From Trypanosoma brucei (Eukaryota): a stretch of DNA of 64,000 nucleotides. Of the stretch, positions 1 through 64,000 are shown piece after piece (positions within the stretch are counted from its first letter, which is position 1; each line of letters begins with the position of its first letter). Location of the stretch: NCBI GenBank assembly GCA_000002445.1, contig CP000068.1:352001-416000 (forward strand). The letters are read 5' to 3'. A model generated the notes under the pieces. It was given only the letters and a program-made list of their open reading frames with translations, was not told the origin of the DNA and did no database searches. The translations under genes were made by a program, and so were the position numbers.

Positions 1-437
1 GAGAAGAGGGCGTTGTAAACGATTAAGAAGCAAAGGAGAGGGTCGCATGGGCCACCATAGCAGCCTTGCGTTGGGTATAGTGAATACGCCCACATAAGTC
101 TACGCAGTGTGCGGTACCCTTTTCTTTTCCCTTCCAGTAAGTAAGACATATATTTATTTGTTTATGTCGTTGCACAGTTTGTATTTTTTGTCTTCTTTCT
201 CCATCTGTCCGCTCCGGCAGTGATGATGAAACCCTCAGTGTTTTAAGCGTTAGCACCTCGACTAAGTCGCGTAAGGAGTCTCTGGCCTTTCTATCTTATC
301 CGCCTAGATTTGTTCCTTCTTCCTAAGTCGATATTTATAGAAATATTTTTCTACATAACGTTAGGTGGGGTGCAGGAGAAAGGCGGAGAAGAGTAAAAGG
401 TAACAGTGAAAGGAGGAGAACCTCAGTCAAAGAGAGA

Positions 438-463
438 ATATATATATATATATATATATATAT
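438..463 (+). repeat. (TA)12-13 microsatellite
   Basis: Perfect TA dinucleotide run. Confidence 0.9.
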
Positions 464-610
464 TCTTTTATTTTTGTCACCTAGCAGTTTACATCAAGTC
501 ACGTTCCGCGTACTTCGTTTCACTATTGCGTTGCCCCAATCATCACTATTTTTTTACGCGTCGTTGATATCATTTAGTTTACGTACAAAGGTCACATCAA
601 ATTCACTGTC
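464..610 (+). promoter_or_regulatory. Polypyrimidine-rich tract followed by AG dinucleotides upstream of ThrRS; candidate spliced-leader trans-splice acceptor region / 5'UTR
   Basis: Run of T/C-rich sequence (tattcttttatttttgtcacctagcag...ttgccccaatcatcactatttttttacgcg) immediately 5' of the first in-frame ATG (618). The ORF-track start at 474 is a TTG inside this tract. Confidence 0.4.
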
Positions 611-617
611 CTTTACT

Positions 618-3017
618 ATGGCCACGGCTGTTGTTGGGAAGAAAAAGGGAGGTGCAACTGTCGATCTCAAACAGCTACAGGAACCTGACTTTTGGAAGAC
701 GCGTAATGCCATATTTGACGAATTGTATGCCGCCCAGCAGGAGAAATATAAATCCATGCAGAGCCCCATTTCCATCACCCTCAATGATGGAAAGCAGCTC
801 CCTGCCACGAGCTGGCTCACAACGCCTATTGACATTGCGAAGAAGTTGTCCAATTCGCTCGCGGAAAGGGTTGTTGCTGCGCGTGTAAATGAAGAAATTT
901 GGGACCTTACTCGACCTTTTGAGGGCGATGCCACACTTGAGCTGCTTGATTGGGACGATGCTGATGCTCGCCACGTTTTTTGGCACAGTTCCTCCCACGT
1001 GCTTGGTTATGCGCTGGAGCGAGTGTTCCAAACCCGCCTGTCCGTTGGCCCTGCACTTGAGGAGGGTGGTTTCTTCTATGAGGGTGAGACGAACCGCCCG
1101 GTGACGGAAGCGGATTACACCACGATAGAGACAGCGATGCAGGAGTTGGTCAAGATGAAGGTTCCATTTCAGCGCTTAACCGTAAAGAAGGAGGACGCCC
1201 TTCGACTCTTCCAGTACACAGAGTTTAAGAGCAAGATACTCGCAAGTAAGGTTCCTGAGAATGGCACTTGCACGGTGTATCGCTGCGGGAACCTTATTGA
1301 CCCCTGCCGCGGTCCTCACCTCCCCGACACCGGGCGCGTGAAGTCATTCTCCTTAACAAAGAACTCCTCTTCGTACTTTGAGGGGAAGGCGGAGAATGCT
1401 GTGTTACAGCGTGTCTATGGAATTTCATTCCCAAAGCAGACGATGTTAACGGAGTGGAAAAAACTTCAAGAAGAGGCCGCCCGTCGCGACCACCGCACTA
1501 TTGGCCGGCATCAACAGCTCTTCCATTTCCATGAGGCCTCTCCCGGTAACGCTTTCTGGCTCCCGCATGGTGCACGCATCTACAACACACTAATTGAGTT
1601 CCAGCGCAAGCAATATCGCCGACGGGGCTTCGAGGAGGTAGTGTCTCCTAACATGTTCTCATCCAGGTTGTGGATGGTCTCCGGTCACTGGGATAAGTAT
1701 GCTGACAATATGTTCCTCATCAATGTTGAAAAGGAGGACCACGGAATGAAGCCAATGAACTGTCCTGGACACTGCCTCATGTTTGCCATGCAGCCCCACT
1801 CGTACAGGGAGCTTCCTATTCGTTATGCTGATTTTGGGGTTCTGCATCGAAATGAGCTCAGCGGTGCTCTTACAGGGCTCACCCGAGTTCGTCGTTTTCA
1901 GCAGGATGATGCCCACATTTTCTGTCGGATGGATCAGGTGAAGGATGAGATCCACAGCGCTCTCATTTTTCTCAAGGATGTTTATGACGTCCTCGGCTTT
2001 AAGTTCTTTTTGAAGCACTCCACGCGGCCAGAAAACAAGCTCGGTTCAGATGAGATGTGGGATGAGGCGGAGTCCTACTTGCAGGCAGCCCTCAACAGCT
2101 TCTGCGGGATCCCCGACGAGCTTCCTGACCCATTTAACAAGGGTTCCACCTTTGTATACGATGGCCGCAAGGAGAGCGTTAAAAAACTTCGGGCAATGCT
2201 GAAGAAGCGTGGAGACAAGAAAAACGACGAGAACTCACCCGCAGATGATGTGTGGCCGGGCCCAACACATGAGGATGCATGGGAGGAAAACACCGGTGAC
2301 GGTGCTTTCTATGGGCCAAAGATTGACATCGTTGTTGAAGATGCTTTGCGCCGACGGCATCAATGTGCGACCATCCAGCTTGACTTCAACTTACCGAAGC
2401 GGTTTGGTCTCAAGTACACTCTGCCGAGCAATGCAGCGGGCGATGATGGCCCAGCGCCAAAGGCCACCGAGTGCCACAAAGATCCGAACGCGGAATTAAA
2501 AGCTGACAAACCGGAGGGGAAGGTGGAGGCTGCTGCGGGAGCACCGAAGTCGTCCTACGAGAAGGCTGCACACGAACTCAACATTGACCAGCGTTTGGAT
2601 GCCAATCAGGCTCGACCTGTGATGATTCACCGTGCCATTTTCGGTTCTTTGGAGCGCTGCATTGCGATCCTCTGCGAGCACTACGGCGGTGACTGGCCCT
2701 TCTGGCTGAGCCCGCGGCAAGTTATTGTCGTGCCTGTTTCGCTCGAGAACGCTGCGTACGCACAAACGGTGCGCGACACGTTTTTTGCTGCAGGCTTCTT
2801 TGCTGATGTGGACAACGGCACTGCGACGTTGGAGAAGAAGATTCGGAATGCGGAACTGGCACGGTACAACTTCATACTTGTTGTGGGACAAGCTGAGCAA
2901 GAGGGGCAGAGTGTCAATGTGAGGACTCGTGACAATCGCCGGCACGGCACGAAAACGTTGGATGAGGCATTACAATGGTTGCGAGAATTGGCCGATAAAT
3001 ATGATCCGTCCTTCTAA
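618..3017 (+). CDS. ThrRS: Threonyl-tRNA synthetase (class II aaRS; TGS + second additional domain + catalytic core + anticodon-binding domain), 799 aa from first ATG
   Basis: N-terminal TGS-like segment (ISITLNDGKQLPATSW). HSSSH motif of the N2/editing-type domain. Class II motifs (FRDHRTIGR, motif 2 RVRRFQQDDAHIF, motif 3 region GPKIDI, RPVMIHRAIFGSLER). C-terminal anticodon-binding domain (QVIVVPV...NFILVVGQAEQE). Start re-set from TTG 474 to ATG 618. Confidence 0.9.
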   Translation: MATAVVGKKKGGATVDLKQLQEPDFWKTRNAIFDELYAAQQEKYKSMQSPISITLNDGKQLPATSWLTTPIDIAKKLSNSLAERVVAARVNEEIWDLTRPFEGDATLELLDWDDADARHVFWHSSSHVLGYALERVFQTRLSVGPALEEGGFFYEGETNRPVTEADYTTIETAMQELVKMKVPFQRLTVKKEDALRLFQYTEFKSKILASKVPENGTCTVYRCGNLIDPCRGPHLPDTGRVKSFSLTKNSSSYFEGKAENAVLQRVYGISFPKQTMLTEWKKLQEEAARRDHRTIGRHQQLFHFHEASPGNAFWLPHGARIYNTLIEFQRKQYRRRGFEEVVSPNMFSSRLWMVSGHWDKYADNMFLINVEKEDHGMKPMNCPGHCLMFAMQPHSYRELPIRYADFGVLHRNELSGALTGLTRVRRFQQDDAHIFCRMDQVKDEIHSALIFLKDVYDVLGFKFFLKHSTRPENKLGSDEMWDEAESYLQAALNSFCGIPDELPDPFNKGSTFVYDGRKESVKKLRAMLKKRGDKKNDENSPADDVWPGPTHEDAWEENTGDGAFYGPKIDIVVEDALRRRHQCATIQLDFNLPKRFGLKYTLPSNAAGDDGPAPKATECHKDPNAELKADKPEGKVEAAAGAPKSSYEKAAHELNIDQRLDANQARPVMIHRAIFGSLERCIAILCEHYGGDWPFWLSPRQVIVVPVSLENAAYAQTVRDTFFAAGFFADVDNGTATLEKKIRNAELARYNFILVVGQAEQEGQSVNVRTRDNRRHGTKTLDEALQWLRELADKYDPSF

Positions 3018-6000
3018 TCAAACGTGTTGAGTGTCCGGTACGTAGGGCTTCTAATAGCATGGTAGTGAGTTATTGAGACAAAACTTCTTCTTTTTTCTCT
3101 TTTTTCCATCGTCTGCGTTCGTGATGACTTTCTTTCCACTTTTGTCCTCGCCCTTGGTACACTCACGTGCCCGATGGTTGTGTTGGGTGGTTCACAATGC
3201 GTCAGCAAGCATTTGTCCGTTTATGTTCCAAATGTGAGAAACGCTCCCCCTCCCCCCTTTCCACCTATTGGGAGTGCAATCCCTCTAGCTTTTATCCTTT
3301 TGATCACTTTTTTTTTTTTTTGTCATCTTTGATGGAGCGCACGCGTTGATATGATGCGTGGAAGAGTGAGGGGTGGGGGACAACTAAGCTTGAAGAGGAA
3401 GTAGAGTGGATTGTGAGGAGAATTGAGGTGTAGGAAATATGGTAGGCGAAGGCGTGTGTAGATGAACCGTAGTGCTGTAATGTGAGGAAACGGAAAGGGA
3501 AGGGAAGGGAAGGGAAAAACAACAACAGCAACAACAAAAGATGGAAAGGAGTGTAAAGGAGGGAAGGATGGTGCCGCACGGGTACCGCCACCGGTTTTGT
3601 TAAAATATTTAAGCTTTTAAGATTGGGCGAATTTCAACCCAATGCGGTTTTGTGCACTCATAAGAGAGAAAAGATGTGGGTGAACACAACCACACATACG
3701 CGCATGCGAAGGGTGGATGAGGTTTGCAGTGATTCAACGTGTTGTAAAAGAGCCCGAAACAATGAGATGGGGTTGTTTGCGTCTCACTTTTGGCTTTGGT
3801 GTCTTGCCATATAAATGAAAAATTAAAACCTTATTGTCATTGTTGTTATTACTGTTGTTATCTTCTGAAATCGATGAAGGGAAGGGGCACAAGCAGTTGG
3901 AGCAGTAGCAAGGCAAAGGAGCGATGCGCAACCAAAGAACTTAGGGTGAAAAAAGAAGTCAAGAATGAGTATGGGACTTACAGACAAATATGAAACTAGA
4001 AAATATGAAAAGAAAAAATAATGCATACGGGGACCTTTCCCTTCCCACTGAATTCGTACATTTATTTATACTGACCGCTCATGTACATACGCAACTGTAC
4101 CACACAAACGTATGCATGCGAATGTAGGTATATATCTGAATAAATAAATAGATATATTCGCGCATATGTTCGGTTATGGCTGAGTTGTTCTGTGGTGACT
4201 GCGTCGCGGATCATTATAGTCGGAGCTCTTCTACATGAATATAATGACATGCGTTGGAGGGAGCATATGCAGCCCTTGTGGCTACAACCATAGCGCCTCC
4301 CTCACCCTTAATTCCTTTAAGCATTAATGCGGTTACGTGCCTTTAAAGGTGATGGTTGACAGCATTTTCATGTGAAAGCAAGAAACTAAAAAAAGAAAAA
4401 AAAAAGAAGGAAAGGGGGAAGGGGGAGAGGAGGGGACACAAAATGGTAAATGTATCGGAGTGTAGCTGATAAAGCAAGGCGTGACGAGCTGATAAAGCAA
4501 GGCGTGACGAGATACGGAGAGGTGCCATTGGTGACTAAAGTTAAAATGAGGGATAAAGGAATGATAGCAGAAAAACAAAAGCAGGAAGCACACACACACA
4601 CACAAAAAAAAAAAGGGCAGGAAGCATGAAAAGAAAATTGAGGGGGTTGATCTGACTTACCTAAGATGTGAGGAAGGAAAGGGAAGATGTGATGTTGATG
4701 CAACTCGGGACACGCACGCAGACACAAAAGGAAAGTTCCTTCGCTTGGGACCATTGGAAAGAGTACATTTTTTCGAGGCGGTTGGGGCAGTGATCACGCG
4801 TCGGTTTTGGCATCAATAACGTTCTTATTATGCATTTGTATTTTTTTTTTTCACTCTTGAATCATGAAAGAATTTCTATGAAAACAAACTCATAGCTTCA
4901 TTTTGTACTTCTTTTTGAACTTGTGCGGCGGTTCCTTTCCTCTATTCTCGTTTCTCCATGGCATTATTCTTTTTTATATACAAACACTGAGCTGAATTGA
5001 ATTATGCAGCAGCGAAGAAGAAGGGAGGCATTTTTACTGTTGGACGGCGCATGTAATTATATATCGTATCAAACTGTTGTTGTTGTTGTTTTTCCCAAGA
5101 GTCCAAATGGTGGGAAAGTGACGGGAATTTGAAAAAAAAAAGGAGAGGAGACAAAAATGAAGCGAGATAAGAAGGTAAGCAGCAACGAAAAAAAAAACGG
5201 AAATAAGGAGTATGCTTAAAACGAAATGTGTATTTTCCCGCGCGAATGTTTGTTTTGTTGATGCGTTTATTTGTTTGTCCATTACTTTTGTTATTGACTT
5301 CTATTTTACTTAGTACCATGCCATAACGGCAGTTTGTTGTAAATTGTGCCCAATCGATTTGAAAATTTCTTCTTCCCCCCTTTCATTCCCTCTCTTCTTC
5401 TTTTTTTTAAAAAAAATAAAAATAATCACTTTATATTACTTGTGTGAGTGTTTGTGTGTACTTCATATGGGTTCCATTACTATTATTTTGTTTTATTACC
5501 GTTAACGTTATAATTATTTTTATTACCATTATCATCATCGCTTTTACTACCTGTTCACTTTTATGAATTTGTTCTTGTCTGTTTTTTCTTTTTTTTCTTT
5601 ACCCCTCCCCCAAAATAACTCACTTCCTCGTGATGGGGCTGCACGGCGGAGCATTTTTTTCTTTGTGTGTGTGTGTTTGTGTGTGATTTTTTTTTTTTCG
5701 TTTCAATTACTTCTTTCCCTACTCTTTGTTACCGCCCCTAACACGAGCTGCAGCTAAAGGGGAATATCGGCGCTTTTGTAGAAAAAAAAGTGGATGAATA
5801 ACTCGATTACCGAATGGGAAAATTTAGAGAAGAAGGGGTGCAGAGGAGAGGAAAGAGAAGTAATCCCACACGATGTGACTGTTCAACATGAAATTGACAT
5901 ATTTCGATTATTGGGTTAAGACATTTTTGGAAGTTGGGCGCGTTACAATCAAATCAAATGAAACGCTGCGAAGTGAAGTCGGGGATGTTTGCAGTCGTCG

Positions 6001-6099
6001 CGAGTGAGTGATAAACAAAAAAAGAAGAGAGAAGGGGAATCGCAGACAACAGAACAAGGCAGTAGCGAGTAGGGCGAGGAGGTGCCGCCATCTCGGACT

Positions 6100-6190
6100 T
6101 GTTTTTTTTTACATCTTTGTGTTTTGGAGGATACCTCTGTTGTTTTTTTGTTTTATTTCTTTTTCGCTCCCCGTTTCTTCGTACCCGGCC
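6100..6190 (+). promoter_or_regulatory. Polypyrimidine tract upstream of PEX5 (candidate trans-splicing signal)
   Basis: gtttttttttacatctttgtgttttggaggatacctctgttgtttttttgttttatttctttttcgctccccgtttcttcg, about 200 nt 5' of the ATG at 6389. Confidence 0.4.
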
Positions 6191-6388
6191 GCTGTAATTC
6201 ATTCCACGTCCCCCCGGTTAAGGTCACTTAGAGAACATATACAGCTACATATACCAGGCAACAGTAACAATTCACAGTGAACAGTTTATTTCAACAGAGA
6301 CATTCATAAAAAGTGAAACCCAGGGAGAGGCGAGGCGGAGGAAAGGGGAAAAGCAACAACAACAACAACTTAATTTGAACAAAAGTAA

Positions 6389-8356
6389 ATGGACTGCGGC
6401 GCCGGTTTTGCCTTGGGGCAACAACTTGCGAAGGATGCCCTTCACATGCAGGGCGGGGTGCGTCCTGGGACCACTGGCAACGTGGAGCAAGATGCTCTTA
6501 TGACTGGCATGATGGTACCACCCACCGGGCCCATGGAAGACTGGGCTCAGCACTTTGCTGCCCATCAACATCACCACCAGCAGCATCAACAAATGATGAT
6601 GCAGCGGCAACATAACGATGCGCTCATGATTCAGCAGCAGCATCGGGATATGGAGGAGGCATTTCGCGCATCCGCCAGAGCTGGGGCACCACAGCAAGCC
6701 AACGCTGGACCTCTTATGATGCCTCCAGGTCCAATGATGATGGCAGGGGGAATGGCTCCTATGATGCACGCTGGTGGTTTTATGATGGGCGGGATGCCGC
6801 AAATGATGCCATGTACTCCCATGGGAATGAACATGGGGATGGCGCCAGTAGCAACAATGAACCCAGCAACGACAAGTACAGTAAGTGGTGCTAGAGAGGG
6901 TGCCACTGCAGTATCTTCTGCAGCACCGGGTGTGGTGGATTTGGGTGGTGACAGCGCATGGGCGGAGAAATTGCACCAGGCGGAGTGGGGACAGGATTAC
7001 AAGGATGTTGAGGTGCATACGGTGGAGGGCTCAACGGCACAAACTGTAGAAGAACATGCCAAGACGTCCAAATTTTATGAGTTTATGGATAAGATACGCA
7101 AAAAGGAACTTCTTGTTGATGAGGATTCAGGGGAGGTTGTTCAGGGACCGGGCCCAGACCCGGATGTGGAGGCTGACACAGAGTATTTGGCTAGGTTGGC
7201 TGCTATGGAGGGCATAAACGTACCGCCCAGTGTCATGGACCACATGCAGGGACAAGACGGCGTTCAGAGGGGGACCGATGAGGATATGGAAGGAATGATG
7301 GGTGATGATGTGTACGACCCCAGCGCCGACGTTGAGCAGTGGGCACAGGAATACGCTCAAATGCAGGCCATGCAGGAGCGTCTGCAGAACAACACAGACT
7401 ATCCGTTTGAGGCCAACAACCCATATATGTACCACGAAAACCCCATGGAGGAGGGTCTTTCAATGTTAAAGCTAGCTAACCTTGCGGAGGCTGCGCTCGC
7501 TTTTGAAGCGGTGTGCCAAAAGGAGCCTGAACGTGAGGAGGCTTGGCGGTCTCTGGGCTTAACTCAAGCTGAGAATGAGAAGGACGGTCTCGCCATCATC
7601 GCACTCAACCATGCACGCATGTTGGACCCGAAGGACATTGCAGTGCACGCCGCGCTCGCGGTGTCCCACACAAATGAACACAATGCCAATGCGGCACTGG
7701 CTTCGTTACGGGCATGGCTGTTGTCGCAACCGCAGTATGAACAGCTTGGCTCAGTTAACCTGCAAGCGGACGTCGACATAGATGATTTGAATGTACAGAG
7801 CGAAGATTTCTTCTTTGCGGCTCCAAATGAGTACAGAGAGTGCCGTACGCTCCTCCATGCAGCCCTGGAGATGAACCCCAATGACGCTCAGTTACACGCA
7901 AGCCTTGGTGTATTGTACAACCTTTCCAATAATTATGACTCTGCGGCTGCTAACCTCCGCCGCGCTGTGGAACTTCGACCCGACGACGCGCAACTGTGGA
8001 ACAAACTCGGCGCGACTCTCGCAAATGGCAACCGACCGCAAGAAGCTCTGGATGCGTATAACCGCGCACTTGACATCAACCCGGGATATGTGCGTGTCAT
8101 GTATAATATGGCGGTTTCCTACTCTAACATGTCACAGTATGATCTCGCGGCGAAGCAACTGGTACGCGCGATTTATATGCAAGTGGGCGGCACAACTCCG
8201 ACAGGAGAGGCCTCTCGTGAAGCCACGCGCTCCATGTGGGACTTCTTCCGTATGCTTCTGAACGTTATGAACCGTCCGGACCTCGTGGAACTGACATATG
8301 CTCAAAATGTGGAGCCATTCGCAAAGGAGTTTGGCCTGCAGTCTATGTTACTGTGA
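6389..8356 (+). CDS. PEX5: Peroxin 5 (PTS1 receptor for glycosomal/peroxisomal matrix import), 655 aa
   Basis: The N-terminal half is Met/Gly/Pro/Gln-rich low complexity carrying WxxxF/Y pentapeptides (WAQHF, WAEKL, WAQEY) typical of PEX14-binding motifs. The C-terminal half is TPR repeats (…AWRSLGLTQAENE…, …LHASLGVLYNLSNNYDSAAANLRRAVELRPDDAQLWNKLGATLANGNRPQEALDAYNRALDINPGYVRVMYNMAVSYSNM…). The 655-aa length matches the published T. brucei PEX5. Confidence 0.9.
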   Translation: MDCGAGFALGQQLAKDALHMQGGVRPGTTGNVEQDALMTGMMVPPTGPMEDWAQHFAAHQHHHQQHQQMMMQRQHNDALMIQQQHRDMEEAFRASARAGAPQQANAGPLMMPPGPMMMAGGMAPMMHAGGFMMGGMPQMMPCTPMGMNMGMAPVATMNPATTSTVSGAREGATAVSSAAPGVVDLGGDSAWAEKLHQAEWGQDYKDVEVHTVEGSTAQTVEEHAKTSKFYEFMDKIRKKELLVDEDSGEVVQGPGPDPDVEADTEYLARLAAMEGINVPPSVMDHMQGQDGVQRGTDEDMEGMMGDDVYDPSADVEQWAQEYAQMQAMQERLQNNTDYPFEANNPYMYHENPMEEGLSMLKLANLAEAALAFEAVCQKEPEREEAWRSLGLTQAENEKDGLAIIALNHARMLDPKDIAVHAALAVSHTNEHNANAALASLRAWLLSQPQYEQLGSVNLQADVDIDDLNVQSEDFFFAAPNEYRECRTLLHAALEMNPNDAQLHASLGVLYNLSNNYDSAAANLRRAVELRPDDAQLWNKLGATLANGNRPQEALDAYNRALDINPGYVRVMYNMAVSYSNMSQYDLAAKQLVRAIYMQVGGTTPTGEASREATRSMWDFFRMLLNVMNRPDLVELTYAQNVEPFAKEFGLQSMLL

Positions 8357-8546
8357 GAGCGTAAAGGCATTCTGCTTATGTGTATGTGCGCACGTGTCGC
8401 CAGGGGAAAGGTATGCATGCGTGTGTGTGGAAATTGAAGGAAACAAAACCCGCCCGCGTATGTATGGAAAGGTGATATTAGGGGCCAATTTTCTTTACCT
8501 CTTCCTCTGATCGGTAACATAAGTGAAGCCAAATCCAAAAAAAAAA

Positions 8547-8548
<2 letters not shown>

Positions 8549-8618
<70 letters not shown>
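8549..8618 (+). repeat. (TA)35 dinucleotide microsatellite
   Basis: 70 bp of perfect TA repeat after an A10 run. It translates as the IYIYIY… pseudo-ORFs on the minus strand. Confidence 0.95.
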
Positions 8619-8622
<4 letters not shown>

Positions 8623-9355
8623 GATGGAATGGATAAATAATAAATTGAGGGATGGAAGGAACGGTAACGGCCACGTTTATAATCGATAATGGTGGGCTGG
8701 ATACGAATTTGAGCGGGTGAGAACTTGAGCGGGCGAATGAAGCTGACGATTTGGGCGGACCAACGGGTGAGTGACTGAAAACGGTAGTGAGGTTTAAGAC
8801 TAAATTGTAAAGTTCTCTTGAGGAGGGAGCTAAGAGAAGGGGAATAAAAAGATAATATCGCAGGGCTTGTGCCAATCAAACAGCACCCGCGGAGGCAAAT
8901 ATTTCCAGTTTGTTTTTCGTTTGGAAACTTTCTTTCACCCCGTGTTGTTGCTCTTGTTTCCCTCGGTATTTGGTATTGTTGCTGAATGCAGTTACTTTGC
9001 GTTAGTGGTGGAGTGGTCAAAAGTTTGTGTTTACGCTGAGGAAAAAGGAAAAAAAATGTCTGGCCGTAGCTCGAACAATATATATTACAAACAGGGTCAT
9101 ATGTGCGCTGTTACACGCAATGATATGCCGTGCGTTTTGAAATGAAAGATGACGGTGATAGGAGGGGTGGTGTAAAACTAAGAGGGAAATAATGCAACTT
9201 AATAATATTAAAAAGGGGTGCAGTGATGGACATTTGGGAGCCAAGAGGGAGGAGTATCAAGAAAGAAGATGCAAGGAAGGACAAACGCAGGATATGAAGT
9301 GCAAGGCGATGGATGGAGTAAAGGATTAGAGAAAAGAAGGGTGGGAAGCAGGTTC

Positions 9356-9358
<3 letters not shown>

Positions 9359-9388
<30 letters not shown>
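9359..9388 (+). repeat. (TA)15 microsatellite
   Basis: Perfect TA dinucleotide run. Confidence 0.9.
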
Positions 9389-9390
<2 letters not shown>

Positions 9391-9810
9391 TTTTATTTAT
9401 TTGTTCGAGACAATAAACTGCTGGCGGGGGACTTGCCCTTTTCTTTTCTTTTCTCTTCTTTGATCGTGCGTATATACATATTTATGTATTTGGTACTTCG
9501 TACCCGTTGTTTTAGCCTGTATTTTACTGGCCGTTGGCTTCCTTGTTTCATTTGACTACCGTCAATCAGTTTATTGCATTACTACTGCGTCTTGACTCTT
9601 GCCATCTCCCCCTCACTTTCCCTTTGATGGAAGCTCCAAACTGTTCGGTTTGGCACGGCGCGAAGGCATGAGAGCCTCACGGTACATGTTGAAGATTAAA
9701 TGTATCCGTGATGAGACTATGGCGAATGGAGGGAAGGATGCCCTGAGCACAAGCTGCAACATTGTTCAACAGCACAAGTGTATTCGTGATATTTATAAGC
9801 ACATGTGCGC

Positions 9811-9837
9811 GTGTGTGAGTGTGTGTGTGTGTGTGTG
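9811..9837 (+). repeat. (GT)n microsatellite
   Basis: gtgtgtgagtgtgtgtgtgtgtgtgtg. Confidence 0.85.
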
Positions 9838-9929
9838 GTGATAGCAGCACTCATAATATGTGCGTTAACTGTTCTCATGCGAAGCCCTTCGTGCTTACTT
9901 TTCATCCGTCTTGGTATTACCGTTGCTTC

Positions 9930-10215
9930 AATGACATGCGGTCCTTGGGGTTGTGTCCCTTGTGCTGTTGTTGTTGTGTTTCCTCCCTTCGTCTTCTTTT
10001 GGCTGAATCCAGTCTCACTTATTTATTTCACCACCCTTCTTTACCATTATTACTGTCATTGTTAATCTCCTTTGTCTTCTCTCCGTGTTTTCAGAGCTGC
10101 TGTGGGAGCTTTCCTGTGCTGCTATATCCTTAACACTTCACTCTCACTAACCACACCCTTGTCTTCCTCTTTATCATTATTGTCGTCGATTCGCGGTAAT
10201 TAACGTTTCGTCGTT
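9930..10215 (+). promoter_or_regulatory. Extended polypyrimidine region upstream of the ribosomal protein gene (candidate trans-splice acceptor region)
   Basis: Very C/T-rich stretch (cttgtgctgttgttgttgtgtttcctcccttcgtcttcttttgg…ctttgtcttctctccgtgttttcag) ending in AG about 170 nt before the ATG at 10272. Confidence 0.45.
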
Positions 10216-10271
10216 TTTTTTGTTTTTCTTTCACGCATAGGGACCACAAGGGAAACCACCGAAGGAACCAA

Positions 10272-11054
10272 ATGGGGAAGACAGTGCTTACCTGCCGTAA
10301 GGGCAACGGCTCTGTGTACCAGGTGCATGGCCACAAGCGGCTCGGACCCGCGAAGCTGCGCATTCTCGACTACGCCGAGCGTCACGGTTTCATGCGCGGT
10401 GTTGTGAAGGCCATCGAACACGAGCCTGGTCGCGGTGCTCCGCTGGCGCGCGTTGAGTTCCGCCACCCGTATAAATACCGCCGCGTGAAGGAATTGATGG
10501 TCGCTCCGGAAGGCATGTTCACCGGACAGTCGATGCTCTGTGGTGTTAAGGCACCGCTTGCTATTGGGAATGTCCTGCCACTCGGTCAAATCACGGAGGG
10601 TTGCATCGTTTGCAACGTGGAGGCGAAGGTTGGCGACCGCGGTACCCTCGCCCGTGCTTCTGGCGACTATTGCATTATTATTTCGCACAACACTGAAACG
10701 GGTCGCACCCGCCTCAAGCTTCCAAGCGGCCAGAAGAAAACGGTTCCCAGCAGCTGCCGTGCCATGATTGGCATCGTCGCCGGTGGTGGCCGTATTGAAA
10801 AGCCGGTCCTTAAAGCCGGTAATTCCTTCTACCGCTTCCGTGGCAAACGCAACTGCTGGCCCAAGGTACGTGGTGTGGCTCGTAACCCCGTGGAGCACCC
10901 TCACGGTGGTGGTAACCATCAACATATTGGCCACCCCTCCACCGTCTCGCGCCACGCCCCACCCGGACAGAAGGTTGGTTTAATTGCCGCCCGTCGCACG
11001 GGTCGGATTCGCGGTAGCAGAGCTGTCAGGGGCGCATGGCATCCTGAAGAGTAA
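10272..11054 (+). CDS. uL2: 60S ribosomal protein uL2 (L2 / L8 family), 260 aa
   Basis: Near-universal uL2 signature [35 protein letters not shown] plus the N-terminal [20 protein letters not shown] region. It has a clean ATG and an ORF of the expected size. Confidence 0.95.
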
Positions 11055-13336
11055 AGGCGGAACATTGCTGCAGGTTGTGGTGTGGTGTGATGTGATGTGT
11101 ATATCAGCATATGGCACTGTTGCAAAAGAGATTGCCGCCATGATTTTGATGTCATGAAATGTCTGCCGCCTGCTTGTTTTTTTTCTTTTCTTTTTTACAA
11201 ATTTTACTTCTTCCAATTCATTCGTTGTCACTTCATGCCGCTTTCACACACCTTCGACATGTGTGATGATTCACCGATGTTGGAGCCGGCTGGAGGTCTT
11301 GTTTGTGCGGAGTGTGTCATTTGGATGAGGCAAATAAAAAGTAAAACGGTGGCGGCAGGATTAATGCGTGATTGTCATGAGTGTTGTGGAGGCGTTTGCA
11401 TGTGTTGATAAATGCATTGGACAGGGAGGAAGGCATGAAATGAGGAATAATGAAGAAAGGCAAAGGGGAGGATAGCGCTCACTCGCCACTCCTCTCGGAT
11501 CCTTCTCTTCGTCTACTGTTTTTTTTCTTTTTTCTTTTTTGCTAATTGCTTTCCCTCCCTGTTCTGCATTTCATTCATTCATCACCATCATCTTGCTTTG
11601 TTCCCTAATGTGTGTGTGCGTGTGAGTCTCCGATTCCGGTCTTTATTTTCTTCTTTCCTTGTTATTTTCTGCTTTAAAAAAAAATACAAACAAATAAACA
11701 ACTCTTCCGATGGGTGCGTTCAGTCATCTGATGTGAACTGAACCAGAAAGGAATAACGTGTATCATTTCTTCTGTTGTGTTGTTTCTACAGTTAATCTCA
11801 CTTGTTTCCTTCTTTTTCCCTCTTCTCATTATTTTTATTTTCTCGACTCAGTTAGTTCAGTTGAAGCAGAAGCAGTCCCTTTTCACTTCTGTTTTCTGTT
11901 TTCTGTTTTTTTTTTTTAATTTTATCTGGCGTTGCCATCATCATCATCTTCATCCTCCTCCTCCTTGTCGTCGTCACTGTTACTACTGTCATTATTGTTA
12001 TTATTTTTCTCTCCTTGCACCCCCAGTCCTTTTTTATTTCACGGAAGCCGGTTTCCCCTTCATTGTTATTATTATTATTATTACCGGTGTGTTATTGTCT
12101 TCAGTTACCGTTATTGTATTCTTATATTTTTATTATTGTCATTATTATTATTATTATTATCATCATCATCGTTCGTATCGGACGGGTCGGTCTGCATTCA
12201 TTTCAATATTATTTGTGCAGCGGTTGTGGTGCGCTGAAAGTGACGAACACAACAGCAACAGAAGGAAGTTCACCACCAATACAAAAAAAAGAGAAAAAAA
12301 AGAAAGAAAAAAAAGAGTGAGAGTAAGTTAGTAAGTGAGACGTGAAAAAAAAGAAAGAGGGGAAAAAAGAAAGAAAGGAATAAGAACAACAACAACAACA
12401 CGAACAAACAAGAAAAGGAGGGGAAGGTGAAAGGGCTTCAAGTGCAAGGAGAAGAAAGAAAAAAAAGGAAAAGAAAAGGGAAAAGTAAGAGCAACATCAA
12501 AGGAAGCGTGGTTAATATCAAAAGGAAAATATTTTAATTAAATAACGGGGCACATATCATTTTCAACTCACCATATTGAAAAAGAAACAGGTGGTAAGGA
12601 CGAAGGAGGAAAAAAAAACAGGAGAAATTAAAGAAAAAAAAGATAATTTAAATATATACAAACAAACACAGCTACGGAAAGGGAAAATAGGAGTGAGAAA
12701 GAGGGTGTAATTTCTTCCTTTTATATTCACGCTTCTGTACCATTTATTCAGCGGTGACGATAAGGCCTGTTCTACGTGAAGAGGGTGAAACGACAATAAT
12801 CAACACCAACAAAATAAAAGGTAGACAAACAGTGAAGAACAGAACGGGATTAAGCGGACGAGTTTCCATATTATTTCCAATATTATTGAGTGCGTGGGTG
12901 TGTACATATATTGTATTAAGAGTTGTAGCTTTTTGCTGAGACGAATAAAAGTTGCGTATATTCAACGACGACAGCAGCAACACTAACAAGTGAAGTCAAG
13001 TCAATTAGAAGGAGCCCACTATTCACACGGTTCCTGGAGAAGAAACAGGAAAAGGATATATATATATATATTCTTAAGAAGTGACGGGGGTGGGAAATAA
13101 AGGAGTTAAGAATTTGTACCAGTGACAGAGTAAAGGTGACAACACCGGTGCTTTATTAAGCAGCATATATTGGGGGAGGTAGGCGTGTGTGTGTCTGTGT
13201 TGGGGCGAAAACAAGGAAGCGGAAGTCTTTCAACACGAGTGAAAGGAAAAACAAGAAGATTAGAAATAAAAGAAAAAAGAAGAAAAAATAAAAGTAAGAA
13301 TTGAAGCAGAGGAAGAAAAGGAATCATCACACATAA

Positions 13337-13366
13337 ACACACACACACACACACACGCACACACAC
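13337..13366 (+). repeat. (AC)n microsatellite just upstream of the giant gene
   Basis: acacacacacacacacacgcacacacacaa. Confidence 0.85.
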
Positions 13367-13413
13367 AAAAGTGTATATTTATTTATATATTTAGGTCGCC
13401 ACGGTACAATTAA

Positions 13414-16400
13414 ATGCCGGGGTTGTTAAAGTGGAAGAAGCGTTGTAGTCCCGTCGCGATGCGCCCAAGTAGGGGTTTGGTACCGTCTCCACGGAAGTCG
13501 CCCTCAAAACAGCGTTCCAGTGCGCACAGCGCAGCCGCGGGCGAGGAATGTTATGAACTGCAGGCGGTTCCATCTGTCATTCCGGCACTCCAAGCGATTA
13601 GTGCCGTGCGCCGCGCGGGAGCTCTGATGGCTCGTGTAATGAGTCCAACAGCGGATCGAATAGAAGGAGAGTTGTGGTATATTGCAGGGGAATACGGGCC
13701 GGGAAAGGGAAATGCCGCTGCACCCCAGTGGGTGACGTGCGATAGGCATCGGTTGGTGGTTTGGAGTAGCTGGTGTGGACAGGGCCGTATAATAGACACC
13801 GTTTCTTTCGATCGTCTTAGACTTATTCTCAACTTCTCTCATGCGCATACGCATAAGGTGTGCCAACGGCAGGCACCCGTCACAAGATATTCGGCGGCGA
13901 AGAACTTCTCCCTCCCCTCAGCTCGCGGGAGCAGAAGCCCTCCACAAACGTTTAGAAGAGGAACAACCACCTTTGCTAGGAAAAAAAAGCTCGGTGCGAT
14001 CGCAACAGGCAGGATTCGCGCATATGGTGGTACGTCGATGCCCCGTTACTATTACTTTGGCGTGGAGTTTACTTGCCTTTACCGCACAGAGGACGGTAGA
14101 AATCACCGGCGGCGGCGGGTCATGATGTTTGCAACGGATGTTCAGCATGACCTCATCACGTGGCTGCAGTTCTTATCAGATGTAGAAGTTAAAAAGGTTC
14201 GAGAAACCGTATGTGGAGGGGGTTCTCAGGGAACGAAGCGCGCGCGGAAGTCTAAGCAGTGTATGAGTCCGAACGTTAGTTACTTTCTCAATGAAAGTGA
14301 TTGCACTGCCGTAGACACTAGTAATGAGACGTCATTGGCTTCGTCATCTCCACTAGACATTGACACCACGATGGATCCCGCGGTAGCGCCGTCGAGGGCG
14401 TCCGATCGTGAGGTTGAGGCGCCCGGCCAATCAATATTTTCCCTTTTTTCTAGCACGGTAACCGATCCCACAAAGAGTCCATCACCACAGCCCATAGAAA
14501 AGGAGCAATCCGAGGAAGTCATAAGTAACGGGTCGCTTCTCGACATATCCCTTCACAACAACGAGCCACCACAACTGGCAGCTAGGCCTCACACACCAAA
14601 AAAAAAGAAAGCATCACTAAAAAAAGTAAAGAAGAAAACATACGAGGAGCTTAGGAATGAGCGAATGATGAGGGAAAATACCGAGCTCAAAAGAAAGAAT
14701 GAAGAGTTAAAAAAGGAAATTAAAGTGGCAACAGATAAAATAACAGAACTGCAACGAAATCTTCAAGCATCAGAGAGAACGAATAGATACGCGGAAGAAG
14801 AATGCGAGCACCTCAGAGACAGTTTGCTTAAAGTAGAAAAACAAAAAGCCAACCTAGCAAAAAAACTAAGTGAATCAACAGGAAACGAATTTCAACTACA
14901 AAAGCAGGCTGTCGAACTTCACGCAACGTTAGAAGAACAGGCTGCTTGCATCCGTGCGCTGAGTGAGCAAATTACTGCCGCCGACGCCTACTTGCGAGAC
15001 GCGGAGGGCGAGTGTGGTTCACTGGCTGGGTTGCTTGGTCTCTCCCCAGCAGAAGATGGTGGCGACCTCGGGACTGGTAGTGCTGGTTTGTCATTGTCGA
15101 ATGGCGCGCTACGCATAGCGGAGAGACTGCGGTTGGCGTGCAGTGCGGTACACGACCTGGAGCAAGAACTGAAGGCCAGTGGGGAGCGTGAGCGTGCCTC
15201 TATAGAGGAATGTGATCGATTACGTAATGAACTACAGAAGCTGGAGTCGCAGCGTTCTGATCTGGAGGAGAGTCTGAATGCAGCCGAGGCGTTGGAGTGT
15301 GCGTTACGGCGCCAGCTACACGAGTCCCTAGAGGAGGTACGCAGTGCTGAGAATGCATTGAGTGCTGCGGAGCAGGCGTTGCGTTGCATACCGAGTGGGA
15401 TGGATCAGTACGCACGGGATGCCGATGGCGGTTCTGTTTCTAATGATGATAGCCGTGAACTGCCGACACTTGCGCTGCCAGCGCGCATTGAGGGCGTGAC
15501 CCGTCAGGCATGCGAATTCCGCGATGAGATGTACAAACGACACCAGGAGCTGTTGGACTTGGTTGCTAGAGGCGTGTGCAACGAGGATGCTCTTGCCCGT
15601 GTGCGTGAGCTGCGTTGTGCGAAGGAGGCTGTGGAGACGGAGCTGCAGGATACGCTAAGGGAAGCTGAGAAGCGGCTGTGTGTGGTGACCGCGTGTGAGG
15701 GTGTGCTTGGCGAGACTTTGTGCAGTGACGTTGTTGAGCAGCGCCAGGCAGAGCTGCTGTGCGCCCTGCGTGCAGACGTTGCAGAGGCCTGCGGTGTTTC
15801 GGGTAGTCATGTGATTGATGCTACGATAGCTGATGATGGTTCGAATGTGACTTTTCGTGTGGCTCACCCATACTGTGTCCCCGCAGCGGCTGTGCTGGCA
15901 AGGGTAGATTCATGCGCTTTCGACCGCGTACGGCGCGTCAACAAGTGGTCTTGTGGTGACTCTGAGGCGGTGTCCTTTGCCGAAGAAGATGAGGCGGAGC
16001 GTGAGTTTGTTGCAGTTGGGACCCCCGCTGGGGAGGCATTTTTGGCTCGGATAACCGAGTTGAGTGGGCGTTTCGCCTCTGTGAACGGTGAGCTGCGTGC
16101 AGCAGAGGACGCGCTTGCGGAGCGACCCGCTGTTGTGGTGTGTGGGTTGGAGCAGCGCGTTTCGGAGACTAATGCCACTGTGGAGGAACAGGCTGCTTGC
16201 ATCCGTGCGCTGAGTGAGCAAATTGCTGCCGCCGACGCCTACTTGCGAGACGCGGAGGGCGAGTGTGGTTCACTGGCTGGGTTGCTTGGTCTCTCCCCAG
16301 CAGAAGATGGTGGCGACCTCGGGACTGGTAGTGCTGGTTTGTCATTGTCGAATGGCGCGCTACGCATAGCGGAGAGACTGCGGTTGGCGTGCAGTGCGGT

Positions 16401-19400
16401 ACACGACCTGGAGCAAGAACTGAAGGCCAGTGGGGAGCGTGAGCGTGCCTCTATAGAGGAATGTGATCGATTACGTAATGAACTACAGAAGCTGGAGTCG
16501 CAGCGTTCTGATCTGGAGGAGAGTCTGAATGCAGCCGAGGCGTTGGAGTGTGCGTTACGGCGCCAGCTACACGAGTCCCTAGAGGAGGTACGCAGTGCTG
16601 AGAATGCATTGAGTGCTGCGGAGCAGGCGTTGCGTTGCATACCGAGTGGGATGGATCAGTACGCACGGGATGCCGATGGCGGTTCTGTTTCTAATGATGA
16701 TAGCCGTGAACTGCCGACACTTGCGCTGCCAGCGCGCATTGAGGGCGTGACCCGTCAGGCATGCGAATTCCGCGATGAGATGTACAAACGACACCAGGAG
16801 CTGTTGGACTTGGTTGCTAGAGGCGTGTGCAACGAGGATGCTCTTGCCCGTGTGCGTGAGCTGCGTTGTGCGAAGGAGGCTGTGGAGACGGAGCTGCAGG
16901 ATACGCTAAGGGAAGCTGAGAAGCGGCTGTGTGTGGTGACCGCGTGTGAGGGTGTGCTTGGCGAGACTTTGTGCAGTGACGTTGTTGAGCAGCGCCAGGC
17001 AGAGCTGCTGTGCGCCCTGCGTGCAGACGTTGCAGAGGCTTGCGGTGTTTCGGGTAGTCATGTGATTGATGCTACGATAGCTGATGATGGTTCGAATGTG
17101 ACTTTTCGTGTGGCTCACCCATACTGTGTCCCCGCAGCGGCTGTGCTGGCAAGGGTAGATTCATGCGCTTTCGACCGCGTACGGCGCGTCAACAAGTGGT
17201 CTTGTGGTGACTCTGAGGCGGTGTCCTTTGCCGAAGAAGATGAGGCGGAGCGTGAGTTTGTTGCAGTTGGGACCCCCGCTGGGGAGGCATTTTTGGCTCG
17301 GATAACCGAGTTGAGTGGGCGTTTCGCCTCTGTGAACGGTGAGCTGCGTGCAGCAGAGGACGCGCTTGCGGAGCGACCCGCTGTTGTGGTGTGTGGGTTG
17401 GAGCAGCGCGTTTCGGAGACTAATGCCACTGTGGAGGAACAGGCTGCTTGCATCCGTGCGCTGAGTGAGCAAATTGCTGCCGCCGACGCCTACTTGCGAG
17501 ATGCGGAGGGCGAGTGTGGTTCACTGGCTGGGTTGCTTGGTCTCTCCCCAGCAGAAGATGGTGGCGACCTCGGGACTGGTAGTGCTGGTTTGTCATTGTC
17601 GAATGGCGCGCTACGCATAGCGGAGAGACTGCGGTTGGCGTGCAGTGCGGTACACGACCTGGAGCAAGAACTGAAGGCCAGTGGGGAGCGTGAGCGTGCC
17701 TCTATAGAGGAATGTGATCGATTACGTAATGAACTACAGAAGCTGGAGTCGCAGCGTTCTGATCTGGAGGAGAGTCTGAATGCAGCCGAGGCGTTGGAGT
17801 GTGCGTTACGGCGCCAGCTACACGAGTCCCTAGAGGAGGTACGCAGTGCTGAGAATGCATTGAGTGCTGCGGAGCAGGCGTTGCGTTGCATACCGAGTGG
17901 GATGGATCAGTACGCACGGGATGCCGATGGCGGTTCTGTTTCTAATGATGATAGCCGTGAACTGCCGACACTTGCGCTGCCAGCGCGCATTGAGGGCGTG
18001 ACCCGTCAGGCATGCGAATTCCGCGATGAGATGTACAAACGACACCAGGAGCTGTTGGACTTGGTTGCTAGAGGCGTGTGCAACGAGGATGCTCTTGCCC
18101 GTGTGCGTGAGCTGCGTTGTGCGAAGGAGGCTGTGGAGACGGAGCTGCAGGATACGCTAAGGGAAGCTGAGAAGCGGCTGTGTGTGGTGACCGCGTGTGA
18201 GGGTGTGCTTGGCGAGACTTTGTGCAGTGACGTTGTTGAGCAGCGCCAGGCAGAGCTGCTGTGCGCCCTGCGTGCAGACGTTGCAGAGGCCTGCGGTGTT
18301 TCGGGTAGTCATGTGATTGATGCTACGATAGCTGATGATGGTTCGAATGTGACTTTTCGTGTGGCTCACCCATACTGTGTCCCCGCAGCGGCTGTGCTGG
18401 CAAGGGTAGATTCATGCGCTTTCGACCGCGTACGGCGCGTCAACAAGTGGTCTTGTGGTGACTCTGAGGCGGTGTCCTTTGCCGAAGAAGATGAGGCGGA
18501 GCGTGAGTTTGTTGCAGTTGGGACCCCCGCTGGGGAGGCATTTTTGGCTCGGATAACCGAGTTGAGTGGGCGTTTCGCCTCTGTGAACGGTGAGCTGCGT
18601 GCAGCAGAGGACGCGCTTGCGGAGCGACCCGCTGTTGTGGTGTGTGGGTTGGAGCAGCGCGTTTCGGAGACTAATGCCACTGTGGAGGAACAGGCTGCTT
18701 GCATCCGTGCGCTGAGTGAGCAAATTGCTGCCGCCGACGCCTACTTGCGAGATGCGGAGGGCGAGTGTGGTTCACTGGCTGGGTTGCTTGGTCTCTCCCC
18801 AGCAGAAGATGGTGGCGACCTCGGGACTGGTAGTGCTGGTTTGTCATTGTCGAATGGCGCGCTACGCATAGCGGAGAGACTGCGGTTGGCGTGCAGTGCG
18901 GTACACGACCTGGAGCAAGAACTGAAGGCCAGTGGGGAGCGTGAGCGTGCCTCTATAGAGGAATGTGATCGATTACGTAATGAACTACAGAAGCTGGAGT
19001 CGCAGCGTTCTGATCTGGAGGAGAGTCTGAATGCAGCCGAGGCGTTGGAGTGTGCGTTACGGCGCCAGCTACACGAGTCCCTAGAGGAGGTACGCAGTGC
19101 TGAGAATGCATTGAGTGCTGCGGAGCAGGCGTTGCGTTGCATACCGAGTGGGATGGATCAGTATGCACGGGATGCCGATGGCGGTTCTGTTTCTAATGAT
19201 GATAGCCGTGAACTGCCGACACTTGCGCTGCCAGCGCGCATTGAGGGCGTGACCCGTCAGGCATGCGAATTCCGCGATGAGATGTACAAACGACACCAGG
19301 AGCTGTTGGACTTGGTTGCTAGAGGCGTGTGCAACGAGGATGCTCTTGCCCGTGTGCGTGAGCTGCGTTGTGCGAAGGAGGCTGTGGAGACGGAGCTGCA

Positions 19401-22400
19401 GGATACGCTAAGGGAAGCTGAGAAGCGGCTGTGTGTGGTGACCGCGTGTGAGGGTGTGCTTGGCGAGACTTTGTGCAGTGACGTTGTTGAGCAGCGCCAG
19501 GCAGAGCTGCTGTGCGCCCTGCGTGCAGACGTTGCAGAGGCCTGCGGTGTTTCGGGTAGTCATGTGATTGATGCTACGATAGCTGATGATGGTTCGAATG
19601 TGACTTTTCGTGTGGCTCACCCATACTGTGTCCCCGCAGCGGCTGTGCTGGCAAGGGTAGATTCATGCGCTTTCGACCGCGTACGGCGCGTCAACAAGTG
19701 GTCTTGTGGTGACTCTGAGGCGGTGTCCTTTGCCGAAGAAGATGAGGCGGAGCGTGAGTTTGTTGCAGTTGGGACCCCCGCTGGGGAGGCATTTTTGGCT
19801 CGGATAACCGAGTTGAGTGGGCGTTTCGCCTCTGTGAACGGTGAGCTGCGTGCAGCAGAGGACGCGCTTGCGGAGCGACCCGCTGTTGTGGTGTGTGGGT
19901 TGGAGCAGCGCGTTTCGGAGACTAATGCCACTGTGGAGGAACAGGCTGCTTGCATCCGTGCGCTGAGTGAGCAAATTGCTGCCGCCGACGCCTACTTGCG
20001 AGATGCGGAGGGCGAGTGTGGTTCACTGGCTGGGTTGCTTGGTCTCTCCCCAGCAGAAGATGGTGGCGACCTCGGGACTGGTAGTGCTGGTTTGTCATTG
20101 TCGAATGGCGCGCTACGCATAGCGGAGAGACTGCGGTTGGCGTGCAGTGCGGTACACGACCTGGAGCAAGAACTGAAGGCCAGTGGGGAGCGTGAGCGTG
20201 CCTCTATAGAGGAATGTGATCGATTACGTAATGAACTACAGAAGCTGGAGTCGCAGCGTTCTGATCTGGAGGAGAGTCTGAATGCAGCCGAGGCGTTGGA
20301 GTGTGCGTTACGGCGCCAGCTACACGAGTCCCTAGAGGAGGTACGCAGTGCTGAGAATGCATTGAGTGCTGCGGAGCAGGCGTTGCGTTGCATACCGAGT
20401 GGGATGGATCAGTATGCACGGGATGCCGATGGCGGTTCTGTTTCTAATGATGATAGCCGTGAACTGCCGACACTTGCGCTGCCAGCGCGCATTGAGGGCG
20501 TGACCCGTCAGGCATGCGAATTCCGCGATGAGATGTACAAACGACACCAGGAGCTGTTGGACTTGGTTGCTAGAGGCGTGTGCAACGAGGATGCTCTTGC
20601 CCGTGTGCGTGAGCTGCGTTGTGCGAAGGAGGCTGTGGAGACGGAGCTGCAGGATACGCTAAGGGAAGCTGAGAAGCGGCTGTGTGTGGTGACCGCGTGT
20701 GAGGGTGTGCTTGGCGAGACTTTGTGCAGTGACGTTGTTGAGCAGCGCCAGGCAGAGCTGCTGTGCGCCCTGCGTGCAGACGTTGCAGAGGCCTGCGGTG
20801 TTTCGGGTAGTCATGTGATTGATGCTACGATAGCTGATGATGGTTCGAATGTGACTTTTCGTGTGGCTCACCCATACTGTGTCCCCGCAGCGGCTGTGCT
20901 GGCAAGGGTAGATTCATGCGCTTTCGACCGCGTACGGCGCGTCAACAAGTGGTCTTGTGGTGACTCTGAGGCGGTGTCCTTTGCCGAAGAAGATGAGGCG
21001 GAGCGTGAGTTTGTTGCAGTTGGGACCCCCGCTGGGGAGGCATTTTTGGCTCGGATAACCGAGTTGAGTGGGCGTTTCGCCTCTGTGAACGGTGAGCTGC
21101 GTGCAGCAGAGGACGCGCTTGCGGAGCGACCCGCTGTTGTGGTGTGTGGGTTGGAGCAGCGCGTTTCGGAGACTAATGCCACTGTGGAGGAACAGGCTGC
21201 TTGCATCCGTGCGCTGAGTGAGCAAATTGCTGCCGCCGACGCCTACTTGCGAGATGCGGAGGGCGAGTGTGGTTCACTGGCTGGGTTGCTTGGTCTCTCC
21301 CCAGCAGAAGATGGTGGCGACCTCGGGACTGGTAGTGCTGGTTTGTCATTGTCGAATGGCGCGCTACGCATAGCGGAGAGACTGCGGTTGGCGTGCAGTG
21401 CGGTACACGACCTGGAGCAAGAACTGAAGGCCAGTGGGGAGCGTGAGCGTGCCTCTATAGAGGAATGTGATCGATTACGTAATGAACTACAGAAGCTGGA
21501 GTCGCAGCGTTCTGATCTGGAGGAGAGTCTGAATGCAGCCGAGGCGTTGGAGTGTGCGTTACGGCGCCAGCTACACGAGTCCCTAGAGGAGGTACGCAGT
21601 GCTGAGAATGCATTGAGTGCTGCGGAGCAGGCGTTGCGTTGCATACCGAGTGGGATGGATCAGTACGCACGGGATGCCGATGGCGGTTCTGTTTCTAATG
21701 ATGATAGCCGTGAACTGCCGACACTTGCGCTGCCAGCGCGCATTGAGGGCGTGACCCGTCAGGCATGCGAATTCCGCGATGAGATGTACAAACGACACCA
21801 GGAGCTGTTGGACTTGGTTGCTAGAGGCGTGTGCAACGAGGATGCTCTTGCCCGTGTGCGTGAGCTGCGTTGTGCGAAGGAGGCTGTGGAGACGGAGCTG
21901 CAGGATACGCTAAGGGAAGCTGAGAAGCGGCTGTGTGTGGTGACCGCGTGTGAGGGTGTGCTTGGCGAGACTTTGTGCAGTGACGTTGTTGAGCAGCGCC
22001 AGGCAGAGCTGCTGTGCGCCCTGCGTGCAGACGTTGCAGAGGCCTGCGGTGTTTCGGGTAGTCATGTGATTGATGCTACGATAGCTGATGATGGTTCGAA
22101 TGTGACTTTTCGTGTGGCTCACCCATACTGTGTCCCCGCAGCGGCTGTGCTGGCAAGGGTAGATTCATGCGCTTTCGACCGCGTACGGCGCGTCAACAAG
22201 TGGTCTTGTGGTGACTCTGAGGCGGTGTCCTTTGCCGAAGAAGATGAGGCGGAGCGTGAGTTTGTTGCAGTTGGGACCCCCGCTGGGGAGGCATTTTTGG
22301 CTCGGATAACCGAGTTGAGTGGGCGTTTCGCCTCTGTGAACGGTGAGCTGCGTGCAGCAGAGGACGCGCTTGCGGAGCGACCCGCTGTTGTGGTGTGTGG

Positions 22401-25400
22401 GTTGGAGCAGCGCGTTTCGGAGACTAATGCCACTGTGGAGGAACAGGCTGCTTGCATCCGTGCGCTGAGTGAGCAAATTGCTGCCGCCGACGCCTACTTG
22501 CGAGACGCGGAGGGCGAGTGTGGTTCACTGGCTGGGTTGCTTGGTCTCTCCCCAGCAGAAGATGGTGGCGACCTCGGGACTGGTAGTGCTGGTTTGTCAT
22601 TGTCGAATGGCGCGCTACGCATAGCGGAGAGACTGCGGTTGGCGTGCAGTGCGGTACACGACCTGGAGCAAGAACTGAAGGCCAGTGGGGAGCGTGAGCG
22701 TGCCTCTATAGAGGAATGTGATCGATTACGTAATGAACTACAGAAGCTGGAGTCGCAGCGTTCTGATCTGGAGGAGAGTCTGAATGCAGCCGAGGCGTTG
22801 GAGTGTGCGTTACGGCGCCAGCTACACGAGTCCCTAGAGGAGGTACGCAGTGCTGAGAATGCATTGAGTGCTGCGGAGCAGGCGTTGCGTTGCATACCGA
22901 GTGGGATGGATCAGTATGCACGGGATGCCGATGGCGGTTCTGTTTCTAATGATGATAGCCGTGAACTGCCGACACTTGCGCTGCCAGCGCGCATTGAGGG
23001 CGTGACCCGTCAGGCATGCGAATTCCGCGATGAGATGTACAAACGACACCAGGAGCTGTTGGACTTGGTTGCTAGAGGCGTGTGCAACGAGGATGCTCTT
23101 GCCCGTGTGCGTGAGCTGCGTTGTGCGAAGGAGGCTGTGGAGACGGAGCTGCAGGATACGCTAAGGGAAGCTGAGAAGCGGCTGTGTGTGGTGACCGCGT
23201 GTGAGGGTGTGCTTGGCGAGACTTTGTGCAGTGACGTTGTTGAGCAGCGCCAGGCAGAGCTGCTGTGCGCCCTGCGTGCAGACGTTGCAGAGGCTTGCGG
23301 TGTTTCGGGTAGTCATGTGATTGATGCTACGATAGCTGATGATGGTTCGAATGTGACTTTTCGTGTGGCTCACCCATACTGTGTCCCCGCAGCGGCTGTG
23401 CTGGCAAGGGTAGATTCATGCGCTTTCGACCGCGTACGGCGCGTCAACAAGTGGTCTTGTGGTGACTCTGAGGCGGTGTCCTTTGCCGAAGAAGATGAGG
23501 CGGAGCGTGAGTTTGTTGCAGTTGGGACCCCCGCTGGGGAGGCATTTTTGGCTCGGATAACCGAGTTGAGTGGGCGTTTCGCCTCTGTGAACGGTGAGCT
23601 GCGTGCAGCAGAGGACGCGCTTGCGGAGCGACCCGCTGTTGTGGTGTGTGGGTTGGAGCAGCGCGTTTCGGAGACTAATGCCACTGTGGAGGAACAGGCT
23701 GCTTGCATCCGTGCGCTGAGTGAGCAAATTGCTGCCGCCGACGCCTACTTGCGAGATGCGGAGGGCGAGTGTGGTTCACTGGCTGGGTTGCTTGGTCTCT
23801 CCCCAGCAGAAGATGGTGGCGACCTCGGGACTGGTAGTGGTGGTTTGTCATTGTCGAATGGCGCGCTACGCATAGCGGAGAGACTGCGGTTGGCGTGCAG
23901 TGCGGTACACGACCTGGAGCAAGAACTGAAGGCCAGTGGGGAGCGTGAGCGTGCCTCTATAGAGGAATGTGATCGATTACGTAATGAACTACAGAAGCTG
24001 GAGTCGCAGCGTTCTGATCTGGAGGAGAGTCTGAATGCAGCCGAGGCGTTGGAGTGTGCGTTACGGCGCCAGCTACACGAGTCCCTAGAGGAGGTACGCA
24101 GTGCTGAGAATGCATTGAGTGCTGCGGAGCAGGCGTTGCGTTGCATACCGAGTGGGATGGATCAGTACGCACGGGATGCCGATGGCGGTTCTGTTTCTAA
24201 TGATGATAGCCGTGAACTGCCGACACTTGCGCTGCCAGCGCGCATTGAGGGCGTGACCCGTCAGGCATGCGAATTCCGCGATGAGATGTACAAACGACAC
24301 CAGGAGCTGTTGGACTTGGTTGCTAGAGGCGTGTGCAACGAGGATGCTCTTGCCCGTGTGCGTGAGCTGCGTTGTGCGAAGGAGGCTGTGGAGACGGAGC
24401 TGCAGGATACGCTAAGGGAAGCTGAGAAGCGGCTGTGTGTGGTGACCGCGTGTGAGGGTGTGCTTGGCGAGACTTTGTGCAGTGACGTTGTTGAGCAGCG
24501 CCAGGCAGAGCTGCTGTGCGCCCTGCGTGCAGACGTTGCAGAGGCCTGCGGTGTTTCGGGTAGTCATGTGATTGATGCTACGATAGCTGATGATGGTTCG
24601 AATGTGACTTTTCGTGTGGCTCACCCATACTGTGTCCCCGCAGCGGCTGTGCTGGCAAGGGTAGATTCATGCGCTTTCGACCGCGTACGGCGCGTCAACA
24701 AGTGGTCTTGTGGTGACTCTGAGGCGGTGTCCTTTGCCGAAGAAGATGAGGCGGAGCGTGAGTTTGTTGCAGTTGGGACCCCCGCTGGGGAGGCATTTTT
24801 GGCTCGGATAACCGAGTTGAGTGGGCGTTTCGCCTCTGTGAACGGTGAGCTGCGTGCAGCAGAGGACGCGCTTGCGGAGCGACCCGCTGTTGTGGTGTGT
24901 GGGTTGGAGCAGCGCGTTTCGGAGACTAATGCCACTGTGGAGGAACAGGCTGCTTGCATCCGTGCGCTGAGTGAGCAAATTGCTGCCGCCGACGCCTACT
25001 TGCGAGATGCGGAGGGCGAGTGTGGTTCACTGGCTGGGTTGCTTGGTCTCTCCCCAGCAGAAGATGGTGGCGACCTCGGGACTGGTAGTGCTGGTTTGTC
25101 ATTGTCGAATGGCGCGCTACGCATAGCGGAGAGACTGCGGTTGGCGTGCAGTGCGGTACACGACCTGGAGCAAGAACTGAAGGCCAGTGGGGAGCGTGAG
25201 CGTGCCTCTATAGAGGAATGTGATCGATTACGTAATGAACTACAGAAGCTGGAGTCGCAGCGTTCTGATCTGGAGGAGAGTCTGAATGCAGCCGAGGCGT
25301 TGGAGTGTGCGTTACGGCGCCAGCTACACGAGTCCCTAGAGGAGGTACGCAGTGCTGAGAATGCATTGAGTGCTGCGGAGCAGGCGTTGCGTTGCATACC

Positions 25401-28400
25401 GAGTGGGATGGATCAGTACGCACGGGATGCCGATGGCGGTTCTGTTTCTAATGATGATAGCCGTGAACTGCCGACACTTGCGCTGCCAGCGCGCATTGAG
25501 GGCGTGACCCGTCAGGCATGCGAATTCCGCGATGAGATGTACAAACGACACCAGGAGCTGTTGGACTTGGTTGCTAGAGGCGTGTGCAACGAGGATGCTC
25601 TTGCCCGTGTGCGTGAGCTGCGTTGTGCGAAGGAGGCTGTGGAGACGGAGCTGCAGGATACGCTAAGGGAAGCTGAGAAGCGGCTGTGTGTGGTGACCGC
25701 GTGTGAGGGTGTGCTTGGCGAGACTTTGTGCAGTGACGTTGTTGAGCAGCGCCAGGCAGAGCTGCTGTGCGCCCTGCGTGCAGACGTTGCAGAGGCCTGC
25801 GGTGTTTCGGGTAGTCATGTGATTGATGCTACGATAGCTGATGATGGTTCGAATGTGACTTTTCGTGTGGCTCACCCATACTGTGTCCCCGCAGCGGCTG
25901 TGCTGGCAAGGGTAGATTCATGCGCTTTCGACCGCGTACGGCGCGTCAACAAGTGGTCTTGTGGTGACTCTGAGGCGGTGTCCTTTGCCGAAGAAGATGA
26001 GGCGGAGCGTGAGTTTGTTGCAGTTGGGACCCCCGCTGGGGAGGCATTTTTGGCTCGGATAACCGAGTTGAGTGGGCGTTTCGCCTCTGTGAACGGTGAG
26101 CTGCGTGCAGCAGAGGACGCGCTTGCGGAGCGACCCGCTGTTGTGGTGTGTGGGTTGGAGCAGCGCGTTTCGGAGACTAATGCCACTGTGGAGGAACAGG
26201 CTGCTTGCATCCGTGCGCTGAGTGAGCAAATTGCTGCCGCCGACGCCTACTTGCGAGATGCGGAGGGCGAGTGTGGTTCACTGGCTGGGTTGCTTGGTCT
26301 CTCCCCAGCAGAAGATGGTGGCGACCTCGGGACTGGTAGTGCTGGTTTGTCATTGTCGAATGGCGCGCTACGCATAGCGGAGAGACTGCGGTTGGCGTGC
26401 AGTGCGGTACACGACCTGGAGCAAGAACTGAAGGCCAGTGGGGAGCGTGAGCGTGCCTCTATAGAGGAATGTGATCGATTACGTAATGAACTACAGAAGC
26501 TGGAGTCGCAGCGTTCTGATCTGGAGGAGAGTCTGAATGCAGCCGAGGCGTTGGAGTGTGCGTTACGGCGCCAGCTACACGAGTCCCTAGAGGAGGTACG
26601 CAGTGCTGAGAATGCATTGAGTGCTGCGGAGCAGGCGTTGCGTTGCATACCGAGTGGGATGGATCAGTACGCACGGGATGCCGATGGCGGTTCTGTTTCT
26701 AATGATGATAGCCGTGAACTGCCGACACTTGCGCTGCCAGCGCGCATTGAGGGCGTGACCCGTCAGGCATGCGAATTCCGCGGTGAGATGTACAAACGAC
26801 ACCAGGAGCTGTTGGACTTGGTTGCTAGAGGCGTGTGCAACGAGGATGCTCTTGCCCGTGTGCGTGAGCTGCGTTGTGCGAAGGAGGCTGTGGAGACGGA
26901 GCTGCAGGATACGCTAAGGGAAGCTGAGAAGCGGCTGTGTGTGGTGACCGCGTGTGAGGGTGTGCTTGGCGAGACTTTGTGCAGTGACGTTGTTGAGCAG
27001 CGCCAGGCAGAGCTGCTGTGCGCCCTGCGTGCAGACGTTGCAGAGGCCTGCGGTGTTTCGGGTAGTCATGTGATTGATGCTACGATAGCTGATGATGGTT
27101 CGAATGTGACTTTTCGTGTGGCTCACCCATACTGTGTCCCCGCAGCGGCTGTGCTGGCAAGGGTAGATTCATGCGCTTTCGACCGCGTACGGCGCGTCAA
27201 CAAGTGGTCTTGTGGTGACTCTGAGGCGGTGTCCTTTGCCGAAGAAGATGAGGCGGAGCGTGAGTTTGTTGCAGTTGGGACCCCCGCTGGGGAGGCATTT
27301 TTGGCTCGGATAACCGAGTTGAGTGGGCGTTTCGCCTCTGTGAACGGTGAGCTGCGTGCAGCAGAGGACGCGCTTGCGGAGCGACCCGCTGTTGTGGTGT
27401 GTGGGTTGGAGCAGCGCGTTTCGGAGACTAATGCCACTGTGGAGGAACAGGCTGCTTGCATCCGTGCGCTGAGTGAGCAAATTGCTGCCGCCGACGCCTA
27501 CTTGCGAGACGCGGAGGGCGAGTGTGGTTCACTGGCTGGGTTGCTTGGTCTCTCCCCAGCAGAAGATGGTGGCGACCTCGGGACTGGTAGTGCTGGTTTG
27601 TCATTGTCGAATGGCGCGCTACGCATAGCGGAGAGACTGCGGTTGGCGTGCAGTGCGGTACACGACCTGGAGCAAGAACTGAAGGCCAGTGGGGAGCGTG
27701 AGCGTGCCTCTATAGAGGAATGTGATCGATTACGTAATGAACTACAGAAGCTGGAGTCGCAGCGTTCTGATCTGGAGGAGAGTCTGAATGCAGCCGAGAT
27801 ACCGGAACAGATTTTGAGGGGTCATGTTGATTCTTTTTTGTGTCGTGTTTTTACGTCGTTGAAGTGTTTGCGTGATGTTGTTGCTGGTTTTGCTGTGTTT
27901 ATGTGTTCTGATGTTGATGTTGATGGGAGCCCGTTTCTTTCTTTTGGTCAGGAGGGAACATTGGAGAAGAATATTGATTTGTCGCTGTATCGTTTAGAAT
28001 TACTTGTTCCAACTATTGATGTTTTATGTCGTGGGCTTGTTGGGTTGTGTCGTTTTTATGAGGCTGATCGTTTGTCACTGATGAATGGATTGACTGGTCT
28101 TGGGGTAGAGCCGGGTGGTCTGGTATTGAATTCGGTTATTCCTTGCGCTGATGCTCGACGTTCTTTGAGTGGCACTCTTGTTGATATTGTTTCTGCTGCT
28201 GGCGATATATCCGTTGTAGGTGATTTCGGAGGTAATGATAACTCTGTTGCAGAAGGTGGAACTAAATCGTTGTTGCAGGCGGTCGGGGTTTGGCAGACTT
28301 CCGTTGAGGAGTTTTCTGCTGAGGAGCAGTGTTCTTATTCAAAAGTTGTTGCGGGTATTGTTGGAGGTTTTCGAGATGAGGGGATAGCTGCCCGTCGCGC

Positions 28401-31400
28401 CCTGGTTAATGTGCGTAAGGCGCTTGAAGGTAAGGTGCCCTGTAGGGATGATGTTATCGATGGTAATGTTGTTGCCTCTCAAGGAAGTGATTTGGAGACC
28501 AGTGAAGGAAGGGAGGTTGTACGCCTGATTGCAGAGCAGAGGAAGTCGGTTTTATTTGCTTTGACCTCTTTGTTGTCATCCGTGTCGGCCGACGGAGTTG
28601 AAAGGGCTATGAGATTAAGTAAGAATGTTCCCTTCAGTGATTTAGTGTTGTTGTTGCGCCACGAGTGCGTAAACGTTTCCAAAGCGTTTATGTCACTTAA
28701 TGCAATTGTCCAGGAGGGTAGCAACATTGCAATTGTTACCTCTGGGGAAAGTGGTGAGAGTAGCCAGCCGGGGTCGTCAGTGACCGGGTTTACTGAGGTG
28801 AAAGGTGATAACGTGGTGCCATCGAAGACGTCTGCCGCCATTGAAAACGTCTCGTCACCAGACCTCGCCCCTTCACAGTCAGCCGGGGGAGAGGGCGGAA
28901 AACTTCACACGGGAAAGGGACCCGCTTCCGCATCTGATTCTGCTATGGATTCTACCGTTGCTTCCGCCGGGATATGTGCGGTTGATGGGATGCCGTCGCA
29001 CTCAACCTCACTGTCTCGGTGCCCTAGTGTCGCTGCTGAAGACACGGATGAGAGGGCCGACTTGCTGTTTTCCCTTAGAGACTTCGTTGAGGCCGAAGAA
29101 GCTTCTGGGAAGCCGCTCGCAATCGTTCAACAGGTGCGTGAGCACATTCATGCCCGTACCGAGGAGCTTCAGCAGCTTCGTACTGCTGCAGTAAAGAGTG
29201 TGGAGACGCTCAGTGGTGATCCACTTCCAGCCGGTGCTAAGCCTTATGATGTAGCCGGCGCACTACTAGCAGCTGTGAAGACAACGAGCGACTCTATTGG
29301 TGGCGTCCACGCATTGCTGTCCGGTGTCACTTTGGAGGAAGCTCCAGCCCAAGCGACACGTTCACTTAAACCGAAGGCGAAACCTCAACCGGTAGGTCGT
29401 TGCAACTCCTCGATAGTGCTTTCGCTAAAGCGTGCCGTCTTGCTGAATCCTCGCCTTGCGCAGGCCGGTGGGAGGAGGTCCCGTGAAAGCGTGCAAATGG
29501 GGTTAAGCACGGCTTCTCGCTCTGCTGGAAACCGCAGTTCGGTGTCGGGAAATTCAAGTTCAGGAGGGGGAGGCGCATCCGTCGGCCCGCAGAAGCTACA
29601 TGAACTCATCAAAGCTATCGAGAGCAAGCTAAAGATTGTCCAACATACAAGGGACACATGCAGTGTTTGTCTGTATCTTTTGGGCGACAAAGAGGGAGGG
29701 AACGTCCCTGCTGAGGAACTGCCGACTCGCCTCTTGCTGCAAGCACAGGACTTATTCTCCGGACTGACGCAAATACAGAACTTGGATTTAGGTGACGAAG
29801 ACGATGAGCCCAACGCCGATGACAAGTCAAGCGAGGGGAATTCTTTGGTTGGCAAGCCGTCTTGGATAACCTCAAGGCTGCTGAAAGTTGCTAAGGTCTT
29901 TAGGTCGCTTCAGTATATCAACGAGTCTATGAAACAAAGGGAGGCTGTCGCTGAAAAGCAGAGAAGCTTCTTGCTACTGGATGTAAATGAATTACGGAAC
30001 ACCCATGCGGAAGAAAAGCGGCGGCTTCAAGATATGCTGGAGGGTGCGAAGGTGCAGCTGCGGGAGCGCGACCTTAATATCAAAGACATGCAGCAGCAGA
30101 ATGCTATTTTGCGGGCGGATTACGACAAAGCCTGCGCGGAAAGTAAGCATATGACTCTAGAGTTGAATGATATGCGCGGAACGCTGGATGATCTTCAGCA
30201 TTGGTTGGAGGGCGTAGAAATGGCCGCTGGGGTTGTGCGCAGGTCATCAGCTGCTGTCTGGGGACAGATTTGTAGCGTTGAGCAGAAGTTGACAGAAAGA
30301 TTATCCGCATTTATTCCTACAGATCACGGGCGCTATAGGCGAACGAGTAAAACTAACGTAGAAGAGAAAATGGAGGTGTCGCTAACCGCAAGAGAAACCG
30401 GGGGGGAAGTGGAGTTGGTACCTGTTTCGGGTGGAAAGCTAGTGGTACAGCTGGTTGAGGATAGCGCTAGCTGCTTGAGACAATGTGAGGAGTCTCTTCA
30501 ACTGTTGGAGCGTCCTCTTATTCTCGTGCCTGCCTTGAGTGAATGGATAAAGCAACAATACTTGTCTCTAAAAGACAATGTATCACACGCTGAGGAGGAG
30601 GTTCGCTCAATCCTGCGCAGTTGCTACCGGAGTGCGGCCGATCTGCTATATGATAAACTCCGTGCCGTGCAGCGTCACAGGGAGGCGGAGCTTGAACTTG
30701 ATGCGTCCCATGCACGCTGGCAAGGGCGGTTGCGGGATATTGAGGCAGCTCACAAGGAACACACTGCTGTACTGAACCGCCGGCTGGCAACAATGTGGGA
30801 CTTGACTACTCAACAAGATGTGCTGCGCGCCGAGACGGCCAGATGGCAGGCCTGTGCGGAGGCGGCGGCAGAGGAAACGGAGCGCTTGCGAGTGTTGCTT
30901 CGTGCCGCTGAGTCCAGAGAGGTGCCCCAGCCTACTGAGGTTGTTAAAATAATAGAAGTTGAGCCACCTAGAGCACCAAAGCCATCTACAAGGGAGGTTT
31001 CTATTATGACAGATTTACTCATTGTTGAGGAGCCTGCTGTACCCGATTACGATGAGGCAACTGATGTGTTGAAGATACGGGCAGAGCTTTCAGATGCTTT
31101 GGAATATGCCAAGCATCAGGCGGATGACGCTGCGCGCTGTCGCTCTTTGATGCAGGAGCAACTCCACTTGTTGGATGGTGGTCAGGGGGCGGTTGTGGAT
31201 CCGTCACTTTCGCTGGGAAAGTTGATTGAAACACATAAGAAGCGCCTCCTGATGCACGTGGATGAGCGTAGGAAACTTCTTGAAGCTTGGCAGACTGCGC
31301 AGCACAACATTTCCCGGCTAAAACAGGAAATCGATGAAAGGGAGCGACAACGCAAGAAGGAAACACGAGAACTGGAGACACAAATTAAGGAACTACGGGT

Positions 31401-31602
31401 GAGAGTGCAGCGAAAGCTCGAAATGGATATGATCACGGAGCGGCAAATTGCGGAAGCAGAGCGATCGATTGACCGGGAGTTCGAGGAGTTGTGCCGCCGA
31501 GCCTTAAGCGGCCTGTCTGTAGCTGCGCATTTGCAACAGTTGCGCAGTTCTCTGATGGCGCGGATACGCATGCAAATGGAGGCACAGCGCCCCAGACACT
31601 GA
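13414..31602 (+). CDS. Giant (6062 aa, about 660 kDa) coiled-coil repeat protein. It has an N-terminal PH-like domain, about 10.3 tandem 417-aa repeats, a Ser/Gly/Val-rich linker and a C-terminal coiled coil. It is probably cytoskeletal/flagellum-associated.
   Basis: Uninterrupted 18,189-bp ORF from the first ATG. The N-terminus has a PH-domain-like pattern (…CDRHRLVVWSS…YYYFGVEFTCLYRTEDG…DVQHDLITWLQFL). Residues about 500-4800 are 1251-bp units repeated almost perfectly. The repeat and tail are dominated by heptad-like E/L/R/A/Q-rich sequence. Codon usage and third-position conservation differ strongly from the antisense frames. Confidence 0.8.
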   Translation: MPGLLKWKKRCSPVAMRPSRGLVPSPRKSPSKQRSSAHSAAAGEECYELQAVPSVIPALQAISAVRRAGALMARVMSPTADRIEGELWYIAGEYGPGKGNAAAPQWVTCDRHRLVVWSSWCGQGRIIDTVSFDRLRLILNFSHAHTHKVCQRQAPVTRYSAAKNFSLPSARGSRSPPQTFRRGTTTFARKKKLGAIATGRIRAYGGTSMPRYYYFGVEFTCLYRTEDGRNHRRRRVMMFATDVQHDLITWLQFLSDVEVKKVRETVCGGGSQGTKRARKSKQCMSPNVSYFLNESDCTAVDTSNETSLASSSPLDIDTTMDPAVAPSRASDREVEAPGQSIFSLFSSTVTDPTKSPSPQPIEKEQSEEVISNGSLLDISLHNNEPPQLAARPHTPKKKKASLKKVKKKTYEELRNERMMRENTELKRKNEELKKEIKVATDKITELQRNLQASERTNRYAEEECEHLRDSLLKVEKQKANLAKKLSESTGNEFQLQKQAVELHATLEEQAACIRALSEQITAADAYLRDAEGECGSLAGLLGLSPAEDGGDLGTGSAGLSLSNGALRIAERLRLACSAVHDLEQELKASGERERASIEECDRLRNELQKLESQRSDLEESLNAAEALECALRRQLHESLEEVRSAENALSAAEQALRCIPSGMDQYARDADGGSVSNDDSRELPTLALPARIEGVTRQACEFRDEMYKRHQELLDLVARGVCNEDALARVRELRCAKEAVETELQDTLREAEKRLCVVTACEGVLGETLCSDVVEQRQAELLCALRADVAEACGVSGSHVIDATIADDGSNVTFRVAHPYCVPAAAVLARVDSCAFDRVRRVNKWSCGDSEAVSFAEEDEAEREFVAVGTPAGEAFLARITELSGRFASVNGELRAAEDALAERPAVVVCGLEQRVSETNATVEEQAACIRALSEQIAAADAYLRDAEGECGSLAGLLGLSPAEDGGDLGTGSAGLSLSNGALRIAERLRLACSAVHDLEQELKASGERERASIEECDRLRNELQKLESQRSDLEESLNAAEALECALRRQLHESLEEVRSAENALSAAEQALRCIPSGMDQYARDADGGSVSNDDSRELPTLALPARIEGVTRQACEFRDEMYKRHQELLDLVARGVCNEDALARVRELRCAKEAVETELQDTLREAEKRLCVVTACEGVLGETLCSDVVEQRQAELLCALRADVAEACGVSGSHVIDATIADDGSNVTFRVAHPYCVPAAAVLARVDSCAFDRVRRVNKWSCGDSEAVSFAEEDEAEREFVAVGTPAGEAFLARITELSGRFASVNGELRAAEDALAERPAVVVCGLEQRVSETNATVEEQAACIRALSEQIAAADAYLRDAEGECGSLAGLLGLSPAEDGGDLGTGSAGLSLSNGALRIAERLRLACSAVHDLEQELKASGERERASIEECDRLRNELQKLESQRSDLEESLNAAEALECALRRQLHESLEEVRSAENALSAAEQALRCIPSGMDQYARDADGGSVSNDDSRELPTLALPARIEGVTRQACEFRDEMYKRHQELLDLVARGVCNEDALARVRELRCAKEAVETELQDTLREAEKRLCVVTACEGVLGETLCSDVVEQRQAELLCALRADVAEACGVSGSHVIDATIADDGSNVTFRVAHPYCVPAAAVLARVDSCAFDRVRRVNKWSCGDSEAVSFAEEDEAEREFVAVGTPAGEAFLARITELSGRFASVNGELRAAEDALAERPAVVVCGLEQRVSETNATVEEQAACIRALSEQIAAADAYLRDAEGECGSLAGLLGLSPAEDGGDLGTGSAGLSLSNGALRIAERLRLACSAVHDLEQELKASGERERASIEECDRLRNELQKLESQRSDLEESLNAAEALECALRRQLHESLEEVRSAENALSAAEQALRCIPSGMDQYARDADGGSVSNDDSRELPTLALPARIEGVTRQACEFRDEMYKRHQELLDLVARGVCNEDALARVRELRCAKEAVETELQDTLREAEKRLCVVTACEGVLGETLCSDVVEQRQAELLCALRADVAEACGVSGSHVIDATIADDGSNVTFRVAHPYCVPAAAVLARVDSCAFDRVRRVNKWSCGDSEAVSFAEEDEAEREFVAVGTPAGEAFLARITELSGRFASVNGELRAAEDALAERPAVVVCGLEQRVSETNATVEEQAACIRALSEQIAAADAYLRDAEGECGSLAGLLGLSPAEDGGDLGTGSAGLSLSNGALRIAERLRLACSAVHDLEQELKASGERERASIEECDRLRNELQKLESQRSDLEESLNAAEALECALRRQLHESLEEVRSAENALSAAEQALRCIPSGMDQYARDADGGSVSNDDSRELPTLALPARIEGVTRQACEFRDEMYKRHQELLDLVARGVCNEDALARVRELRCAKEAVETELQDTLREAEKRLCVVTACEGVLGETLCSDVVEQRQAELLCALRADVAEACGVSGSHVIDATIADDGSNVTFRVAHPYCVPAAAVLARVDSCAFDRVRRVNKWSCGDSEAVSFAEEDEAEREFVAVGTPAGEAFLARITELSGRFASVNGELRAAEDALAERPAVVVCGLEQRVSETNATVEEQAACIRALSEQIAAADAYLRDAEGECGSLAGLLGLSPAEDGGDLGTGSAGLSLSNGALRIAERLRLACSAVHDLEQELKASGERERASIEECDRLRNELQKLESQRSDLEESLNAAEALECALRRQLHESLEEVRSAENALSAAEQALRCIPSGMDQYARDADGGSVSNDDSRELPTLALPARIEGVTRQACEFRDEMYKRHQELLDLVARGVCNEDALARVRELRCAKEAVETELQDTLREAEKRLCVVTACEGVLGETLCSDVVEQRQAELLCALRADVAEACGVSGSHVIDATIADDGSNVTFRVAHPYCVPAAAVLARVDSCAFDRVRRVNKWSCGDSEAVSFAEEDEAEREFVAVGTPAGEAFLARITELSGRFASVNGELRAAEDALAERPAVVVCGLEQRVSETNATVEEQAACIRALSEQIAAADAYLRDAEGECGSLAGLLGLSPAEDGGDLGTGSAGLSLSNGALRIAERLRLACSAVHDLEQELKASGERERASIEECDRLRNELQKLESQRSDLEESLNAAEALECALRRQLHESLEEVRSAENALSAAEQALRCIPSGMDQYARDADGGSVSNDDSRELPTLALPARIEGVTRQACEFRDEMYKRHQELLDLVARGVCNEDALARVRELRCAKEAVETELQDTLREAEKRLCVVTACEGVLGETLCSDVVEQRQAELLCALRADVAEACGVSGSHVIDATIADDGSNVTFRVAHPYCVPAAAVLARVDSCAFDRVRRVNKWSCGDSEAVSFAEEDEAEREFVAVGTPAGEAFLARITELSGRFASVNGELRAAEDALAERPAVVVCGLEQRVSETNATVEEQAACIRALSEQIAAADAYLRDAEGECGSLAGLLGLSPAEDGGDLGTGSGGLSLSNGALRIAERLRLACSAVHDLEQELKASGERERASIEECDRLRNELQKLESQRSDLEESLNAAEALECALRRQLHESLEEVRSAENALSAAEQALRCIPSGMDQYARDADGGSVSNDDSRELPTLALPARIEGVTRQACEFRDEMYKRHQELLDLVARGVCNEDALARVRELRCAKEAVETELQDTLREAEKRLCVVTACEGVLGETLCSDVVEQRQAELLCALRADVAEACGVSGSHVIDATIADDGSNVTFRVAHPYCVPAAAVLARVDSCAFDRVRRVNKWSCGDSEAVSFAEEDEAEREFVAVGTPAGEAFLARITELSGRFASVNGELRAAEDALAERPAVVVCGLEQRVSETNATVEEQAACIRALSEQIAAADAYLRDAEGECGSLAGLLGLSPAEDGGDLGTGSAGLSLSNGALRIAERLRLACSAVHDLEQELKASGERERASIEECDRLRNELQKLESQRSDLEESLNAAEALECALRRQLHESLEEVRSAENALSAAEQALRCIPSGMDQYARDADGGSVSNDDSRELPTLALPARIEGVTRQACEFRDEMYKRHQELLDLVARGVCNEDALARVRELRCAKEAVETELQDTLREAEKRLCVVTACEGVLGETLCSDVVEQRQAELLCALRADVAEACGVSGSHVIDATIADDGSNVTFRVAHPYCVPAAAVLARVDSCAFDRVRRVNKWSCGDSEAVSFAEEDEAEREFVAVGTPAGEAFLARITELSGRFASVNGELRAAEDALAERPAVVVCGLEQRVSETNATVEEQAACIRALSEQIAAADAYLRDAEGECGSLAGLLGLSPAEDGGDLGTGSAGLSLSNGALRIAERLRLACSAVHDLEQELKASGERERASIEECDRLRNELQKLESQRSDLEESLNAAEALECALRRQLHESLEEVRSAENALSAAEQALRCIPSGMDQYARDADGGSVSNDDSRELPTLALPARIEGVTRQACEFRGEMYKRHQELLDLVARGVCNEDALARVRELRCAKEAVETELQDTLREAEKRLCVVTACEGVLGETLCSDVVEQRQAELLCALRADVAEACGVSGSHVIDATIADDGSNVTFRVAHPYCVPAAAVLARVDSCAFDRVRRVNKWSCGDSEAVSFAEEDEAEREFVAVGTPAGEAFLARITELSGRFASVNGELRAAEDALAERPAVVVCGLEQRVSETNATVEEQAACIRALSEQIAAADAYLRDAEGECGSLAGLLGLSPAEDGGDLGTGSAGLSLSNGALRIAERLRLACSAVHDLEQELKASGERERASIEECDRLRNELQKLESQRSDLEESLNAAEIPEQILRGHVDSFLCRVFTSLKCLRDVVAGFAVFMCSDVDVDGSPFLSFGQEGTLEKNIDLSLYRLELLVPTIDVLCRGLVGLCRFYEADRLSLMNGLTGLGVEPGGLVLNSVIPCADARRSLSGTLVDIVSAAGDISVVGDFGGNDNSVAEGGTKSLLQAVGVWQTSVEEFSAEEQCSYSKVVAGIVGGFRDEGIAARRALVNVRKALEGKVPCRDDVIDGNVVASQGSDLETSEGREVVRLIAEQRKSVLFALTSLLSSVSADGVERAMRLSKNVPFSDLVLLLRHECVNVSKAFMSLNAIVQEGSNIAIVTSGESGESSQPGSSVTGFTEVKGDNVVPSKTSAAIENVSSPDLAPSQSAGGEGGKLHTGKGPASASDSAMDSTVASAGICAVDGMPSHSTSLSRCPSVAAEDTDERADLLFSLRDFVEAEEASGKPLAIVQQVREHIHARTEELQQLRTAAVKSVETLSGDPLPAGAKPYDVAGALLAAVKTTSDSIGGVHALLSGVTLEEAPAQATRSLKPKAKPQPVGRCNSSIVLSLKRAVLLNPRLAQAGGRRSRESVQMGLSTASRSAGNRSSVSGNSSSGGGGASVGPQKLHELIKAIESKLKIVQHTRDTCSVCLYLLGDKEGGNVPAEELPTRLLLQAQDLFSGLTQIQNLDLGDEDDEPNADDKSSEGNSLVGKPSWITSRLLKVAKVFRSLQYINESMKQREAVAEKQRSFLLLDVNELRNTHAEEKRRLQDMLEGAKVQLRERDLNIKDMQQQNAILRADYDKACAESKHMTLELNDMRGTLDDLQHWLEGVEMAAGVVRRSSAAVWGQICSVEQKLTERLSAFIPTDHGRYRRTSKTNVEEKMEVSLTARETGGEVELVPVSGGKLVVQLVEDSASCLRQCEESLQLLERPLILVPALSEWIKQQYLSLKDNVSHAEEEVRSILRSCYRSAADLLYDKLRAVQRHREAELELDASHARWQGRLRDIEAAHKEHTAVLNRRLATMWDLTTQQDVLRAETARWQACAEAAAEETERLRVLLRAAESREVPQPTEVVKIIEVEPPRAPKPSTREVSIMTDLLIVEEPAVPDYDEATDVLKIRAELSDALEYAKHQADDAARCRSLMQEQLHLLDGGQGAVVDPSLSLGKLIETHKKRLLMHVDERRKLLEAWQTAQHNISRLKQEIDERERQRKKETRELETQIKELRVRVQRKLEMDMITERQIAEAERSIDREFEELCRRALSGLSVAAHLQQLRSSLMARIRMQMEAQRPRH
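14925..27798 (+). repeat. Tandem array of about 10.3 copies of a 1251-bp (417-codon) unit inside the giant CDS. Copies are at least 99% identical.
   Basis: The landmark gaacaggctgcttgcatccgtgcgctgagtgagcaaatt recurs at 14934, 16185, 17436 … 27444, giving a period of exactly 1251 and 11 occurrences. The array ends where …aatgcagccgag is followed by ataccggaacag instead of gcgttggag (27798/27799). Only a handful of point differences exist between copies. Confidence 0.9.
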
Positions 31603-32245
31603 GGCGATAGTAGTAGTGACGGCACTGTGCGGTATTATCCGCAGAGTCATGGACGAATCTGCTGGTTTTGTTCTATGGACTTTTTGTGTCCGTCCATTAA
31701 CTGCCACGATTTCGATTGAACTTCACGTCGCTATGTAAAAAAAAAAAGCCTTTATGTAGCCTGTGAAACAGGGGCGGGGGAGGGGACAGAGCCGTTCCGT
31801 ACTGTAAACAGAGGAAAATATGCAACACACTGTTTCTTTTAGATATTCGTTCAATTTACTTCTATATGTTCTTTCCGAGCTGTCGCGACCCTCCGTCCCT
31901 GAGTCGAAAGCGAATCAACAACAGGGCTATTCTACTCTCTTTTTCTCCATGCCATGCCAACGACTATGTAATATTCGTCTTATTTACTGCATAGCATTGT
32001 GTGGCAGAGCCCGTCAGTCCCACATTTTTTCCCACTCGTTCTCTGCTTAATTGTTCACTGCTATGGCTCAATTGACTACTTCCCCCCTCTGTATTCTCAT
32101 TCTGTTTCAACATATGTTTTGTCCACGCGTTGCCACGCCACTAAAAAGGGAGGAAGAAGGTAGAAGAGAAGGAGGAGAGCGGGCGCGAAGCAAGGTAAAA
32201 AGGGAAATAATCGGAAAGGAGAAAAGGGCCAACTAAGTTAAAAAG

Positions 32246-33184
32246 ATGTGCGGAAAGGACAGCGGTGTCGAGGAGCGGAAGCTTCAGCATCCGCACCGTG
32301 TACAGCAGTTCACCGCAGGGGTTGCGCTTTCTGATATTGCAACCGCAGGTGTAGTAGGTTTCACCGCCGCCATTCCCATTTCCATTGTGGACTACAGTAT
32401 CATGGCTCGCGTTGCCGGCGTGACGAACAGCAGTGGACGTGTGTTATGGGAGGGCATGAGAACACTGTTCCTGCGTCCACACCGCTTTTTCATTCCGTGT
32501 GCAGAGAACAAATGCGCTCCAGTGTTTGGTGCGTGTTTTACGGTATACAGCCTTACATTCTGCACTTCTAACCTTACGAAGAGCTATTGTGAAGCAAAAG
32601 GTTACACACCTGAGCGGTCCAATTTAATCACGGGTTTAGCCGGCGGCGCCACCAACACACTCATGACCATGTGGAAAGATAGCCTTATCCTTCGCATCCT
32701 GCCCCCAGTAGGGGGTGCATCTGCGGGTTCAGGGCGGCCTAAACCAGTGCCGTGGTTGACACGTGGCCTTTTTGTTGGCCGTGATGTCTTCACATGTTTA
32801 GCCGCTTTCACCATCACACCCATGGTGGCAACGTGGTTGACAAATTACTTCTGGAATGCCAAAGAAAATGCCAAACTCACTCAGCCGCGGCCGCTGGAGG
32901 GGAAGACGCATATTCCGCTTGCGACCGTCGACCTCGCGCAGCTCATAACGCCCACAGCACTGCAGACAGTTACAACATTTATGCACATTTTTGCCATTCG
33001 TTACCGCCAGACGTATCCCAACTTCACATTTGGTGATCTTTCAACGAGCTTGCGGGAAACGTACCTCTCTTCGTTGATTCTGCGCATTGTGCGTATTCTT
33101 CCGGCGTTTGGTGTTGGCGGCATTCTCAACCGCGAACTTCGTTCTGATCTTCAGGACCGTGTGGAAGGTCCGGCATACCACTAA
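32246..33184 (+). CDS. Hypothetical multi-pass membrane protein (312 aa)
   Basis: Clean ATG and co-directional with its neighbours. It has several hydrophobic segments (VVGFTAAIPISIV, APVFGACFTVYSLTF, VFTCLAAFTITPMVATWL, SLILRIVRILPAFGVGGIL). No family signature is recognisable by eye. Confidence 0.4.
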   Translation: MCGKDSGVEERKLQHPHRVQQFTAGVALSDIATAGVVGFTAAIPISIVDYSIMARVAGVTNSSGRVLWEGMRTLFLRPHRFFIPCAENKCAPVFGACFTVYSLTFCTSNLTKSYCEAKGYTPERSNLITGLAGGATNTLMTMWKDSLILRILPPVGGASAGSGRPKPVPWLTRGLFVGRDVFTCLAAFTITPMVATWLTNYFWNAKENAKLTQPRPLEGKTHIPLATVDLAQLITPTALQTVTTFMHIFAIRYRQTYPNFTFGDLSTSLRETYLSSLILRIVRILPAFGVGGILNRELRSDLQDRVEGPAYH

Positions 33185-34729
33185 AGTTTCATCCCTGTTT
33201 CGTTTCTTTCTTGGTTGTCTTTTCTGGTATTTTACGTTGTTTCCGTTTTCCCACTTTGTGCTCTTTTTCTTCTTTTCCCCCTTTTTTGACTTTTTGTTTG
33301 TTTGTTTCCTCTCCTGTAGTCGGTCCTCCCTTTTCCCTTTACGTAGGTCTCAATTTGGCTACATTTACGCGGGACAACTTTTGGGTTAGTTGGTTAGTGC
33401 TACACGCATTTGGTCGGGAGCAATTTCTTTTCTCATCCCTCCCCTTTCTTCTCATCGCACATTCGAGATCTTCCCTTTTTTGTTTTCAATTATCGTTTCT
33501 CTCTCTTCTATTCTCTTTGTGTTTGCGTTTGTGCATGTGCTTGTATGTCTCCTCAAAAACACGTAAACAAATAAGTAAATATATATAAACGATATGTATG
33601 CAGCTTGGTATTTTTGTTTTATCGTACGTTATATGCTCCTCATTACATGTCAAACACAGAGGCCTTCATCCGTAGGAATACAAACCCCGCTTGCACGCGC
33701 TTTTTTTATTTATTCGTTTCTTCCCTTCTTTCATTTTTACCTCATTTTTGCTTCTTTTATTTTTAGTTTACATCTGCATGCCTGACTCAACTCAACTCGG
33801 CTCAGGCTCCTCTCAAATGTTACATTTTTTAATTACAATTTGTAGCCTTAAAAGTTGCGAATAACATGCGGGAGTCGTCTTTCCTTTTCTTCCTGCATCT
33901 GTATGGGGGAATGAATAACTAAGAGTTTTTTGTTTTTGAAAAGAGGTGAATAAAATAAATGGGTGAGTGAAGAGGACACGACAAGGAGAAATAAAAAGAG
34001 AAGGGGGAGGAACGAACGAATGAACGAAAAGGAGAGGAAAGGAGGGTGAGTGAGTTAACAATTGTGTGGGGAAACGCGAAAAATTTGCCACAGATTACTG
34101 TTATGACTGTATAATTATTCGTTTGGTGATGGATGATCTTGTGATTGTATAAATATACAATATATGTATATTTAAGTGGGTAAACAAATGAATAAATAAG
34201 TATGTATGTGTGTGTATGTGTGTGCCGCTTCTGACATAAGTGGTGGCTGTGGGAGTCACCATTAGAGAAATCGCATTCGATTTCAAAGGGGGCGGTATTT
34301 AAAAAAGAAAAGAAAAGGGGAAGAGGGTGGTAGAAGTATAGTGAAGTAAAAGAAAGAAACAAAAGCAACAGCATCGGGTAACAAATAAGAGCAGTAAGGA
34401 CAAAATGTCGCATTCGCGAGTAAACAAATAGGAATGATTGAGTAAGTGAATATGTTCTTGTTTTCCTGTTTTGCATGGATGAATGGTGGGTGGCAGGACG
34501 GGGGAGGGAAATTTTTTTGTTTTCGTTTCCCTTCTTTTCTCCATCACATTTCCCCCTACTCGAATTATTGTTATCATTATTATTGTTATTATGTTGTCAT
34601 TCATCACTTATTTTGTGGTGACGCATATGCGTGTGCGGCCATGTGGTGGTTGTTTTTTTTTTTTTACTGTTTTATGACAATCAGTTCTCTTTTTTCTATA
34701 TTTTGAAACTGTGACATTGAGACAACAAT

Positions 34730-34730
<1 letters not shown>

Positions 34731-34760
<30 letters not shown>

Positions 34761-34802
34761 TATATATATATATATATGTACGTTCTTTTTCTCTCTCTCT
34801 CT
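34731..34802 (+). repeat. Compound microsatellite (CA)n(TA)n…(CT)n
   Basis: cacacacacacacacacacacacacac cta tatatatatatatatat … ctctctctctct. Confidence 0.9.
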
Positions 34803-35939
34803 TTTCGTCCTCCCGATATGTTTACGTTTTGTCTCTTTATGTTGTGTTTGCCGCACTTTCGCCGTTTCGTAAATCGTTGCAATATATTTGGGGTATTGTT
34901 ACTGTAGTTTTAATGTGATGTAATAAAATATGATATATTTGTATATGCATATATATGTATGTATATATGTGTGTGTGTCGATATTTTGATAATTGTTAGC
35001 TGGCAGCCGTCTAATCGTGGGAATGAGTGAATGAGTGTGTGATGCTATATTGGACATATCTTTGTAATAAAGATGATAATAGCAAAAAAGTACGAGGACG
35101 TTATTGGCGTGTGGTTATTAAAGCGTTTCAGGAACAAGGAGAGAGTACACGCACAAAAAAAAAAAAGACAATAATAATACTTAGTTAGGGCTTTTAACCG
35201 AGTGACGTTGAAGGGTGGAGGGGAATGAATGGGATGATGCGGAGCCGTCACATTTTATGCCGTAATTTGGTCTTGGCAACAACATTGCATCCCAACCTTT
35301 TCTTTTCTTTCCCCTTCATCTTATCTCATCTCATTTTATTTTATTTTGTTGTTTTCCAACCCCTCCCCTTTGGGATTTCATATGTATGAATAAAAATTTT
35401 TGTGCTTGTGTGCGTTTGCATGTGTTTTCGTTGAGGTATTGTATTGTGGTATGTCTTTCCTCGATTTTATGCGCATGAAATTTTTGTTGTTTTTCTTGAT
35501 GTTGATCAATAAATGGTGAGACACGGAGAGATGAAGTGCAGTCGCGAATGACTTCGGCATGTTACGTTCTAGGATTTACTTCTTTTTCTCACTTTCATTT
35601 CTTCACAGGTGACTGCTCTCGGGCATCGTTTTTGTTACTGCCGAACAGCGGAATTTTTTTTTTTCTGATTCGGGTGGTTTCGAGGGTAGGGAAGTGCGTT
35701 GTGCAGGTCGGCGACGGTGTGGCTGAGGCGCTCAAGACAAAACGGAAAGAAAAAATGATAATAAATGAGGCAAAAATACGAAGAAAAAAAAGTAAAACAA
35801 AAGGAAGAAAATATCGGCGGTGCGACACGTAAGTGATGCGTAAGTGAGTACGGTGTCATCTCCGCATCGAAACAACGAAGCGTTTCTTCGAGTCGAACAG
35901 ACAATATAACATTCCCCTTCTAACTAACCTACAACTAAC

Positions 35940-36060
35940 AACTTGTTTATACATTTTTCTGTTTAATTTTTTTTATTTTTCGCCCACTTTCATCTCCATT
36001 TGTTTTTTTTTGTTTTTCAATTTCTTCGGATGCACATTCGCACTACCACTCCAGTTCTCA
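35940..36060 (+). promoter_or_regulatory. Polypyrimidine tract upstream of the kinase gene
   Basis: ttgtttatacatttttctgtttaattttttttatttttcgcccactttcatctccatttgtttttttttgtttttcaatttcttcgg. The ORF-track start at 36000 is a TTG inside this tract. Confidence 0.4.
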
Positions 36061-36119
36061 CTAGCTTAACGTCTTGTAACTTTGGAACTGCCTCTTTAGG
36101 GGATACATCGCCGTATTGC

Positions 36120-38006
36120 ATGGCATTACGACCGTTCCCGTTGGGGAACACACCGCTGCATGCCGTCATTCGGCGTTCTGCTCGTGAATTTGAATGTGTT
36201 GAGGCAGTTCCCGCCTCGAATGCTGTTCGCTCACCTTCAACTGCATCATGGGTTTCTGCAGAGTCCCTTGATAGTATCATTTCACTGGCTAACCGCACAT
36301 CTGAAGAAATGGAGGTGGATCAACTCATTTATCGCCTCTGCCGTTCCCTTTACCATGTGGCCAAGAAAAAATCTGCACAGATCCACTGCCACCCCAACCA
36401 CCAGGAGCGGCAACAACAACAGCAGCAAGCCAGCAGCAGCGGCTGGCGTTCCGTCGAATGTGAGGGTCACTTCTCCAACATGCGCGGCCGTGAGGACTGG
36501 TGCCCGTTGTTGCACCTCTTTGATCCAAGGAGTTATTATAAGGTGATGGGGCAACCGAGTCAACACGACGGGTGCAAACTTTGTGGTGATGTGGTGGGTA
36601 CAGAGAGCAGTCCTGAAGGTGTTTCGCAGTGGCTGATGAGCGAATTGAGCGTAACGCGACTTACGGGTGGCAACAGCAACCACGTGTATCGGCTGGGCCA
36701 CGCTTCTTTTCCCAAGAAAGCTGTTCTTCTGCGCGTGTATGGTGATGGTGGTGGGGGTGACGTGATTGACCGGGCCCGGGATATTAAAGTGATGCGACTT
36801 ATGAGCAAGTCAGAGATGGGTCCAGGCTTATTGCATACTTTCCACTGGGGCCGCGTTGAGGAATTTATGGATGGTGTGTTGACGTGCACGACGGAGAAGC
36901 TCCTTACTTCTCCATCCCTACTTGCTGATGTGTATGGAGGTTTAAGTAAGATGCATCAGTTGGATTACACGCCGCTTCTGCCAGAAAACATGAGGACAAA
37001 GGGGATGTCTAACGGGCATAATTCATCTCAGAGTGTGAGCGACACGGTTTCTAAATCAGGTGGTGGACAGGAGGGACCTGACGGCACAGTGGGGGGCGTG
37101 AATGAGCTGGAAAGCACTTGTCATACCTCTTTCGAGCGTGTATGTCTCCGGTTGCTTAGGTTAGTGTCCTTGAATGTGGTGGAGGAACACCGTCACTCGC
37201 TTGAGAGCTGGTTAGCTGGTGAGGTCATGTTCGTGCGAAGGGAACTGCAATATCGTGGGATACCGGTGGTGTTGTCACACAACGATCTAAACCCTGGAAA
37301 CATTCTTCTTTCCGATGGAGCAGGAGAGGCCAGCGGTACCGTCTTCAGTGACGAGGAGCTGAGAGTGGAGAACACACCGTTGTCAAAGCGTTATGTGACC
37401 CGAAAAGGCAAAAACATGAACCTTGTGGAGCGCCGTGGTTTCCTTTTTATTGATTTTGAGTACGCGGATGCCAACTACCGCTGCTTCGACCTTGGGAACA
37501 CGCTTTGCGAGCTGGACTACGACTATACCCGTGGAACAGAAGCGGGAGGCCGGGGATTCATCAAATATCTTTTTGTATTTCCCCCGCCCGCAATGGAGGA
37601 GGCATGGCGTGGGCTCGGGGAGGAGTACCCCCGCATGCCGGAGCTCATTTATGATGCCTGGCGTCGTGGCGTGTGTGATGGATCGTCGGATATCGGCTCT
37701 GTGGCTTTGCTCGCCGTGAGACGTTACTTCGCAGAGCGGGACAATGTGCCACTTGAGACTGTGGAACTCAGTGAAGCTCAGGTTGGGGAGGTGCTGCTTG
37801 GTATGCTCGCCTCGCATCTCTATTGGACAATCTGGTCGATGACAATGGGATCTGCACCGGATAATTGCGTTGAATGCGAGGACTGCGATGATCAGATGTT
37901 TGCTGTAGGCGGAAGTGGGCTTGATTACATGCGATATGGTGAATGTCGTCTGCGGGAGTACATTGCTCTGCGTGGTTGGCTCGCAGAGAAGGGGCTTCTT
38001 TCCTGA
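36120..38006 (+). CDS. Choline/ethanolamine kinase (628 aa from first ATG)
   Basis: Brenner phosphotransferase motif HNDLNPGNILL and downstream choline-kinase motif FLFIDFEYADANYRCFDLGNTLCE. It has the N-terminal kinase-lobe layout of eukaryotic ChoK/EtnK. A long low-complexity insertion (NGHNSSQSVSDTVSKSGGGQEGPDGTVGG…) lies between the lobes. Confidence 0.8.
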   Translation: MALRPFPLGNTPLHAVIRRSAREFECVEAVPASNAVRSPSTASWVSAESLDSIISLANRTSEEMEVDQLIYRLCRSLYHVAKKKSAQIHCHPNHQERQQQQQQASSSGWRSVECEGHFSNMRGREDWCPLLHLFDPRSYYKVMGQPSQHDGCKLCGDVVGTESSPEGVSQWLMSELSVTRLTGGNSNHVYRLGHASFPKKAVLLRVYGDGGGGDVIDRARDIKVMRLMSKSEMGPGLLHTFHWGRVEEFMDGVLTCTTEKLLTSPSLLADVYGGLSKMHQLDYTPLLPENMRTKGMSNGHNSSQSVSDTVSKSGGGQEGPDGTVGGVNELESTCHTSFERVCLRLLRLVSLNVVEEHRHSLESWLAGEVMFVRRELQYRGIPVVLSHNDLNPGNILLSDGAGEASGTVFSDEELRVENTPLSKRYVTRKGKNMNLVERRGFLFIDFEYADANYRCFDLGNTLCELDYDYTRGTEAGGRGFIKYLFVFPPPAMEEAWRGLGEEYPRMPELIYDAWRRGVCDGSSDIGSVALLAVRRYFAERDNVPLETVELSEAQVGEVLLGMLASHLYWTIWSMTMGSAPDNCVECEDCDDQMFAVGGSGLDYMRYGECRLREYIALRGWLAEKGLLS

Positions 38007-38558
38007 GTTTTTTCCCTTTCCCTTTCAAAGAGGAAAAAAAAAGACATAAGGAAAGAAAGCAAAAGGAATAAAAACGAGAACGAGTGAATAAGTATGTGGG
38101 TGCCTAGGGTGAAGTGACACGGTTGCTCCCTTTTTTCCTCATCTTTACCAGTGCTGTTGCCAATAGTGTTCCAGTTTCAATGGTAATTTACGGTGATAGT
38201 TATCATTATTATTTTTACCACTATTGCTGTTATCATTATCGTCGTCAACATAATTATCGTTACTGTTGTGATGTGGTTTGTTAGGGTGGGGGGCGAGGGG
38301 GGTTAAGTCAGCCTCGGCCGTTTTCCTCCTTCCAACGCAAACCGCGACCCAATCGCGTTAAAAACGGCGATGGTTTGCTTTGCTTTGTTCGTAGTTTTCC
38401 ATTGTTCTTGTTTTCCATTACATTCTTTTTTTCCATCTTTTGCCCTCTATCGTATCACTTTAGCTTTTCCTATAGTTTGAACTACTCATGAGTGGGTGCT
38501 CACCGTCTTCCATTAACTCTTATTACCGTGTGCCGCCATTTATTTTGCAGCATCTGGG

Positions 38559-38589
38559 GTTGTTGTTGTTGTTGTTGTTGTTGTTGTTG
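38559..38589 (+). repeat. (GTT)10 trinucleotide microsatellite
   Basis: ggttgttgttgttgttgttgttgttgttgttgc in the intergenic spacer. Confidence 0.9.
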
Positions 38590-40067
38590 CTATTTGGCGC
38601 GCATGTGTGCCCGTGAGAGAAGTGACTTGAAGTAGAATGGAAAGAACCGGAGATAACAAGTGCATACGAGTCTATGAATATGAATATTGGTTAAGTGCCG
38701 TATGTCTGCTTATGCATATATACATTGTTTTTTTGTTTTTTTTTTAGACACTGGCACTTACGGCGGCTCCGTGTGTGTTTGTATGCCACAATTATCTCTG
38801 CTTCATTCCACATCGCAACACACTTCATAAAATTTCTCACCTCTCGGGAATAAAAGGAATGCAAACAAAATCGTAATGAAACAAAACGATTAAAAAGAAG
38901 AAAAAAAGGAGATTGGAAGGCGGGAGGATGAGGGAAAGTTGTAAGGGGGAGGTAAGGAGCGGATGAAGAGTGAAAGGTGCTATTGGAAAGACGCGTTACT
39001 CCCTTTTTTGTGCTTTTGCATTTGTTTTAGCGTACATATATATATATATATATATGAATATACGTGTGTGCAGTGTGTGTATTGTGTGCATGGGAAAGTA
39101 CAAAAAAAGAAAGGAATTCACTGAAAATGAGGGGAAATAAGAGGGAACATGTGCGGGGGAATGATGTAGGAAGAAGTAAAGATAATAATAACAGTAATAA
39201 ACGTCAGTAAAGAATGAAAGGTAATACGAGAAAATAAAAGGAATAGAGAGTCTGGAAGGAGGGGGAGGGGGCGGGAGCCGCTCGTGGGTGGCTTCGGCAG
39301 ATTCACACGAACCAGAGGAGAAGAAACGAGCGAGGATGCGAGGATGCGAGGAATTGACGGATTTCTCTTTCTTTCTTTCTCGACATCTCATCATCATCAT
39401 TATTCCTATTATTCCTATTATTCCTATCGTTACCATTATTATTACTATTATTATTATTGCCACGGTTACTCTACCCCCTCTTTTATTTGAACACCACAAG
39501 CGAATTATAGATTTATGTTTCTTTCTCCTCCTTCTTTCCTTTGGTTTGGACGCGGCTCACGTGCCTTTTCTGTGCTTTGTCTAAGCTCCGCCTCCTTCCT
39601 TCTCCTACTGCATGCCTCTGCCAGTGGAAGACACGTGCTTCTAATTTTATTATTATTATCATCACATTGCTGTGATTATTATTATCATTATTTCTCCCGT
39701 ACCTTTTCCGTTTTCGTGTTTTACTTCCAAGCATTCGCATTTTTCAATCTCTCTCTATATATGTTGGAGAGGCCTGACCTTCTTTTAAAAGTCCGATTTT
39801 CATATCCCTTTCTTCCTCTTTGCGATAGTTTCACAAACACCTGCTGCTTTTTCCTTTTTTTTCCTTCATTTTCATGTCTCATTCATTTCCTTCCTTTTCT
39901 GCTCTTAGTTGTCGCCTCCTTTTTTAGTACCACTTGCACATTACAGGCATATACATAATTGTATACGGTCACTTATAGTGATGGGAGAAAAGGATTCTGT
40001 GGCGTATGAGCTGCTGCTGAAGGAGTATTGGACCCGCCGTGAGCTCATTCGGCGAGAGGAGGGCCGT

Positions 40068-40497
40068 TTGCATCAACTGCAACGTATTATTCTTCAAGTG
40101 CATAACTTACTGTGGATGTGAGAGCACTGGCGATGCTGTAGTCATGTTCAGAATCTTTTTCCTCCTCTTCCTCACTCTCTTTCAGTACACTGCAGCCATA
40201 CAGCCCGAAAGACTTGCAGAGAGCATCAGTAAATAATATATGTAATATGTTTAATGTTTGTATGTGTGTATGCTTGTGAAGGGAGATGTGATATGATCGA
40301 TGGGAATGTTTGGTTTACATAACAGCAGTCGTTGAACAGAGTTGTGTACGGAATTATTGAAAGGAAAGTAAGAAGAAACAATAGTGAGTGTCATCACCAC
40401 CGCAAAGGTGCCAATTGTTTCCTCCTCCCTTTCAGTACCTTTTTGTATTTTATAACTTGGGGTGGTGTATTACTCACCATTGGAGCAGTTACGTTTA
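40068..40497 (+). repeat. Dispersed direct repeat, copy A (430 bp)
   Basis: ttgcatcaactgcaacgtattattcttcaagtgcataacttactgtggatgtgagagcactggcgatgctg … ggagcagttacgttta. It is identical to 45744-46173 except for at least 1 mismatch (gccataCagcccg vs gccataTagcccg). Confidence 0.9.
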
Positions 40498-41057
40498 TAA
40501 CAGTGCGGGGTTTCACCAGCATTCCCTGTTGAGTACGACGTCACCAGAAGGGATTGCTATCTGATGTTGACGTCACAGCAACTGGGAACTCTTCGCACCT
40601 ACTTGCGACACCGTTATTTTCGATGTGGTAATTTTTTGTTATTACTATCTTACCCTGTTGTTGTCACCCCGTTTCCGTTCTCTATAGTATCAGAGTATAT
40701 TATTCTTCTTTACTTAACGTTCGAGTTTCTGTTTGTTTGTTTGTTTGTTTGTTTGTTTTTTGCTTAAAGGAAGCAACAGTGCTGCAACAGGGGCGTGTTT
40801 TACTATTGTTTACGCCCATTTTATGACAGACTTTTGGTTTTTTTTTTCTATACTCTGTGCGTTCGCTGACCATGGGAAATATATTTCTCCTGCAAGCTGG
40901 CACTTTTGTTGGTGCTTAATCCACTTGACTGATTGCAACAAAACTGGTCCAAATACTGTTGTTTTCTCTCAGTTTTCGTTGCTTTGCTGCCTTTTTTTCC
41001 CCCTTTACGGCCTGCTTTTATTTTTATTTTTATTTTTTTGACTTCCATTGCTTTTGC

Positions 41058-43265
41058 ATGCTGAGTAAAAGGAACAGGGAGGGGTCGCGAGGAGCGATGG
41101 GGTGCGGAGAGAAAAATCCGTACACAGGCCGAGTGCTGAGTTCCCGTTATCATGCGCTTCGCGGCGTCCGTGAGAAGCTCCCAATTTTTGCCGCAAAACA
41201 AAAGATTCAACGCCTCATCAGTCGATATCAGACGCTGCTGCTGGTGGGTGAGACGGGGAGCGGGAAAACAACACAAGTACCGCAATTTGTGCTGGAGATG
41301 AACCCGGAGCATGCCATAGCGTGTACACAACCCCGGCGAGTTGCGGCAATCAGTGTGAGTGAACGTGTTGCAGAGGAGTTGGACGTAACACTTGGTGAAG
41401 AAGTTGGTTATTGCATTCGTTTTGATGACACGAGCAGTGACCGCACTCGTCTCAAGTATCTCACGGATGGTATGCTCCTTCGCGAGGCCATGGGTGATCC
41501 CATGTTACAGCGCTACAGCGTGATCATCCTTGACGAGGCTCACGAGCGGACGGTGCACACTGACATACTTATCGGAGCGGTAAAAGATCTCCTGCACCGG
41601 CGTCCGGATTTGCGCGTTGTGGTGATGTCTGCCACGCTTGAGGAACGCCGCTTTCAGTCATATTTTCCAGAGGCCCCTCTGGTCCACGTTTCCGGTCGAA
41701 TGTATGATGTTGAGGTGTACAACTCACGGCTGCCGGAAGCAAACTACCTGGAGGCTTCCATACGAACCGCTATGCAGATTCATCTCTATGAAGGGCCGGG
41801 CGACATTCTTATATTTTTAACTGGTGAAGATGAGATTGAACAGGCTGTGGAGCGGTTGCGGTTGGGAATACCCATGGCGGAACACACTAACGCAGACTGT
41901 CATAAGGGGCCTGTAGCGGTACTTCCACTGTATTCCGCGTTGCCACCAAAGGAACAACGTAAGGTGTTCCAAGCGGCGCCAGAGGGTACACGAAAGATAG
42001 TTGTCGCCACGAATGTTGCGGAAACATCGTTAACTATTGATGGTGTTGTATTTGTTATCGATAGCGGGTTCTCCAAACAGAAGGTGTACAACCCAAAGTT
42101 GCGTGTTGAGTCGTTGTTGGTGACACCTATCAGTCAGGCAAGTGCTCGACAGCGGTGTGGTCGTGCGGGGCGGACGCGCCCCGGGAAGTGTTTTCGACTT
42201 TACACCGCAAAGGCGTTTGATACGCTCCTTCAGCAGCAGACATACCCCGAAATATTACGCTGCAACTTAGGCTCAGTAATTCTTCACATGAAAATGATGG
42301 GAATTGAGGACTTGGTGAATTTCGACTTCGTGGAACCCCCAGCCCCGGAGACTCTCATGCGGGCACTGGAACTGCTGAATTATCTTGGTGCCATTAACGA
42401 CGACGGCGACATGACAAAATTCGGCCGGCGTGTTGCGGATTTCCCGCTAGAACCTGAAATGGCCGCGATGCTTTTGCACAGCCCCGAGTATGGCTGCTCA
42501 GACGATATTGCACGCATTTGCGCTATGATGTCTGTTCAAAGTCCATTCGTTACACCGCGGAATGATCAGCGCGGATGCGCCATGCGTTGCAGAGATCAGT
42601 TCTACCACCCAACTGGTGACCACCTGGCGCTGTTGAACGTCTTCAACGCCTTCTACGAGGGAAGTAATCAAAGTGGGTCGTGGGCTTCTGAGAATTATCT
42701 AAATCCGCGTGTCATGAAGCAGTCGGTGAGCATTTACCGCCAGCTAATTGGTATAATGCGCAGGTTGAATTTGAGCATTTGCAGTACATACTCTGCAGCA
42801 CAGTGGGGAGGCGCTGGGGATGGAGAATCGGACGAATACGCAAACGAGGTACGTCGAGCCGTGCTTCGTGGTTACTTCACGAAGGTGGCACTCTCACTTC
42901 CCACAAAGAACCAATTTCTCACGCTAAAGGATAACGTGAAGTGTCTCTTGTTCCCCTCTACCTTCCTTAACCGCCGCCCAAAGTTTGTTGTCTTCAACGA
43001 GCTTGTGCTTACAACAAACACATACATCCGGACTGTAACGTCGGTGTCAGATGAATGGCTACTGGAGGTGAATCCATTATATTTTGACCCAAGTGAATTT
43101 GAAGGTGTGAGCAGACAAGTGTTTGAGGAGTTGCACCGCCGGAATAACCGCAATAACGCGGCCGAGAGGGACCAAAATAAAGACTGCCTTACCGGGCACA
43201 AGCGACGACGTGGAGGAGACGCCCCAGACAACGGTGATGATGATGATGATGATGATTCGTCTTAG
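41058..43265 (+). CDS. PRP43: DEAH-box ATP-dependent RNA helicase, Prp43/DHX15-like (735 aa from first ATG)
   Basis: N-terminal NPYTGRVLSSRYHALRGVREKLPIF (Prp43/DHX15-type lead-in). Helicase motifs: motif I GETGSGKTTQ, motif II DEAH (ILDEAHERT), motif III SAT, TNVAETSLTIDG, motif VI QRCGRAGRTRPGKCFRLYT. Followed by the winged-helix/ratchet/OB C-terminal region. The ORF-track start (40959) is a TTG in a polypyrimidine tract. Confidence 0.85.
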   Translation: MLSKRNREGSRGAMGCGEKNPYTGRVLSSRYHALRGVREKLPIFAAKQKIQRLISRYQTLLLVGETGSGKTTQVPQFVLEMNPEHAIACTQPRRVAAISVSERVAEELDVTLGEEVGYCIRFDDTSSDRTRLKYLTDGMLLREAMGDPMLQRYSVIILDEAHERTVHTDILIGAVKDLLHRRPDLRVVVMSATLEERRFQSYFPEAPLVHVSGRMYDVEVYNSRLPEANYLEASIRTAMQIHLYEGPGDILIFLTGEDEIEQAVERLRLGIPMAEHTNADCHKGPVAVLPLYSALPPKEQRKVFQAAPEGTRKIVVATNVAETSLTIDGVVFVIDSGFSKQKVYNPKLRVESLLVTPISQASARQRCGRAGRTRPGKCFRLYTAKAFDTLLQQQTYPEILRCNLGSVILHMKMMGIEDLVNFDFVEPPAPETLMRALELLNYLGAINDDGDMTKFGRRVADFPLEPEMAAMLLHSPEYGCSDDIARICAMMSVQSPFVTPRNDQRGCAMRCRDQFYHPTGDHLALLNVFNAFYEGSNQSGSWASENYLNPRVMKQSVSIYRQLIGIMRRLNLSICSTYSAAQWGGAGDGESDEYANEVRRAVLRGYFTKVALSLPTKNQFLTLKDNVKCLLFPSTFLNRRPKFVVFNELVLTTNTYIRTVTSVSDEWLLEVNPLYFDPSEFEGVSRQVFEELHRRNNRNNAAERDQNKDCLTGHKRRRGGDAPDNGDDDDDDDSS

Positions 43266-43801
43266 GTGATGTCGTTGTTTGTCGGTAATGACAGCGCATC
43301 CCAACTCTGATGAGCGGTCATGCCTCTGTGTGTTGGCAGTAGCTGAGGTAATGGAGGTGCGTCTAAGAGCTATGAAACGAATAAATGTGTCGTAATAAGA
43401 TTCCTGTTCTGAAACCTTAATGGGCTGCATGTATACATAAATCTATTTATGTGTGTGTGCCTGTCAAATCTTTGTTTTCAGAATCACGGAGGTGTGTTTG
43501 GGGCAACCCCTAACTTATTGCCGATTTACCTCTGTTAAGAGAGGTGAAGCAGTTACTGGACATTTCAGTGAATCAATTCATTTCCCATCAACTCGTTGTT
43601 AACTTGTCACCGATTTTTTTCTTGCTCACACTTCAAAAAAAAAATGCTCAACTGGACGGCAACGTGTAAAATTAACAAACGGACGTCAACAATCGACAAG
43701 GAAAGAATAAGATCATCAAGGTTAGCCAACTGAGCGGACCACACAAGCCAAGGACTCAAGTAACACACCTTCTTACATTGTTTTCAAAGACACGTGAGGT
43801 C

Positions 43802-44488
43802 ATGTTCTCTATGTCGCCATGCGTGCTTACAGCCCTCCTTGCAGCAGCCGTCCTTGCGGTTTTGCCGCTTTCTAGCTTCGCTTCCCCTGAGTTGACTGAA
43901 GCCGACTTCAAGCGCATGAAGATCAAGGAACTCCGCAACTTTCTGGAGGATCGCGGCCTCACGTGCCCAGGCTGCCAAGAAAAAGCTGATTTTGTGCGCG
44001 TCGCCTTCACTAACCGTGCTAAGAAGCCTCTCAGCGAGGAGGGAAAGCGCGAGATTCCCAAGGCTCCCCTTTGGGAGGTATGGAGGGACAACGCCAAGTT
44101 AGTGTGCGAGGAGGCGGCAAAGAAGCGAGGGCTCGATGTTACGGCCAAACCCCAGTCTGACATTTGCAGCGCGGTTGCACTTGTGGTGGAGAACTTCTTC
44201 ATGCAACACGGCAAGCGCGTCGCCAACAAACTGCGCAAGAACCACGAGGCACTTCTCAAGACTTCCTACAAGAACGTGTATTATGATGCTGGTCACGTAC
44301 TCCTGAAGCGTCTAACGGAGTACTGCCTTGTGTCAGAGGAGAATCAGAACAAATGCAGCTCCATCGGTTCCCTTACTACTATGCTCGAGAGTGGTAAGAT
44401 GGTAGATTTTGCGAAATGGATGACAAATGTGGGTATTGAGAACACGAACCCAATGTACGAGGTGCTAGACGGCCGTGGCGATCTTTGA
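43802..44488 (+). CDS. Small secreted protein (228 aa) with a signal peptide and a MANF/ARMET C-terminal-like SAP + CXXC module
   Basis: The N-terminal hydrophobic signal peptide is MFSMSPCVLTALLAAAVLAVLPLSSFA. Next comes KIKELRNFLEDRGLTCPGCQEKADFVRVAF, which closely parallels the MANF C-domain ([33 protein letters not shown]). Four further Cys lie in the remainder, and the C-terminus is …GRGDL. Confidence 0.55.
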   Translation: MFSMSPCVLTALLAAAVLAVLPLSSFASPELTEADFKRMKIKELRNFLEDRGLTCPGCQEKADFVRVAFTNRAKKPLSEEGKREIPKAPLWEVWRDNAKLVCEEAAKKRGLDVTAKPQSDICSAVALVVENFFMQHGKRVANKLRKNHEALLKTSYKNVYYDAGHVLLKRLTEYCLVSEENQNKCSSIGSLTTMLESGKMVDFAKWMTNVGIENTNPMYEVLDGRGDL

Positions 44489-45743
44489 GCGAGTGAATGG
44501 ATGTGATGATGAATGTGTTCGCTTGTTTGAACCATATTCTGTCCTTGCTCGTGCCCGTGTGAGGTAAATGTGGGCGAAAGGAGGAGGAGGAGTGCATAGG
44601 AATAGTGGAAGAAAAGAAAAGTAGATTTGCCATTAAATACACATACCCCTTGGAGTGCGTTTAAGCATTACTTCCTTTCTATTCTCATTATTCCTTTTGA
44701 CTCTTCTCCCTTTACTCGTTTCCTTTCTCTTTATTGTCTATGACTGTGGGTGTGTTGCTTCATGTTAGTTAACTGGTTAATGGAGAAATGGGGAAAGAGA
44801 AAAAAATATAATGAAATTTGAAAGAAGAAGGTTAAGGCCAGTGTGGATCAGAAAAAGGAGAGAGGGAATACAACTCGAACCAAGTGTTAGTGGAGGAGGG
44901 GAGTGGGAGGAAACTGAGAAAGGGGGAGGGGGGAAGAAACGGATCTTTTTTACTTTTTAAATTCTCTTTTTCCGTCAAAGGGGAGGGAATCGAAGTGGGG
45001 GAGGGGATGTGAAACGTGTTGTACCACTAGCGTGAGCTATTGATGAAAAGGAGCTGCCCTTCCTTATCTTTTTTTCTCCTCCATGAATGACGGTACGCTT
45101 TGAGGTTCTGAACTCAGCGCAACTGGGGTGTGTGCATCAGACCCCAGTGGTTATTTTTCCATTTGAAAGGAATTTTGTAATTGAGGTGGCGGTCACTTGT
45201 TTAACGTTTTATGTTGTCGCCCTCCTGTTTTTCCTCTCTTAAACGTCCCTTTACCTCTGGTGGTGTTACACCCTCTCAAATCCGGTTCCTTGCAACTCTT
45301 CCTTATCCCAAACTTGTTTCCTTTCTTTACGCTGCTGGAATGGTTGTGTGAATCCCTTCCAGTGGCATATGGAGGGGAAAAAGCTCGGTGTGGGAAGTGA
45401 CAGCACAACGCGCACGTTGTTGCTTGTGTATTTCTTTTTGTGCAGTACCTTTAACCGACTCTCTTTTTTTACTTTTTTTACTTTTCCTTTCTTTCTCCCT
45501 TCCTTTCCCAGTTTCCAAGAGTAATACGAATTAAAGCTCCATATAGAAGACAGGAAATGTAATATTTGCCACCCGCGACAACCTGCAGCAAAGCAGTACA
45601 TTAATCGGTGAGTTTACTACAGCGTATTGTCCTAACATATTTAGTACACGTGTGGAACAGTGCAATTAATTTGTTTTCCCAAATGCTTGCCTGCTCGTGT
45701 AAGGACATTTCTCCCTCGTTGGAATAAAGCGCTGCAGCCGTGA

Positions 45744-46173
45744 TTGCATCAACTGCAACGTATTATTCTTCAAGTGCATAACTTACTGTGGATGTGAGAG
45801 CACTGGCGATGCTGTAGTCATGTTCAGAATCTTTTTCCTCCTCTTCCTCACTCTCTTTCAGTACACTGCAGCCATATAGCCCGAAAGACTTGCAGAGAGC
45901 ATCAGTAAATAATATATGTAATATGTTTAATGTTTGTATGTGTGTATGCTTGTGAAGGGAGATGTGATATGATCGATGGGAATGTTTGGTTTACATAACA
46001 GCAGTCGTTGAACAGAGTTGTGTACGGAATTATTGAAAGGAAAGTAAGAAGAAACAATAGTGAGTGTCATCACCACCGCAAAGGTGCCAATTGTTTCCTC
46101 CTCCCTTTCAGTACCTTTTTGTATTTTATAACTTGGGGTGGTGTATTACTCACCATTGGAGCAGTTACGTTTA
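45744..46173 (+). repeat. Dispersed direct repeat, copy B (430 bp)
   Basis: See copy A. Copy B is 5676 bp downstream in the same orientation. The sequence diverges immediately outside both ends (…gtttaTaacag vs …gtttaCctgaac). Confidence 0.9.
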
Positions 46174-46396
46174 CCTGAACGTAATTCGCTTTTCTCTTCC
46201 TCATTTTTGTGCTTCGTCCACCGATTTCCTTCTGATTTGGCTTTTCCCTTCGGTGTAGATGATATATATATAAATAAAACACAGTTCTCTTCTTTTGTAG
46301 ACGCTCTTTGTTGCAGTGCTGCTGTTTCTGAATTACGTTTACCGAGTTGAAACGTGGCAACTGTTAACCTTTGGTCGTGTGTCCATTTTCTTTGTA

Positions 46397-46861
46397 ATGG
46401 AAAACAAAATGTCGGCTGAGCCCCGTGTTGTGAGTAGCACAAACGTTTCACCCGACGAAGAGGAGGAGGAGGAACTTGGTCTGCCGTTGGTGCCGCTTCC
46501 TCATCAGCGTAGCCCCTTGGGGACATCATCAAAGTGTGTACAAGGCAATCATGGTGGTGATGTCGCTGCTGGTGGGAGTGATGATGATGAGGATGACCTT
46601 ATTAAATATGTTTCCAATAGTTCTTCAAAACCACTGACGTCGCGAGTAAATATGGTTTACTCCTCCGCTTCCCAGAAGCGGCCTCGCAATGACAGCGAGT
46701 TGGAGCCAGGGGCAATGGCTGCTGACATGGCAACGGAACACGCAACGCTACCAGATGACACTGATCACCCTCAGGACATGGCGGAATATGAGCGATGGAA
46801 GGACCGTGATGCCGCTAGGGCGAAAGACGAACTTATGTCCCTTTTGTCAGGGAGTGCATAG
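46397..46861 (+). CDS. Hypothetical acidic low-complexity protein (154 aa)
   Basis: ATG start MENKMSAEP…. It is Glu/Asp-rich (DEEEEELGL…GGSDDDEDDL…). It is co-directional and not overlapped by stronger ORFs. No recognisable domain. Confidence 0.35.
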   Translation: MENKMSAEPRVVSSTNVSPDEEEEEELGLPLVPLPHQRSPLGTSSKCVQGNHGGDVAAGGSDDDEDDLIKYVSNSSSKPLTSRVNMVYSSASQKRPRNDSELEPGAMAADMATEHATLPDDTDHPQDMAEYERWKDRDAARAKDELMSLLSGSA

Positions 46862-47253
46862 ACGCGAACGAAAAAAAAAGGGGGAAGTGGAGTGTTACGG
46901 AGGGGAGGCTTTTTGCCTTTGGTTAAGGTTTAGAACCTGAAGCCCTTCTACTGAGCTTGTTGATCCTTCTGTACTCGCGCACCCTTTATTGAGAGCTGCC
47001 GCAATTTCGTGTTGGTGCCTGTGCGTCTGCACACTGACTCACTACCCCTTTTGAGGTTGTTCAGTTCATTAGTCTTTTTCACTTTTGTACCGTTTGCCTT
47101 GTGGTTTCCCTCTTCAGCTCGTCAACCCCTCTTCACACAACGTGAGATGCCCTGAAGCATCTTGACAAGGATGTGATGGTTCTTTTTCTTCCCCTTCTGT
47201 TCGTTTCTTTGTAGGCGTGCGAAAGCACAGGCGTGTACACTTCGTGTGGGGTC

Positions 47254-49842
47254 ATGCAGTGGCCGTCATGGGTGCTCAGTGAGGAAAACCGCGCTCTTCA
47301 GCGCAGGGCCCAACGCGCTGCCACTGACTTGAGCGAGAAGATGGACGAAGCTGCAGCGCATCGTGAAGTTGTGGAGCTTATGCTGAGGAATATTGGACAG
47401 CTGCGGCGTGCCGTCGATTCTGCTGCGCTTGCTCTTACAGAGCAGAAAAAGTTGGAAGAAAGCGATGAGGCGGAGCTGCAACAGGTGCGGCAGGATGGTT
47501 CATACTTCCGCACTGAGCTGCAAACACTGCACCGTCGTCAAGACCAACTTCAAGAGTTATTGTTGCGGTCCGAAGCGGCACTTAAGTCAAAAACGTTGGC
47601 ACTTGAGCGGCAACAGCAGGAGTTGGCTTCAGTTCTGCATGAGCAGGAAGAATTATTGCAACAACGAGAAAATGAGGGGATCGATGGGGGGGAATTTCAA
47701 AAGCACCTGAGCGTTTTTGAAGCACAGAACCGTCAGCGCTTCGATCAACTGCAAGGAGCCTTGCAGAGGGAACAGACCACCTTCAATGCCGCTAAGGATC
47801 AACTAGACCGTGAGCGAGAGGAGTACAAGCGGGTCCAGCGTGAGCTTGCGGCCATGAGGGCAAGCATTGAGCGAGAGAAACGAGAGAAACTGAAGTCCTC
47901 CCTTACTATCCAACAGGTGCACGAACTAATGAAATCAACAGAGGCGCGGACGCTTGAGAACGCGGCGTTGTACGCCACTGGCAAGGAGTCGATGGAGTCG
48001 CAGCGAACTATGTTAATGAAGCTTCAATGTGAGGCTGAGGAGCTTGAGAGACAGCGCAAGTTGGTCGACAAACATCTGCAGGACCGTCTCCGTGAGCAGG
48101 ACAGATTAACTGCGTTGTTGAGCAGTACCACAGCTGAAGTGGAGAATCAACAGAAGGAGATGGCAAGCATGCGGCGGCAGCTATCCGCACAAAGGGATGT
48201 TAATCGAGAGCTAGCTTTGTCGCGCGATAACGCTATAATGTTGCGTGATGAGCGTTGGAATAGACAGGCGCAACTCATTCACCACGCCCAAGAGCTAAAG
48301 GTCGTGCGTGACGAAATACAAAGGCAACAAAAGGAAGGTACAAACGTTCCGGGGCCGCGCTATCTTTTACAGACCCTTGACGCTTTGAAAGCTAATGAGC
48401 GGCAGCTTGACGGCCAGATGGAGCGCCTCCGTGCGGCAAACGTTGCGTGTGTCTCGCAGCTGATGCAACACGCTAGGCAGGGCGAATCGCTAGATGGACG
48501 AATGGCAGCGGTCCGGAAGTCTCTGGCAGCTGCGGATCGTGACCACGCCCAACAGTGTCAGCTGCGTGAGCAATGCGAGCGTCAGGCGGAGGCACTAACA
48601 TCGAAGGTGGAGGAACAACAGCAGCGTCTCCAGGCGGCCCGTTTGGAAGCAGCTGCTCGCAGTGGGGCGCAATACGCCATGCTTTTGGGCAACGCGCAGG
48701 ACTTACGGGTGCGGCTGCAAGGAGAGCAACGTCGTGGCTATGAACTGCGGCGTCTCGTCGCACCCCTGCAATACACCTTGAATAGCCGCCGTCGTGCATT
48801 GTTGGAGGATGAAGAGAAGTTGGCGCATCTGGTTGGTGAGGCAGGACTGCGTGGAGCAGAGCTACAACGACTGGAGTCGGAGAAGGCGCAGTCGCAGCAG
48901 GAAAAACAGACAGCGTTACTGCTTGTGGAAGAGGCGAACTTACAGCTACAGACCCTCAATCGCTTGGCAGAATCTCGCATGGTAGCAAGTTGCGAGGCTG
49001 CCGGCATGCAGGAAATAATGCGTGGTCAAGCTTTGGCAGCCGAGGAGGCACATCAGGACGATGCAAAGAATGCGTTGCTGCTTCTGCACCTGGAGCAACG
49101 TGCTGTTTCAGATAAGCATGCGGAGCTGCGTCGTCGACAGCAGCAACTTCAAGCACTGAAAGATCGTTACCAAGACATTATGCGGTCGATGGCACGAAAC
49201 GCCGCGCTAGCAGCAAATGTAAACGTCCGTGCAGGGCAGAATTCCGATCCTTCGTCGGTTACATCGTCGTCACCATGGGAATATATGGTTGAGAAGGACG
49301 AATCTTTGTTGGCGGACACTAGCGTTGATCCAGAGGTCCTGCACGCGAAGTTCATTCTCCACGCGTCAACGACACGTGAGAAACTGTGGGAGAAGGGAAA
49401 TCAACTTGATGCTCGTGTAATGTTTCTTGAGCATGAGGTATCTGCCTTGAGGAAGATGCTTCACGCTATGCGCTCCACCGGGTCCCATCGAGAACGAACT
49501 ATAGAGGCAACGTCATCCAATTTGCCGAAGCGTTCAGAGCGGCAGAATCCAAATGACACGCAGCTTCTTACCTCCCTGCGCGAAGGTTTGACAAGGGGTC
49601 AACAAGCGGTGGAGGTTGAGCTGCAAGGTGTTAAGGAGTCACTGCAGCTTTTACAGAAGCGGATGCAAGAGGTGGGTGAAAAACATAGAAGTGAGATGAG
49701 ACGACTAAGTGAACTGCGGAGTCTGAAAGTAGGCAAAGAGGCACAGCTGCGGCGACTGAGGGATAAACTGCAACGGCAGCAAACCCAAAAAGTGCAGCAA
49801 CGTCTTAAACCTCTCTCTGCTTTGTGTGGCCGTTCAGCGTAG
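47254..49842 (+). CDS. Coiled-coil protein (862 aa from first ATG), function unknown
   Basis: Long uninterrupted ORF rich in Q/E/R/L/A heptad-like sequence throughout (…LQQVRQDGSYFRTELQTLHRRQDQLQELLLRSEAALKSKTLALERQQQELAS…). The ORF-track start is GTG 47233 and the first ATG is 47254. Confidence 0.6.
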   Translation: MQWPSWVLSEENRALQRRAQRAATDLSEKMDEAAAHREVVELMLRNIGQLRRAVDSAALALTEQKKLEESDEAELQQVRQDGSYFRTELQTLHRRQDQLQELLLRSEAALKSKTLALERQQQELASVLHEQEELLQQRENEGIDGGEFQKHLSVFEAQNRQRFDQLQGALQREQTTFNAAKDQLDREREEYKRVQRELAAMRASIEREKREKLKSSLTIQQVHELMKSTEARTLENAALYATGKESMESQRTMLMKLQCEAEELERQRKLVDKHLQDRLREQDRLTALLSSTTAEVENQQKEMASMRRQLSAQRDVNRELALSRDNAIMLRDERWNRQAQLIHHAQELKVVRDEIQRQQKEGTNVPGPRYLLQTLDALKANERQLDGQMERLRAANVACVSQLMQHARQGESLDGRMAAVRKSLAAADRDHAQQCQLREQCERQAEALTSKVEEQQQRLQAARLEAAARSGAQYAMLLGNAQDLRVRLQGEQRRGYELRRLVAPLQYTLNSRRRALLEDEEKLAHLVGEAGLRGAELQRLESEKAQSQQEKQTALLLVEEANLQLQTLNRLAESRMVASCEAAGMQEIMRGQALAAEEAHQDDAKNALLLLHLEQRAVSDKHAELRRRQQQLQALKDRYQDIMRSMARNAALAANVNVRAGQNSDPSSVTSSSPWEYMVEKDESLLADTSVDPEVLHAKFILHASTTREKLWEKGNQLDARVMFLEHEVSALRKMLHAMRSTGSHRERTIEATSSNLPKRSERQNPNDTQLLTSLREGLTRGQQAVEVELQGVKESLQLLQKRMQEVGEKHRSEMRRLSELRSLKVGKEAQLRRLRDKLQRQQTQKVQQRLKPLSALCGRSA

Positions 49843-50294
49843 CGGGGTGCCAGACGCTTAGGACTCCCGAGCTGTTTGGTTTCATTGATTTTTTTTTTTA
49901 GCGTTCATTCAGTTCAGTTGTGTTTTATTTGGATTTGAGCAAGCGCCGTGCGTTCTTATGAATTGCGCCCTTGGGTTAATAGCTCCCGTCAGCTTCGCCA
50001 GGCAGCATTTTGCCTTACCGATAATCAATTTCATGCACGGACGTTCTCTTATTTTCCCCTATTGTCTTGATTTCATTTGTTTTAACAGCAATAGACACAC
50101 ATAACACTACCGTCTAGAAGTATCAACAGCAGGAGCATTGCACTTTGAAGCGCTGACATATCAGGGAAGAGAAAAATCCACCTACTTTTCCAGCGATCTA
50201 ACCCCATTAAAAACAACAACGAAAGTCACCACTGCGTCGAACCGCGCTACTCCACTCGAACGCAGACACTCACACATTAACACAAAACAGCGAA

Positions 50295-50597
50295 ATGTTT
50301 TGCTCCACTTGCGTCTCGCTGGTCGGTGTGATTTCAGCCTTGATGCTCTTAAGTTATTTGGGTTTCGTGATCATTTACGTTCCCGTCTACCGCTATTTAG
50401 CCATCACTGTGCTGTTGCTGTTGCTTTCGTACAGGCTTTCAGTTTGGCGATTCCTGCCAACAGAACGGGCGCACGTGCGGCGACTGGCAGAAAAAATAGT
50501 CGAGAGGCGACGCGCCTACGCTTTGCCAACCTCTGAGGAGCTGAGGAGTGATGTCGGTGCTAACGCTTTATATGTCCCCGCTGCCCCTTATTTATAG
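50295..50597 (+). CDS. Possible small two-pass membrane protein (100 aa)
   Basis: ATG start. It has two strongly hydrophobic segments (CVSLVGVISALMLLSYLGFVIIYV and LAITVLLLLLSY) followed by a basic tail (ERAHVRRLAEKIVERRRAY). It is short and unsupported by homology, so tentative. Confidence 0.25.
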   Translation: MFCSTCVSLVGVISALMLLSYLGFVIIYVPVYRYLAITVLLLLLSYRLSVWRFLPTERAHVRRLAEKIVERRRAYALPTSEELRSDVGANALYVPAAPYL

Positions 50598-51407
50598 TTT
50601 TGATTTGACTTTTATTAATTAAATTAAGAAATCTTATTCTCTTTAATTATTATTTTGTTTGTTTGTTTGTTCTTTTGTTTTGTTTTGTTACCTCCGTTTG
50701 TTTCGCATCTTCCAGGGGCCACGCTATGCACAAAGAGTGGAGCTGGCGTGATTAGTGGATCATGGCGAAGAGGAGTGTTTCATTTTGTATTATTATTATT
50801 TCTTCCGGTGCTTTTCTTCCTTGGCATTACTTTTGTAGTGCTCTACGTCAGTACGTTTTTTTTGGAAGTGTGCTCGTACTCCGCCGCACTACTCCTGTTA
50901 CTACCTCTACTACTGATAAACTTCATTAACAATTGATTACGAAAAATCATGATCATAATAATGGTATCGAACAGTTAAGAAGATGACACACGCACACATG
51001 TGTGTTTGCACTCGTTTTCTATTTCATTTCTTCTCTCGTACTTTTTCTACTTCTCGTTGCCACCGTTGCTATTCGTAAATTGGGGTGCACTTAATCTCAA
51101 ACAAGCGGTAATAGTAGCGGAAGAAAGTGAGTGTTCGTCTGCTGGAGGAAAAGAAACAGCACCAGCGGGGAGGAGGAAATACCTGACGGGCTCTTGTAAG
51201 AAAGAAAGGGGGTAAACTATAAATATATACATTTGTCGGAGCATTCATTCCTCACACGTACAAAGTGGAACAAAGGTTCAACTGAAACAGTTTGAAGTGG
51301 AAAAGGAAAGAAAAGAGGGAGTGGGAAAAGGACAAAACAAAAAAGAAAGGGGAGGAAGGAAAGCCAGACTGGACCAAGCAACAAAGAGGAATCTATAGGG
51401 AAAGGGA

Positions 51408-52337
51408 ATGGCAGTCATAGTAAAGACTGGTAAGTGCGTATCACCAGGAGATGTTTTGTATGCTACTGACATCTATGATGCAATAGGCACCATAGTGGTG
51501 GCTGCATCCGATACCGGAGCTGTTAGTGCTGGTAATCATGCTGACGATGCCATTATTGCTGGGACCGGATGCTATTCTCGTGTTGTTTCCAAGTCTGATG
51601 GTGCGGTGTCAAGCCAAATCATTACGACACTTCTGGGCATTGTGCAGTGGAGTGGCAATGTCGTTTCGGTACGGCAGCCGACAAAAAGGGCCCGCGACGC
51701 CACGACAATTGAAGTGGTGTCGCTAAACGCTTTAAAGGACGCGGGTACTTGTGGAGACTCGGCTACGCCACGTTTGTCAACGCCGGGAGAAGCAACTTCA
51801 TCAGTGAGCGAAACACCGGCCTCAACTGCGGTGTCGACTGCGCCAAAGTCATTGTGGATTTCGACATCAGTATTCGGGCCCCGTATGGGAGATAATGTTC
51901 ATCTGCGTGTCGTCCGCGTATCCCGCTCCTTCGCGTATGGCGAGATCATAGCCGTAAACGGAACGTGGTGCAGTAACAGTGGTAGCAACGGTGGTGGTGG
52001 CGGGGCACTGGGTGGTTTTCGAGGTGTTATTCGGATGGAGGACATTCGCCCCTTCAAGCCCCGAAAGGATCAACTGACACCACCGCCACCTGCTGATGCT
52101 TTTCAGGATGGTGATGTGGTGGTTGCAACGGTGTTGTCACAGTCGGATGTGCGGCAGTACCAACTGAGTACTGTAGCTGAGCATTGTGGTGTTGTGGAGG
52201 CCTTCACAGTGTTGAACAGCAACGGTCGCGAGAGGCGCGTGCGATTGCGGCACATTCCCGAGTGTCGCGACATAATGAAGTGCCCACTAAGCGGTAATTT
52301 GCACCGCCGGTGGTGCCCGCTAATTCGGTTAGTCTAA
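51408..52337 (+). CDS. CSL4: Exosome complex component CSL4 (N-terminal domain + S1 domain + Zn-ribbon-like C-terminus), 309 aa
   Basis: It has the N-terminal PGDVL motif. Across the S1 region it is strongly collinear with yeast Csl4: GDNVHLRVVRVSRSFAYGEIIAVNG…NSGSNGGGGG…FRGVIRMEDIRPF…FQDGDVVVATVLSQSDVRQYQLSTVAEHCGVVEAF aligns with [23 protein letters not shown]…GSNGSG…GGGSG…FRGIIRSQDVRS…[34 protein letters not shown]. The C-terminus has Cys-containing …ECRDIMKCPLSGNLHRRWCP. Confidence 0.7.
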   Translation: MAVIVKTGKCVSPGDVLYATDIYDAIGTIVVAASDTGAVSAGNHADDAIIAGTGCYSRVVSKSDGAVSSQIITTLLGIVQWSGNVVSVRQPTKRARDATTIEVVSLNALKDAGTCGDSATPRLSTPGEATSSVSETPASTAVSTAPKSLWISTSVFGPRMGDNVHLRVVRVSRSFAYGEIIAVNGTWCSNSGSNGGGGGALGGFRGVIRMEDIRPFKPRKDQLTPPPPADAFQDGDVVVATVLSQSDVRQYQLSTVAEHCGVVEAFTVLNSNGRERRVRLRHIPECRDIMKCPLSGNLHRRWCPLIRLV

Positions 52338-52982
52338 GTGACTTGTCATCTCTTCGTCTTGTGCGTACGTGTGCATACGCACTGGGGTGTTTGATGCAGC
52401 AGTGGTGAATTTTAACAACTCGGTTACACGGGTTGGTACATTTTTGTATAAGGGAGGGAAGGGTGATCAGAGAAGACGGGATGCCTTTTCCTTTCGGCTC
52501 TGTTATGGTGGCTGCTGCATGCATCAACTTTGATGGGTAAAAGGTGTGGGTGGAGAATCTAAACCAGGTCGTAAATATATGGTCGCATAAACACAAATGT
52601 ATGAATGACGCTGCTGCTGCTAACCCTATCGTTTTTTTTGTGCATTTCTTTTATATAATTATTCCTTCTTTTCGTGTATGTTTCGTTTGCCATTTGTTGC
52701 TGTAGGATCGGTGTGGACGTTTTTTTTTTTTTTAATTATCATAAACAAAGTTGACAAAGATAAAAGTAGTGAATTTTCAAAGTTTTCTCTATTTCATTAA
52801 GTGCATATACAAGAGAGACTCGTTCATAACGAAGGTTGTATCACCCTGTCATCAGGAGAAGAACTGAGGCGTGAAGATATCCCAGGGAAGTTATACCATC
52901 CGATAGCAGTACTGCAACCCTTCAAGTAACTCTACAATTCTGTTTATTCCTCTACAGCTATTTGCGTCTACCCATTACTGAA

Positions 52983-53918
52983 ATGTTATTTGACTGCACT
53001 TTGCTGTCGTTGCTCGGTGCCATGGTAGCAGCTATTGGCCTCTACCGCGTGGTTCAGTTTGTACATTTAACTTTCTTCAGTACCGGCCACGACCTCAAAC
53101 GTCGCTACTCCAAAGCTGGAGATTGGGCAGTCGTAACTGGTGGGACGGAAGGTATTGGTCGGGCAGTGGCACTTGACCTCGCCAATCGTGGCTTTAATGT
53201 TTGCGTCATCTCCCGCACACAATCAAAGCTGGACGAGGTGGTAGCCGAAATTGAGAAATGCGGCACAAGGGGGCACTCCATCGCTTTCGACTTTGCAACC
53301 GCTGGTGAGGCGGAGTACAAAATGCTTTTTGCGAAGTTGGATTCGCTAGCGGTTGGGCTACTGGTTAACAACGTCGGTGTGAATTACACTTACGCCAACT
53401 ACTTTGATGAAGCGGATGTGGTGGATGACTTGCGTATCATTAAGGTCAACTGTGAGGCCACCACACGAATGACAAAGTTCTTTGCGCCGCGGATGAAGGC
53501 CCGCCGTGCCGGTGGAATTGTGCTGCTCGGTTCCTTCTCTGCAGTTACTCCAGCGCCTCTGCTCGCAACGTACGCCGGCACGAAGGCATTTAACGTTTCA
53601 TTTGGCGATGCCCTTTTCTACGAACTCAAGAAGTTTGGTGTGGATGTTTTGGTTGTGACACCAAATCTTGTTGTCAGCAGAATGACGCAAGGCGCAAGCA
53701 CCCGGGCACCGAAGGAAACGTTCCTTACCGTAGGCGCGGCTGCCATGGCGCGTCAAACGTTGAATCAACTCGGTGTTGTGAACCGCACCGCCGGCCACCG
53801 AAACCACATTATCATCGAAGCCATCGCCCGTCTCTTGCCCGAGTCTTTGCGTGGTGAAAAGATGTTGGCAATGCACGAAAGCATTAAGAAGCGAGCAGAG
53901 CGCAAGGCGAAACAGTAA
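52983..53918 (+). CDS. Short-chain dehydrogenase/reductase of the very-long-chain 3-oxoacyl-CoA reductase (KAR/HSD17B12) type, 311 aa
   Basis: N-terminal hydrophobic membrane anchor. Rossmann motif AVVTGGTEGIGRAVA, NNVG, catalytic YAGTKAF and a basic C-terminal tail (KKRAERKAKQ). This architecture is typical of the ER elongase-pathway ketoacyl reductase. The ORF-track TTG start at 52962 was re-set to ATG 52983. Confidence 0.7.
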   Translation: MLFDCTLLSLLGAMVAAIGLYRVVQFVHLTFFSTGHDLKRRYSKAGDWAVVTGGTEGIGRAVALDLANRGFNVCVISRTQSKLDEVVAEIEKCGTRGHSIAFDFATAGEAEYKMLFAKLDSLAVGLLVNNVGVNYTYANYFDEADVVDDLRIIKVNCEATTRMTKFFAPRMKARRAGGIVLLGSFSAVTPAPLLATYAGTKAFNVSFGDALFYELKKFGVDVLVVTPNLVVSRMTQGASTRAPKETFLTVGAAAMARQTLNQLGVVNRTAGHRNHIIIEAIARLLPESLRGEKMLAMHESIKKRAERKAKQ

Positions 53919-53949
53919 GAACAGGTGAAGAAGAGGGTAGGGGGGGGGA

Positions 53950-53950
<1 letters not shown>

Positions 53951-53977
<27 letters not shown>
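53951..53977 (+). repeat. (TA)13 microsatellite
   Basis: Perfect TA run immediately 3' of the SDR gene stop. Confidence 0.9.
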
Positions 53978-53984
<7 letters not shown>

Positions 53985-55241
53985 AAGAAAAACAAATGGT
54001 GCAGAATAACGACTACAGCTGTGACCCCAACAGCGAAAATGTGATACGAGCTGGCGGCACACAAGACAAAGAAAAGGGAAAAAGTTGTGAATAATAGAGG
54101 GGAGGGGGAGAGGGGAGGGGGGGAAAAAAACATGGCATTTTGTGACACCAAAAGTGGTTCAGGGGAAAGGTATGACAATAGCATGAAGTACGGAATTCAC
54201 AGCGCCTTGACTGCGCAGGATTCTTTTCATACCCTTTCTCTCCCTTTTTTTTTCCTTTTCTTTTCTTTTCCTTTTCCTTTTCCTTTTCCCATGCCCCTTC
54301 TTTTTCTGTCTTTCGGCGTCACCATCTATATATTTTTTGTTTGTATTTTCAACGGCGCGGCACACTTGAGCAATTGGAACAACTCACGCAGCGGTTGGAG
54401 GGGAATTAGCTGCTTTTCATTTATTTCAATGCTTCTCCATCCGTTTTTTTCTTTTTTTCTTTTTGCTGCTTCTACTACCCAGCGGAAATAGAAATAGAAA
54501 AAAAAATGGGCGGACTGGGGATGCGCGTAAAGAAAAAAAACTTCATCACGTCACACGATGTCGTTGATGGGAATTAAAATGTGAGGACGCGGAGAGTACT
54601 TTTTTTTTTTTGAAGGAAACAACGAAACGAAGCGAAAAAAAAAAGAGGGGAAGAAGAACCAAAAGAAAAAAAAGGAAAATTATAAAACGGATAAGAAAGG
54701 AACATGAATAAAGGAAAAGAAAGGCAAGAAGAGGCATCTGGCCGTCACCATGCGGCGTGCATGAAGGTAAGGGAGAGTTCGCACCGTCTTTTTTTTTTAA
54801 TAATAATAATAATTATTATTATTATTATGCGTGAGAGGGGGAAAGGGTGCTTGATTCCAAAGTTGTCGCCTTCATTTTATTATTATTATTATTGAAAATA
54901 CACACACACACACACAAAATAAATAAATAAATATATTAATATATTTACATACTTATTTTTTAGTTGTTGTTTCGCTTTGTGCTTCGACTGTCATTGGTGC
55001 ACCTTGTGCCCGTGTGTTGTTGTGGCTCCTCCAATGCCAAAAAAAAAAGGACAATTTCGTTTTCTTTCATATATCTCCCTTTGCTTTGCTGTGTAACTCA
55101 AAACATTTTCTTTGTTTTTTTTAAAAAATTAATTGCCTTCCCCTTTGTTACAACAAATCGAGGTATAAATAGATAAATAAATTAGTAAATAAATATATAC
55201 ATACATTTATTTACTAATTTTTTTTTTTAAAGGGCATCAAA

Positions 55242-55808
55242 ATGATGCCCGTCGCGGGTAGCTCCAATTGCTGCGGCAGTGTTTGCCGTTTGTCATGTGG
55301 TACTGGAGGATTAAAACATGAAGAGCAGATGCTTCGTATTGGTGCCAATTCAACTGTTCTTACAAGTTCTGCTGCAACAACACTTATTGTAGAAGATACG
55401 CATGATGACACATGCACATGTGAGTCTCCACTCATCCCGATGCAATTTACCCAACCTGTTGAGGTTTTAGATGCAATACTTTTCTCTGAAGCGGCGTTAC
55501 GTGAAAAGCGTCGTGAGGAGATTAGAATGGAGGATGAGAAACTACTGAAGGCGAGAAGGGAAAATATATTAAAACAACCTCCACTGGTTGTTAGGCCGCC
55601 ATTGTTGAGTCCCTTCTGTCCTAATGGACTTCCACCACTTGAAATTAAACAAGAACCGCTTTTTATGGAGAAGGACACGGTGGTTTCATCCATACGTGAA
55701 GAACTTCAGAAGCAGCGGCGTGAGAAGGCAGAAACTGAAGCGGCGTTACAAGAGGCAGAACTCGCTGCATTAGAGCTCAAATTGCTGTTACAGAAGGTGA
55801 GCATCTGA
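55242..55808 (+). CDS. Hypothetical protein (188 aa)
   Basis: Clean ATG after a poly-T tract and co-directional. It has an N-terminal Cys-rich stretch (SSNCCGSVCRLSCGTGG) and a C-terminal charged helical segment. No recognisable family. Confidence 0.35.
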   Translation: MMPVAGSSNCCGSVCRLSCGTGGLKHEEQMLRIGANSTVLTSSAATTLIVEDTHDDTCTCESPLIPMQFTQPVEVLDAILFSEAALREKRREEIRMEDEKLLKARRENILKQPPLVVRPPLLSPFCPNGLPPLEIKQEPLFMEKDTVVSSIREELQKQRREKAETEAALQEAELAALELKLLLQKVSI

Positions 55809-55949
55809 TTCATTTTATTTTATTTTATTTTATTTTCTTCCTTTGCTCTCCTGCTTTAATTCTTATGAAGCGGAAGCTGTACCATATATATCATGTTGAA
55901 GTGCAATGGGCACTTGCACACACATATATATATATGTATCGTGATGTAT

Positions 55950-55978
55950 GTATATATATATATATATATATACATATA
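55950..55978 (+). repeat. (TA)n microsatellite
   Basis: tatatatatatatatatatatacatatat. Confidence 0.85.
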
Positions 55979-56749
55979 TTTTACATGTTTATGTGATGCG
56001 TGCATTACACATTTGTGCTTTTGTTGTCGTTGTCGTTGTTGTTTTTCTTTACCCCTGCTGAAGTGTATTCTGTTGAGAACAAACACGGGATTTTTAATTT
56101 CCCACTTTGTTGCACTTGAAAATATATGTTGTAAACCTCATTTTTTTTTCCCCTCTCAAAAAAAATAAATAAAATAATGAGGAAGAATAAAAGAAAACGC
56201 ATCTTCTTTTTTCTTTTTTCTTTTTTTTTTTTTGCCTTCCATTTGCTTATTGTGCGCTCTTCGGAAGTTTTTTAGGTGAAGCGAAAAACAAAACAAAAAA
56301 AAGTGGTGATATAAAATATTTATATAAAACCGTGTGCCACATCTGGCTGGGACACGTACGCTGACGGTGCGCGGGGTTCCATTAGACACTTCACGATTCC
56401 GCAAAAAAAAGAAGCACTTCAACCCAGTTGAAAGGTGTGTGTTTGTGGAAGAACTGGAAACAACAACAGCAACAAAATAACACACAAAAAAAGAAAGAAC
56501 ATTACATAAATAGAGTTTTTTTTTTAAAAAAAAGAAAAAAAAAGAAAAAAGAAAGGAAAGGAAGGAAAAGAAAAAAAAAAAAGAGGTGCTTCACACTCAC
56601 TAACCCCGCCCCCAAGATATATTTAGTGGTAAGGTTACAATTTTCACTCATTTCACCTCGCCCCTTGTGTGTAAACATCAGATCTATATTAAATTCTTGC
56701 GCCATTTAAACTGAGGCGAAAGTTTTTTTTTTGTTTTTTTAAAAAAAAG

Positions 56750-58201
56750 ATGGCTCACGTTGCAATCCGGCGACAGCGGGAGGAGGAGCAGCGCGCTCGT
56801 GAACAGGCCCAAGCTGTGGAGAAGCGTATGCGATTGGCTGCTAACTTTGAGACACGGAGTGAGAAGGTTTATGAACAAAAAGATTTAATGCGACGCCTCG
56901 ATCTTGTGCGTGCCAAACACGATGATGCCCTCGTCGCCCGCCGTCAACGACTTGCTGCAATGCTCCTACGAGAGAAGGAAGAACATGAGGCGATGTTAAA
57001 TAATCTCACAGAGACGGATGAGCAGCGACGTGATCGGCTTATTCGGAAAGCGCGCGAACTGCGGGCCCAACAGCAGCATCACCTTCGTGTGGATGCTCAG
57101 AAGCGGCATGAACGTCTCTTTCGTGAAAAGATTGATTGCCTTCGCCTTGCGGAGAGTCGTTTGAGGGTCATGCAAGTTGCTAATGCCCGCTTTGAACAAC
57201 TTGCATTAGCAGAGAGACGCAAGGAGGAGCAGCAGCGGGAGGAGGAATTCTTTGCGCAACAACGGGTTGAGGAGAATCGGCTTGCGAATGAGCGAGCTCA
57301 GAAGGACTTAGAGGAGGATTACATACGAAAGCAGGCTGTTGTAAAGGCGCTAGCGGCACAAGTAGAGGGGAATAAAATGCGGGCGGAACAACACCAACTG
57401 GAGGTTAAGAAAGAGAATGAAGCCTTCTGTCGTGCTGTAGAGGAGGAGAGAGCGGCGGAGGCTCAGAAGAAGATGGAAGCCCGCATCGCCCGAGCAGCAC
57501 TCGCAAAGGAGATGAGTGAATTCAACGAGCAGTTGCGCACTGCGCGGCGGCAGGAATATGAACGACTCCAAAAGGAAGACAGGGAAGTGCTTGACCGAAT
57601 GCTGGCAGAATTGGCGGAGCAAGAGCAGGAGGAAAAGCGGCGTAAACATGAGCTGCGTGCGAATGCCAGGTTGCATCTGAAGGAAGTTGAGAGGCAGATG
57701 AACCAGCGCAAGGAGGATATGGAAAACTTAGACAAACTGTGGGAGGAGGAGAACAACAAGGTGTGGGAAAAGCGCGAGGCCCACTGGCGTGCGGATGAGG
57801 AGAAACGGCGTAAACTCCTGCGTAATGTACTTATCGTACGCCGGCAGCAGGTTCTGGACAAACGGCAACAGGAGAAGGAGGCAGTAGAGAGAGCTGAAGT
57901 AGAGAGACAAGAGTTCCGTAATATGATTGCGGGGTTGGCTGATATTGATGCAATGGAGCGAGCGCAACGTTTTGCAGTGGCAAAGGAAAACCAAAAGTAC
58001 CTCGAGTCTCAGGTGCAACGGCGCAATGCAGAGAAGGAGGAGGTGCGAATGGCAATGAAGACAGCGCTGACTGCTGAGCAAGAGAAGGAGAAGGTACATG
58101 CAGAGAGAATCAAGAGGGAAATAGAGAACTTAGAGCGGGCAAAACCGGAGCGTTACAAGGACGTGCCGCTGTTGCCCCGGCAACGATTCCCACCAATCTA
58201 G
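56750..58201 (+). CDS. Glu/Arg/Lys-rich coiled-coil protein (483 aa), trichohyalin–plectin-homology-like
   Basis: It is almost entirely charged heptad sequence (…REEEQRAREQAQAVEKRMRLAANFETRSEK…RRQQVLDKRQQEKEAVERAEVERQEFRN…). The ATG follows a poly-T/poly-A tract. The composition resembles E/R-rich axonemal coiled-coil (TPH-domain) proteins. Confidence 0.6.
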   Translation: MAHVAIRRQREEEQRAREQAQAVEKRMRLAANFETRSEKVYEQKDLMRRLDLVRAKHDDALVARRQRLAAMLLREKEEHEAMLNNLTETDEQRRDRLIRKARELRAQQQHHLRVDAQKRHERLFREKIDCLRLAESRLRVMQVANARFEQLALAERRKEEQQREEEFFAQQRVEENRLANERAQKDLEEDYIRKQAVVKALAAQVEGNKMRAEQHQLEVKKENEAFCRAVEEERAAEAQKKMEARIARAALAKEMSEFNEQLRTARRQEYERLQKEDREVLDRMLAELAEQEQEEKRRKHELRANARLHLKEVERQMNQRKEDMENLDKLWEEENNKVWEKREAHWRADEEKRRKLLRNVLIVRRQQVLDKRQQEKEAVERAEVERQEFRNMIAGLADIDAMERAQRFAVAKENQKYLESQVQRRNAEKEEVRMAMKTALTAEQEKEKVHAERIKREIENLERAKPERYKDVPLLPRQRFPPI

Positions 58202-59176
58202 ACATAGTGACAGCAAGGTAAATTAAAGCAAAAGCAAAAGCAAAAGTAACGCAAAGGAACGAAAGAGAAAGAGGGGAAGAAGAAAAGAGAGAGAGAGAAA
58301 AAAAAAGAAGGAAGTAGAACAAAAGAGGGAGGGACGTGGTGTGAAATGTGAAAAGGAAAGAATAAATAATCCACAAACGCTCATACACATTCACATGTGC
58401 GTGTGGAAGAGGATAGTTGGATTGTGAGAAAGGTACGTATGTTTTTTTTTATTTATATACGTGTGTGTCTTTGTGTCCTCGTGTTTGCTCGTGTGTGCGG
58501 TAAAGACAGAAAAGAAAAAAAGAAAGCATCTCTTCATATTGCTTCCATTACTTTCTCATTTCGGTTTCCGCGCATGCTTGCTTCAAATAGTGCTGATTAT
58601 ATTTGGTGTGGTGGCTACTGTTGTCTCGAAGATGTATAGGCGGGTGAAGGCGTGCATGTATCAATCCAACCTAATGTCTGATCTCCCCTAATCTTAGCCC
58701 ATTTCCGCCGCTGCGTTTTAAAGTATAAAGAATATTTGTATATATATATATATATATATATGAGTTTGCCGGGGCGGCCTGTTCTTCTTCCTCCCTTTTT
58801 CTTTGCTTCTTTTTTTTTCCTGTTGTGAGAACTGAATGGTGAAAGAAGGGAGATGTTGCTCTAATGGCAACCGTGGGAAGATGTACTTTACCTTTCGCGT
58901 TTTTATAGTGCAGCACGCATATATATATATGTTTGTGTGTCTTTTATTCCCCCCTTTCCTCTTCAATGAACACCTATGCTTTGTAATTTTGTGTGTTAAC
59001 AAATGCCCTTGTAGATTTGTTGATGCTTATTCATTCGTTCATTCACTTTTCCTGTCTTCTGCTCAACATTACTGCCTGCATTGACCCCGACGTCGTTGTA
59101 TTTCAGCCAACAGAAGGCATCGGTACAACGCAGGAGAGCCTCGATCCCGTCCTCACGGATTTGAGTAGCCAATTCT

Positions 59177-60235
59177 ATGCCACTAAATGCTCAACAATTG
59201 TTATTTCACTTAGCACGACGCAATTCTGCCCCACCATGGCGCTGGTTCCCGACTGCAACAGAGAACAAATTGTTTGAGCGACTTGACACGAGCGGTTCTC
59301 CCACAGCGCAAGTTGTTTACTCTCAGTTTGTACAGGCACGCCTTCAGGGGAGTTGCAGTGCAGGCACCGCACCAATTCAGCTCGACTTGTTTTTAGATGA
59401 GTTGACTCCTTCAGACGATGGCGATTACATTTTGAGATGTCCGTTAGCAAACAGTCACTTGATGAAGCGCCTTGTGGTGCCTGCTCCCATGCGGATAGCC
59501 ATGCATGGATTACTGCAGGAAGTTATTGATGTGTTCCAGCAGGCAGGTATTCGTTATTGGGCTGCAGGAGGCACGTTACTTGGGGCCGTACGGCATGGAT
59601 GCATTATTCCGTGGGATGACGATGTGGATTTGGCAATTTCCGTCGAAGATGAGTTGAAGCTCCGATCTGCCTTCAAATACCCGTGCGCCCATGGTAGTGA
59701 TGACAATATCGGTGATAATAGTGGTGATTGCAACTCTGAGTACTCAAGCGAAAGTAGCAGTAATGAAGTTGAGAAGAATGATGGAAACAACGGCGGAAAT
59801 CTGGTACTTGAGTATGTGCCACTCTTTGGGTATAAGGTGTATAGCCGTCTGCTACCGCCCCCTTTCCCTTCACCGTCTTTGCCTGGCGTTGGTAGTTCAT
59901 GCCTAAGGTATGGCTATTTTGTTGATATATTTATTATGCGAGAATCCAAAAACCGCTTTGTTTTGGCTCGGGAGTCCGCTCAGCGGACGTGGCCTGACGA
60001 GTGGTGGCACGTGGATGAGTTGTTTCCATTGCTTCAAAAACCCTTCGCTGCTGTCGCGGCATGTGCGAGTGAGCAGCACCCCCAGACGGCGCTGCAACTA
60101 TCGGTGGGACGGTACCCGCTCATGCATTTGCACCGGTTGTATGGAGAAACGTGCATGCAAGAAGCCCTCATCCCGCGTGAGCTTCACGGCCGTGAGTTAA
60201 GTCACTCGCTCCGAATTCCGTTGGAGTTGCTTTGA
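59177..60235 (+). CDS. LicD/fukutin-family putative phosphotransferase (352 aa)
   Basis: Family core motif YWAAGGTLLGAVRHGCIIPWDDDVDLAI (LicD nucleotidyltransferase-fold / DxD). An acidic, Ser/Asn/Gly-rich insertion (GSDDNIGDNSGDCNSEYSSESSSNEVEKNDGNNGGN) lies between the conserved blocks. Confidence 0.65.
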   Translation: MPLNAQQLLFHLARRNSAPPWRWFPTATENKLFERLDTSGSPTAQVVYSQFVQARLQGSCSAGTAPIQLDLFLDELTPSDDGDYILRCPLANSHLMKRLVVPAPMRIAMHGLLQEVIDVFQQAGIRYWAAGGTLLGAVRHGCIIPWDDDVDLAISVEDELKLRSAFKYPCAHGSDDNIGDNSGDCNSEYSSESSSNEVEKNDGNNGGNLVLEYVPLFGYKVYSRLLPPPFPSPSLPGVGSSCLRYGYFVDIFIMRESKNRFVLARESAQRTWPDEWWHVDELFPLLQKPFAAVAACASEQHPQTALQLSVGRYPLMHLHRLYGETCMQEALIPRELHGRELSHSLRIPLELL

Positions 60236-60283
60236 GGTTCACACCGGAGGGGGAAATGCCGCGAATGTGTGTGCGTGCGTGCG

Positions 60284-60303
60284 TATATATATATATATAT
60301 ATA

Positions 60304-60337
<34 letters not shown>

Positions 60338-60338
60338 G
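60284..60338 (+). repeat. Compound (TA)n(TG)n microsatellite
   Basis: tatatatatatatatatatat gtatat gtgtgtgtgtgtgtgtgtgtgtgtgtg. Confidence 0.9.
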
Positions 60339-60469
60339 AGGAAATCTCCGTTTACCGTTCTTTGAGCGCAGGGTCGCGACACCCCTTCCCATTTATCCCA
60401 TTACAGTTCGTATCGCACATCAAATCTTTTGAAACATGTTGCTCCCCTTCTGTTGAGTATACAACGTCC

Positions 60470-60560
60470 ATTTATTTTTGTGATTTTGGCTATCACCCAC
60501 TTCCTGCCCTCTTTTTATCACTAATTTTTTCCCTTTACTTTTTCGTCCGACGTATCTTTC
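60470..60560 (+). promoter_or_regulatory. Polypyrimidine tract upstream of the fRMsr gene
   Basis: tttttgtgattttggctatcacccacttcctgccctctttttatcactaattttttccctttactttttcgtccg. Confidence 0.35.
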
Positions 60561-60809
60561 CGGCGGTAACGTGGAGAAAGTGAGTTCCGACCCGCCCTCG
60601 TGGTGAGATTATTGAGCACCCGTAGAAACATAAAAAAAAAGGGGGGAGGGAGACAGAGTCTGAAATAGGAAGGCTGCGAAACTAAAGGAAGAATTTGCGA
60701 AAAACACATTATAGGGAGGATATATCGACCAATTATCACTGTTACCATCATCACCATTATAGTTACCATTTTACTTGATTAATACGTTGTTGTGATTCGC
60801 TTACAGTAA

Positions 60810-62540
60810 ATGACCGAAAGCGTTGGAGCTAGCACCCCGACGGGGGGCCGCAGTGACAAAGTGACGTTTTATTCTCGTCTCGTGAAGGAGGTGCAAGGCA
60901 TTGTTGAGTTCCCCAGTAAACGTTTGGCACCTGCCGCCAACGCAATAATTAACCTCAGTAACGTTGCGGCGTCACTTTTCTATGGATTGAATCGACACGC
61001 AAACCCCGAGGCCGTCTTGCAGTCGCCACCCGTCAATTGGCTCGGGTTTTATCTCATGCACGGCCCGGAGCTTCTGGCGTTGGGTCCTTTTCAGGGTCGG
61101 CCGGCCTGCACGGAAATAAAAATGGGTCGCGGTGTTTGTGGGACGGCGGCACAGCAGGCGAAGACGCTTGTCGTTTCCGATGTCCATGAATTTCCGGGCC
61201 ACATTGCCTGCGACTCGGCTTCAAACTCTGAGATTGTGGTCCCAATCAAGTCGGCAGCGGGGGAAGTCGTAGGTATCATAGATGTGGACAGCACGCAGCT
61301 GAACTTCTTTGACGATGTGGATGCACAGGGACTGCAGGAAGTAGCAGAAATTGTAGCGAGGCACGTTGACTTCTCCGTCTTTCATCAATTTTGCACACAA
61401 ATGCCTCTAGCGGGTACTGGCCCCAGTGCGCCTGAGAAGCCGACCGCTAATGTGGGTGCCGGATCTGAAACCCAACCGTCGGTATTACCATCTAACGACG
61501 GCACTGACAAGAACATCAAGGACAAGGTTTGCCTTACAGGATCAGCTGTTGCCGCCCTTTGTGCCTCTGGGCTGGCTGCGAAGGCAGTGACATTACCCCC
61601 AAGCTGTAAGTTGTCCGCGGCCACCATCATGCCTTTATCAAACCACGCGGTACAGGGACAACGCGAAGCTTCGTTAGAGGAGGGCCGGCCATTAGTACAG
61701 GCGTCACCGAGACGCTGGTCGGTGGATATTAGCGGGTGGGAATTTGAGGGGACCGACTTCACGCGGATATTGACACAAGAGGAACTAAAGCAATACGAGG
61801 AGGAGCTTGGCATTGGCTCCATACCAGAGCTACAATTCCCCTTCAACACTCTCCATATCACACCTGTCGCCCGCCATGGTAAAGTTCCACTTTTGAGTTT
61901 CTCCCTGAAAGATCTGTTACGTGCAGCCGCTGCATATTACAAAACTGAGTCTTATCGCGAAACCACCGTTCCTCAGCTTGTTATTCCTGTCTCTGAAACG
62001 TGGAAGCGCACCCCATACGCGGTGTTTGATGCGAAGGTTGACTGGGCATGGCGAAACGACTTTTTTGGCTTTGACAAAAGCTCTTGTACGTTGAAGCCGC
62101 TGGAGCCCACGATGCCTGGCTTAAACTGGGATCTGTTGAGAGATCGTACGCTTCCCATTCTCTTCTTTCACAACTTTGACATGTTGGAAGATGACCTGCA
62201 CGACCACGGTGTGGTGAAGAGTTCTGTTCGAATCCGAGCTATGCCCACGGCCTTCTTCATCCTTCATCGCCACTTTATACGTATCGATCACTACCGCATT
62301 TGGATTCGTGACGTGCGCATCTTTCATCAGTACGAGGTGCGGCGCGAGAATGGGGAACCACACATTGTTGTGCGTGAAGAAGTGCGGCTGCTTGACATTA
62401 ACAACGATGTGCAGTGGAGTGAGAAGGATTCCGATGAATGCGCCCAGTTGGCGAAACTTGAGAGTGAACAGGAGTACTACGTGAGTTTTGACAGGGATTC
62501 GGCGGGACGGGGATGGTGGAACACTATTAACACATCGTAG
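60810..62540 (+). CDS. fRMsr: Free methionine-(R)-sulfoxide reductase (GAF-domain fRMsr) fused to a C-terminal extension of about 380 aa; 576 aa
   Basis: The N-terminal 170 aa match the fRMsr/YebR/YKL069W GAF fold: WLGFYLM…LALGPFQGRPACTEIKMGRGVCGTAAQQAKTLVVSDVHEFPGHIACDSASNSEIVVPIKSAAGEVVGIIDVDS. The three catalytic Cys positions are present. A further 400 residues follow with no similarity I can place from sequence alone. Confidence 0.8.
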   Translation: MTESVGASTPTGGRSDKVTFYSRLVKEVQGIVEFPSKRLAPAANAIINLSNVAASLFYGLNRHANPEAVLQSPPVNWLGFYLMHGPELLALGPFQGRPACTEIKMGRGVCGTAAQQAKTLVVSDVHEFPGHIACDSASNSEIVVPIKSAAGEVVGIIDVDSTQLNFFDDVDAQGLQEVAEIVARHVDFSVFHQFCTQMPLAGTGPSAPEKPTANVGAGSETQPSVLPSNDGTDKNIKDKVCLTGSAVAALCASGLAAKAVTLPPSCKLSAATIMPLSNHAVQGQREASLEEGRPLVQASPRRWSVDISGWEFEGTDFTRILTQEELKQYEEELGIGSIPELQFPFNTLHITPVARHGKVPLLSFSLKDLLRAAAAYYKTESYRETTVPQLVIPVSETWKRTPYAVFDAKVDWAWRNDFFGFDKSSCTLKPLEPTMPGLNWDLLRDRTLPILFFHNFDMLEDDLHDHGVVKSSVRIRAMPTAFFILHRHFIRIDHYRIWIRDVRIFHQYEVRRENGEPHIVVREEVRLLDINNDVQWSEKDSDECAQLAKLESEQEYYVSFDRDSAGRGWWNTINTS

Positions 62541-63316
62541 GAAGTTCTTTTCGCCCTTAACCCTTCATTTATCAAACGCTGATTTTGTTTTTCTGCTGTA
62601 TACTTTTCGTTCATTTATCTTCATCTTTCTCTAGGTGTCATTGTCAGTGTTGTGATTTATGTTGGGCGTGTGCTTTCTCTCTTACAACACATTGTCTCGG
62701 CACCTTTTAATGCGGCTTTGCCGTTGAAGATAAATCACCGCACTACCGTTTTCCTCTCCCCTCCCTCTTTCTTTTTCTTTCTCTTTCTGTCTCCCTCCGG
62801 TCCCATTGTTTCATTCTTCATTCTTTTTCTCTCTTGGTGCGTGCCTAAATTTTGTGTTGTGTGATAAATAAAGAAATGTTTTTTTGTTTTAAATGAAAGA
62901 AGCGGGGAAAGGGAGGCGGTGCGGGAAAGGTAGTGAATAACATTGATGCAGCGAGAAAGGTTATTGTTTAGCAAAAGGAGGAGGATGAAACTGAGAAGAG
63001 TATGTTGAAGGAAACGCTGTGCGGAAAGGGAGGCGTAATCTGTTGGGCATTAGTGGATTGCGATTCCATTTGTTACTACAGCTCCTGTGACGTTACATTA
63101 ATATTTTCTAGTCAGCACACAATTATGTGCGTATACGTTTTTGTTTTGTGTATGTGTTGTTTTGCTCATATATTCTCCCATGTTTCTAATATTTTGGTGA
63201 ATAACAAGGAAAAAAAATATATTAAAAAAGACAAGAAAGAGCAAAAAGGTGCCTAAGGTAAGATACGTTGTGTAACTTGCACTTTTTTTTTTTTTACTTC
63301 TTAAAGACTATAGAGG

Positions 63317-64000
63317 ATGGTGTCTTGTTTCGTGCGGCCGGTGGATGTCTTTGGGAACCCCAAGACTGCCCTCGGTGAGAACCTAGAGCCGCAGCATACA
63401 TGGCTGGAATGGATATTTATGCCGCGTCACAAGCCCCTCTTCCACAACTTTTCCTCCAATGCGAGAGCAGGTTTGACAGTGGCGCTTGTCAACGTCCCAT
63501 TGAGTATTGCACTCGCCATTGGCAGCGGTGCCACACCTGAGCAGGGAATAGTGAGTTGCGTATGGGCAGGGACGGTGGCCACTATTGTGGGATCTTCGCA
63601 TTTCAACGTTGTCGGACCAACCGGTGCGCTCAGTGGCCTTCTCGCCTCAATGGTTGCCGCTCGTGGCCCCGGGGTTCTTTCACCACTGGCGTTGCAAGCC
63701 GCGTTGTGGATATTTCTTTTCTTTCTTTTGCGTGTCAACCGTCTCCTGCGCTACGTGAGCTCCGGTGTGGCGCATGGATTTGGTTGTGGCGTTGCCATAG
63801 TTATCGCTGTTGGACAAATTCCATCAGCCTTAGGCCTGAAGAACGTGACACCGCACGAGTCACTGGTGGAGAAGCTTAAGGAAGATTACAGAAGAATCGA
63901 CACCATTAGCATACCCGACACGTTGCTGTTTCTCTCCACAATCTTACCTCTACTCATACTCTCGAAGCGGTACAATAAAATCCCCTGGCAGATCGTGTTT
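63317..64000 (+). CDS. SulP/SLC26-family sulfate(anion) transporter, 5' portion (runs off the window end)
   Basis: Open frame from ATG 63317 to the window edge (228 codons, no stop). It has the SulP N-terminal signature …FSSNARAGLTVALVNVPLSIALAIGSGATPEQGIVS…IVGSSHFNVVGPTGALSGLLA…. It is not in the ORF track because it has no stop codon in the window. Confidence 0.75.
   Translation, partial: MVSCFVRPVDVFGNPKTALGENLEPQHTWLEWIFMPRHKPLFHNFSSNARAGLTVALVNVPLSIALAIGSGATPEQGIVSCVWAGTVATIVGSSHFNVVGPTGALSGLLASMVAARGPGVLSPLALQAALWIFLFFLLRVNRLLRYVSSGVAHGFGCGVAIVIAVGQIPSALGLKNVTPHESLVEKLKEDYRRIDTISIPDTLLFLSTILPLLILSKRYNKIPWQIVF

What the first reader, a model, noticed from the sequence alone, without database searches (positions are those of the whole stretch)
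13414..31602. Giant 6062-aa ORF built around about 10.3 near-perfect tandem copies of a 1251-bp unit
This is a single uninterrupted 18.2 kb reading frame, the largest in the window by a factor of seven. About 12.9 kb of it (14925-27798) is a head-to-tail array of a 1251-bp (417-aa) unit, with 11 occurrences of the same landmark and a period of exactly 1251. Each unit encodes long coiled-coil segments flanking a Cys-containing non-heptad segment (…CVVTACEGVLGETLCSDVV…HPYCVPAAAVLARVDSCAFDRVRRVNKWSCGDSE…). Such giant repeat proteins in trypanosomes are typically cytoskeletal (flagellum attachment zone, axoneme or subpellicular-microtubule associated). They also tend to be immunodominant and copy-number polymorphic. 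I cannot assign this protein to a named family from sequence alone.
Basis: seen in the sequence. Interest (0 to 1): 0.8.

Follow-up and report, generated by a model that had tools for sequence, protein, structure and literature searches.

The report
Giant repeat protein Tb927.5.1120, Trypanosoma brucei

Summary
ORF 13414-31602 (+) encodes 6062 aa with no internal stop. Positions 14926-27798 hold 10.29 head-to-tail copies of a 1251-bp unit, and units 2-10 differ by 0-4 nt.

The window is T. brucei brucei TREU927 chromosome 5. The ORF is Tb927.5.1120 (XP_844786.1, Q57W57, "hypothetical protein, conserved"), shown by exact protein look-up and by TrypTag primers that map to both ORF ends.

Each unit is about 75% helical, with heptad stretches. 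Its Cys-rich non-heptad segment is a Pfam FAZ1_cons domain, found 10 times.

Positional orthologues exist across the genus Trypanosoma. T. vivax has an uninterrupted ~6850-aa ORF with 12.1 copies of a 416-aa unit. T. melophagium has 23 copies of 106 aa and T. cruzi 2.2 copies of 86 aa, both without FAZ1_cons.

The basic N-terminal domain (aa 77-264), tentatively PH-like, also occurs in the syntenic Leptomonas gene.

TrypTag records "basal body[region]" for the N-terminal tag and a faint signal for the C-terminal tag.

Best reading: a filamentous spacer or tether near the basal body, with its array homogenised by concerted evolution. The function is inferred, not shown. The gene is annotated but uncharacterised, so interest is moderate.

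The parts
13414..31602 (+). Complete ORF of Tb927.5.1120 (alias Tb05.28F8.60; AAZ11227.1 / XP_844786.1 / UniProt Q57W57). It encodes 6062 aa, 656 kDa, pI 4.8.
   Evidence: ORF list. Exact-sequence look-up. TrypTag tagging primers map to 13334-13413, 13414 onward, 31518-31599 and 31603 onward. MW and pI.
13328..13367 (.). (CA)20 microsatellite in the 5' flank, 46 nt upstream of the ATG. It lies inside the TrypTag N-terminal forward primer.
   Evidence: TRF. Primer mapping.
13642..14205 (+). Conserved basic N-terminal domain (aa 77-264, pI 10.3), tentatively PH-like. It has the signature IEGELW[YF] ... WV[TV]C ... H.H.H ... YY[YF]FG.E ... F.TD ... W, and is interrupted by a poorly conserved loop of about 65 aa that the model leaves disordered.
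14206..14637 (+). Poorly conserved S/P-rich linker (aa 265-408) ending in the basic patch KKKKASLKKVKKK (aa 396-408, nt 14599-14637).
   Evidence: Translation. Poor conservation in the orthologue alignment.
14638..14925 (+). Unique coiled-coil lead-in (aa 409-504) before the array. It is 30% identical to unit aa 64-133.
   Evidence: blastp E 1.4e-8. Weak coiled-coil Pfam hits.
14926..27798 (+). Tandem array of 10.29 copies of a 1251-bp (417-aa) unit, in frame. Each unit is acidic (pI 4.55), about 75% helical and has 18 Cys.
15724..15936 (+). First of ten FAZ1_cons (PF23398) domains (protein aa 771-841, unit aa 267-337). The others follow at +1251 nt each.
   Evidence: hmmscan gives 45.1 bits per unit against a gathering cut-off of 27.5, and 374 bits over 10 stretches in aa 1-4999.
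16141..16254 (+). First unit junction (protein aa 910-947), which scores as Pfam Phage_fiber_2 (PF03406). It recurs at every junction, 10 times in all.
   Evidence: 44.4 bits for one junction, E 1.2e-11. 364 bits over 10 stretches. The T. vivax junction does not match.
27799..31599 (+). Unique C-terminal region (aa 4796-6062, 139 kDa) with no Pfam family, ending in coiled coil. It is conserved only within the genus Trypanosoma.
   Evidence: No Pfam hit. Exhaustive phmmer against 1.84e9 representatives gave 9 hits; the 8 with a source name are all Trypanosoma and the ninth (P0055) is an unnamed contig.

Best explanation
The ORF is the authentic, intact T. brucei gene Tb927.5.1120. It encodes a 656-kDa modular protein with four parts. 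The first is a basic, probably PH-like N-terminal domain that is conserved across trypanosomatids. The second is a poorly conserved linker. The third is a rod of ten 417-aa modules, each with about 300 helical or coiled-coil residues plus one roughly 70-100-aa Cys-rich FAZ1_cons domain. The fourth is a Trypanosoma-specific C-terminal region of 1267 aa. I infer that it is a filamentous structural protein at the flagellum base (basal-body region). On this reading it is anchored through its N-terminal domain, and the repeat array acts as a spacer or tether whose length depends on module number. If all helices were laid end to end, each module would span up to about 47 nm and the array about 0.5 um; folded-back helices would give much less. 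The modules stay nearly identical within a species through unequal crossing-over or gene conversion (concerted evolution). The gene identity, the architecture, the conservation and the TrypTag annotation are shown. The cytoskeletal nature, the anchoring role of the N-domain and the spacer function are inferred.
Confidence: 0.5

Rival explanations
1. It is a component of the flagellum attachment zone (FAZ) filament and works like FAZ1. On this view the repeated FAZ1_cons domains plug it into the FAZ filament along the cell body.
For: Each unit carries a FAZ1_cons domain above Pfam's gathering threshold. FAZ assembly starts at the proximal end near the flagellar pocket and basal body (PMC4406125 abstract). 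A proximal FAZ signal could therefore be annotated as 'basal body region'. Many FAZ proteins are large, coiled-coil and repetitive (PMC4827413 Table 1).
Against: TrypTag does not annotate a FAZ line for either terminus. The gene is not in the FAZ protein table of PMC4827413. It is not one of the nine named PFAMB506 proteins used to find FAZ proteins. The stercorarian orthologues lack FAZ1_cons entirely, so that domain cannot be the ancestral functional core.
Confidence: 0.12
2. It is a p197-like linker of the tripartite attachment complex (exclusion-zone filament). It would span from the basal body towards the mitochondrial outer membrane, with repeat number setting that distance.
For: It is a giant, helical, near-identical-repeat protein, and one terminus is annotated to the basal-body region. 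From my own knowledge, not checked here, this resembles p197.
Against: In the TAC102 BioID data it is listed with enrichment 1 and -log10 p of 0. That bait is intramitochondrial, so the test is weak. The main text of the paper comparing three TAC discovery approaches does not name the gene. The C-terminal tag shows no kinetoplast-proximal signal.
Confidence: 0.1
3. The gene is real, but the drawn array of 10.3 near-identical units is not the true native structure. Copy number would be mis-assembled, or heterogeneous between alleles and strains.
For: Units are 99.7-100% identical over 12.9 kb, which Sanger-era assembly cannot order uniquely. DAL972 shows 2.3 units without any gap. A PacBio T. 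b. equiperdum assembly shows 6.3 units with two 1-bp indels.
Against: The TREU927 units carry a mosaic of three synonymous variants and two singleton changes rather than one pasted consensus. An independent long-read T. vivax assembly has 12.1 units in an open frame. A count of 10 or more units is therefore biologically plausible.
Confidence: 0.3
4. It is a decaying or non-functional repeat expansion (a pseudogene), or merely a repetitive antigen with no structural role.
For: The C-terminal tag signal is faint, and no publication was found.
Against: An 18.2-kb frame without a stop is implausible without selection. The ORF is intact in T. vivax. The N- and C-terminal regions are conserved across the genus. 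The gene appears in the protein list of the TAC102 BioID volcano plot, with enrichment 1 and -log10 p of 0, which is at most weak evidence that the protein is detected. The N-terminal tag gives a discrete localisation.
Confidence: 0.03

Closest known systems
FAZ1 (Tb927.4.3740), the repetitive FAZ filament protein of T. brucei
   Same: It is a large, coiled-coil, repetitive trypanosome protein. Both match the Pfam FAZ1_cons domain, which is named after FAZ1.
   Different: FAZ1 is 193 kDa and localises along the FAZ filament (PMC4827413 Table 1). Tb927.5.1120 carries the domain ten times, inside a 417-aa unit. TrypTag places it in the basal-body region, not along the FAZ.
FAZ10 (Tb927.7.3330), the giant FAZ protein
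   Same: It is also a giant, high-molecular-mass repetitive protein with coiled coils, and its repeat number and length vary between Trypanosoma species (PMC5358337).
   Different: FAZ10 lies on chromosome 7 and has 52 repeats of 35 aa. Tb927.5.1120 lies on chromosome 5 and has 10.3 repeats of 417 aa that contain a globular domain.
p197 (Tb927.10.15750), the giant repeat linker of the tripartite attachment complex
   Same: It has a similar overall design: a very large protein with near-identical helical repeats, unique ends and a basal-body-proximal location.
   Different: No sequence relationship was found. Tb927.5.1120 is not enriched in TAC102 BioID. Its unit includes a non-helical FAZ1_cons domain.
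Positional orthologues in T. vivax (KAH8613894.1), T. melophagium (XP_067190935.1), T. cruzi (PBJ69828.1) and Leptomonas pyrrhocoris (L008 13331-16313)
   Same: All sit in the same genomic slot after ThrRS-PEX5-L2 and share the N-terminal domain. Within Trypanosoma the C-terminal region is also shared.
   Different: The unit design differs: 416 aa x12.1 with FAZ1_cons in T. vivax, 106 aa x23 without it in T. melophagium, and 86 aa x2.2 without it in T. cruzi. In Leptomonas no similarity to the T. brucei unit or C-terminal region was found.

Membership tests
Pfam PF23398 FAZ1_cons domain-containing proteins | hmmscan score at or above the curated gathering cut-off (27.5 bits) | tested here: met
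   45.1 bits for one unit, E 1e-11, profile positions 16-88 of 93. Ten stretches total 374 bits. The T. vivax unit scores 30.4 bits.
Flagellum attachment zone (FAZ) structural proteins | Localisation along the FAZ line by tagging or antibody | tested here: not met
   TrypTag Table S3 gives N-tag 'basal body[region]' and C-tag 'cytoplasm[reticulated,weak]', faint. The gene is not in the FAZ protein table of PMC4827413.
Flagellum attachment zone (FAZ) structural proteins | Depletion causes flagellum detachment or FAZ disorganisation | not testable with these tools
   No RNAi data for Tb927.5.1120 were found.
PFAMB506 (PB000506) cytoskeletal protein set of Sunter et al. 2015 | Being one of the nine T. 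brucei proteins that carry the domain | tested here: not met
   Five of the nine are named (GB4, PFC20, FLAM8, Tb927.10.870, FAZ8). The other four are FAZ proteins, and PMC4827413 Table 1 marks FAZ1, FAZ4, FAZ6 and FAZ10 with this domain. Tb927.5.1120 is not among them.
FAZ10 | Chromosome 7 gene with about 52 repeats of 35 aa | tested here: not met
   One search compared.
PH-like (PH/PTB) superfold domain | Seven-stranded beta sandwich capped by a C-terminal helix, with significant structural similarity to solved PH domains | tested here: inconclusive
Pfam PF03406 Phage tail fibre repeat | Score above the gathering cut-off (22 bits) and conservation of the motif in orthologues | tested here: inconclusive
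   The T. brucei unit junction scores 44.4 bits, with 10 stretches. The homologous T. vivax, T. melophagium and T. cruzi segments do not match. It lies in a heptad (coiled-coil) stretch. I regard it as similarity of helical sequence, not homology to phage fibres.
Coiled-coil rod proteins | Long helices with heptad periodicity | tested here: met
   AF2 gives 75% helix with helices up to 103 residues. A home-made heptad score exceeds the 95th percentile of shuffles at unit aa 55-155 and at the junction. This is a crude method, not COILS.
Tandem arrays under concerted evolution | Units far more alike within a species than between species | tested here: met
   Within T. brucei, units differ by 0-4 nt per 1251. 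Within T. vivax, they differ by 0-1 nt per 1248. Between the two species, units share 42.5% amino-acid identity.
p197-like TAC exclusion-zone linker | Position between basal body and kinetoplast, and requirement for kDNA segregation | not testable with these tools
   Only indirect data are available: the gene is not enriched in TAC102 BioID.

The most novel reading that the evidence does not exclude
Tb927.5.1120 may define an undescribed filament at the trypanosome flagellum base. On this reading, an ancestral trypanosomatid protein with a PH-like N-terminal anchor acquired a short coiled-coil repeat in Trypanosoma. In salivarian trypanosomes that repeat then captured a FAZ1_cons domain and grew into a rod of 10-12 modules (0.65-0.75 MDa). 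Its module number would be selected as a molecular ruler for a spacing near the basal body.
Probability: 0.2. Interest if true: 0.6.

Novelty: new member of a known kind. Interest (0 to 1): 0.35.

Why it matters
Giant repeat proteins set distances and organise single-copy organelles in trypanosomes, but only a few have been studied. This one is annotated and has been tagged, yet it has no name and no publication in the searchable literature.

The comparative picture gives concrete experiments: count modules with long reads, map both ends by expansion microscopy, and alter module number. That picture is a conserved N-terminal anchor, a lineage-specific unit design and similar module counts in T. 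brucei and T. vivax.

It is also a clear case of how near-identical 1.25-kb units corrupt assemblies and annotations. Examples are 2.3 units in DAL972, a frameshifted three-piece model in T. b. equiperdum, a truncated model in T. vivax, and misleading "phage tail fiber repeat" names.

Tried and rejected
- **The search for homologous proteins:** run three times (C-terminal region, N-terminal region, FAZ1_cons segment). All returned nothing, even though the exact protein and its cluster are in that collection. I treat these as tool blind spots, not as evidence of absence.
- **Identity with FAZ10:** rejected, because FAZ10 has 35-aa repeats and lies on chromosome 7.
- **Membership of the PFAMB506 set:** rejected.
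- **Internal sub-repeats within the 417-aa unit:** none found by self-blastp.
- **Degenerate units in the C-terminal region:** none found.
- **PDB sequence searches:** the first 921 aa and N-domain profiles gave no meaningful hit.
- **Foldseek against PDB with the N-domain model:** no hit better than E 0.2.
- **afdb50 library:** unavailable.
- **Single-sequence AF2 of the unit:** low confidence in the FAZ1_cons part (pLDDT below 50), so no fold assignment was attempted for that domain.
- **Literature searches:** Tb927.5.1120, Tb05.28F8.60, Q57W57, XP_844786 and guessed Leishmania gene IDs returned nothing.
- **Supplements:** the basal-body BioID paper does not list the gene. The single short held supplement of the TbSAF1 paper does not mention it. 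The TbPLK and FAZ10 papers have no supplements held as text.
- **Pseudogene or chimera reading:** rejected because of the intact, syntenic orthologues.
Full report
**1. The observation**

The window contains one ATG-initiated ORF at 13414..31602 (+) of 6062 codons with a single terminal stop. The next largest ORF is 869 aa.

K-mer spacing shows 11,274 20-mers recurring at exactly 1251 bp. In frame, the array runs from 14926 to 27798. That is ten full units plus 363 nt, or 10.29 copies, with sharp boundaries on both sides.

Units 2-10 differ pairwise by 0-4 nt. Unit 1 differs by 7-8 nt, five of them in its first 10 nt. Seven of the ten protein units are identical. Internal variation consists of three synonymous sites forming a mosaic, plus two singleton substitutions.

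The array is GC-rich, 0.585 against roughly 0.45-0.52 in the flanks.

**2. Identity**

All large ORFs lie on the + strand. Their Pfam content is threonyl-tRNA synthetase, a TPR protein, ribosomal L2, choline/ethanolamine kinase, a DEAH helicase, CSL4, a short-chain dehydrogenase and a TPH-domain protein. This matches a kinetoplastid polycistronic unit.

An exact-sequence look-up places the window on Trypanosoma brucei brucei TREU927 chromosome 5. The giant ORF is AAZ11227.1 / XP_844786.1 / UniProt Q57W57, named "hypothetical protein, conserved". UniRef calls it [quoted passage not shown].

TrypTag Table S3 lists Tb927.5.1120 (alias Tb05.28F8.60). Its four tagging primers map exactly onto the two ends of this ORF. 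This proves the gene identifier.

Neither the identifier nor its aliases occur in the main text of any searchable paper. The gene is therefore annotated but uncharacterised.

**3. Anatomy of the protein**

The protein is 656 kDa with pI 4.8. It has five regions:
- **aa 77-264:** a basic domain (pI 10.3).
- **aa 265-408:** an S/P-rich, poorly conserved linker ending in KKKKASLKKVKKK.
- **aa 409-504:** a unique coiled coil.
- **aa 505-4795:** the repeat array.
- **aa 4796-6062:** a unique C-terminal region with no Pfam match.

Each 417-aa unit is acidic (pI 4.55) and has 18 Cys. A single-sequence AlphaFold2 model is of modest quality (pLDDT 56). It predicts 75% helix, including one 103-residue helix, and a short helix-strand-strand-helix segment in the Cys-rich part.

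A crude heptad score exceeds shuffled controls at unit aa 55-155 and across the unit junction. It is absent at aa 268-369.

That non-heptad segment is a Pfam FAZ1_cons (PF23398) domain. One unit scores 45.1 bits against a cut-off of 27.5, and ten stretches total 374 bits.

The unit junction also scores as Pfam Phage_fiber_2, at 44 bits per junction. The homologous junctions of the orthologues do not match. I regard this as helical-sequence resemblance. It explains the misleading "phage tail fiber repeat" names given to relatives in T. equiperdum and T. cruzi.

The unit has no internal sub-repeats.

**4. Relatives**

The word-indexed protein search returned nothing for three queries, even though the protein's own cluster is in that collection. 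I do not read those results as absence of relatives.

The exhaustive phmmer search used the last 1200 aa against 1.84 billion representatives. It found nine proteins. The eight that carry a source name are all Trypanosoma, and the ninth (P0055) is an unnamed short-contig sequence. They represent T. b. gambiense, T. congolense, T. vivax, T. theileri, T. melophagium, T. cruzi, T. conorhini and T. grayi.

Fetching their loci shows the same gene order in T. vivax, T. melophagium and T. cruzi: ThrRS, PEX5, L2, this gene, then the carrier-like gene and choline/ethanolamine kinase.

The repeat design differs sharply by lineage:

| Species / assembly | Unit | Copies | Note |
|---|---|---|---|
| T. brucei TREU927 | 417 aa | 10.3 | this window |
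| T. b. gambiense DAL972 | 417 aa | 2.3 | no gap in the assembly |
| T. b. equiperdum (PacBio) | 417 aa | 6.3 | two 1-bp indels split it into three gene models |
| T. vivax (large-contig assembly GCA_021307395.1) | 416 aa | 12.1 | uninterrupted ORF of 6889 codons; the deposited 4931-aa model is N-terminally truncated |
| T. melophagium | 106 aa | about 23 | no FAZ1_cons |
| T. cruzi | 86 aa | 2.2 | no FAZ1_cons |

The T. brucei and T. vivax units align end to end at 42.5% identity. The FAZ1_cons part is the best conserved, and 10 of 18 Cys are conserved. The T. vivax unit also passes the FAZ1_cons cut-off.

The short stercorarian unit corresponds to the end of one T. brucei unit plus its first 110 aa or so (42% identity, E 1e-13). 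It lacks FAZ1_cons.

The salivarian lineage therefore uses a unit about 300 aa longer, which includes a FAZ1_cons domain. Whether this was a gain in Salivaria or a loss elsewhere is not resolved.

Units are near-identical within species and diverged between species. This is the signature of concerted evolution.

**5. The N-terminal domain**

This domain is conserved in T. vivax, T. melophagium and T. cruzi.

In Leptomonas pyrrhocoris, the gene in the same slot after L2 encodes 994 aa. It shares only this domain with the T. brucei protein (E about 1e-22), and no similarity to the T. brucei unit or C-terminal region was found. The domain is therefore shared by Trypanosoma and at least one member of the Leishmania lineage, and is the oldest part of the protein.

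An AlphaFold2 model built from a three-sequence alignment has low confidence (pLDDT 48). It shows six or seven strands, a long disordered insert and a C-terminal helix.

I call the domain "PH-like, tentative".

**6. Experimental data in the literature**

TrypTag (procyclic forms) generated both cell lines:
- **C-terminal tag:** "cytoplasm[reticulated,weak]", fainter than parental, classified as faint.
- **N-terminal tag:** "basal body[region]", fainter than parental, not classified as faint.

In a TAC102 BioID dataset the gene is listed with enrichment 1 and -log10 p of 0, meaning it is not enriched. It is not in the supplements held for a basal-body BioID study.

It is not FAZ10, which has 35-aa repeats and lies on chromosome 7. 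It is not in the published FAZ protein table. It is not one of the nine PFAMB506 proteins.

**7. Interpretation**

Several things are shown. This is a real, intact, conserved gene for a giant modular protein. Its array is homogenised within species. Its only discrete localisation signal is near the basal body.

The function is inferred. I think it is a filamentous structural protein of the flagellum base. It would be anchored through the conserved basic N-terminal domain, with the helical modules forming a spacer or tether. Each module could span up to about 47 nm if its 311 helical residues were laid end to end, and much less if the helices fold back.

Module number and length are similar in T. 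brucei (10.3 x 417 aa) and T. vivax (12.1 x 416 aa). This hints at selection on rod length. T. cruzi with 2.2 short units shows that such length is not universal.

Rival readings are a FAZ filament component, a p197-like TAC linker, an array whose copy number is mis-assembled, and a non-functional expansion. They are weighed in the structured sections of this report. Only the copy-number caveat carries substantial weight.

**8. Novelty and verdict**

The sequence feature itself is already in public databases, and its Pfam domains are already attached to it. Within the limits of the searchable literature, three points appear to be new:
- The comparative picture of lineage-specific unit design, with FAZ1_cons present only in the salivarian unit.
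- A conserved N-terminal domain, shared by Trypanosoma and Leptomonas, that is possibly PH-like.
- Corrected gene structures in T. vivax and T. b. equiperdum.

This is a new, uncharacterised member of a known kind: the giant repetitive, presumably cytoskeletal, proteins of trypanosomes. It is of moderate interest.

Noticed in passing
window 40052-40511 and 45728-46187: A 460-bp direct duplication, 94.6% identical and 5676 bp apart, lies in two intergenic stretches: upstream of the DEAH helicase ORF and upstream of the 46316/47233 ORFs. It may be a duplicated UTR or processing region, or a short dispersed element.
   Followed up: partly
L003 4127-24796 (T. vivax, GCA_021307395.1 SOPI01000326.1): The deposited T. 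vivax gene model (KAH8613894.1, 4931 aa) starts at an internal Met inside the array. The locus actually holds an uninterrupted ORF of 6889 codons with the conserved N-terminal domain and 12.1 units of 1248 bp.
   Followed up: yes
L002 10001-23183 (T. b. equiperdum, CM010676.1): The orthologue is split into three gene models (1401, 739 and 2064 aa) by two 1-bp length changes in a 6.3-unit array. These are probably long-read indel errors. All three models are named 'Phage tail fiber repeat'.
   Followed up: partly
window 16141-16254 and every +1251 nt: The unit junction scores 44 bits against Pfam Phage_fiber_2 (PF03406), well above its cut-off of 22, but the orthologous junctions in other species do not. 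I have no firm explanation beyond resemblance of helical sequence. The hit propagates a misleading product name in other genomes.
   Followed up: partly
L008 13331-16313 (Leptomonas pyrrhocoris LGTL01000001.1): The syntenic 994-aa gene after L2 shares only the N-terminal domain with Tb927.5.1120 (E 1e-22); no similarity to the T. brucei unit or C-terminal region was found. It is the likely Leishmaniinae orthologue.
   Followed up: partly
window 13414-13458: The T. b. gambiense model starts at the second Met (M16, MRPSRG...), while TREU927 and TrypTag use M1. The true start codon is not established. A (CA)20 tract lies 46 nt upstream of M1.
   Followed up: no
window 32246-33184: The 312-aa ORF just downstream, inferred from gene order to be Tb927.5.1130, has no Pfam hit here. 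UniRef names it a mitochondrial carrier protein. Tb927.5.1130 appears in a list of mitochondrion-localised proteins in a TrypTag supplementary table.
   Followed up: no
tool behaviour (versus 17): the search for homologous proteins returned no hit for three segments of a protein whose own 90% cluster representative (P0002) is in the same collection. Negative results from that tool for this protein are therefore uninformative.
   Followed up: yes

What the first reader, a model, noticed from the sequence alone, without database searches (positions are those of the whole stretch)
14925..27798. Repeat units are homogenised to about 99.9% including synonymous sites, with a mosaic pattern of a few variants
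Across about 10 copies only a handful of positions vary.

Synonymous variants: gaC/gaT in …tacttgcgagaYgcggag (C in copies starting about 14990, 16241, 22496 and 27500; T in the others); gcC/gcT in gcagaggcYtgcggt; and taC/taT in cagtaYgcacgg.

Non-synonymous variants: the first copy has ITAAD versus IAAAD elsewhere; one copy has GSGGLS versus GSAGLS (about 23838); one has EFRGEMYK versus EFRDEMYK (about 26783).

Identity at silent sites cannot be maintained by purifying selection on the protein. It implies recent expansion or ongoing concerted evolution (gene conversion or unequal sister-chromatid exchange). The variants are shared among non-adjacent copies, giving a patchwork that is the expected footprint of conversion. 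It also predicts strain-to-strain length polymorphism of the protein.
Basis: partly seen in the sequence, partly recalled or inferred. Interest (0 to 1): 0.55.

Follow-up and report, generated by a model that had tools for sequence, protein, structure and literature searches.

The report
Homogenised giant repeats in trypanosome protein
A 656-kDa uncharacterised Trypanosoma brucei protein is 71% made of ten near-identical 417-amino-acid repeats that are kept alike within each genome while diverging between species, a clean but ordinary example of concerted evolution of a tandem array.

Summary
Window 14923-27798 holds 10.29 head-to-tail copies of a 1251-bp unit, in frame inside one 6062-aa ORF. 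That ORF is T. b. brucei TREU927 chr5, XP_844786.1/Q57W57, inferred to be Tb927.5.1120. Only six internal sites vary, and mean pairwise identity is 99.85%.

Comparison with other assemblies turns "recent expansion or concerted evolution" into a fairly firm call for concerted evolution.
- The syntenic arrays of T. b. gambiense and T. b. equiperdum have the same boundaries but 2.29 and 6.29 copies.
- One non-synonymous difference is fixed in every unit of each array. At three further sites, the TREU927 minority state is the state fixed in the other two arrays.
- T. vivax has at least 12 units of 1248 bp with only two substitution sites, yet about 42% amino-acid identity to T. brucei.
- T. congolense and T. 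melophagium orthologues are likewise homogeneous internally.

Silent divergence within the array (0.42%) is three to four times lower than between subspecies in the unique parts of the same gene (1.4-1.7%).

The "patchwork" evidence is real but thin: a minimum of two exchange events, resting on two units. Unit order and copy number in Sanger assemblies may be unreliable. Concerted evolution of T. brucei tandem arrays is well documented, so this is a new example, not a new kind.

The parts
13414..31602 (+). Single ORF of 6062 aa (655.9 kDa, pI 4.8). Identical to T. b. brucei TREU927 XP_844786.1 / AAZ11227.1 / UniProt Q57W57, named 'hypothetical protein, conserved'. Inferred locus tag Tb927.5.1120.
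   Evidence: ORF. Exact-sequence look-up. Mass. The gene lies between RPL2 (Tb927.5.1110) and choline/ethanolamine kinase 2 (Tb927.5.1140), both identified by Pfam.
13414..14922 (+). Unique N-terminal region (503 aa). It includes a block conserved in T. congolense, T. melophagium and T. cruzi orthologues, followed by a short coiled-coil stretch.
   Evidence: Alignment A1 shows 56% and 38% identity. The T. cruzi syntenic hit P0030 comes. No Pfam family scores above its cut-off.
14923..27798 (+). Tandem array of 10.29 copies of a 1251-bp (417-aa, 44.8 kDa) unit, making up 71% of the CDS. Six internal variable sites; mean pairwise identity 99.85%.
14923..14934 (+). Eroded 5' edge of the array. 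Five of the first 12 nt of unit 1 differ from all other units. The same five differences occur in unit 1 of the T. b. gambiense and T. b. equiperdum arrays.
16174..16539 (+). Segment 'A' of a representative unit (unit aa 1-122), predicted helical. This is the part present as the extra 0.29 copy at the array end. It is also the only part repeated in T. melophagium (106 aa x 23) and T. cruzi (86 aa x 2.1).
   Evidence: Secondary structure comes from the low-confidence model.
16540..17424 (+). Segment 'B' of a representative unit (unit aa 123-417). It consists of long helices plus a FAZ1_cons (PF23398) domain at unit aa 268-338.
   Evidence: Pfam E = 9.9e-12, 45.1 bits against a cut-off of 27.5. 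One search shows a helix / two strands / helix element at aa 267-328, at low pLDDT.
27433..27798 (+). Terminal partial unit (366 bp). The array ends at the same nucleotide in all three T. brucei-group assemblies.
27799..31602 (+). Unique C-terminal region (1267 aa plus stop) with no Pfam family. It is homologous to the C-termini of the T. melophagium and T. cruzi orthologues.
   Evidence: tblastn 27% identity over 1161 aa, E = 3e-54.

Best explanation
The array is an old, in-frame tandem repeat inside a giant structural protein. The protein is largely helical, probably coiled-coil (predicted at low confidence), and carries one FAZ1_cons domain per repeat unit. The units evolve in concert. Out-of-register homologous recombination between units (unequal sister-chromatid or inter-homologue exchange), together with gene conversion, repeatedly spreads or removes new variants and changes the copy number. 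As a result, units within one genome stay about 99.9% identical at all codon positions, while the array as a whole diverges between lineages.

Shown here:
- the array architecture;
- homogeneity including silent sites;
- a substitution fixed across every unit of each array, plus three near-fixed differences between strains;
- different copy numbers in different assemblies;
- species-specific homogeneous arrays in T. vivax, T. congolense and T. melophagium.

Inferred, not shown: the molecular mechanism (unequal crossover versus short-tract conversion, mitotic versus meiotic), its rate, and the cellular role of the protein.
For: 1. Homogeneity includes silent sites. Within-array pS is 0.42% and pN is 0.06%. 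Between TREU927 and T. b. gambiense or T. b. equiperdum, the unique 5.3 kb of the same gene shows pS 1.4-1.7% and pN 0.3%.

2. The syntenic arrays in T. b. gambiense DAL972 and T. b. equiperdum start and end at the same nucleotides but hold 2.29 and 6.29 copies.

3. Unit position 259 is GGG (Gly) in all 11 TREU927 units and AGG (Arg) in all 10 units of the other two arrays. At positions 78, 161 and 867 the TREU927 minority state is the state fixed in the other arrays. The variants are therefore real, and alleles have swept through whole arrays since the strains split.

4. T. vivax has at least 12 tandem 1248-bp units with only two substitution sites. The remaining differences are 1-bp indels. 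Identity to the T. brucei unit is 42-43% at the amino-acid level.

5. T. congolense has 426-aa units that differ by one residue and are 52% identical to T. brucei. Its array starts and ends within about 14 aa of the homologous T. brucei positions.

6. T. melophagium has 23 units of 106 aa with five variable residues in a mosaic pattern.

7. Four-gamete violations give a minimum of two exchange events within the 1251-bp unit.

8. The same pattern and mechanism are documented for T. brucei tandem gene arrays (PMC1855330; PMC2854126).
Against: - The mosaic signal rests on few sites. The violations inside TREU927 vanish if unit 7 is removed, and those involving the other arrays depend on unit 8. 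Recurrent C/T transitions could mimic some of them.
- Variant placement along the array shows no spatial structure (permutation P = 0.28-1.0; Mantel P = 0.19). That fits conversion, but it fits arbitrary unit ordering by an assembler equally well.
[quoted passage not shown] The window's own TREU927 record is also a Sanger-era sequence, by my own knowledge, and may share this limit.
- TREU927 is diploid, so units from two haplotypes could be interleaved in the reference.
- Synteny of the T. vivax and T. congolense arrays could not be shown, because the contigs are short or end inside the array.
- GC3 is only mildly raised in the array (0.564 against 0.485-0.498 in the unique parts). There is no strong signature of GC-biased conversion.
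Confidence: 0.8

Rival explanations
1. Purely recent, independent expansion. Each lineage inherited one unit (or one plus a fraction) and amplified it recently. The copies are alike simply because they are young, with no continuing exchange between established units.
For: Lack of variation is not in itself evidence of homogenisation, as PMC1855330 argues. Copy numbers differ between assemblies. The repeat period differs between clades: 86 aa in T. cruzi, 106 aa in T. melophagium and about 417-426 aa in salivarian species. New arrays have therefore been created at this site more than once.
Against: The three T. brucei-group arrays share both end-points to the nucleotide, and share the five edge differences in unit 1. 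T. congolense has the same 'n + about 0.25 unit' layout, with edges within about 14 aa. T. vivax has a unit of nearly the same length, 1248 bp. Independent amplification of the same roughly 1.25-kb segment in three species, and again in each T. brucei strain, is unparsimonious. Four-gamete violations need exchange between units. Contraction followed by re-expansion through unequal crossover is itself a form of concerted evolution, so this rival differs in degree rather than in kind.
Confidence: 0.1
2. Assembly artefact. The near-identity, the order of variant-bearing units and/or the copy number are products of assembling or polishing a repeat longer than a Sanger read, or of mixing two haplotypes. 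They would not be properties of the chromosome.
For: By my own knowledge the TREU927 and DAL972 sequences are Sanger-era assemblies, and the 1251-bp unit exceeds a Sanger read. [quoted passage not shown] A short-read T. equiperdum assembly (GCA_001457755.2) breaks at the repeat: its 7654-bp contig holds only the unique C-terminal part of the gene as a 1233-aa ORF. Variant positions along the array look random. The T. b. equiperdum and T. vivax assemblies carry 1-bp indels typical of long-read error.
Against: Four independently produced assemblies all give at least 99.5% identical units. Three of the six TREU927 variants match states fixed in other subspecies, which random error or polishing would not produce. 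The array-wide fixed difference at position 259 is a real biological signal. This rival plausibly affects unit order and exact copy number. My estimate is about 0.3-0.4 that these details are not exact in TREU927. It does not affect the homogeneity itself.
Confidence: 0.07
3. Selection at the nucleotide or RNA level keeps the units identical at synonymous sites. Candidates would be codon usage, mRNA structure, or a need for exact repeats.
For: None found. The array has a somewhat higher GC3 than the unique parts of the gene.
Against: Units diverge freely between species, with 42-52% amino-acid identity. Between strains, substitutions including non-synonymous ones become fixed in all units together. 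Selection on each site independently cannot produce that outcome.
Confidence: 0.02

Closest known systems
Concertedly evolving tandem gene arrays of Trypanosoma brucei (Jackson 2007, PMC1855330; Jackson et al. 2010, PMC2854126)
   Same: Head-to-tail units in one polycistronic unit. Within-genome near-identity includes silent sites. Sequence mosaics are present. Variants are subspecies-specific. Copy number differs between TREU927 and DAL972. Units group by genome rather than by position.
   Different: Here the units are not separate genes with their own UTRs. They are in-frame modules of one 18-kb ORF, so copy-number change alters protein length rather than gene dosage. I did not check whether this locus appears in those papers' array tables.
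Giant repetitive cytoskeletal proteins of trypanosomes (FAZ10, ClpGM6, FLAM3; PMC5358337)
   Same: Predicted mass above 450 kDa. Long runs of nearly identical tandem repeats, mostly predicted helical. Orthologues in other Trypanosoma species differ in repeat length and number. For FAZ10 the authors suspect that repeats are under-assembled in the reference genome.
   Different: The unit is much longer (417 aa against 35 aa in FAZ10) and contains a folded-domain signature (FAZ1_cons). Localisation and function of this protein are unknown, and I found no paper that mentions it.
FAZ1 and other PF23398 (FAZ1_cons) domain proteins
   Same: Each unit matches the Pfam FAZ1_cons model above the gathering score. 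UniRef names the protein 'Flagellar attachment zone protein 1 conserved domain-containing protein'.
   Different: The domain occurs ten times, once per unit, within a different overall architecture. The orthologues in T. melophagium and T. cruzi lack this segment in their repeats. No evidence on FAZ localisation is available.

Membership tests
Concertedly evolving tandem array (criteria as in Jackson 2007) | Head-to-tail units of constant period, in register | tested here: met
   Eleven starts spaced exactly 1251 bp apart. No indels among the units.
Concertedly evolving tandem array (criteria as in Jackson 2007) | Orthologous array at the same genomic position in other genomes | tested here: met
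   T. b. gambiense and T. b. equiperdum share the same flanking genes and the same array end-points. The T. cruzi gene is syntenic but has only a 2.1-copy, 258-bp repeat. Synteny of the T. vivax and T. congolense arrays could not be shown.
Concertedly evolving tandem array (criteria as in Jackson 2007) | Paralogous units within a genome are more alike than orthologous units between genomes | tested here: met
   Mean differences per unit are 1.9 within TREU927 and 2.1 within T. b. equiperdum, against 5.1 between these two arrays. One site is fixed array-wide and three are near-fixed. T. vivax units are at least 99.7% identical to each other but about 42% identical (amino acid) to T. brucei.
Concertedly evolving tandem array (criteria as in Jackson 2007) | Homogeneity extends to synonymous sites | tested here: met
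   pS is 0.42% within the array, against 1.4-1.7% between subspecies in the unique CDS of the same gene.
Concertedly evolving tandem array (criteria as in Jackson 2007) | Direct evidence of exchange between units (mosaics or incompatible sites) | tested here: inconclusive
   Four site pairs show all four allele combinations, giving a minimum of two exchange events. These depend on units 7 and 8 only, and on the assembled sequence being correct.
Concertedly evolving tandem array (criteria as in Jackson 2007) | Copy-number polymorphism between strains | tested here: inconclusive
   10.29, 6.29 and 2.29 copies in three assemblies. The authors of the T. b. gambiense genome paper say assembled repeat numbers can be arbitrary. 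No reads or blots were available.
PF23398 FAZ1_cons domain proteins | Match to the Pfam model above its gathering score | tested here: met
   45.1 bits against a cut-off of 27.5, E = 9.9e-12, unit aa 268-338 covering model positions 16-88 of 93.
Flagellum attachment zone (FAZ) proteins | Localisation to the FAZ, or a FAZ phenotype on depletion | not testable with these tools
   No paper in the library mentions Tb927.5.1120. Localisation requires tagging or imaging data.
PF03406 Phage tail fibre repeat | Genuine homology to phage tail-fibre repeats | tested here: inconclusive
   One 26-aa stretch (unit aa 2-27, model positions 17-42 of 42) scores 24.4 bits against a cut-off of 22. It falls in a predicted helix of a eukaryotic cytoskeletal-type protein, so I regard it as a chance match. 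This hit is probably the source of the 'Phage tail fiber repeat' names in the T. equiperdum annotations.
Giant repetitive cytoskeletal proteins of trypanosomes (FAZ10 / ClpGM6 / FLAM3 type) | Very high predicted mass with near-identical tandem repeats that are largely helical | tested here: met
   655.9 kDa, with 71% of the CDS in the array. The model is mostly long helices, at low confidence.
Giant repetitive cytoskeletal proteins of trypanosomes (FAZ10 / ClpGM6 / FLAM3 type) | Association with the detergent-resistant cytoskeleton | not testable with these tools
   No proteomic or imaging data are accessible here. The FAZ10 paper has no supplementary files held as text.

The most novel reading that the evidence does not exclude
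The repeat number of this uncharacterised 656-kDa protein may set a physical dimension, acting as a molecular ruler or spacer in the flagellum attachment zone or another cytoskeletal structure. Each 45-kDa unit would be a long helical rod plus one FAZ1_cons domain. Rapid gain and loss of units by unequal exchange would then give strains and species a heritable, quickly tunable morphological parameter. The change of period between clades (86, 106 and about 420 aa) would mark successive re-inventions of the ruler.
Probability: 0.08. Interest if true: 0.6.

Novelty: new member of a known kind. Interest (0 to 1): 0.3.

Why it matters
- **Annotation.** The length of this protein in any reference genome should be treated as provisional. 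The annotated product is 2711 aa in DAL972. In T. b. equiperdum it is split into three ORFs by probable 1-bp errors. In the short-read T. equiperdum assembly only the C-terminal part is assembled.
- **Evolutionary genetics.** The locus is a compact natural reporter of intragenic unequal exchange and conversion in T. brucei. A 1.25-kb unit with a handful of diagnostic SNPs can be fully phased with current long reads.
- **Cell biology.** It flags an unstudied giant protein carrying ten FAZ1_cons domains. The repeat architecture has been remodelled between stercorarian and salivarian trypanosomes.

None of this overturns current understanding. Concerted evolution of trypanosome tandem arrays and under-assembled giant repeat proteins are both established.

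Tried and rejected
- **TRF on the window.** It cannot see the array because its period limit is 500. I used lag self-comparison and the repeat finder instead.
- **FAZ10 as the gene's identity.** Rejected: FAZ10 is on chromosome 7 and has 35-aa repeats.
- **The search for homologous proteins.** The unit query found only one T. vivax fragment. The C-terminal query found nothing. The N-terminal profile found only a T. cruzi fragment. The word index seems swamped by coiled-coil matches. The exhaustive HMMER search was what found the T. congolense and T. melophagium orthologues. Their DNA could not be fetched, because only proteins returned by the search for homologous proteins may be looked up.
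- **Literature searches for Tb927.5.1120 and for HMMP supplementary lists.** Nothing found.
- **AlphaFold2 on an A-B-A segment without an alignment.** Mean pLDDT was 57.8, and below 50 across the FAZ1_cons region. I used only its secondary-structure outline and ran no fold search.
- **GC-biased conversion.** GC3 is only about 7 points higher in the array than in the unique parts, and similar to neighbouring genes. I do not claim it.
- **Spatial clustering of variants.** Not significant either way.
- **Ancestral state at positions 78, 161, 259 and 867.** Not resolved. The outgroup units are too diverged to align codon by codon with confidence. For codon 87 (position 259), T. congolense and T. 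vivax appear to have Glu (GAx) on my reading of the sequences. That weakly suggests the TREU927 first-position G is ancestral.

Full report
**1. What is in the window**

A self-comparison at a lag of 1251 bases is essentially perfect from 14935 to 26547. The repeat finder places eleven copies exactly 1251 bp apart, starting at 14923. The array runs from 14923 to 27798: ten full units plus a 366-bp partial unit, or 10.29 copies.

The array begins on a codon boundary of a single ORF, 13414-31602. That ORF encodes 6062 aa, 655.9 kDa, and the array makes up 71% of it. TRF missed the array only because its period limit is 500.

**2.

- Three synonymous C/T sites: unit position 78 (C in units 1, 2, 7 and 11), position 489 (T in units 4, 5 and 7) and position 867 (T in units 2 and 7).
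- Three singleton non-synonymous sites: position 52 (unit 1, Thr), position 161 (unit 8, Gly, window 23840) and position 602 (unit 10, Gly, window 26783).

Mean pairwise identity of the ten full units is 99.85%. Units 3, 6 and 9 are identical, as are units 4 and 5. This is an eroded array edge.

**3. Identity of the locus**

The neighbouring ORFs are threonyl-tRNA synthetase, a 655-aa TPR protein, ribosomal protein L2, a choline/ethanolamine kinase and a DEAH helicase, all on the + strand.

An exact-sequence look-up shows the 6062-aa product is XP_844786.1 / AAZ11227.1 / UniProt Q57W57. NCBI calls it 'hypothetical protein, conserved [Trypanosoma brucei brucei TREU927]', and it lies on a 1,608,198-bp record. 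Papers give RPL2 as Tb927.5.1110 and C/EK2 as Tb927.5.1140. By position the giant gene should therefore be Tb927.5.1120. This is an inference. No paper in the library mentions that identifier.

It is not FAZ10, which is on chromosome 7 and has 35-aa repeats.

**4. Anatomy of the unit**

Each 417-aa unit matches Pfam FAZ1_cons (PF23398) at residues 268-338, with E = 1e-11, above the gathering score. The unique N- and C-terminal regions match no family.

A single-sequence AlphaFold2 model of one and a quarter units is low-confidence (mean pLDDT 57.8). It shows long helices and a small helix / two-strand / helix element where the Pfam hit lies. I used it only as a secondary-structure sketch and ran no fold search.

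A weak Pfam hit to a phage tail-fibre repeat (unit aa 2-27, 24.4 bits against a cut-off of 22) is probably a chance match. It appears to have seeded the name 'Phage tail fiber repeat' in T. equiperdum annotations.

**5. Independent assemblies of the same locus**

Looking up the exact sequences of the two flanking small proteins fetched the syntenic region from three other assemblies:
- T. b. gambiense DAL972 (FN554968.1)
- T. b. equiperdum (GCA_003543875.1)
- a short-read T. equiperdum assembly (GCA_001457755.2)

In DAL972 and in GCA_003543875.1 the array starts and ends at the same nucleotides as in the window. DAL972 has 2.29 copies and GCA_003543875.1 has 6.29. The GCA_003543875.1 array carries two 1-bp deletions that split the ORF in three. 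I take these to be sequencing errors of the kind long reads make. The 7654-bp short-read contig holds only the unique C-terminal part of the gene, as a 1233-aa ORF, so it evidently breaks at the repeat.

It is not met. Every assembly shows units at least 99.4% identical to the TREU927 consensus and to each other.

**6. Signature of concerted evolution within the T. brucei group**

The joint variant table gives the following picture.
- Position 259 is G in all 11 TREU927 units and A in all 10 units of the other two arrays. This is GGG (Gly) against AGG (Arg). A substitution has been fixed across an entire array.
- At positions 78, 161 and 867, the state found in a minority of TREU927 units is the state fixed in the other two arrays. 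Those minorities are four, one and two units respectively.
- Two consequences follow. At least three of the six TREU927 variants are real, not sequencing errors. And alleles are caught part-way through spreading across the TREU927 array.

Silent-site divergence among TREU927 units is 0.42%. The unique N- and C-terminal coding parts of the same gene differ between TREU927 and the other two subspecies by 1.4-1.7% at silent sites. Paralogous units are therefore three to four times closer than orthologous unique sequence.

**7. Deeper comparison**

- *T. vivax.* A contig (L013) carries at least 12 tandem units of 1248 bp and runs off the contig end. The units differ by only two substitution sites; the rest are 1-bp indels, mostly in short runs of the same base. 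They are 42-43% identical to the T. brucei unit at the protein level.
- *Other orthologues.* The exhaustive HMMER search, followed by naming, found orthologues in T. congolense IL3000 and T. melophagium.
- *T. congolense.* Units are 426 aa and 52% identical to T. brucei. They differ from each other by one residue. The layout is again n units plus about a quarter unit, with edges within about 14 residues of the homologous T. brucei positions.
- *T. melophagium.* It repeats only the first quarter of the unit (segment A, 106 aa) 23 times, with five variable residues in a mosaic pattern.
- *T. cruzi.* In Dm28c the gene is syntenic (ThrRS, TPR protein, RPL2, then the gene). It has only a 258-bp repeat, 2.1 copies, with 97% matches, in the A-like region.

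The site has been repeat-prone for a long time. The roughly 1.25-kb period is shared by the three salivarian lineages, and each genome's units are homogeneous. One recent expansion cannot explain this. Repeated independent expansions of the same segment with the same edges would be unparsimonious. This is the argument Jackson (2007) made for T. brucei tandem gene arrays.

**8. How strong is the 'patchwork'?**

Inside TREU927, the site pairs (78, 489) and (489, 867) show all four allele combinations. Both cases are due to unit 7. Including the other arrays, the pairs (78, 161) and (161, 867) also show all four, because of unit 8. That unit carries the 'foreign' G at position 161, flanked within 181 bp on both sides by TREU927-type states. 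The Hudson-Kaplan minimum is two exchange events.

This is what conversion, or crossovers inside misaligned units, would leave. But it rests on two units and a handful of sites, and recurrent C/T transitions could account for part of it. Variant positions along the array are statistically indistinguishable from random (permutation P = 0.28-1.0; Mantel P = 0.19). That fits conversion, and it fits arbitrary unit ordering equally well.

The TREU927 record is, by my own knowledge, a Sanger-era assembly, and the unit is longer than a Sanger read. [quoted passage not shown] I therefore trust the homogeneity and the variant set. I put only moderate trust in the unit order and in the copy numbers 10.29 and 2.29. 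The 6.29 copies in the T. b. equiperdum assembly seem more credible to me, because I believe that assembly was built from long reads. I did not verify this here.

**9. Mechanism**

The best-supported explanation has three parts.
- Out-of-register homologous recombination between units, on sister chromatids or homologues, changes copy number and carries variants to fixation or loss.
- Some short-tract conversion also occurs.
- Edge units escape homogenisation, which explains the eroded first 12 nt.

The patterns are shown. The mechanism is inferred from established knowledge of tandem-array dynamics and from Jackson's work on T. brucei arrays. GC3 is only mildly raised in the array (0.564 against 0.485-0.498 in the unique parts), so I make no claim of GC-biased conversion.

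Variable sites occur at 3 per 309 synonymous sites and 3 per 930 non-synonymous sites. That indicates ordinary weak purifying selection on the protein.

**10. Comparison with what is known, and novelty**

Concerted evolution, mosaics and subspecies-specific variants in T. brucei tandem gene arrays are documented (PMC1855330, PMC2854126). Giant trypanosome cytoskeletal proteins with near-identical repeats, probably under-assembled in reference genomes, are also documented (PMC5358337).

What is particular here is that the units are in-frame 417-aa modules of a single ORF, each carrying a FAZ1_cons domain. Exchange therefore changes protein length rather than gene dosage. The repeat period has also been remodelled between clades. 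This makes the locus a new member of a known kind.

A specialist would not be surprised. The locus is a tidy, easily phased test case, and the protein itself is unstudied. Interest 0.3.

Noticed in passing
window 16177-16254 (unit aa 2-27, repeated in every unit): Pfam 'Phage tail fibre repeat' (PF03406) scores just above its cut-off: 24.4 bits against 22. T. equiperdum annotations name the orthologous fragments 'Phage tail fiber repeat'. This is most likely a chance match in a helical segment that has been propagated into annotation.
   Followed up: partly
L011/L002 (T. b. equiperdum GCA_003543875.1), unit 3 position 122 and unit 5 position 102 of the array: Two single-base deletions break the orthologous gene into three annotated ORFs of 1401, 739 and 2064 aa. 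These are probably sequencing errors rather than pseudogenisation, but this was not checked against reads.
   Followed up: partly
P0009 (T. melophagium, 4333 aa); L014 11611-12154 (T. cruzi Dm28c): The orthologues repeat only the first quarter (segment A) of the T. brucei unit: 106 aa x 23 in T. melophagium and 86 aa x 2.1 (97% matches) in T. cruzi. They have no FAZ1_cons segment in the repeat. The FAZ1_cons-bearing segment B seems to be a salivarian addition to the repeated module.
   Followed up: partly
L013 (T. vivax SOPI01000002.1, 31,292-bp contig): The 1248-bp array runs off one end of the contig and out of the fetched 15 kb. Further ORFs matching the unit lie on the same contig (locus tags ERJ75_000006300 to 6700). 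The array may therefore fill most of the contig, at more than 20 copies. One variant (unit position 17) is distributed in a block: AAAGGGGGAAAA.
   Followed up: partly
window 1-64000: All long ORFs with Pfam support lie on the + strand, and cumulative GC skew rises monotonically across the window. This is as expected for a single trypanosomatid polycistronic transcription unit.
   Followed up: no
window 10272-11054; L010 (T. b. gambiense FN554974.1): The ribosomal protein L2 gene next to the giant gene has a second copy encoding an identical protein on another chromosome record, in a different gene neighbourhood.
   Followed up: no
window 32246-33184: The 312-aa protein immediately downstream is named 'Mitochondrial carrier protein' in UniRef. 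It gave no Pfam match at E <= 0.001 in my scan.
   Followed up: no

What the first reader, a model, noticed from the sequence alone, without database searches (positions are those of the whole stretch)
40068..46173. 430-bp about 99.8% identical direct repeats (40068-40497 and 45744-46173) bracketing the DEAH helicase and MANF-like genes
Two copies lie in the same orientation 5676 bp apart, with sharp boundaries; the sequence is unrelated immediately outside both ends. Only one mismatch was seen (C/T at gccataYagcccg). The repeat lies in otherwise unique intergenic spacer. Copy A overlaps the 3' end of a small ORF (39909-40121) and copy B does not, so the repeat is not a duplicated gene. Possible explanations:
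(i) footprint of a segmental duplication or insertion event that placed the 5.2 kb PRP43–MANF-like block here;
(ii) a dispersed intergenic element family;
(iii) shared UTR regulatory modules kept identical by gene conversion.
Direct repeats of this identity are substrates for deletion or duplication of the intervening genes.
Basis: seen in the sequence. Interest (0 to 1): 0.55.

Follow-up and report, generated by a model that had tools for sequence, protein, structure and literature searches.

The report
Relic of ancient duplication flanking helicase
The two 430-bp repeats are real and are what is left, in Trypanosoma brucei, of an ancient duplicated block (choline kinase gene plus a 46-codon micro-gene) that brackets the same helicase and MANF genes in other trypanosomes; this is ordinary genome evolution, though a clear example of it.

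Summary
Window 40068-40497 and 45744-46173 are 430-bp direct repeats with one mismatch and sharp ends. Both copies are present in an independent T. b. equiperdum assembly.

Copy A holds the last 17 codons plus stop of a 46-aa micro-gene (s46, 39981-40121), followed by 376 nt of its 3'UTR. This gene is conserved (dN/dS 0.05-0.23) and is listed in the literature as Tb5.NT.34_1. Copy B is a 5'-truncated, dead copy of the same piece.

Synteny explains the origin. In T. vivax a 2821-bp unit [choline/ethanolamine kinase - s46 - 460 nt] occurs twice at 99.93% identity, on either side of helicase-MANF. T. cruzi, T. theileri and T. grayi carry the kinase duplicated in the same arrangement. T. congolense also has two near-identical kinases, but their order is unresolved. 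Paralogues are 99.2-99.9% identical within a species, against 62-86% between species, which is concerted evolution.

T. brucei deleted the second kinase, the 5' part of the second s46 and the neighbouring adh_short gene. The helicase-MANF block was not inserted here.

Still open: whether the near-identity in T. brucei reflects ongoing gene conversion or a recent deletion, and the genome-wide copy number. Interest is modest.

The parts
40068..40497 (+). Repeat copy A: codons 30-46 plus stop of s46 (40068-40121) and 376 nt of its 3'UTR. This is the surviving 3' end of duplicated unit 1.
   Evidence: It lies wholly inside transcript Tb5.NT.34.
45744..46173 (+). Repeat copy B: the truncated remnant of duplicated unit 2. 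It holds a dead s46 3' fragment (45744-45797, preceded by an in-frame TGA and with no start codon) plus the same 376 nt.
   Evidence: It occupies the position of the second kinase-s46 unit of T. vivax and of the only s46 of T. theileri, T. cruzi, T. conorhini and T. rangeli.
39981..40121 (+). s46, a 46-aa micro-protein gene (MGEKDSVAYELLLKEYWTRRELIRREEGRLHQLQRIILQVHNLLWM), identical to Tb5.NT.34_1.
   Evidence: Orthologues of 46-50 aa occur in six other Trypanosoma species. dN/dS is 0.05-0.23. HMMER finds homologues in T. congolense, Phytomonas and Logan contigs. It is listed by Ericson et al. 2014.
39909..40938 (+). Transcript Tb5.NT.34, reported as 1030 nt. Its 5' end follows the AG at 39907-39908.
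   Evidence: Coordinates are inferred from the ORF offsets [73-210], [236-325], [656-856] and [915-1031] in PMC3942054 Additional files 1 and 3. They were matched to the window by tblastn.
36030..38006 (+). Choline/ethanolamine kinase (Tb927.5.1140, TbC/EK2), the only kinase copy left in T. brucei. It belongs to unit 1.
   Evidence: Pfam PF01633, synteny, gene ID from PMC2552378.
41058..43265 (+). DEAH-box helicase (PRP43/DHX15-like), the first of the two bracketed genes.
   Evidence: Pfam DEAD, Helicase_C, HA2 and OB_NTP_bind. 83% identical to the T. theileri and T. cruzi orthologues.
43802..44488 (+). MANF/ARMET-like ER protein (Tb927.5.1160, TbMANF), the second bracketed gene.
   Evidence: Pfam ARMET_C, orthologues, gene ID and function from a bioRxiv 2026 preprint.
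44489..45743 (+). Spacer where the second kinase copy and the 5' part of s46 are missing in T. brucei.
   Evidence: tblastn with outgroup kinase finds no relic. There is no DNA similarity to the region around kinase 1.
46174..46396 (+). Short spacer where adh_short, present in all other species examined, is missing.
46397..46861 (+). 154-aa gene, orthologue of the 125-147-aa gene that follows adh_short in the other species.
   Evidence: tblastn with the T. theileri 129-aa protein, E 1e-13.
47233..49842 (+). CCDC39-like gene, the downstream synteny anchor.

Best explanation
The 430-bp direct repeat is the vestige of an old interspersed duplication of a unit [choline/ethanolamine kinase - s46 micro-gene - about 0.4 kb of downstream sequence]. 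One copy of this unit lies upstream of the helicase and one downstream of MANF.

In other trypanosomes the two units are still largely intact and are kept about 99% identical by gene conversion. In the T. brucei lineage, after its split from T. congolense, unit 2 lost the kinase, the kinase-s46 spacer and the first 87 nt of s46 through a deletion. That deletion breakpoint is the repeat's sharp left edge. The neighbouring adh_short gene was also lost.

What remains of unit 2 is the last 54 nt of s46 plus 376 nt of its 3' flank (copy B). Copy A is the same stretch in the intact unit 1, where it forms the end of the coding sequence and the proximal 3'UTR of the expressed s46 mRNA (Tb5.NT.34).

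Shown: the repeat, its gene content, the synteny, the intact double unit in T. vivax, and concerted evolution of the kinase paralogues.

Inferred: that the T. brucei copies descend from that ancestral pair; that their 99.8% identity is due to gene conversion continuing until recently (or to a recent deletion); and that crossover between the repeats is selected against because it would delete the helicase.
For: 1. Copy A begins exactly at codon 30 of s46. Copy B carries the same 17 codons plus stop, behind an in-frame TGA.

2. s46 is a real gene. Orthologues are 46 aa in five of the other species and 50 aa in T. rangeli, and all end at the same point (W plus one residue, then stop). tblastn gives E 1e-16 to 1e-20 and dN/dS is 0.05-0.23. 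DNA conservation with the non-salivarian species ends at the stop codon; with T. vivax it runs about 14 nt further. s46 is ORF 73-210 of the 1030-nt transcript Tb5.NT.34.

3. T. vivax L010 has kinase-s46 at 4179-6999 and again at 11368-14188. The units are 2821 bp, 99.93% identical, and flank helicase-MANF. A second T. vivax assembly has a contig that runs exactly from one unit edge to the other.

4. T. theileri, T. cruzi (two assemblies) and T. grayi have the kinase duplicated on both sides of helicase-MANF, at 98-99.1% identity. T. congolense has two kinase proteins that are 621/626 identical.

5. Kinase paralogues are 99.2-99.9% identical within a species and 62-86% between species.

6. In T. 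theileri, T. cruzi, T. conorhini and T. rangeli the only s46 lies between MANF (or kinase 2) and adh_short. That is the place where T. brucei copy B sits.

7. Copies A and B of the window and of T. b. equiperdum differ only by private changes. There is no fixed A-versus-B difference.
Against: The non-coding 376 nt cannot be aligned between species. Homology of the T. brucei repeat to the T. vivax unit therefore rests on the s46 fragment and on position.

No relic of kinase 2 or adh_short remains in T. brucei, so the deletions are inferred, not seen.

With only about 1-2 differences per 430 bp, the four-copy comparison cannot separate ongoing gene conversion from a deletion that happened shortly before the T. 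brucei subspecies diverged.

The T. congolense gene order is known only from accession numbering: kinase CCC90403, s46 ORF CCC90405, kinase CCC90407, MANF CCC90410. This does not obviously match kinase-s46-helicase-MANF-kinase and may reflect draft scaffolding.

Genome-wide copy number of the 430-mer was not testable.
Confidence: 0.85

Rival explanations
1. Copy B is a new, recent, T. brucei-specific ectopic copy. For example, it could be templated repair of a break downstream of MANF using copy A, made after unit 2 had been lost completely. On this view it is unrelated by descent to the second unit of other species.
For: Identity is very high (429/430), and paralogue divergence is no greater than between-strain divergence. 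The ends are sharp with no decayed homology around them. A possible 5-nt GCCGT microhomology lies at the left junction.
Against: It requires a coincidence: the new copy would have landed in the same intergenic interval, in the same orientation, and containing the same gene (s46 3' end) as the ancestral second unit seen in T. vivax and the s46 of four other species. About 99% identity between old paralogues is the rule at this locus, so high identity does not imply youth.
Confidence: 0.08
2. The 430-mer is a member of a dispersed intergenic repeat or mobile-element family (RIME/ingi/SIDER-like) that happens to have two copies here.
For: It lies in intergenic or UTR sequence and contains two polypyrimidine tracts each ending in TTTCAGTAC. 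The whole genome could not be searched.
Against: There are only two copies in 64 kb. There are no target-site duplications, no A-rich tail and no Rfam or tRNA match. Its first 54 nt are the in-frame 3' end of a gene under purifying selection. A homologous larger unit in T. vivax accounts for both positions.
Confidence: 0.03
3. The helicase-MANF block was inserted or transposed between pre-existing sequences, and the repeats are the insertion footprint.
For: Direct repeats bracket exactly these two genes.
Against: Helicase-MANF adjacency and their neighbours are conserved across seven Trypanosoma species, and helicase-MANF-adh_short-CCDC39 is conserved in Leishmania.
Confidence: 0.01
4. One copy is an assembly duplication.
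For: None beyond the near-identity.
Against: Both copies are present, with their distinct flanks, in the independent T. b. equiperdum IVM-t1 chromosome. The OVI short-read contig ends inside both copies. Each copy carries private variants.
Confidence: 0.01

Closest known systems
Concerted evolution of duplicated genes in trypanosomatids (tandem gene arrays of T. brucei, Jackson 2007, PMC1855330; tubulin arrays, PMC1621084)
   Same: Paralogues, including their flanking untranslated sequence, are kept nearly identical within a species by gene conversion while orthologues diverge. Boundaries between homogenised and unique sequence are sharp.
   Different: Here the two units are not head-to-tail. 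They are separated by 4.4-5.2 kb holding two unrelated single-copy genes. In T. brucei only a 430-bp non-functional stump of one unit survives.
Truncated (5'-deleted) duplicate pseudogene fragment
   Same: Copy B carries the 3' end of a coding sequence and its 3'UTR. It has no start codon and has a stop immediately upstream.
   Different: It shows no decay (99.8% identical to the live gene). This points to recent truncation or continuing conversion from copy A.
Direct-repeat-mediated amplification or deletion substrates in Leishmania
   Same: Direct repeats of a few hundred bp bracket a small gene block, the geometry that supports circular amplicon formation or deletion by homologous recombination.
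   Different: No copy-number variation of the helicase-MANF segment was observed or testable here. This is a resemblance in geometry only.
Trypanosomatid short retroposons (RIME, SIDER)
   Same: Size of a few hundred bp and location in UTR or intergenic sequence.
   Different: No target-site duplication, no A-tail, no multi-copy distribution in the window, and the repeat starts inside a conserved CDS. It is not a member.

Membership tests
Remnant of an interspersed segmental duplication under concerted evolution | Two copies in direct orientation with high identity and defined boundaries | tested here: met
   429/430 identical with sharp ends.
Remnant of an interspersed segmental duplication under concerted evolution | Related species carry a larger duplicated unit at the orthologous two positions | tested here: met
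   T. vivax has 2821-bp units holding kinase, s46 and flank on either side of helicase-MANF. T. theileri, T. cruzi and T. grayi have kinase units in the same arrangement.
Remnant of an interspersed segmental duplication under concerted evolution | Paralogues more alike within a species than orthologues between species | tested here: met
   Kinase CDS is 99.2-99.9% identical within species and 62-86% between. The s46 fragment is 54/54 identical between copies A and B, against about 71% for T. brucei versus T. vivax.
Remnant of an interspersed segmental duplication under concerted evolution | Direct evidence of gene-conversion events between the T. brucei copies (shared polymorphisms, conversion tracts) | tested here: inconclusive
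   Four copies from two genomes show only private differences, too few sites to decide.
Truncated duplicate pseudogene | Contains part of a CDS that is demonstrably a real gene elsewhere | tested here: met
   s46 is conserved, with dN/dS 0.05-0.23. Copy B holds codons 30-46 plus stop.
Truncated duplicate pseudogene | Cannot encode the protein (no start codon, interrupted frame) | tested here: met
   In-frame TGA directly upstream and no ATG.
Dispersed repeat or retroposon family (RIME/ingi/SIDER) | Target-site duplications and an A-rich 3' tail | tested here: not met
   Flanks read directly. Neither feature is present.
Dispersed repeat or retroposon family (RIME/ingi/SIDER) | Many copies across the genome | not testable with these tools
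   Only the 64-kb window and 20-kb loci could be searched, and these hold two copies. Look-ups of ORFs inside the repeat found nothing.
Structured non-coding RNA gene (snoRNA, tRNA and others) | Match to a known RNA family | tested here: not met
   Rfam gathering and E-value scans and ARAGORN gave no relevant hit.
Shared UTR regulatory module | Both copies lie in UTRs of mature mRNAs | tested here: inconclusive
   Copy A lies in the 3'UTR of Tb5.NT.34. No transcript information was found for copy B.
Assembly artefact | Second copy absent from independent assemblies | tested here: not met
   Both copies are present in IVM-t1. The OVI contig breaks in both copies.

The most novel reading that the evidence does not exclude
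The direct-repeat bracket around helicase-MANF may be maintained by selection rather than inertia. Across Trypanosoma, repeats of 0.4-2.8 kb at about 99% identity always flank these two genes. This could serve as a built-in substrate for reversible amplification or excision of the PRP43-MANF segment, for example to tune ER-stress tolerance. Alternatively, copy B may be retained in T. brucei because the duplicated s46 3'UTR supplies RNA-processing or regulatory signals to MANF or to the downstream 154-aa gene.
Probability: 0.07. Interest if true: 0.65.

Novelty: new member of a known kind. Interest (0 to 1): 0.3.

Why it matters
The result turns an unexplained repeat into a dated evolutionary story. 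An interspersed duplication older than the split of T. vivax, and of the Salivaria, from other trypanosomes has been homogenised for that whole time. It is now caught in T. brucei at the stump stage.

It shows that the functional s46 micro-gene of T. brucei sits in the unit-1 position, while the position that is the only one occupied in non-salivarian species holds a dead fragment. This is gene relocation by duplication and differential loss.

It gives independent comparative support (strong purifying selection, conservation as far as Phytomonas) for a 46-aa protein that was not called as a gene in any of the outgroup assemblies examined. It is annotated only in T. b. equiperdum IVM-t1, and in T. 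congolense only as an over-extended 144-aa "unlikely" ORF.

Practically, reads and knock-out or tagging constructs that target the s46 3'UTR or the MANF downstream region will cross-map between the two copies. The repeats are also a potential substrate for deletion or amplification of the helicase-MANF segment.

Tried and rejected
- **RNA gene scans.** Rfam scans of the whole window (gathering threshold) and of the repeat region (E up to 10), plus ARAGORN, found no RNA gene. The only hit, bacterial RalA at E 0.08 outside the repeat, is chance.
- **Older homology in the flanks.** Flank-to-flank blastn with shuffled controls found none.
- **Relics of the lost genes.** tblastn for kinase 2 or adh_short between MANF and the 154-aa gene found none.
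- **Cross-species alignment of the 376-nt non-coding part.** Against T. theileri, T. cruzi, T. grayi, T. conorhini, T. rangeli, T. vivax and Leishmania, only the s46 CDS aligns.
- **Genome-wide copy count.** Exact look-up of ORFs lying inside the repeat (51-aa and 66-aa ORFs) found nothing on record.
- **s46 in Leishmania.** An HMM search for s46 in the L. mexicana locus found nothing.
- **A "novel transcript" covering the MANF-to-copy-B spacer.** None is listed in the Ericson et al. supplements.
- **A C/D snoRNA reading.** A GTGATGA box lies on the minus strand near 40389-40395. I rejected this by eye because no D box lies at a suitable distance, and Rfam gave no hit.


Full report
**1. The observation**

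The repeat finder and a MAFFT alignment with 100-nt flanks confirm two direct copies, 40068-40497 and 45744-46173. They are identical at 429 of 430 positions. The single difference is C in copy A and T in copy B, within gccataYagcccg. Identity collapses at both ends. At most five further bases (GCCGT) align on the left if a 2-nt indel is allowed. Sensitive blastn between the left flanks, between the right flanks, and crosswise gives nothing above shuffled controls. A word-7 blastn finds no third copy in the 64-kb window.

The window is Trypanosoma brucei-group chromosome 5. It is 98.6% identical over 20 kb to T. b. equiperdum IVM-t1 CM010676.1 (locus L002), which has both copies in the same places. 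A 5314-bp short-read contig of T. equiperdum OVI (L001) corresponds to window 40466-45784, so it starts and ends inside the two copies. That is the signature of a genuine repeat.

**2. What is inside the repeat**

The gene order in the window is as follows:

| Window coordinates | Gene |
|---|---|
| 36030-38006 | Choline/ethanolamine kinase (Tb927.5.1140, TbC/EK2) |
| 39981-40121 | 46-codon ORF (s46) |
| 41058-43265 | DEAH helicase (PRP43-like) |
| 43802-44488 | MANF/ARMET-like protein (Tb927.5.1160, TbMANF) |
| 46397-46861 | 154-aa gene |
| 47233-49842 | CCDC39-like gene |

Copy A starts exactly at codon 30 of the 46-codon ORF. It runs through the stop codon and 376 nt beyond. Copy B contains the same 17 codons plus stop, but directly behind an in-frame TGA and with no start codon. 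The repeat is therefore a partial gene duplicate.

**3. The small ORF is a real gene (here called s46)**

- tblastn finds unannotated orthologues ending at the same point (W plus one residue, then stop). They are 46 aa in T. theileri, T. cruzi (two assemblies), T. conorhini and T. vivax, and 50 aa in T. rangeli. Identity is 62-71% and E values are 1e-16 to 1e-20.
- Nei-Gojobori dN/dS is 0.05-0.23 in all pairs.
- Nucleotide conservation with the non-salivarian species ends at the stop codon. With T. vivax it runs about 14 nt further.
- An exhaustive HMMER search adds a T. congolense record (CCC90405.1, an over-extended 144-aa ORF labelled "unlikely"), Phytomonas sp. Hart1 and three Logan ORFs. 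All share the motif YW-x-RE-x(3)-R-x-EG-[RK]-L-x(2)-LQ-x(6)-HN-x(2)-W.
- The ORF is already in the literature as a candidate. Ericson et al. 2014 (PMC3942054, Additional files 1 and 3) list it as Tb5.NT.34_1 [73-210] of the 1030-nt RNA-seq-defined transcript Tb5.NT.34. They record it as conserved in T. congolense and T. vivax, with no mass-spectrometry peptide.
- Matching the four listed ORFs of that transcript to the window places it at 39909-40938, starting right after an AG. Copy A therefore lies entirely inside a mature mRNA. It covers the end of the CDS and the first 376 nt of an approximately 817-nt 3'UTR.

**4. Synteny explains the repeat**

Gene order in the other species, around helicase-MANF:

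| Species (locus) | Arrangement and duplicated unit |
|---|---|
| T. vivax (L010, long-read) | 302-aa gene - kinase - s46 - helicase - MANF - kinase - s46 - adh_short - 147-aa gene - CCDC39. Duplicated unit 4179-6999 and 11368-14188: 2821 bp, 99.93% identical, containing the kinase, s46 and 460 nt beyond the s46 stop. |
| T. vivax (L011, second assembly) | A 4379-bp contig that runs exactly from the end of unit 1 to the start of unit 2. |
| T. theileri | Kinase on both sides of helicase-MANF, 2254 bp at 99.1%. |
| T. cruzi (two assemblies) | Kinase on both sides, 2356 and 2368 bp at 98.5% and 99.0%. |
| T. grayi | Kinase upstream of the helicase, and the contig ends inside a second kinase unit downstream of MANF, 203 bp at 98%. 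|
| T. congolense | Two kinase proteins, 621/626 identical; gene order unresolved (see Uncertainties). |
| T. conorhini and T. rangeli | Only the upstream kinase. |
| Leishmania mexicana | Helicase-MANF-adh_short-CCDC39, with no kinase at the locus. |

In T. theileri, T. cruzi, T. conorhini and T. rangeli, the single s46 lies between MANF (or kinase 2) and adh_short. That is where T. brucei copy B sits.

Kinase coding sequences are 99.2-99.9% identical between paralogues of one species, but only 62-86% identical between species. This is the classical pattern of concerted evolution by gene conversion.

**5. Best explanation**

The salivarian ancestor carried [kinase-s46-flank] on both sides of helicase-MANF. 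The kinase duplication itself predates the split from the other trypanosomes.

In the T. brucei lineage, after divergence from T. congolense, unit 2 lost the kinase, the spacer and the first 87 nt of s46. adh_short was also lost. Neither has left a detectable relic. The 430-bp repeat is the part of unit 2 that survived.

Its left edge is the deletion junction. Its right edge is either the original unit boundary (376 nt past the s46 stop, against 460 nt in T. vivax) or the adh_short deletion junction.

The live s46 of T. brucei is thus the unit-1 copy. The copy at the position that non-salivarian species use is dead.

The helicase-MANF block was not inserted. Its adjacency and its neighbours are conserved throughout.

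**6. Why 99.8% identical?**

Comparing copies A and B in the window and in IVM-t1, every difference is private to one copy. There is no fixed A-versus-B difference. Paralogue divergence is 1-2 substitutions per 430 bp. This is no greater than between-strain divergence, which is 0.8% mismatches over the 20-kb locus.

Either conversion between the stumps continued until about the time the T. brucei subspecies diverged, or the truncation itself is that recent. The data cannot separate these two possibilities.

By inference from general knowledge (Prp43 is essential in yeast; not tested here), a crossover between the repeats would delete the helicase. This would explain why only non-crossover homogenisation is seen across the genus.

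**7. Rivals**

- **A fresh ectopic copy unrelated by descent to unit 2.** This requires a coincidence of position, orientation and content. Estimated probability about 0.08.
- **A dispersed or mobile element.** No target-site duplication, no A-tail and no extra copy were found. The repeat also starts inside a constrained CDS. The whole genome could not be searched. Estimated probability about 0.03.
- **No RNA family or tRNA matches**.

**8. Uncertainties**

- The non-coding 376 nt is not alignable between species, so homology rests on the s46 fragment and on position.
- The T. congolense order is known only from accession numbering: kinase CCC90403, s46 CCC90405, kinase CCC90407, MANF CCC90410. 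This may reflect draft scaffolding.
- The transcript status of copy B is unknown. No "novel transcript" covers the MANF-to-copy-B spacer in Ericson et al..
- Whether the two polypyrimidine tracts ending in TTTCAGTAC inside the repeat act as trans-splice signals at copy B is untested.

**9. Verdict**

This is a real feature with a well-supported and ordinary explanation. It is a truncated remnant of an ancient, concertedly evolving interspersed duplication. It is a new example of a known kind and of modest interest (0.3). Two useful by-products follow. One is comparative validation of a 46-aa micro-gene that no outgroup assembly examined calls as a gene. The other is a clean case of gene relocation by duplication and differential loss.

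Noticed in passing
window 13414-31602 (+), repeats 14923-28683: A single 6062-aa ORF contains at least 11 tandem copies of a 1251-bp (417-aa) unit at 97-98% identity. The orthologous products in T. b. equiperdum and T. vivax hit Pfam FAZ1_cons. Tandem Repeats Finder missed the array because the period exceeds 500.
   Followed up: partly
L003 14571-14711; L005 17325-17465; L004 17364-17504; L008 11469-11609; L009 11488-11640; L010 6399-6539 and 13588-13728: The s46 micro-gene is present but was not called as a gene in the T. theileri, T. cruzi, T. conorhini, T. rangeli and T. vivax assemblies. In T. congolense it is buried in a 144-aa ORF labelled "hypothetical protein, unlikely".
   Followed up: yes
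window 44489-46396: T. brucei lacks the adh_short (short-chain dehydrogenase) gene found between MANF/kinase 2/s46 and the 129-aa-type gene in every other species examined, including two tandem copies in Leishmania mexicana. Only a distant SDR-like match lies at window 53055-53630.
   Followed up: partly
L005 14123-16774: One T. cruzi assembly carries a reverse-transcriptase/RNase H ORF (a retroelement) inserted between kinase 2 and s46.
   Followed up: no
L009 11850-12242 and 12324-12715: T. rangeli has a 394-bp direct duplication (96% identity) between s46 and adh_short. This is another small repeat in the same intergenic interval.
   Followed up: no
window 38007-39980: The kinase-to-s46 spacer is about 2 kb in T. 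brucei, against 183 nt in T. vivax and 637 nt in T. theileri. It is full of low-complexity runs: (TTG)n at about 38562-38590, (AT)n at about 39036-39056, and ATT/CTT-rich tracts.
   Followed up: no
window 40144-40236 versus 45820-45878: The single C/T difference between the copies turns codon CAG into TAG in the non-conserved ORF Tb5.NT.34_2 (30 aa in copy A, 19 aa in copy B). This is probably meaningless but is the only A/B difference.
   Followed up: partly
P0071 and P0012 (Logan contigs): A 46-aa s46 homologue and a MANF homologue from an unidentified kinetoplastid both report a longest contig of 31,596 bp. This suggests that s46-MANF linkage extends beyond Trypanosoma. It could not be fetched because the look-ups were exhausted.
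   Followed up: no
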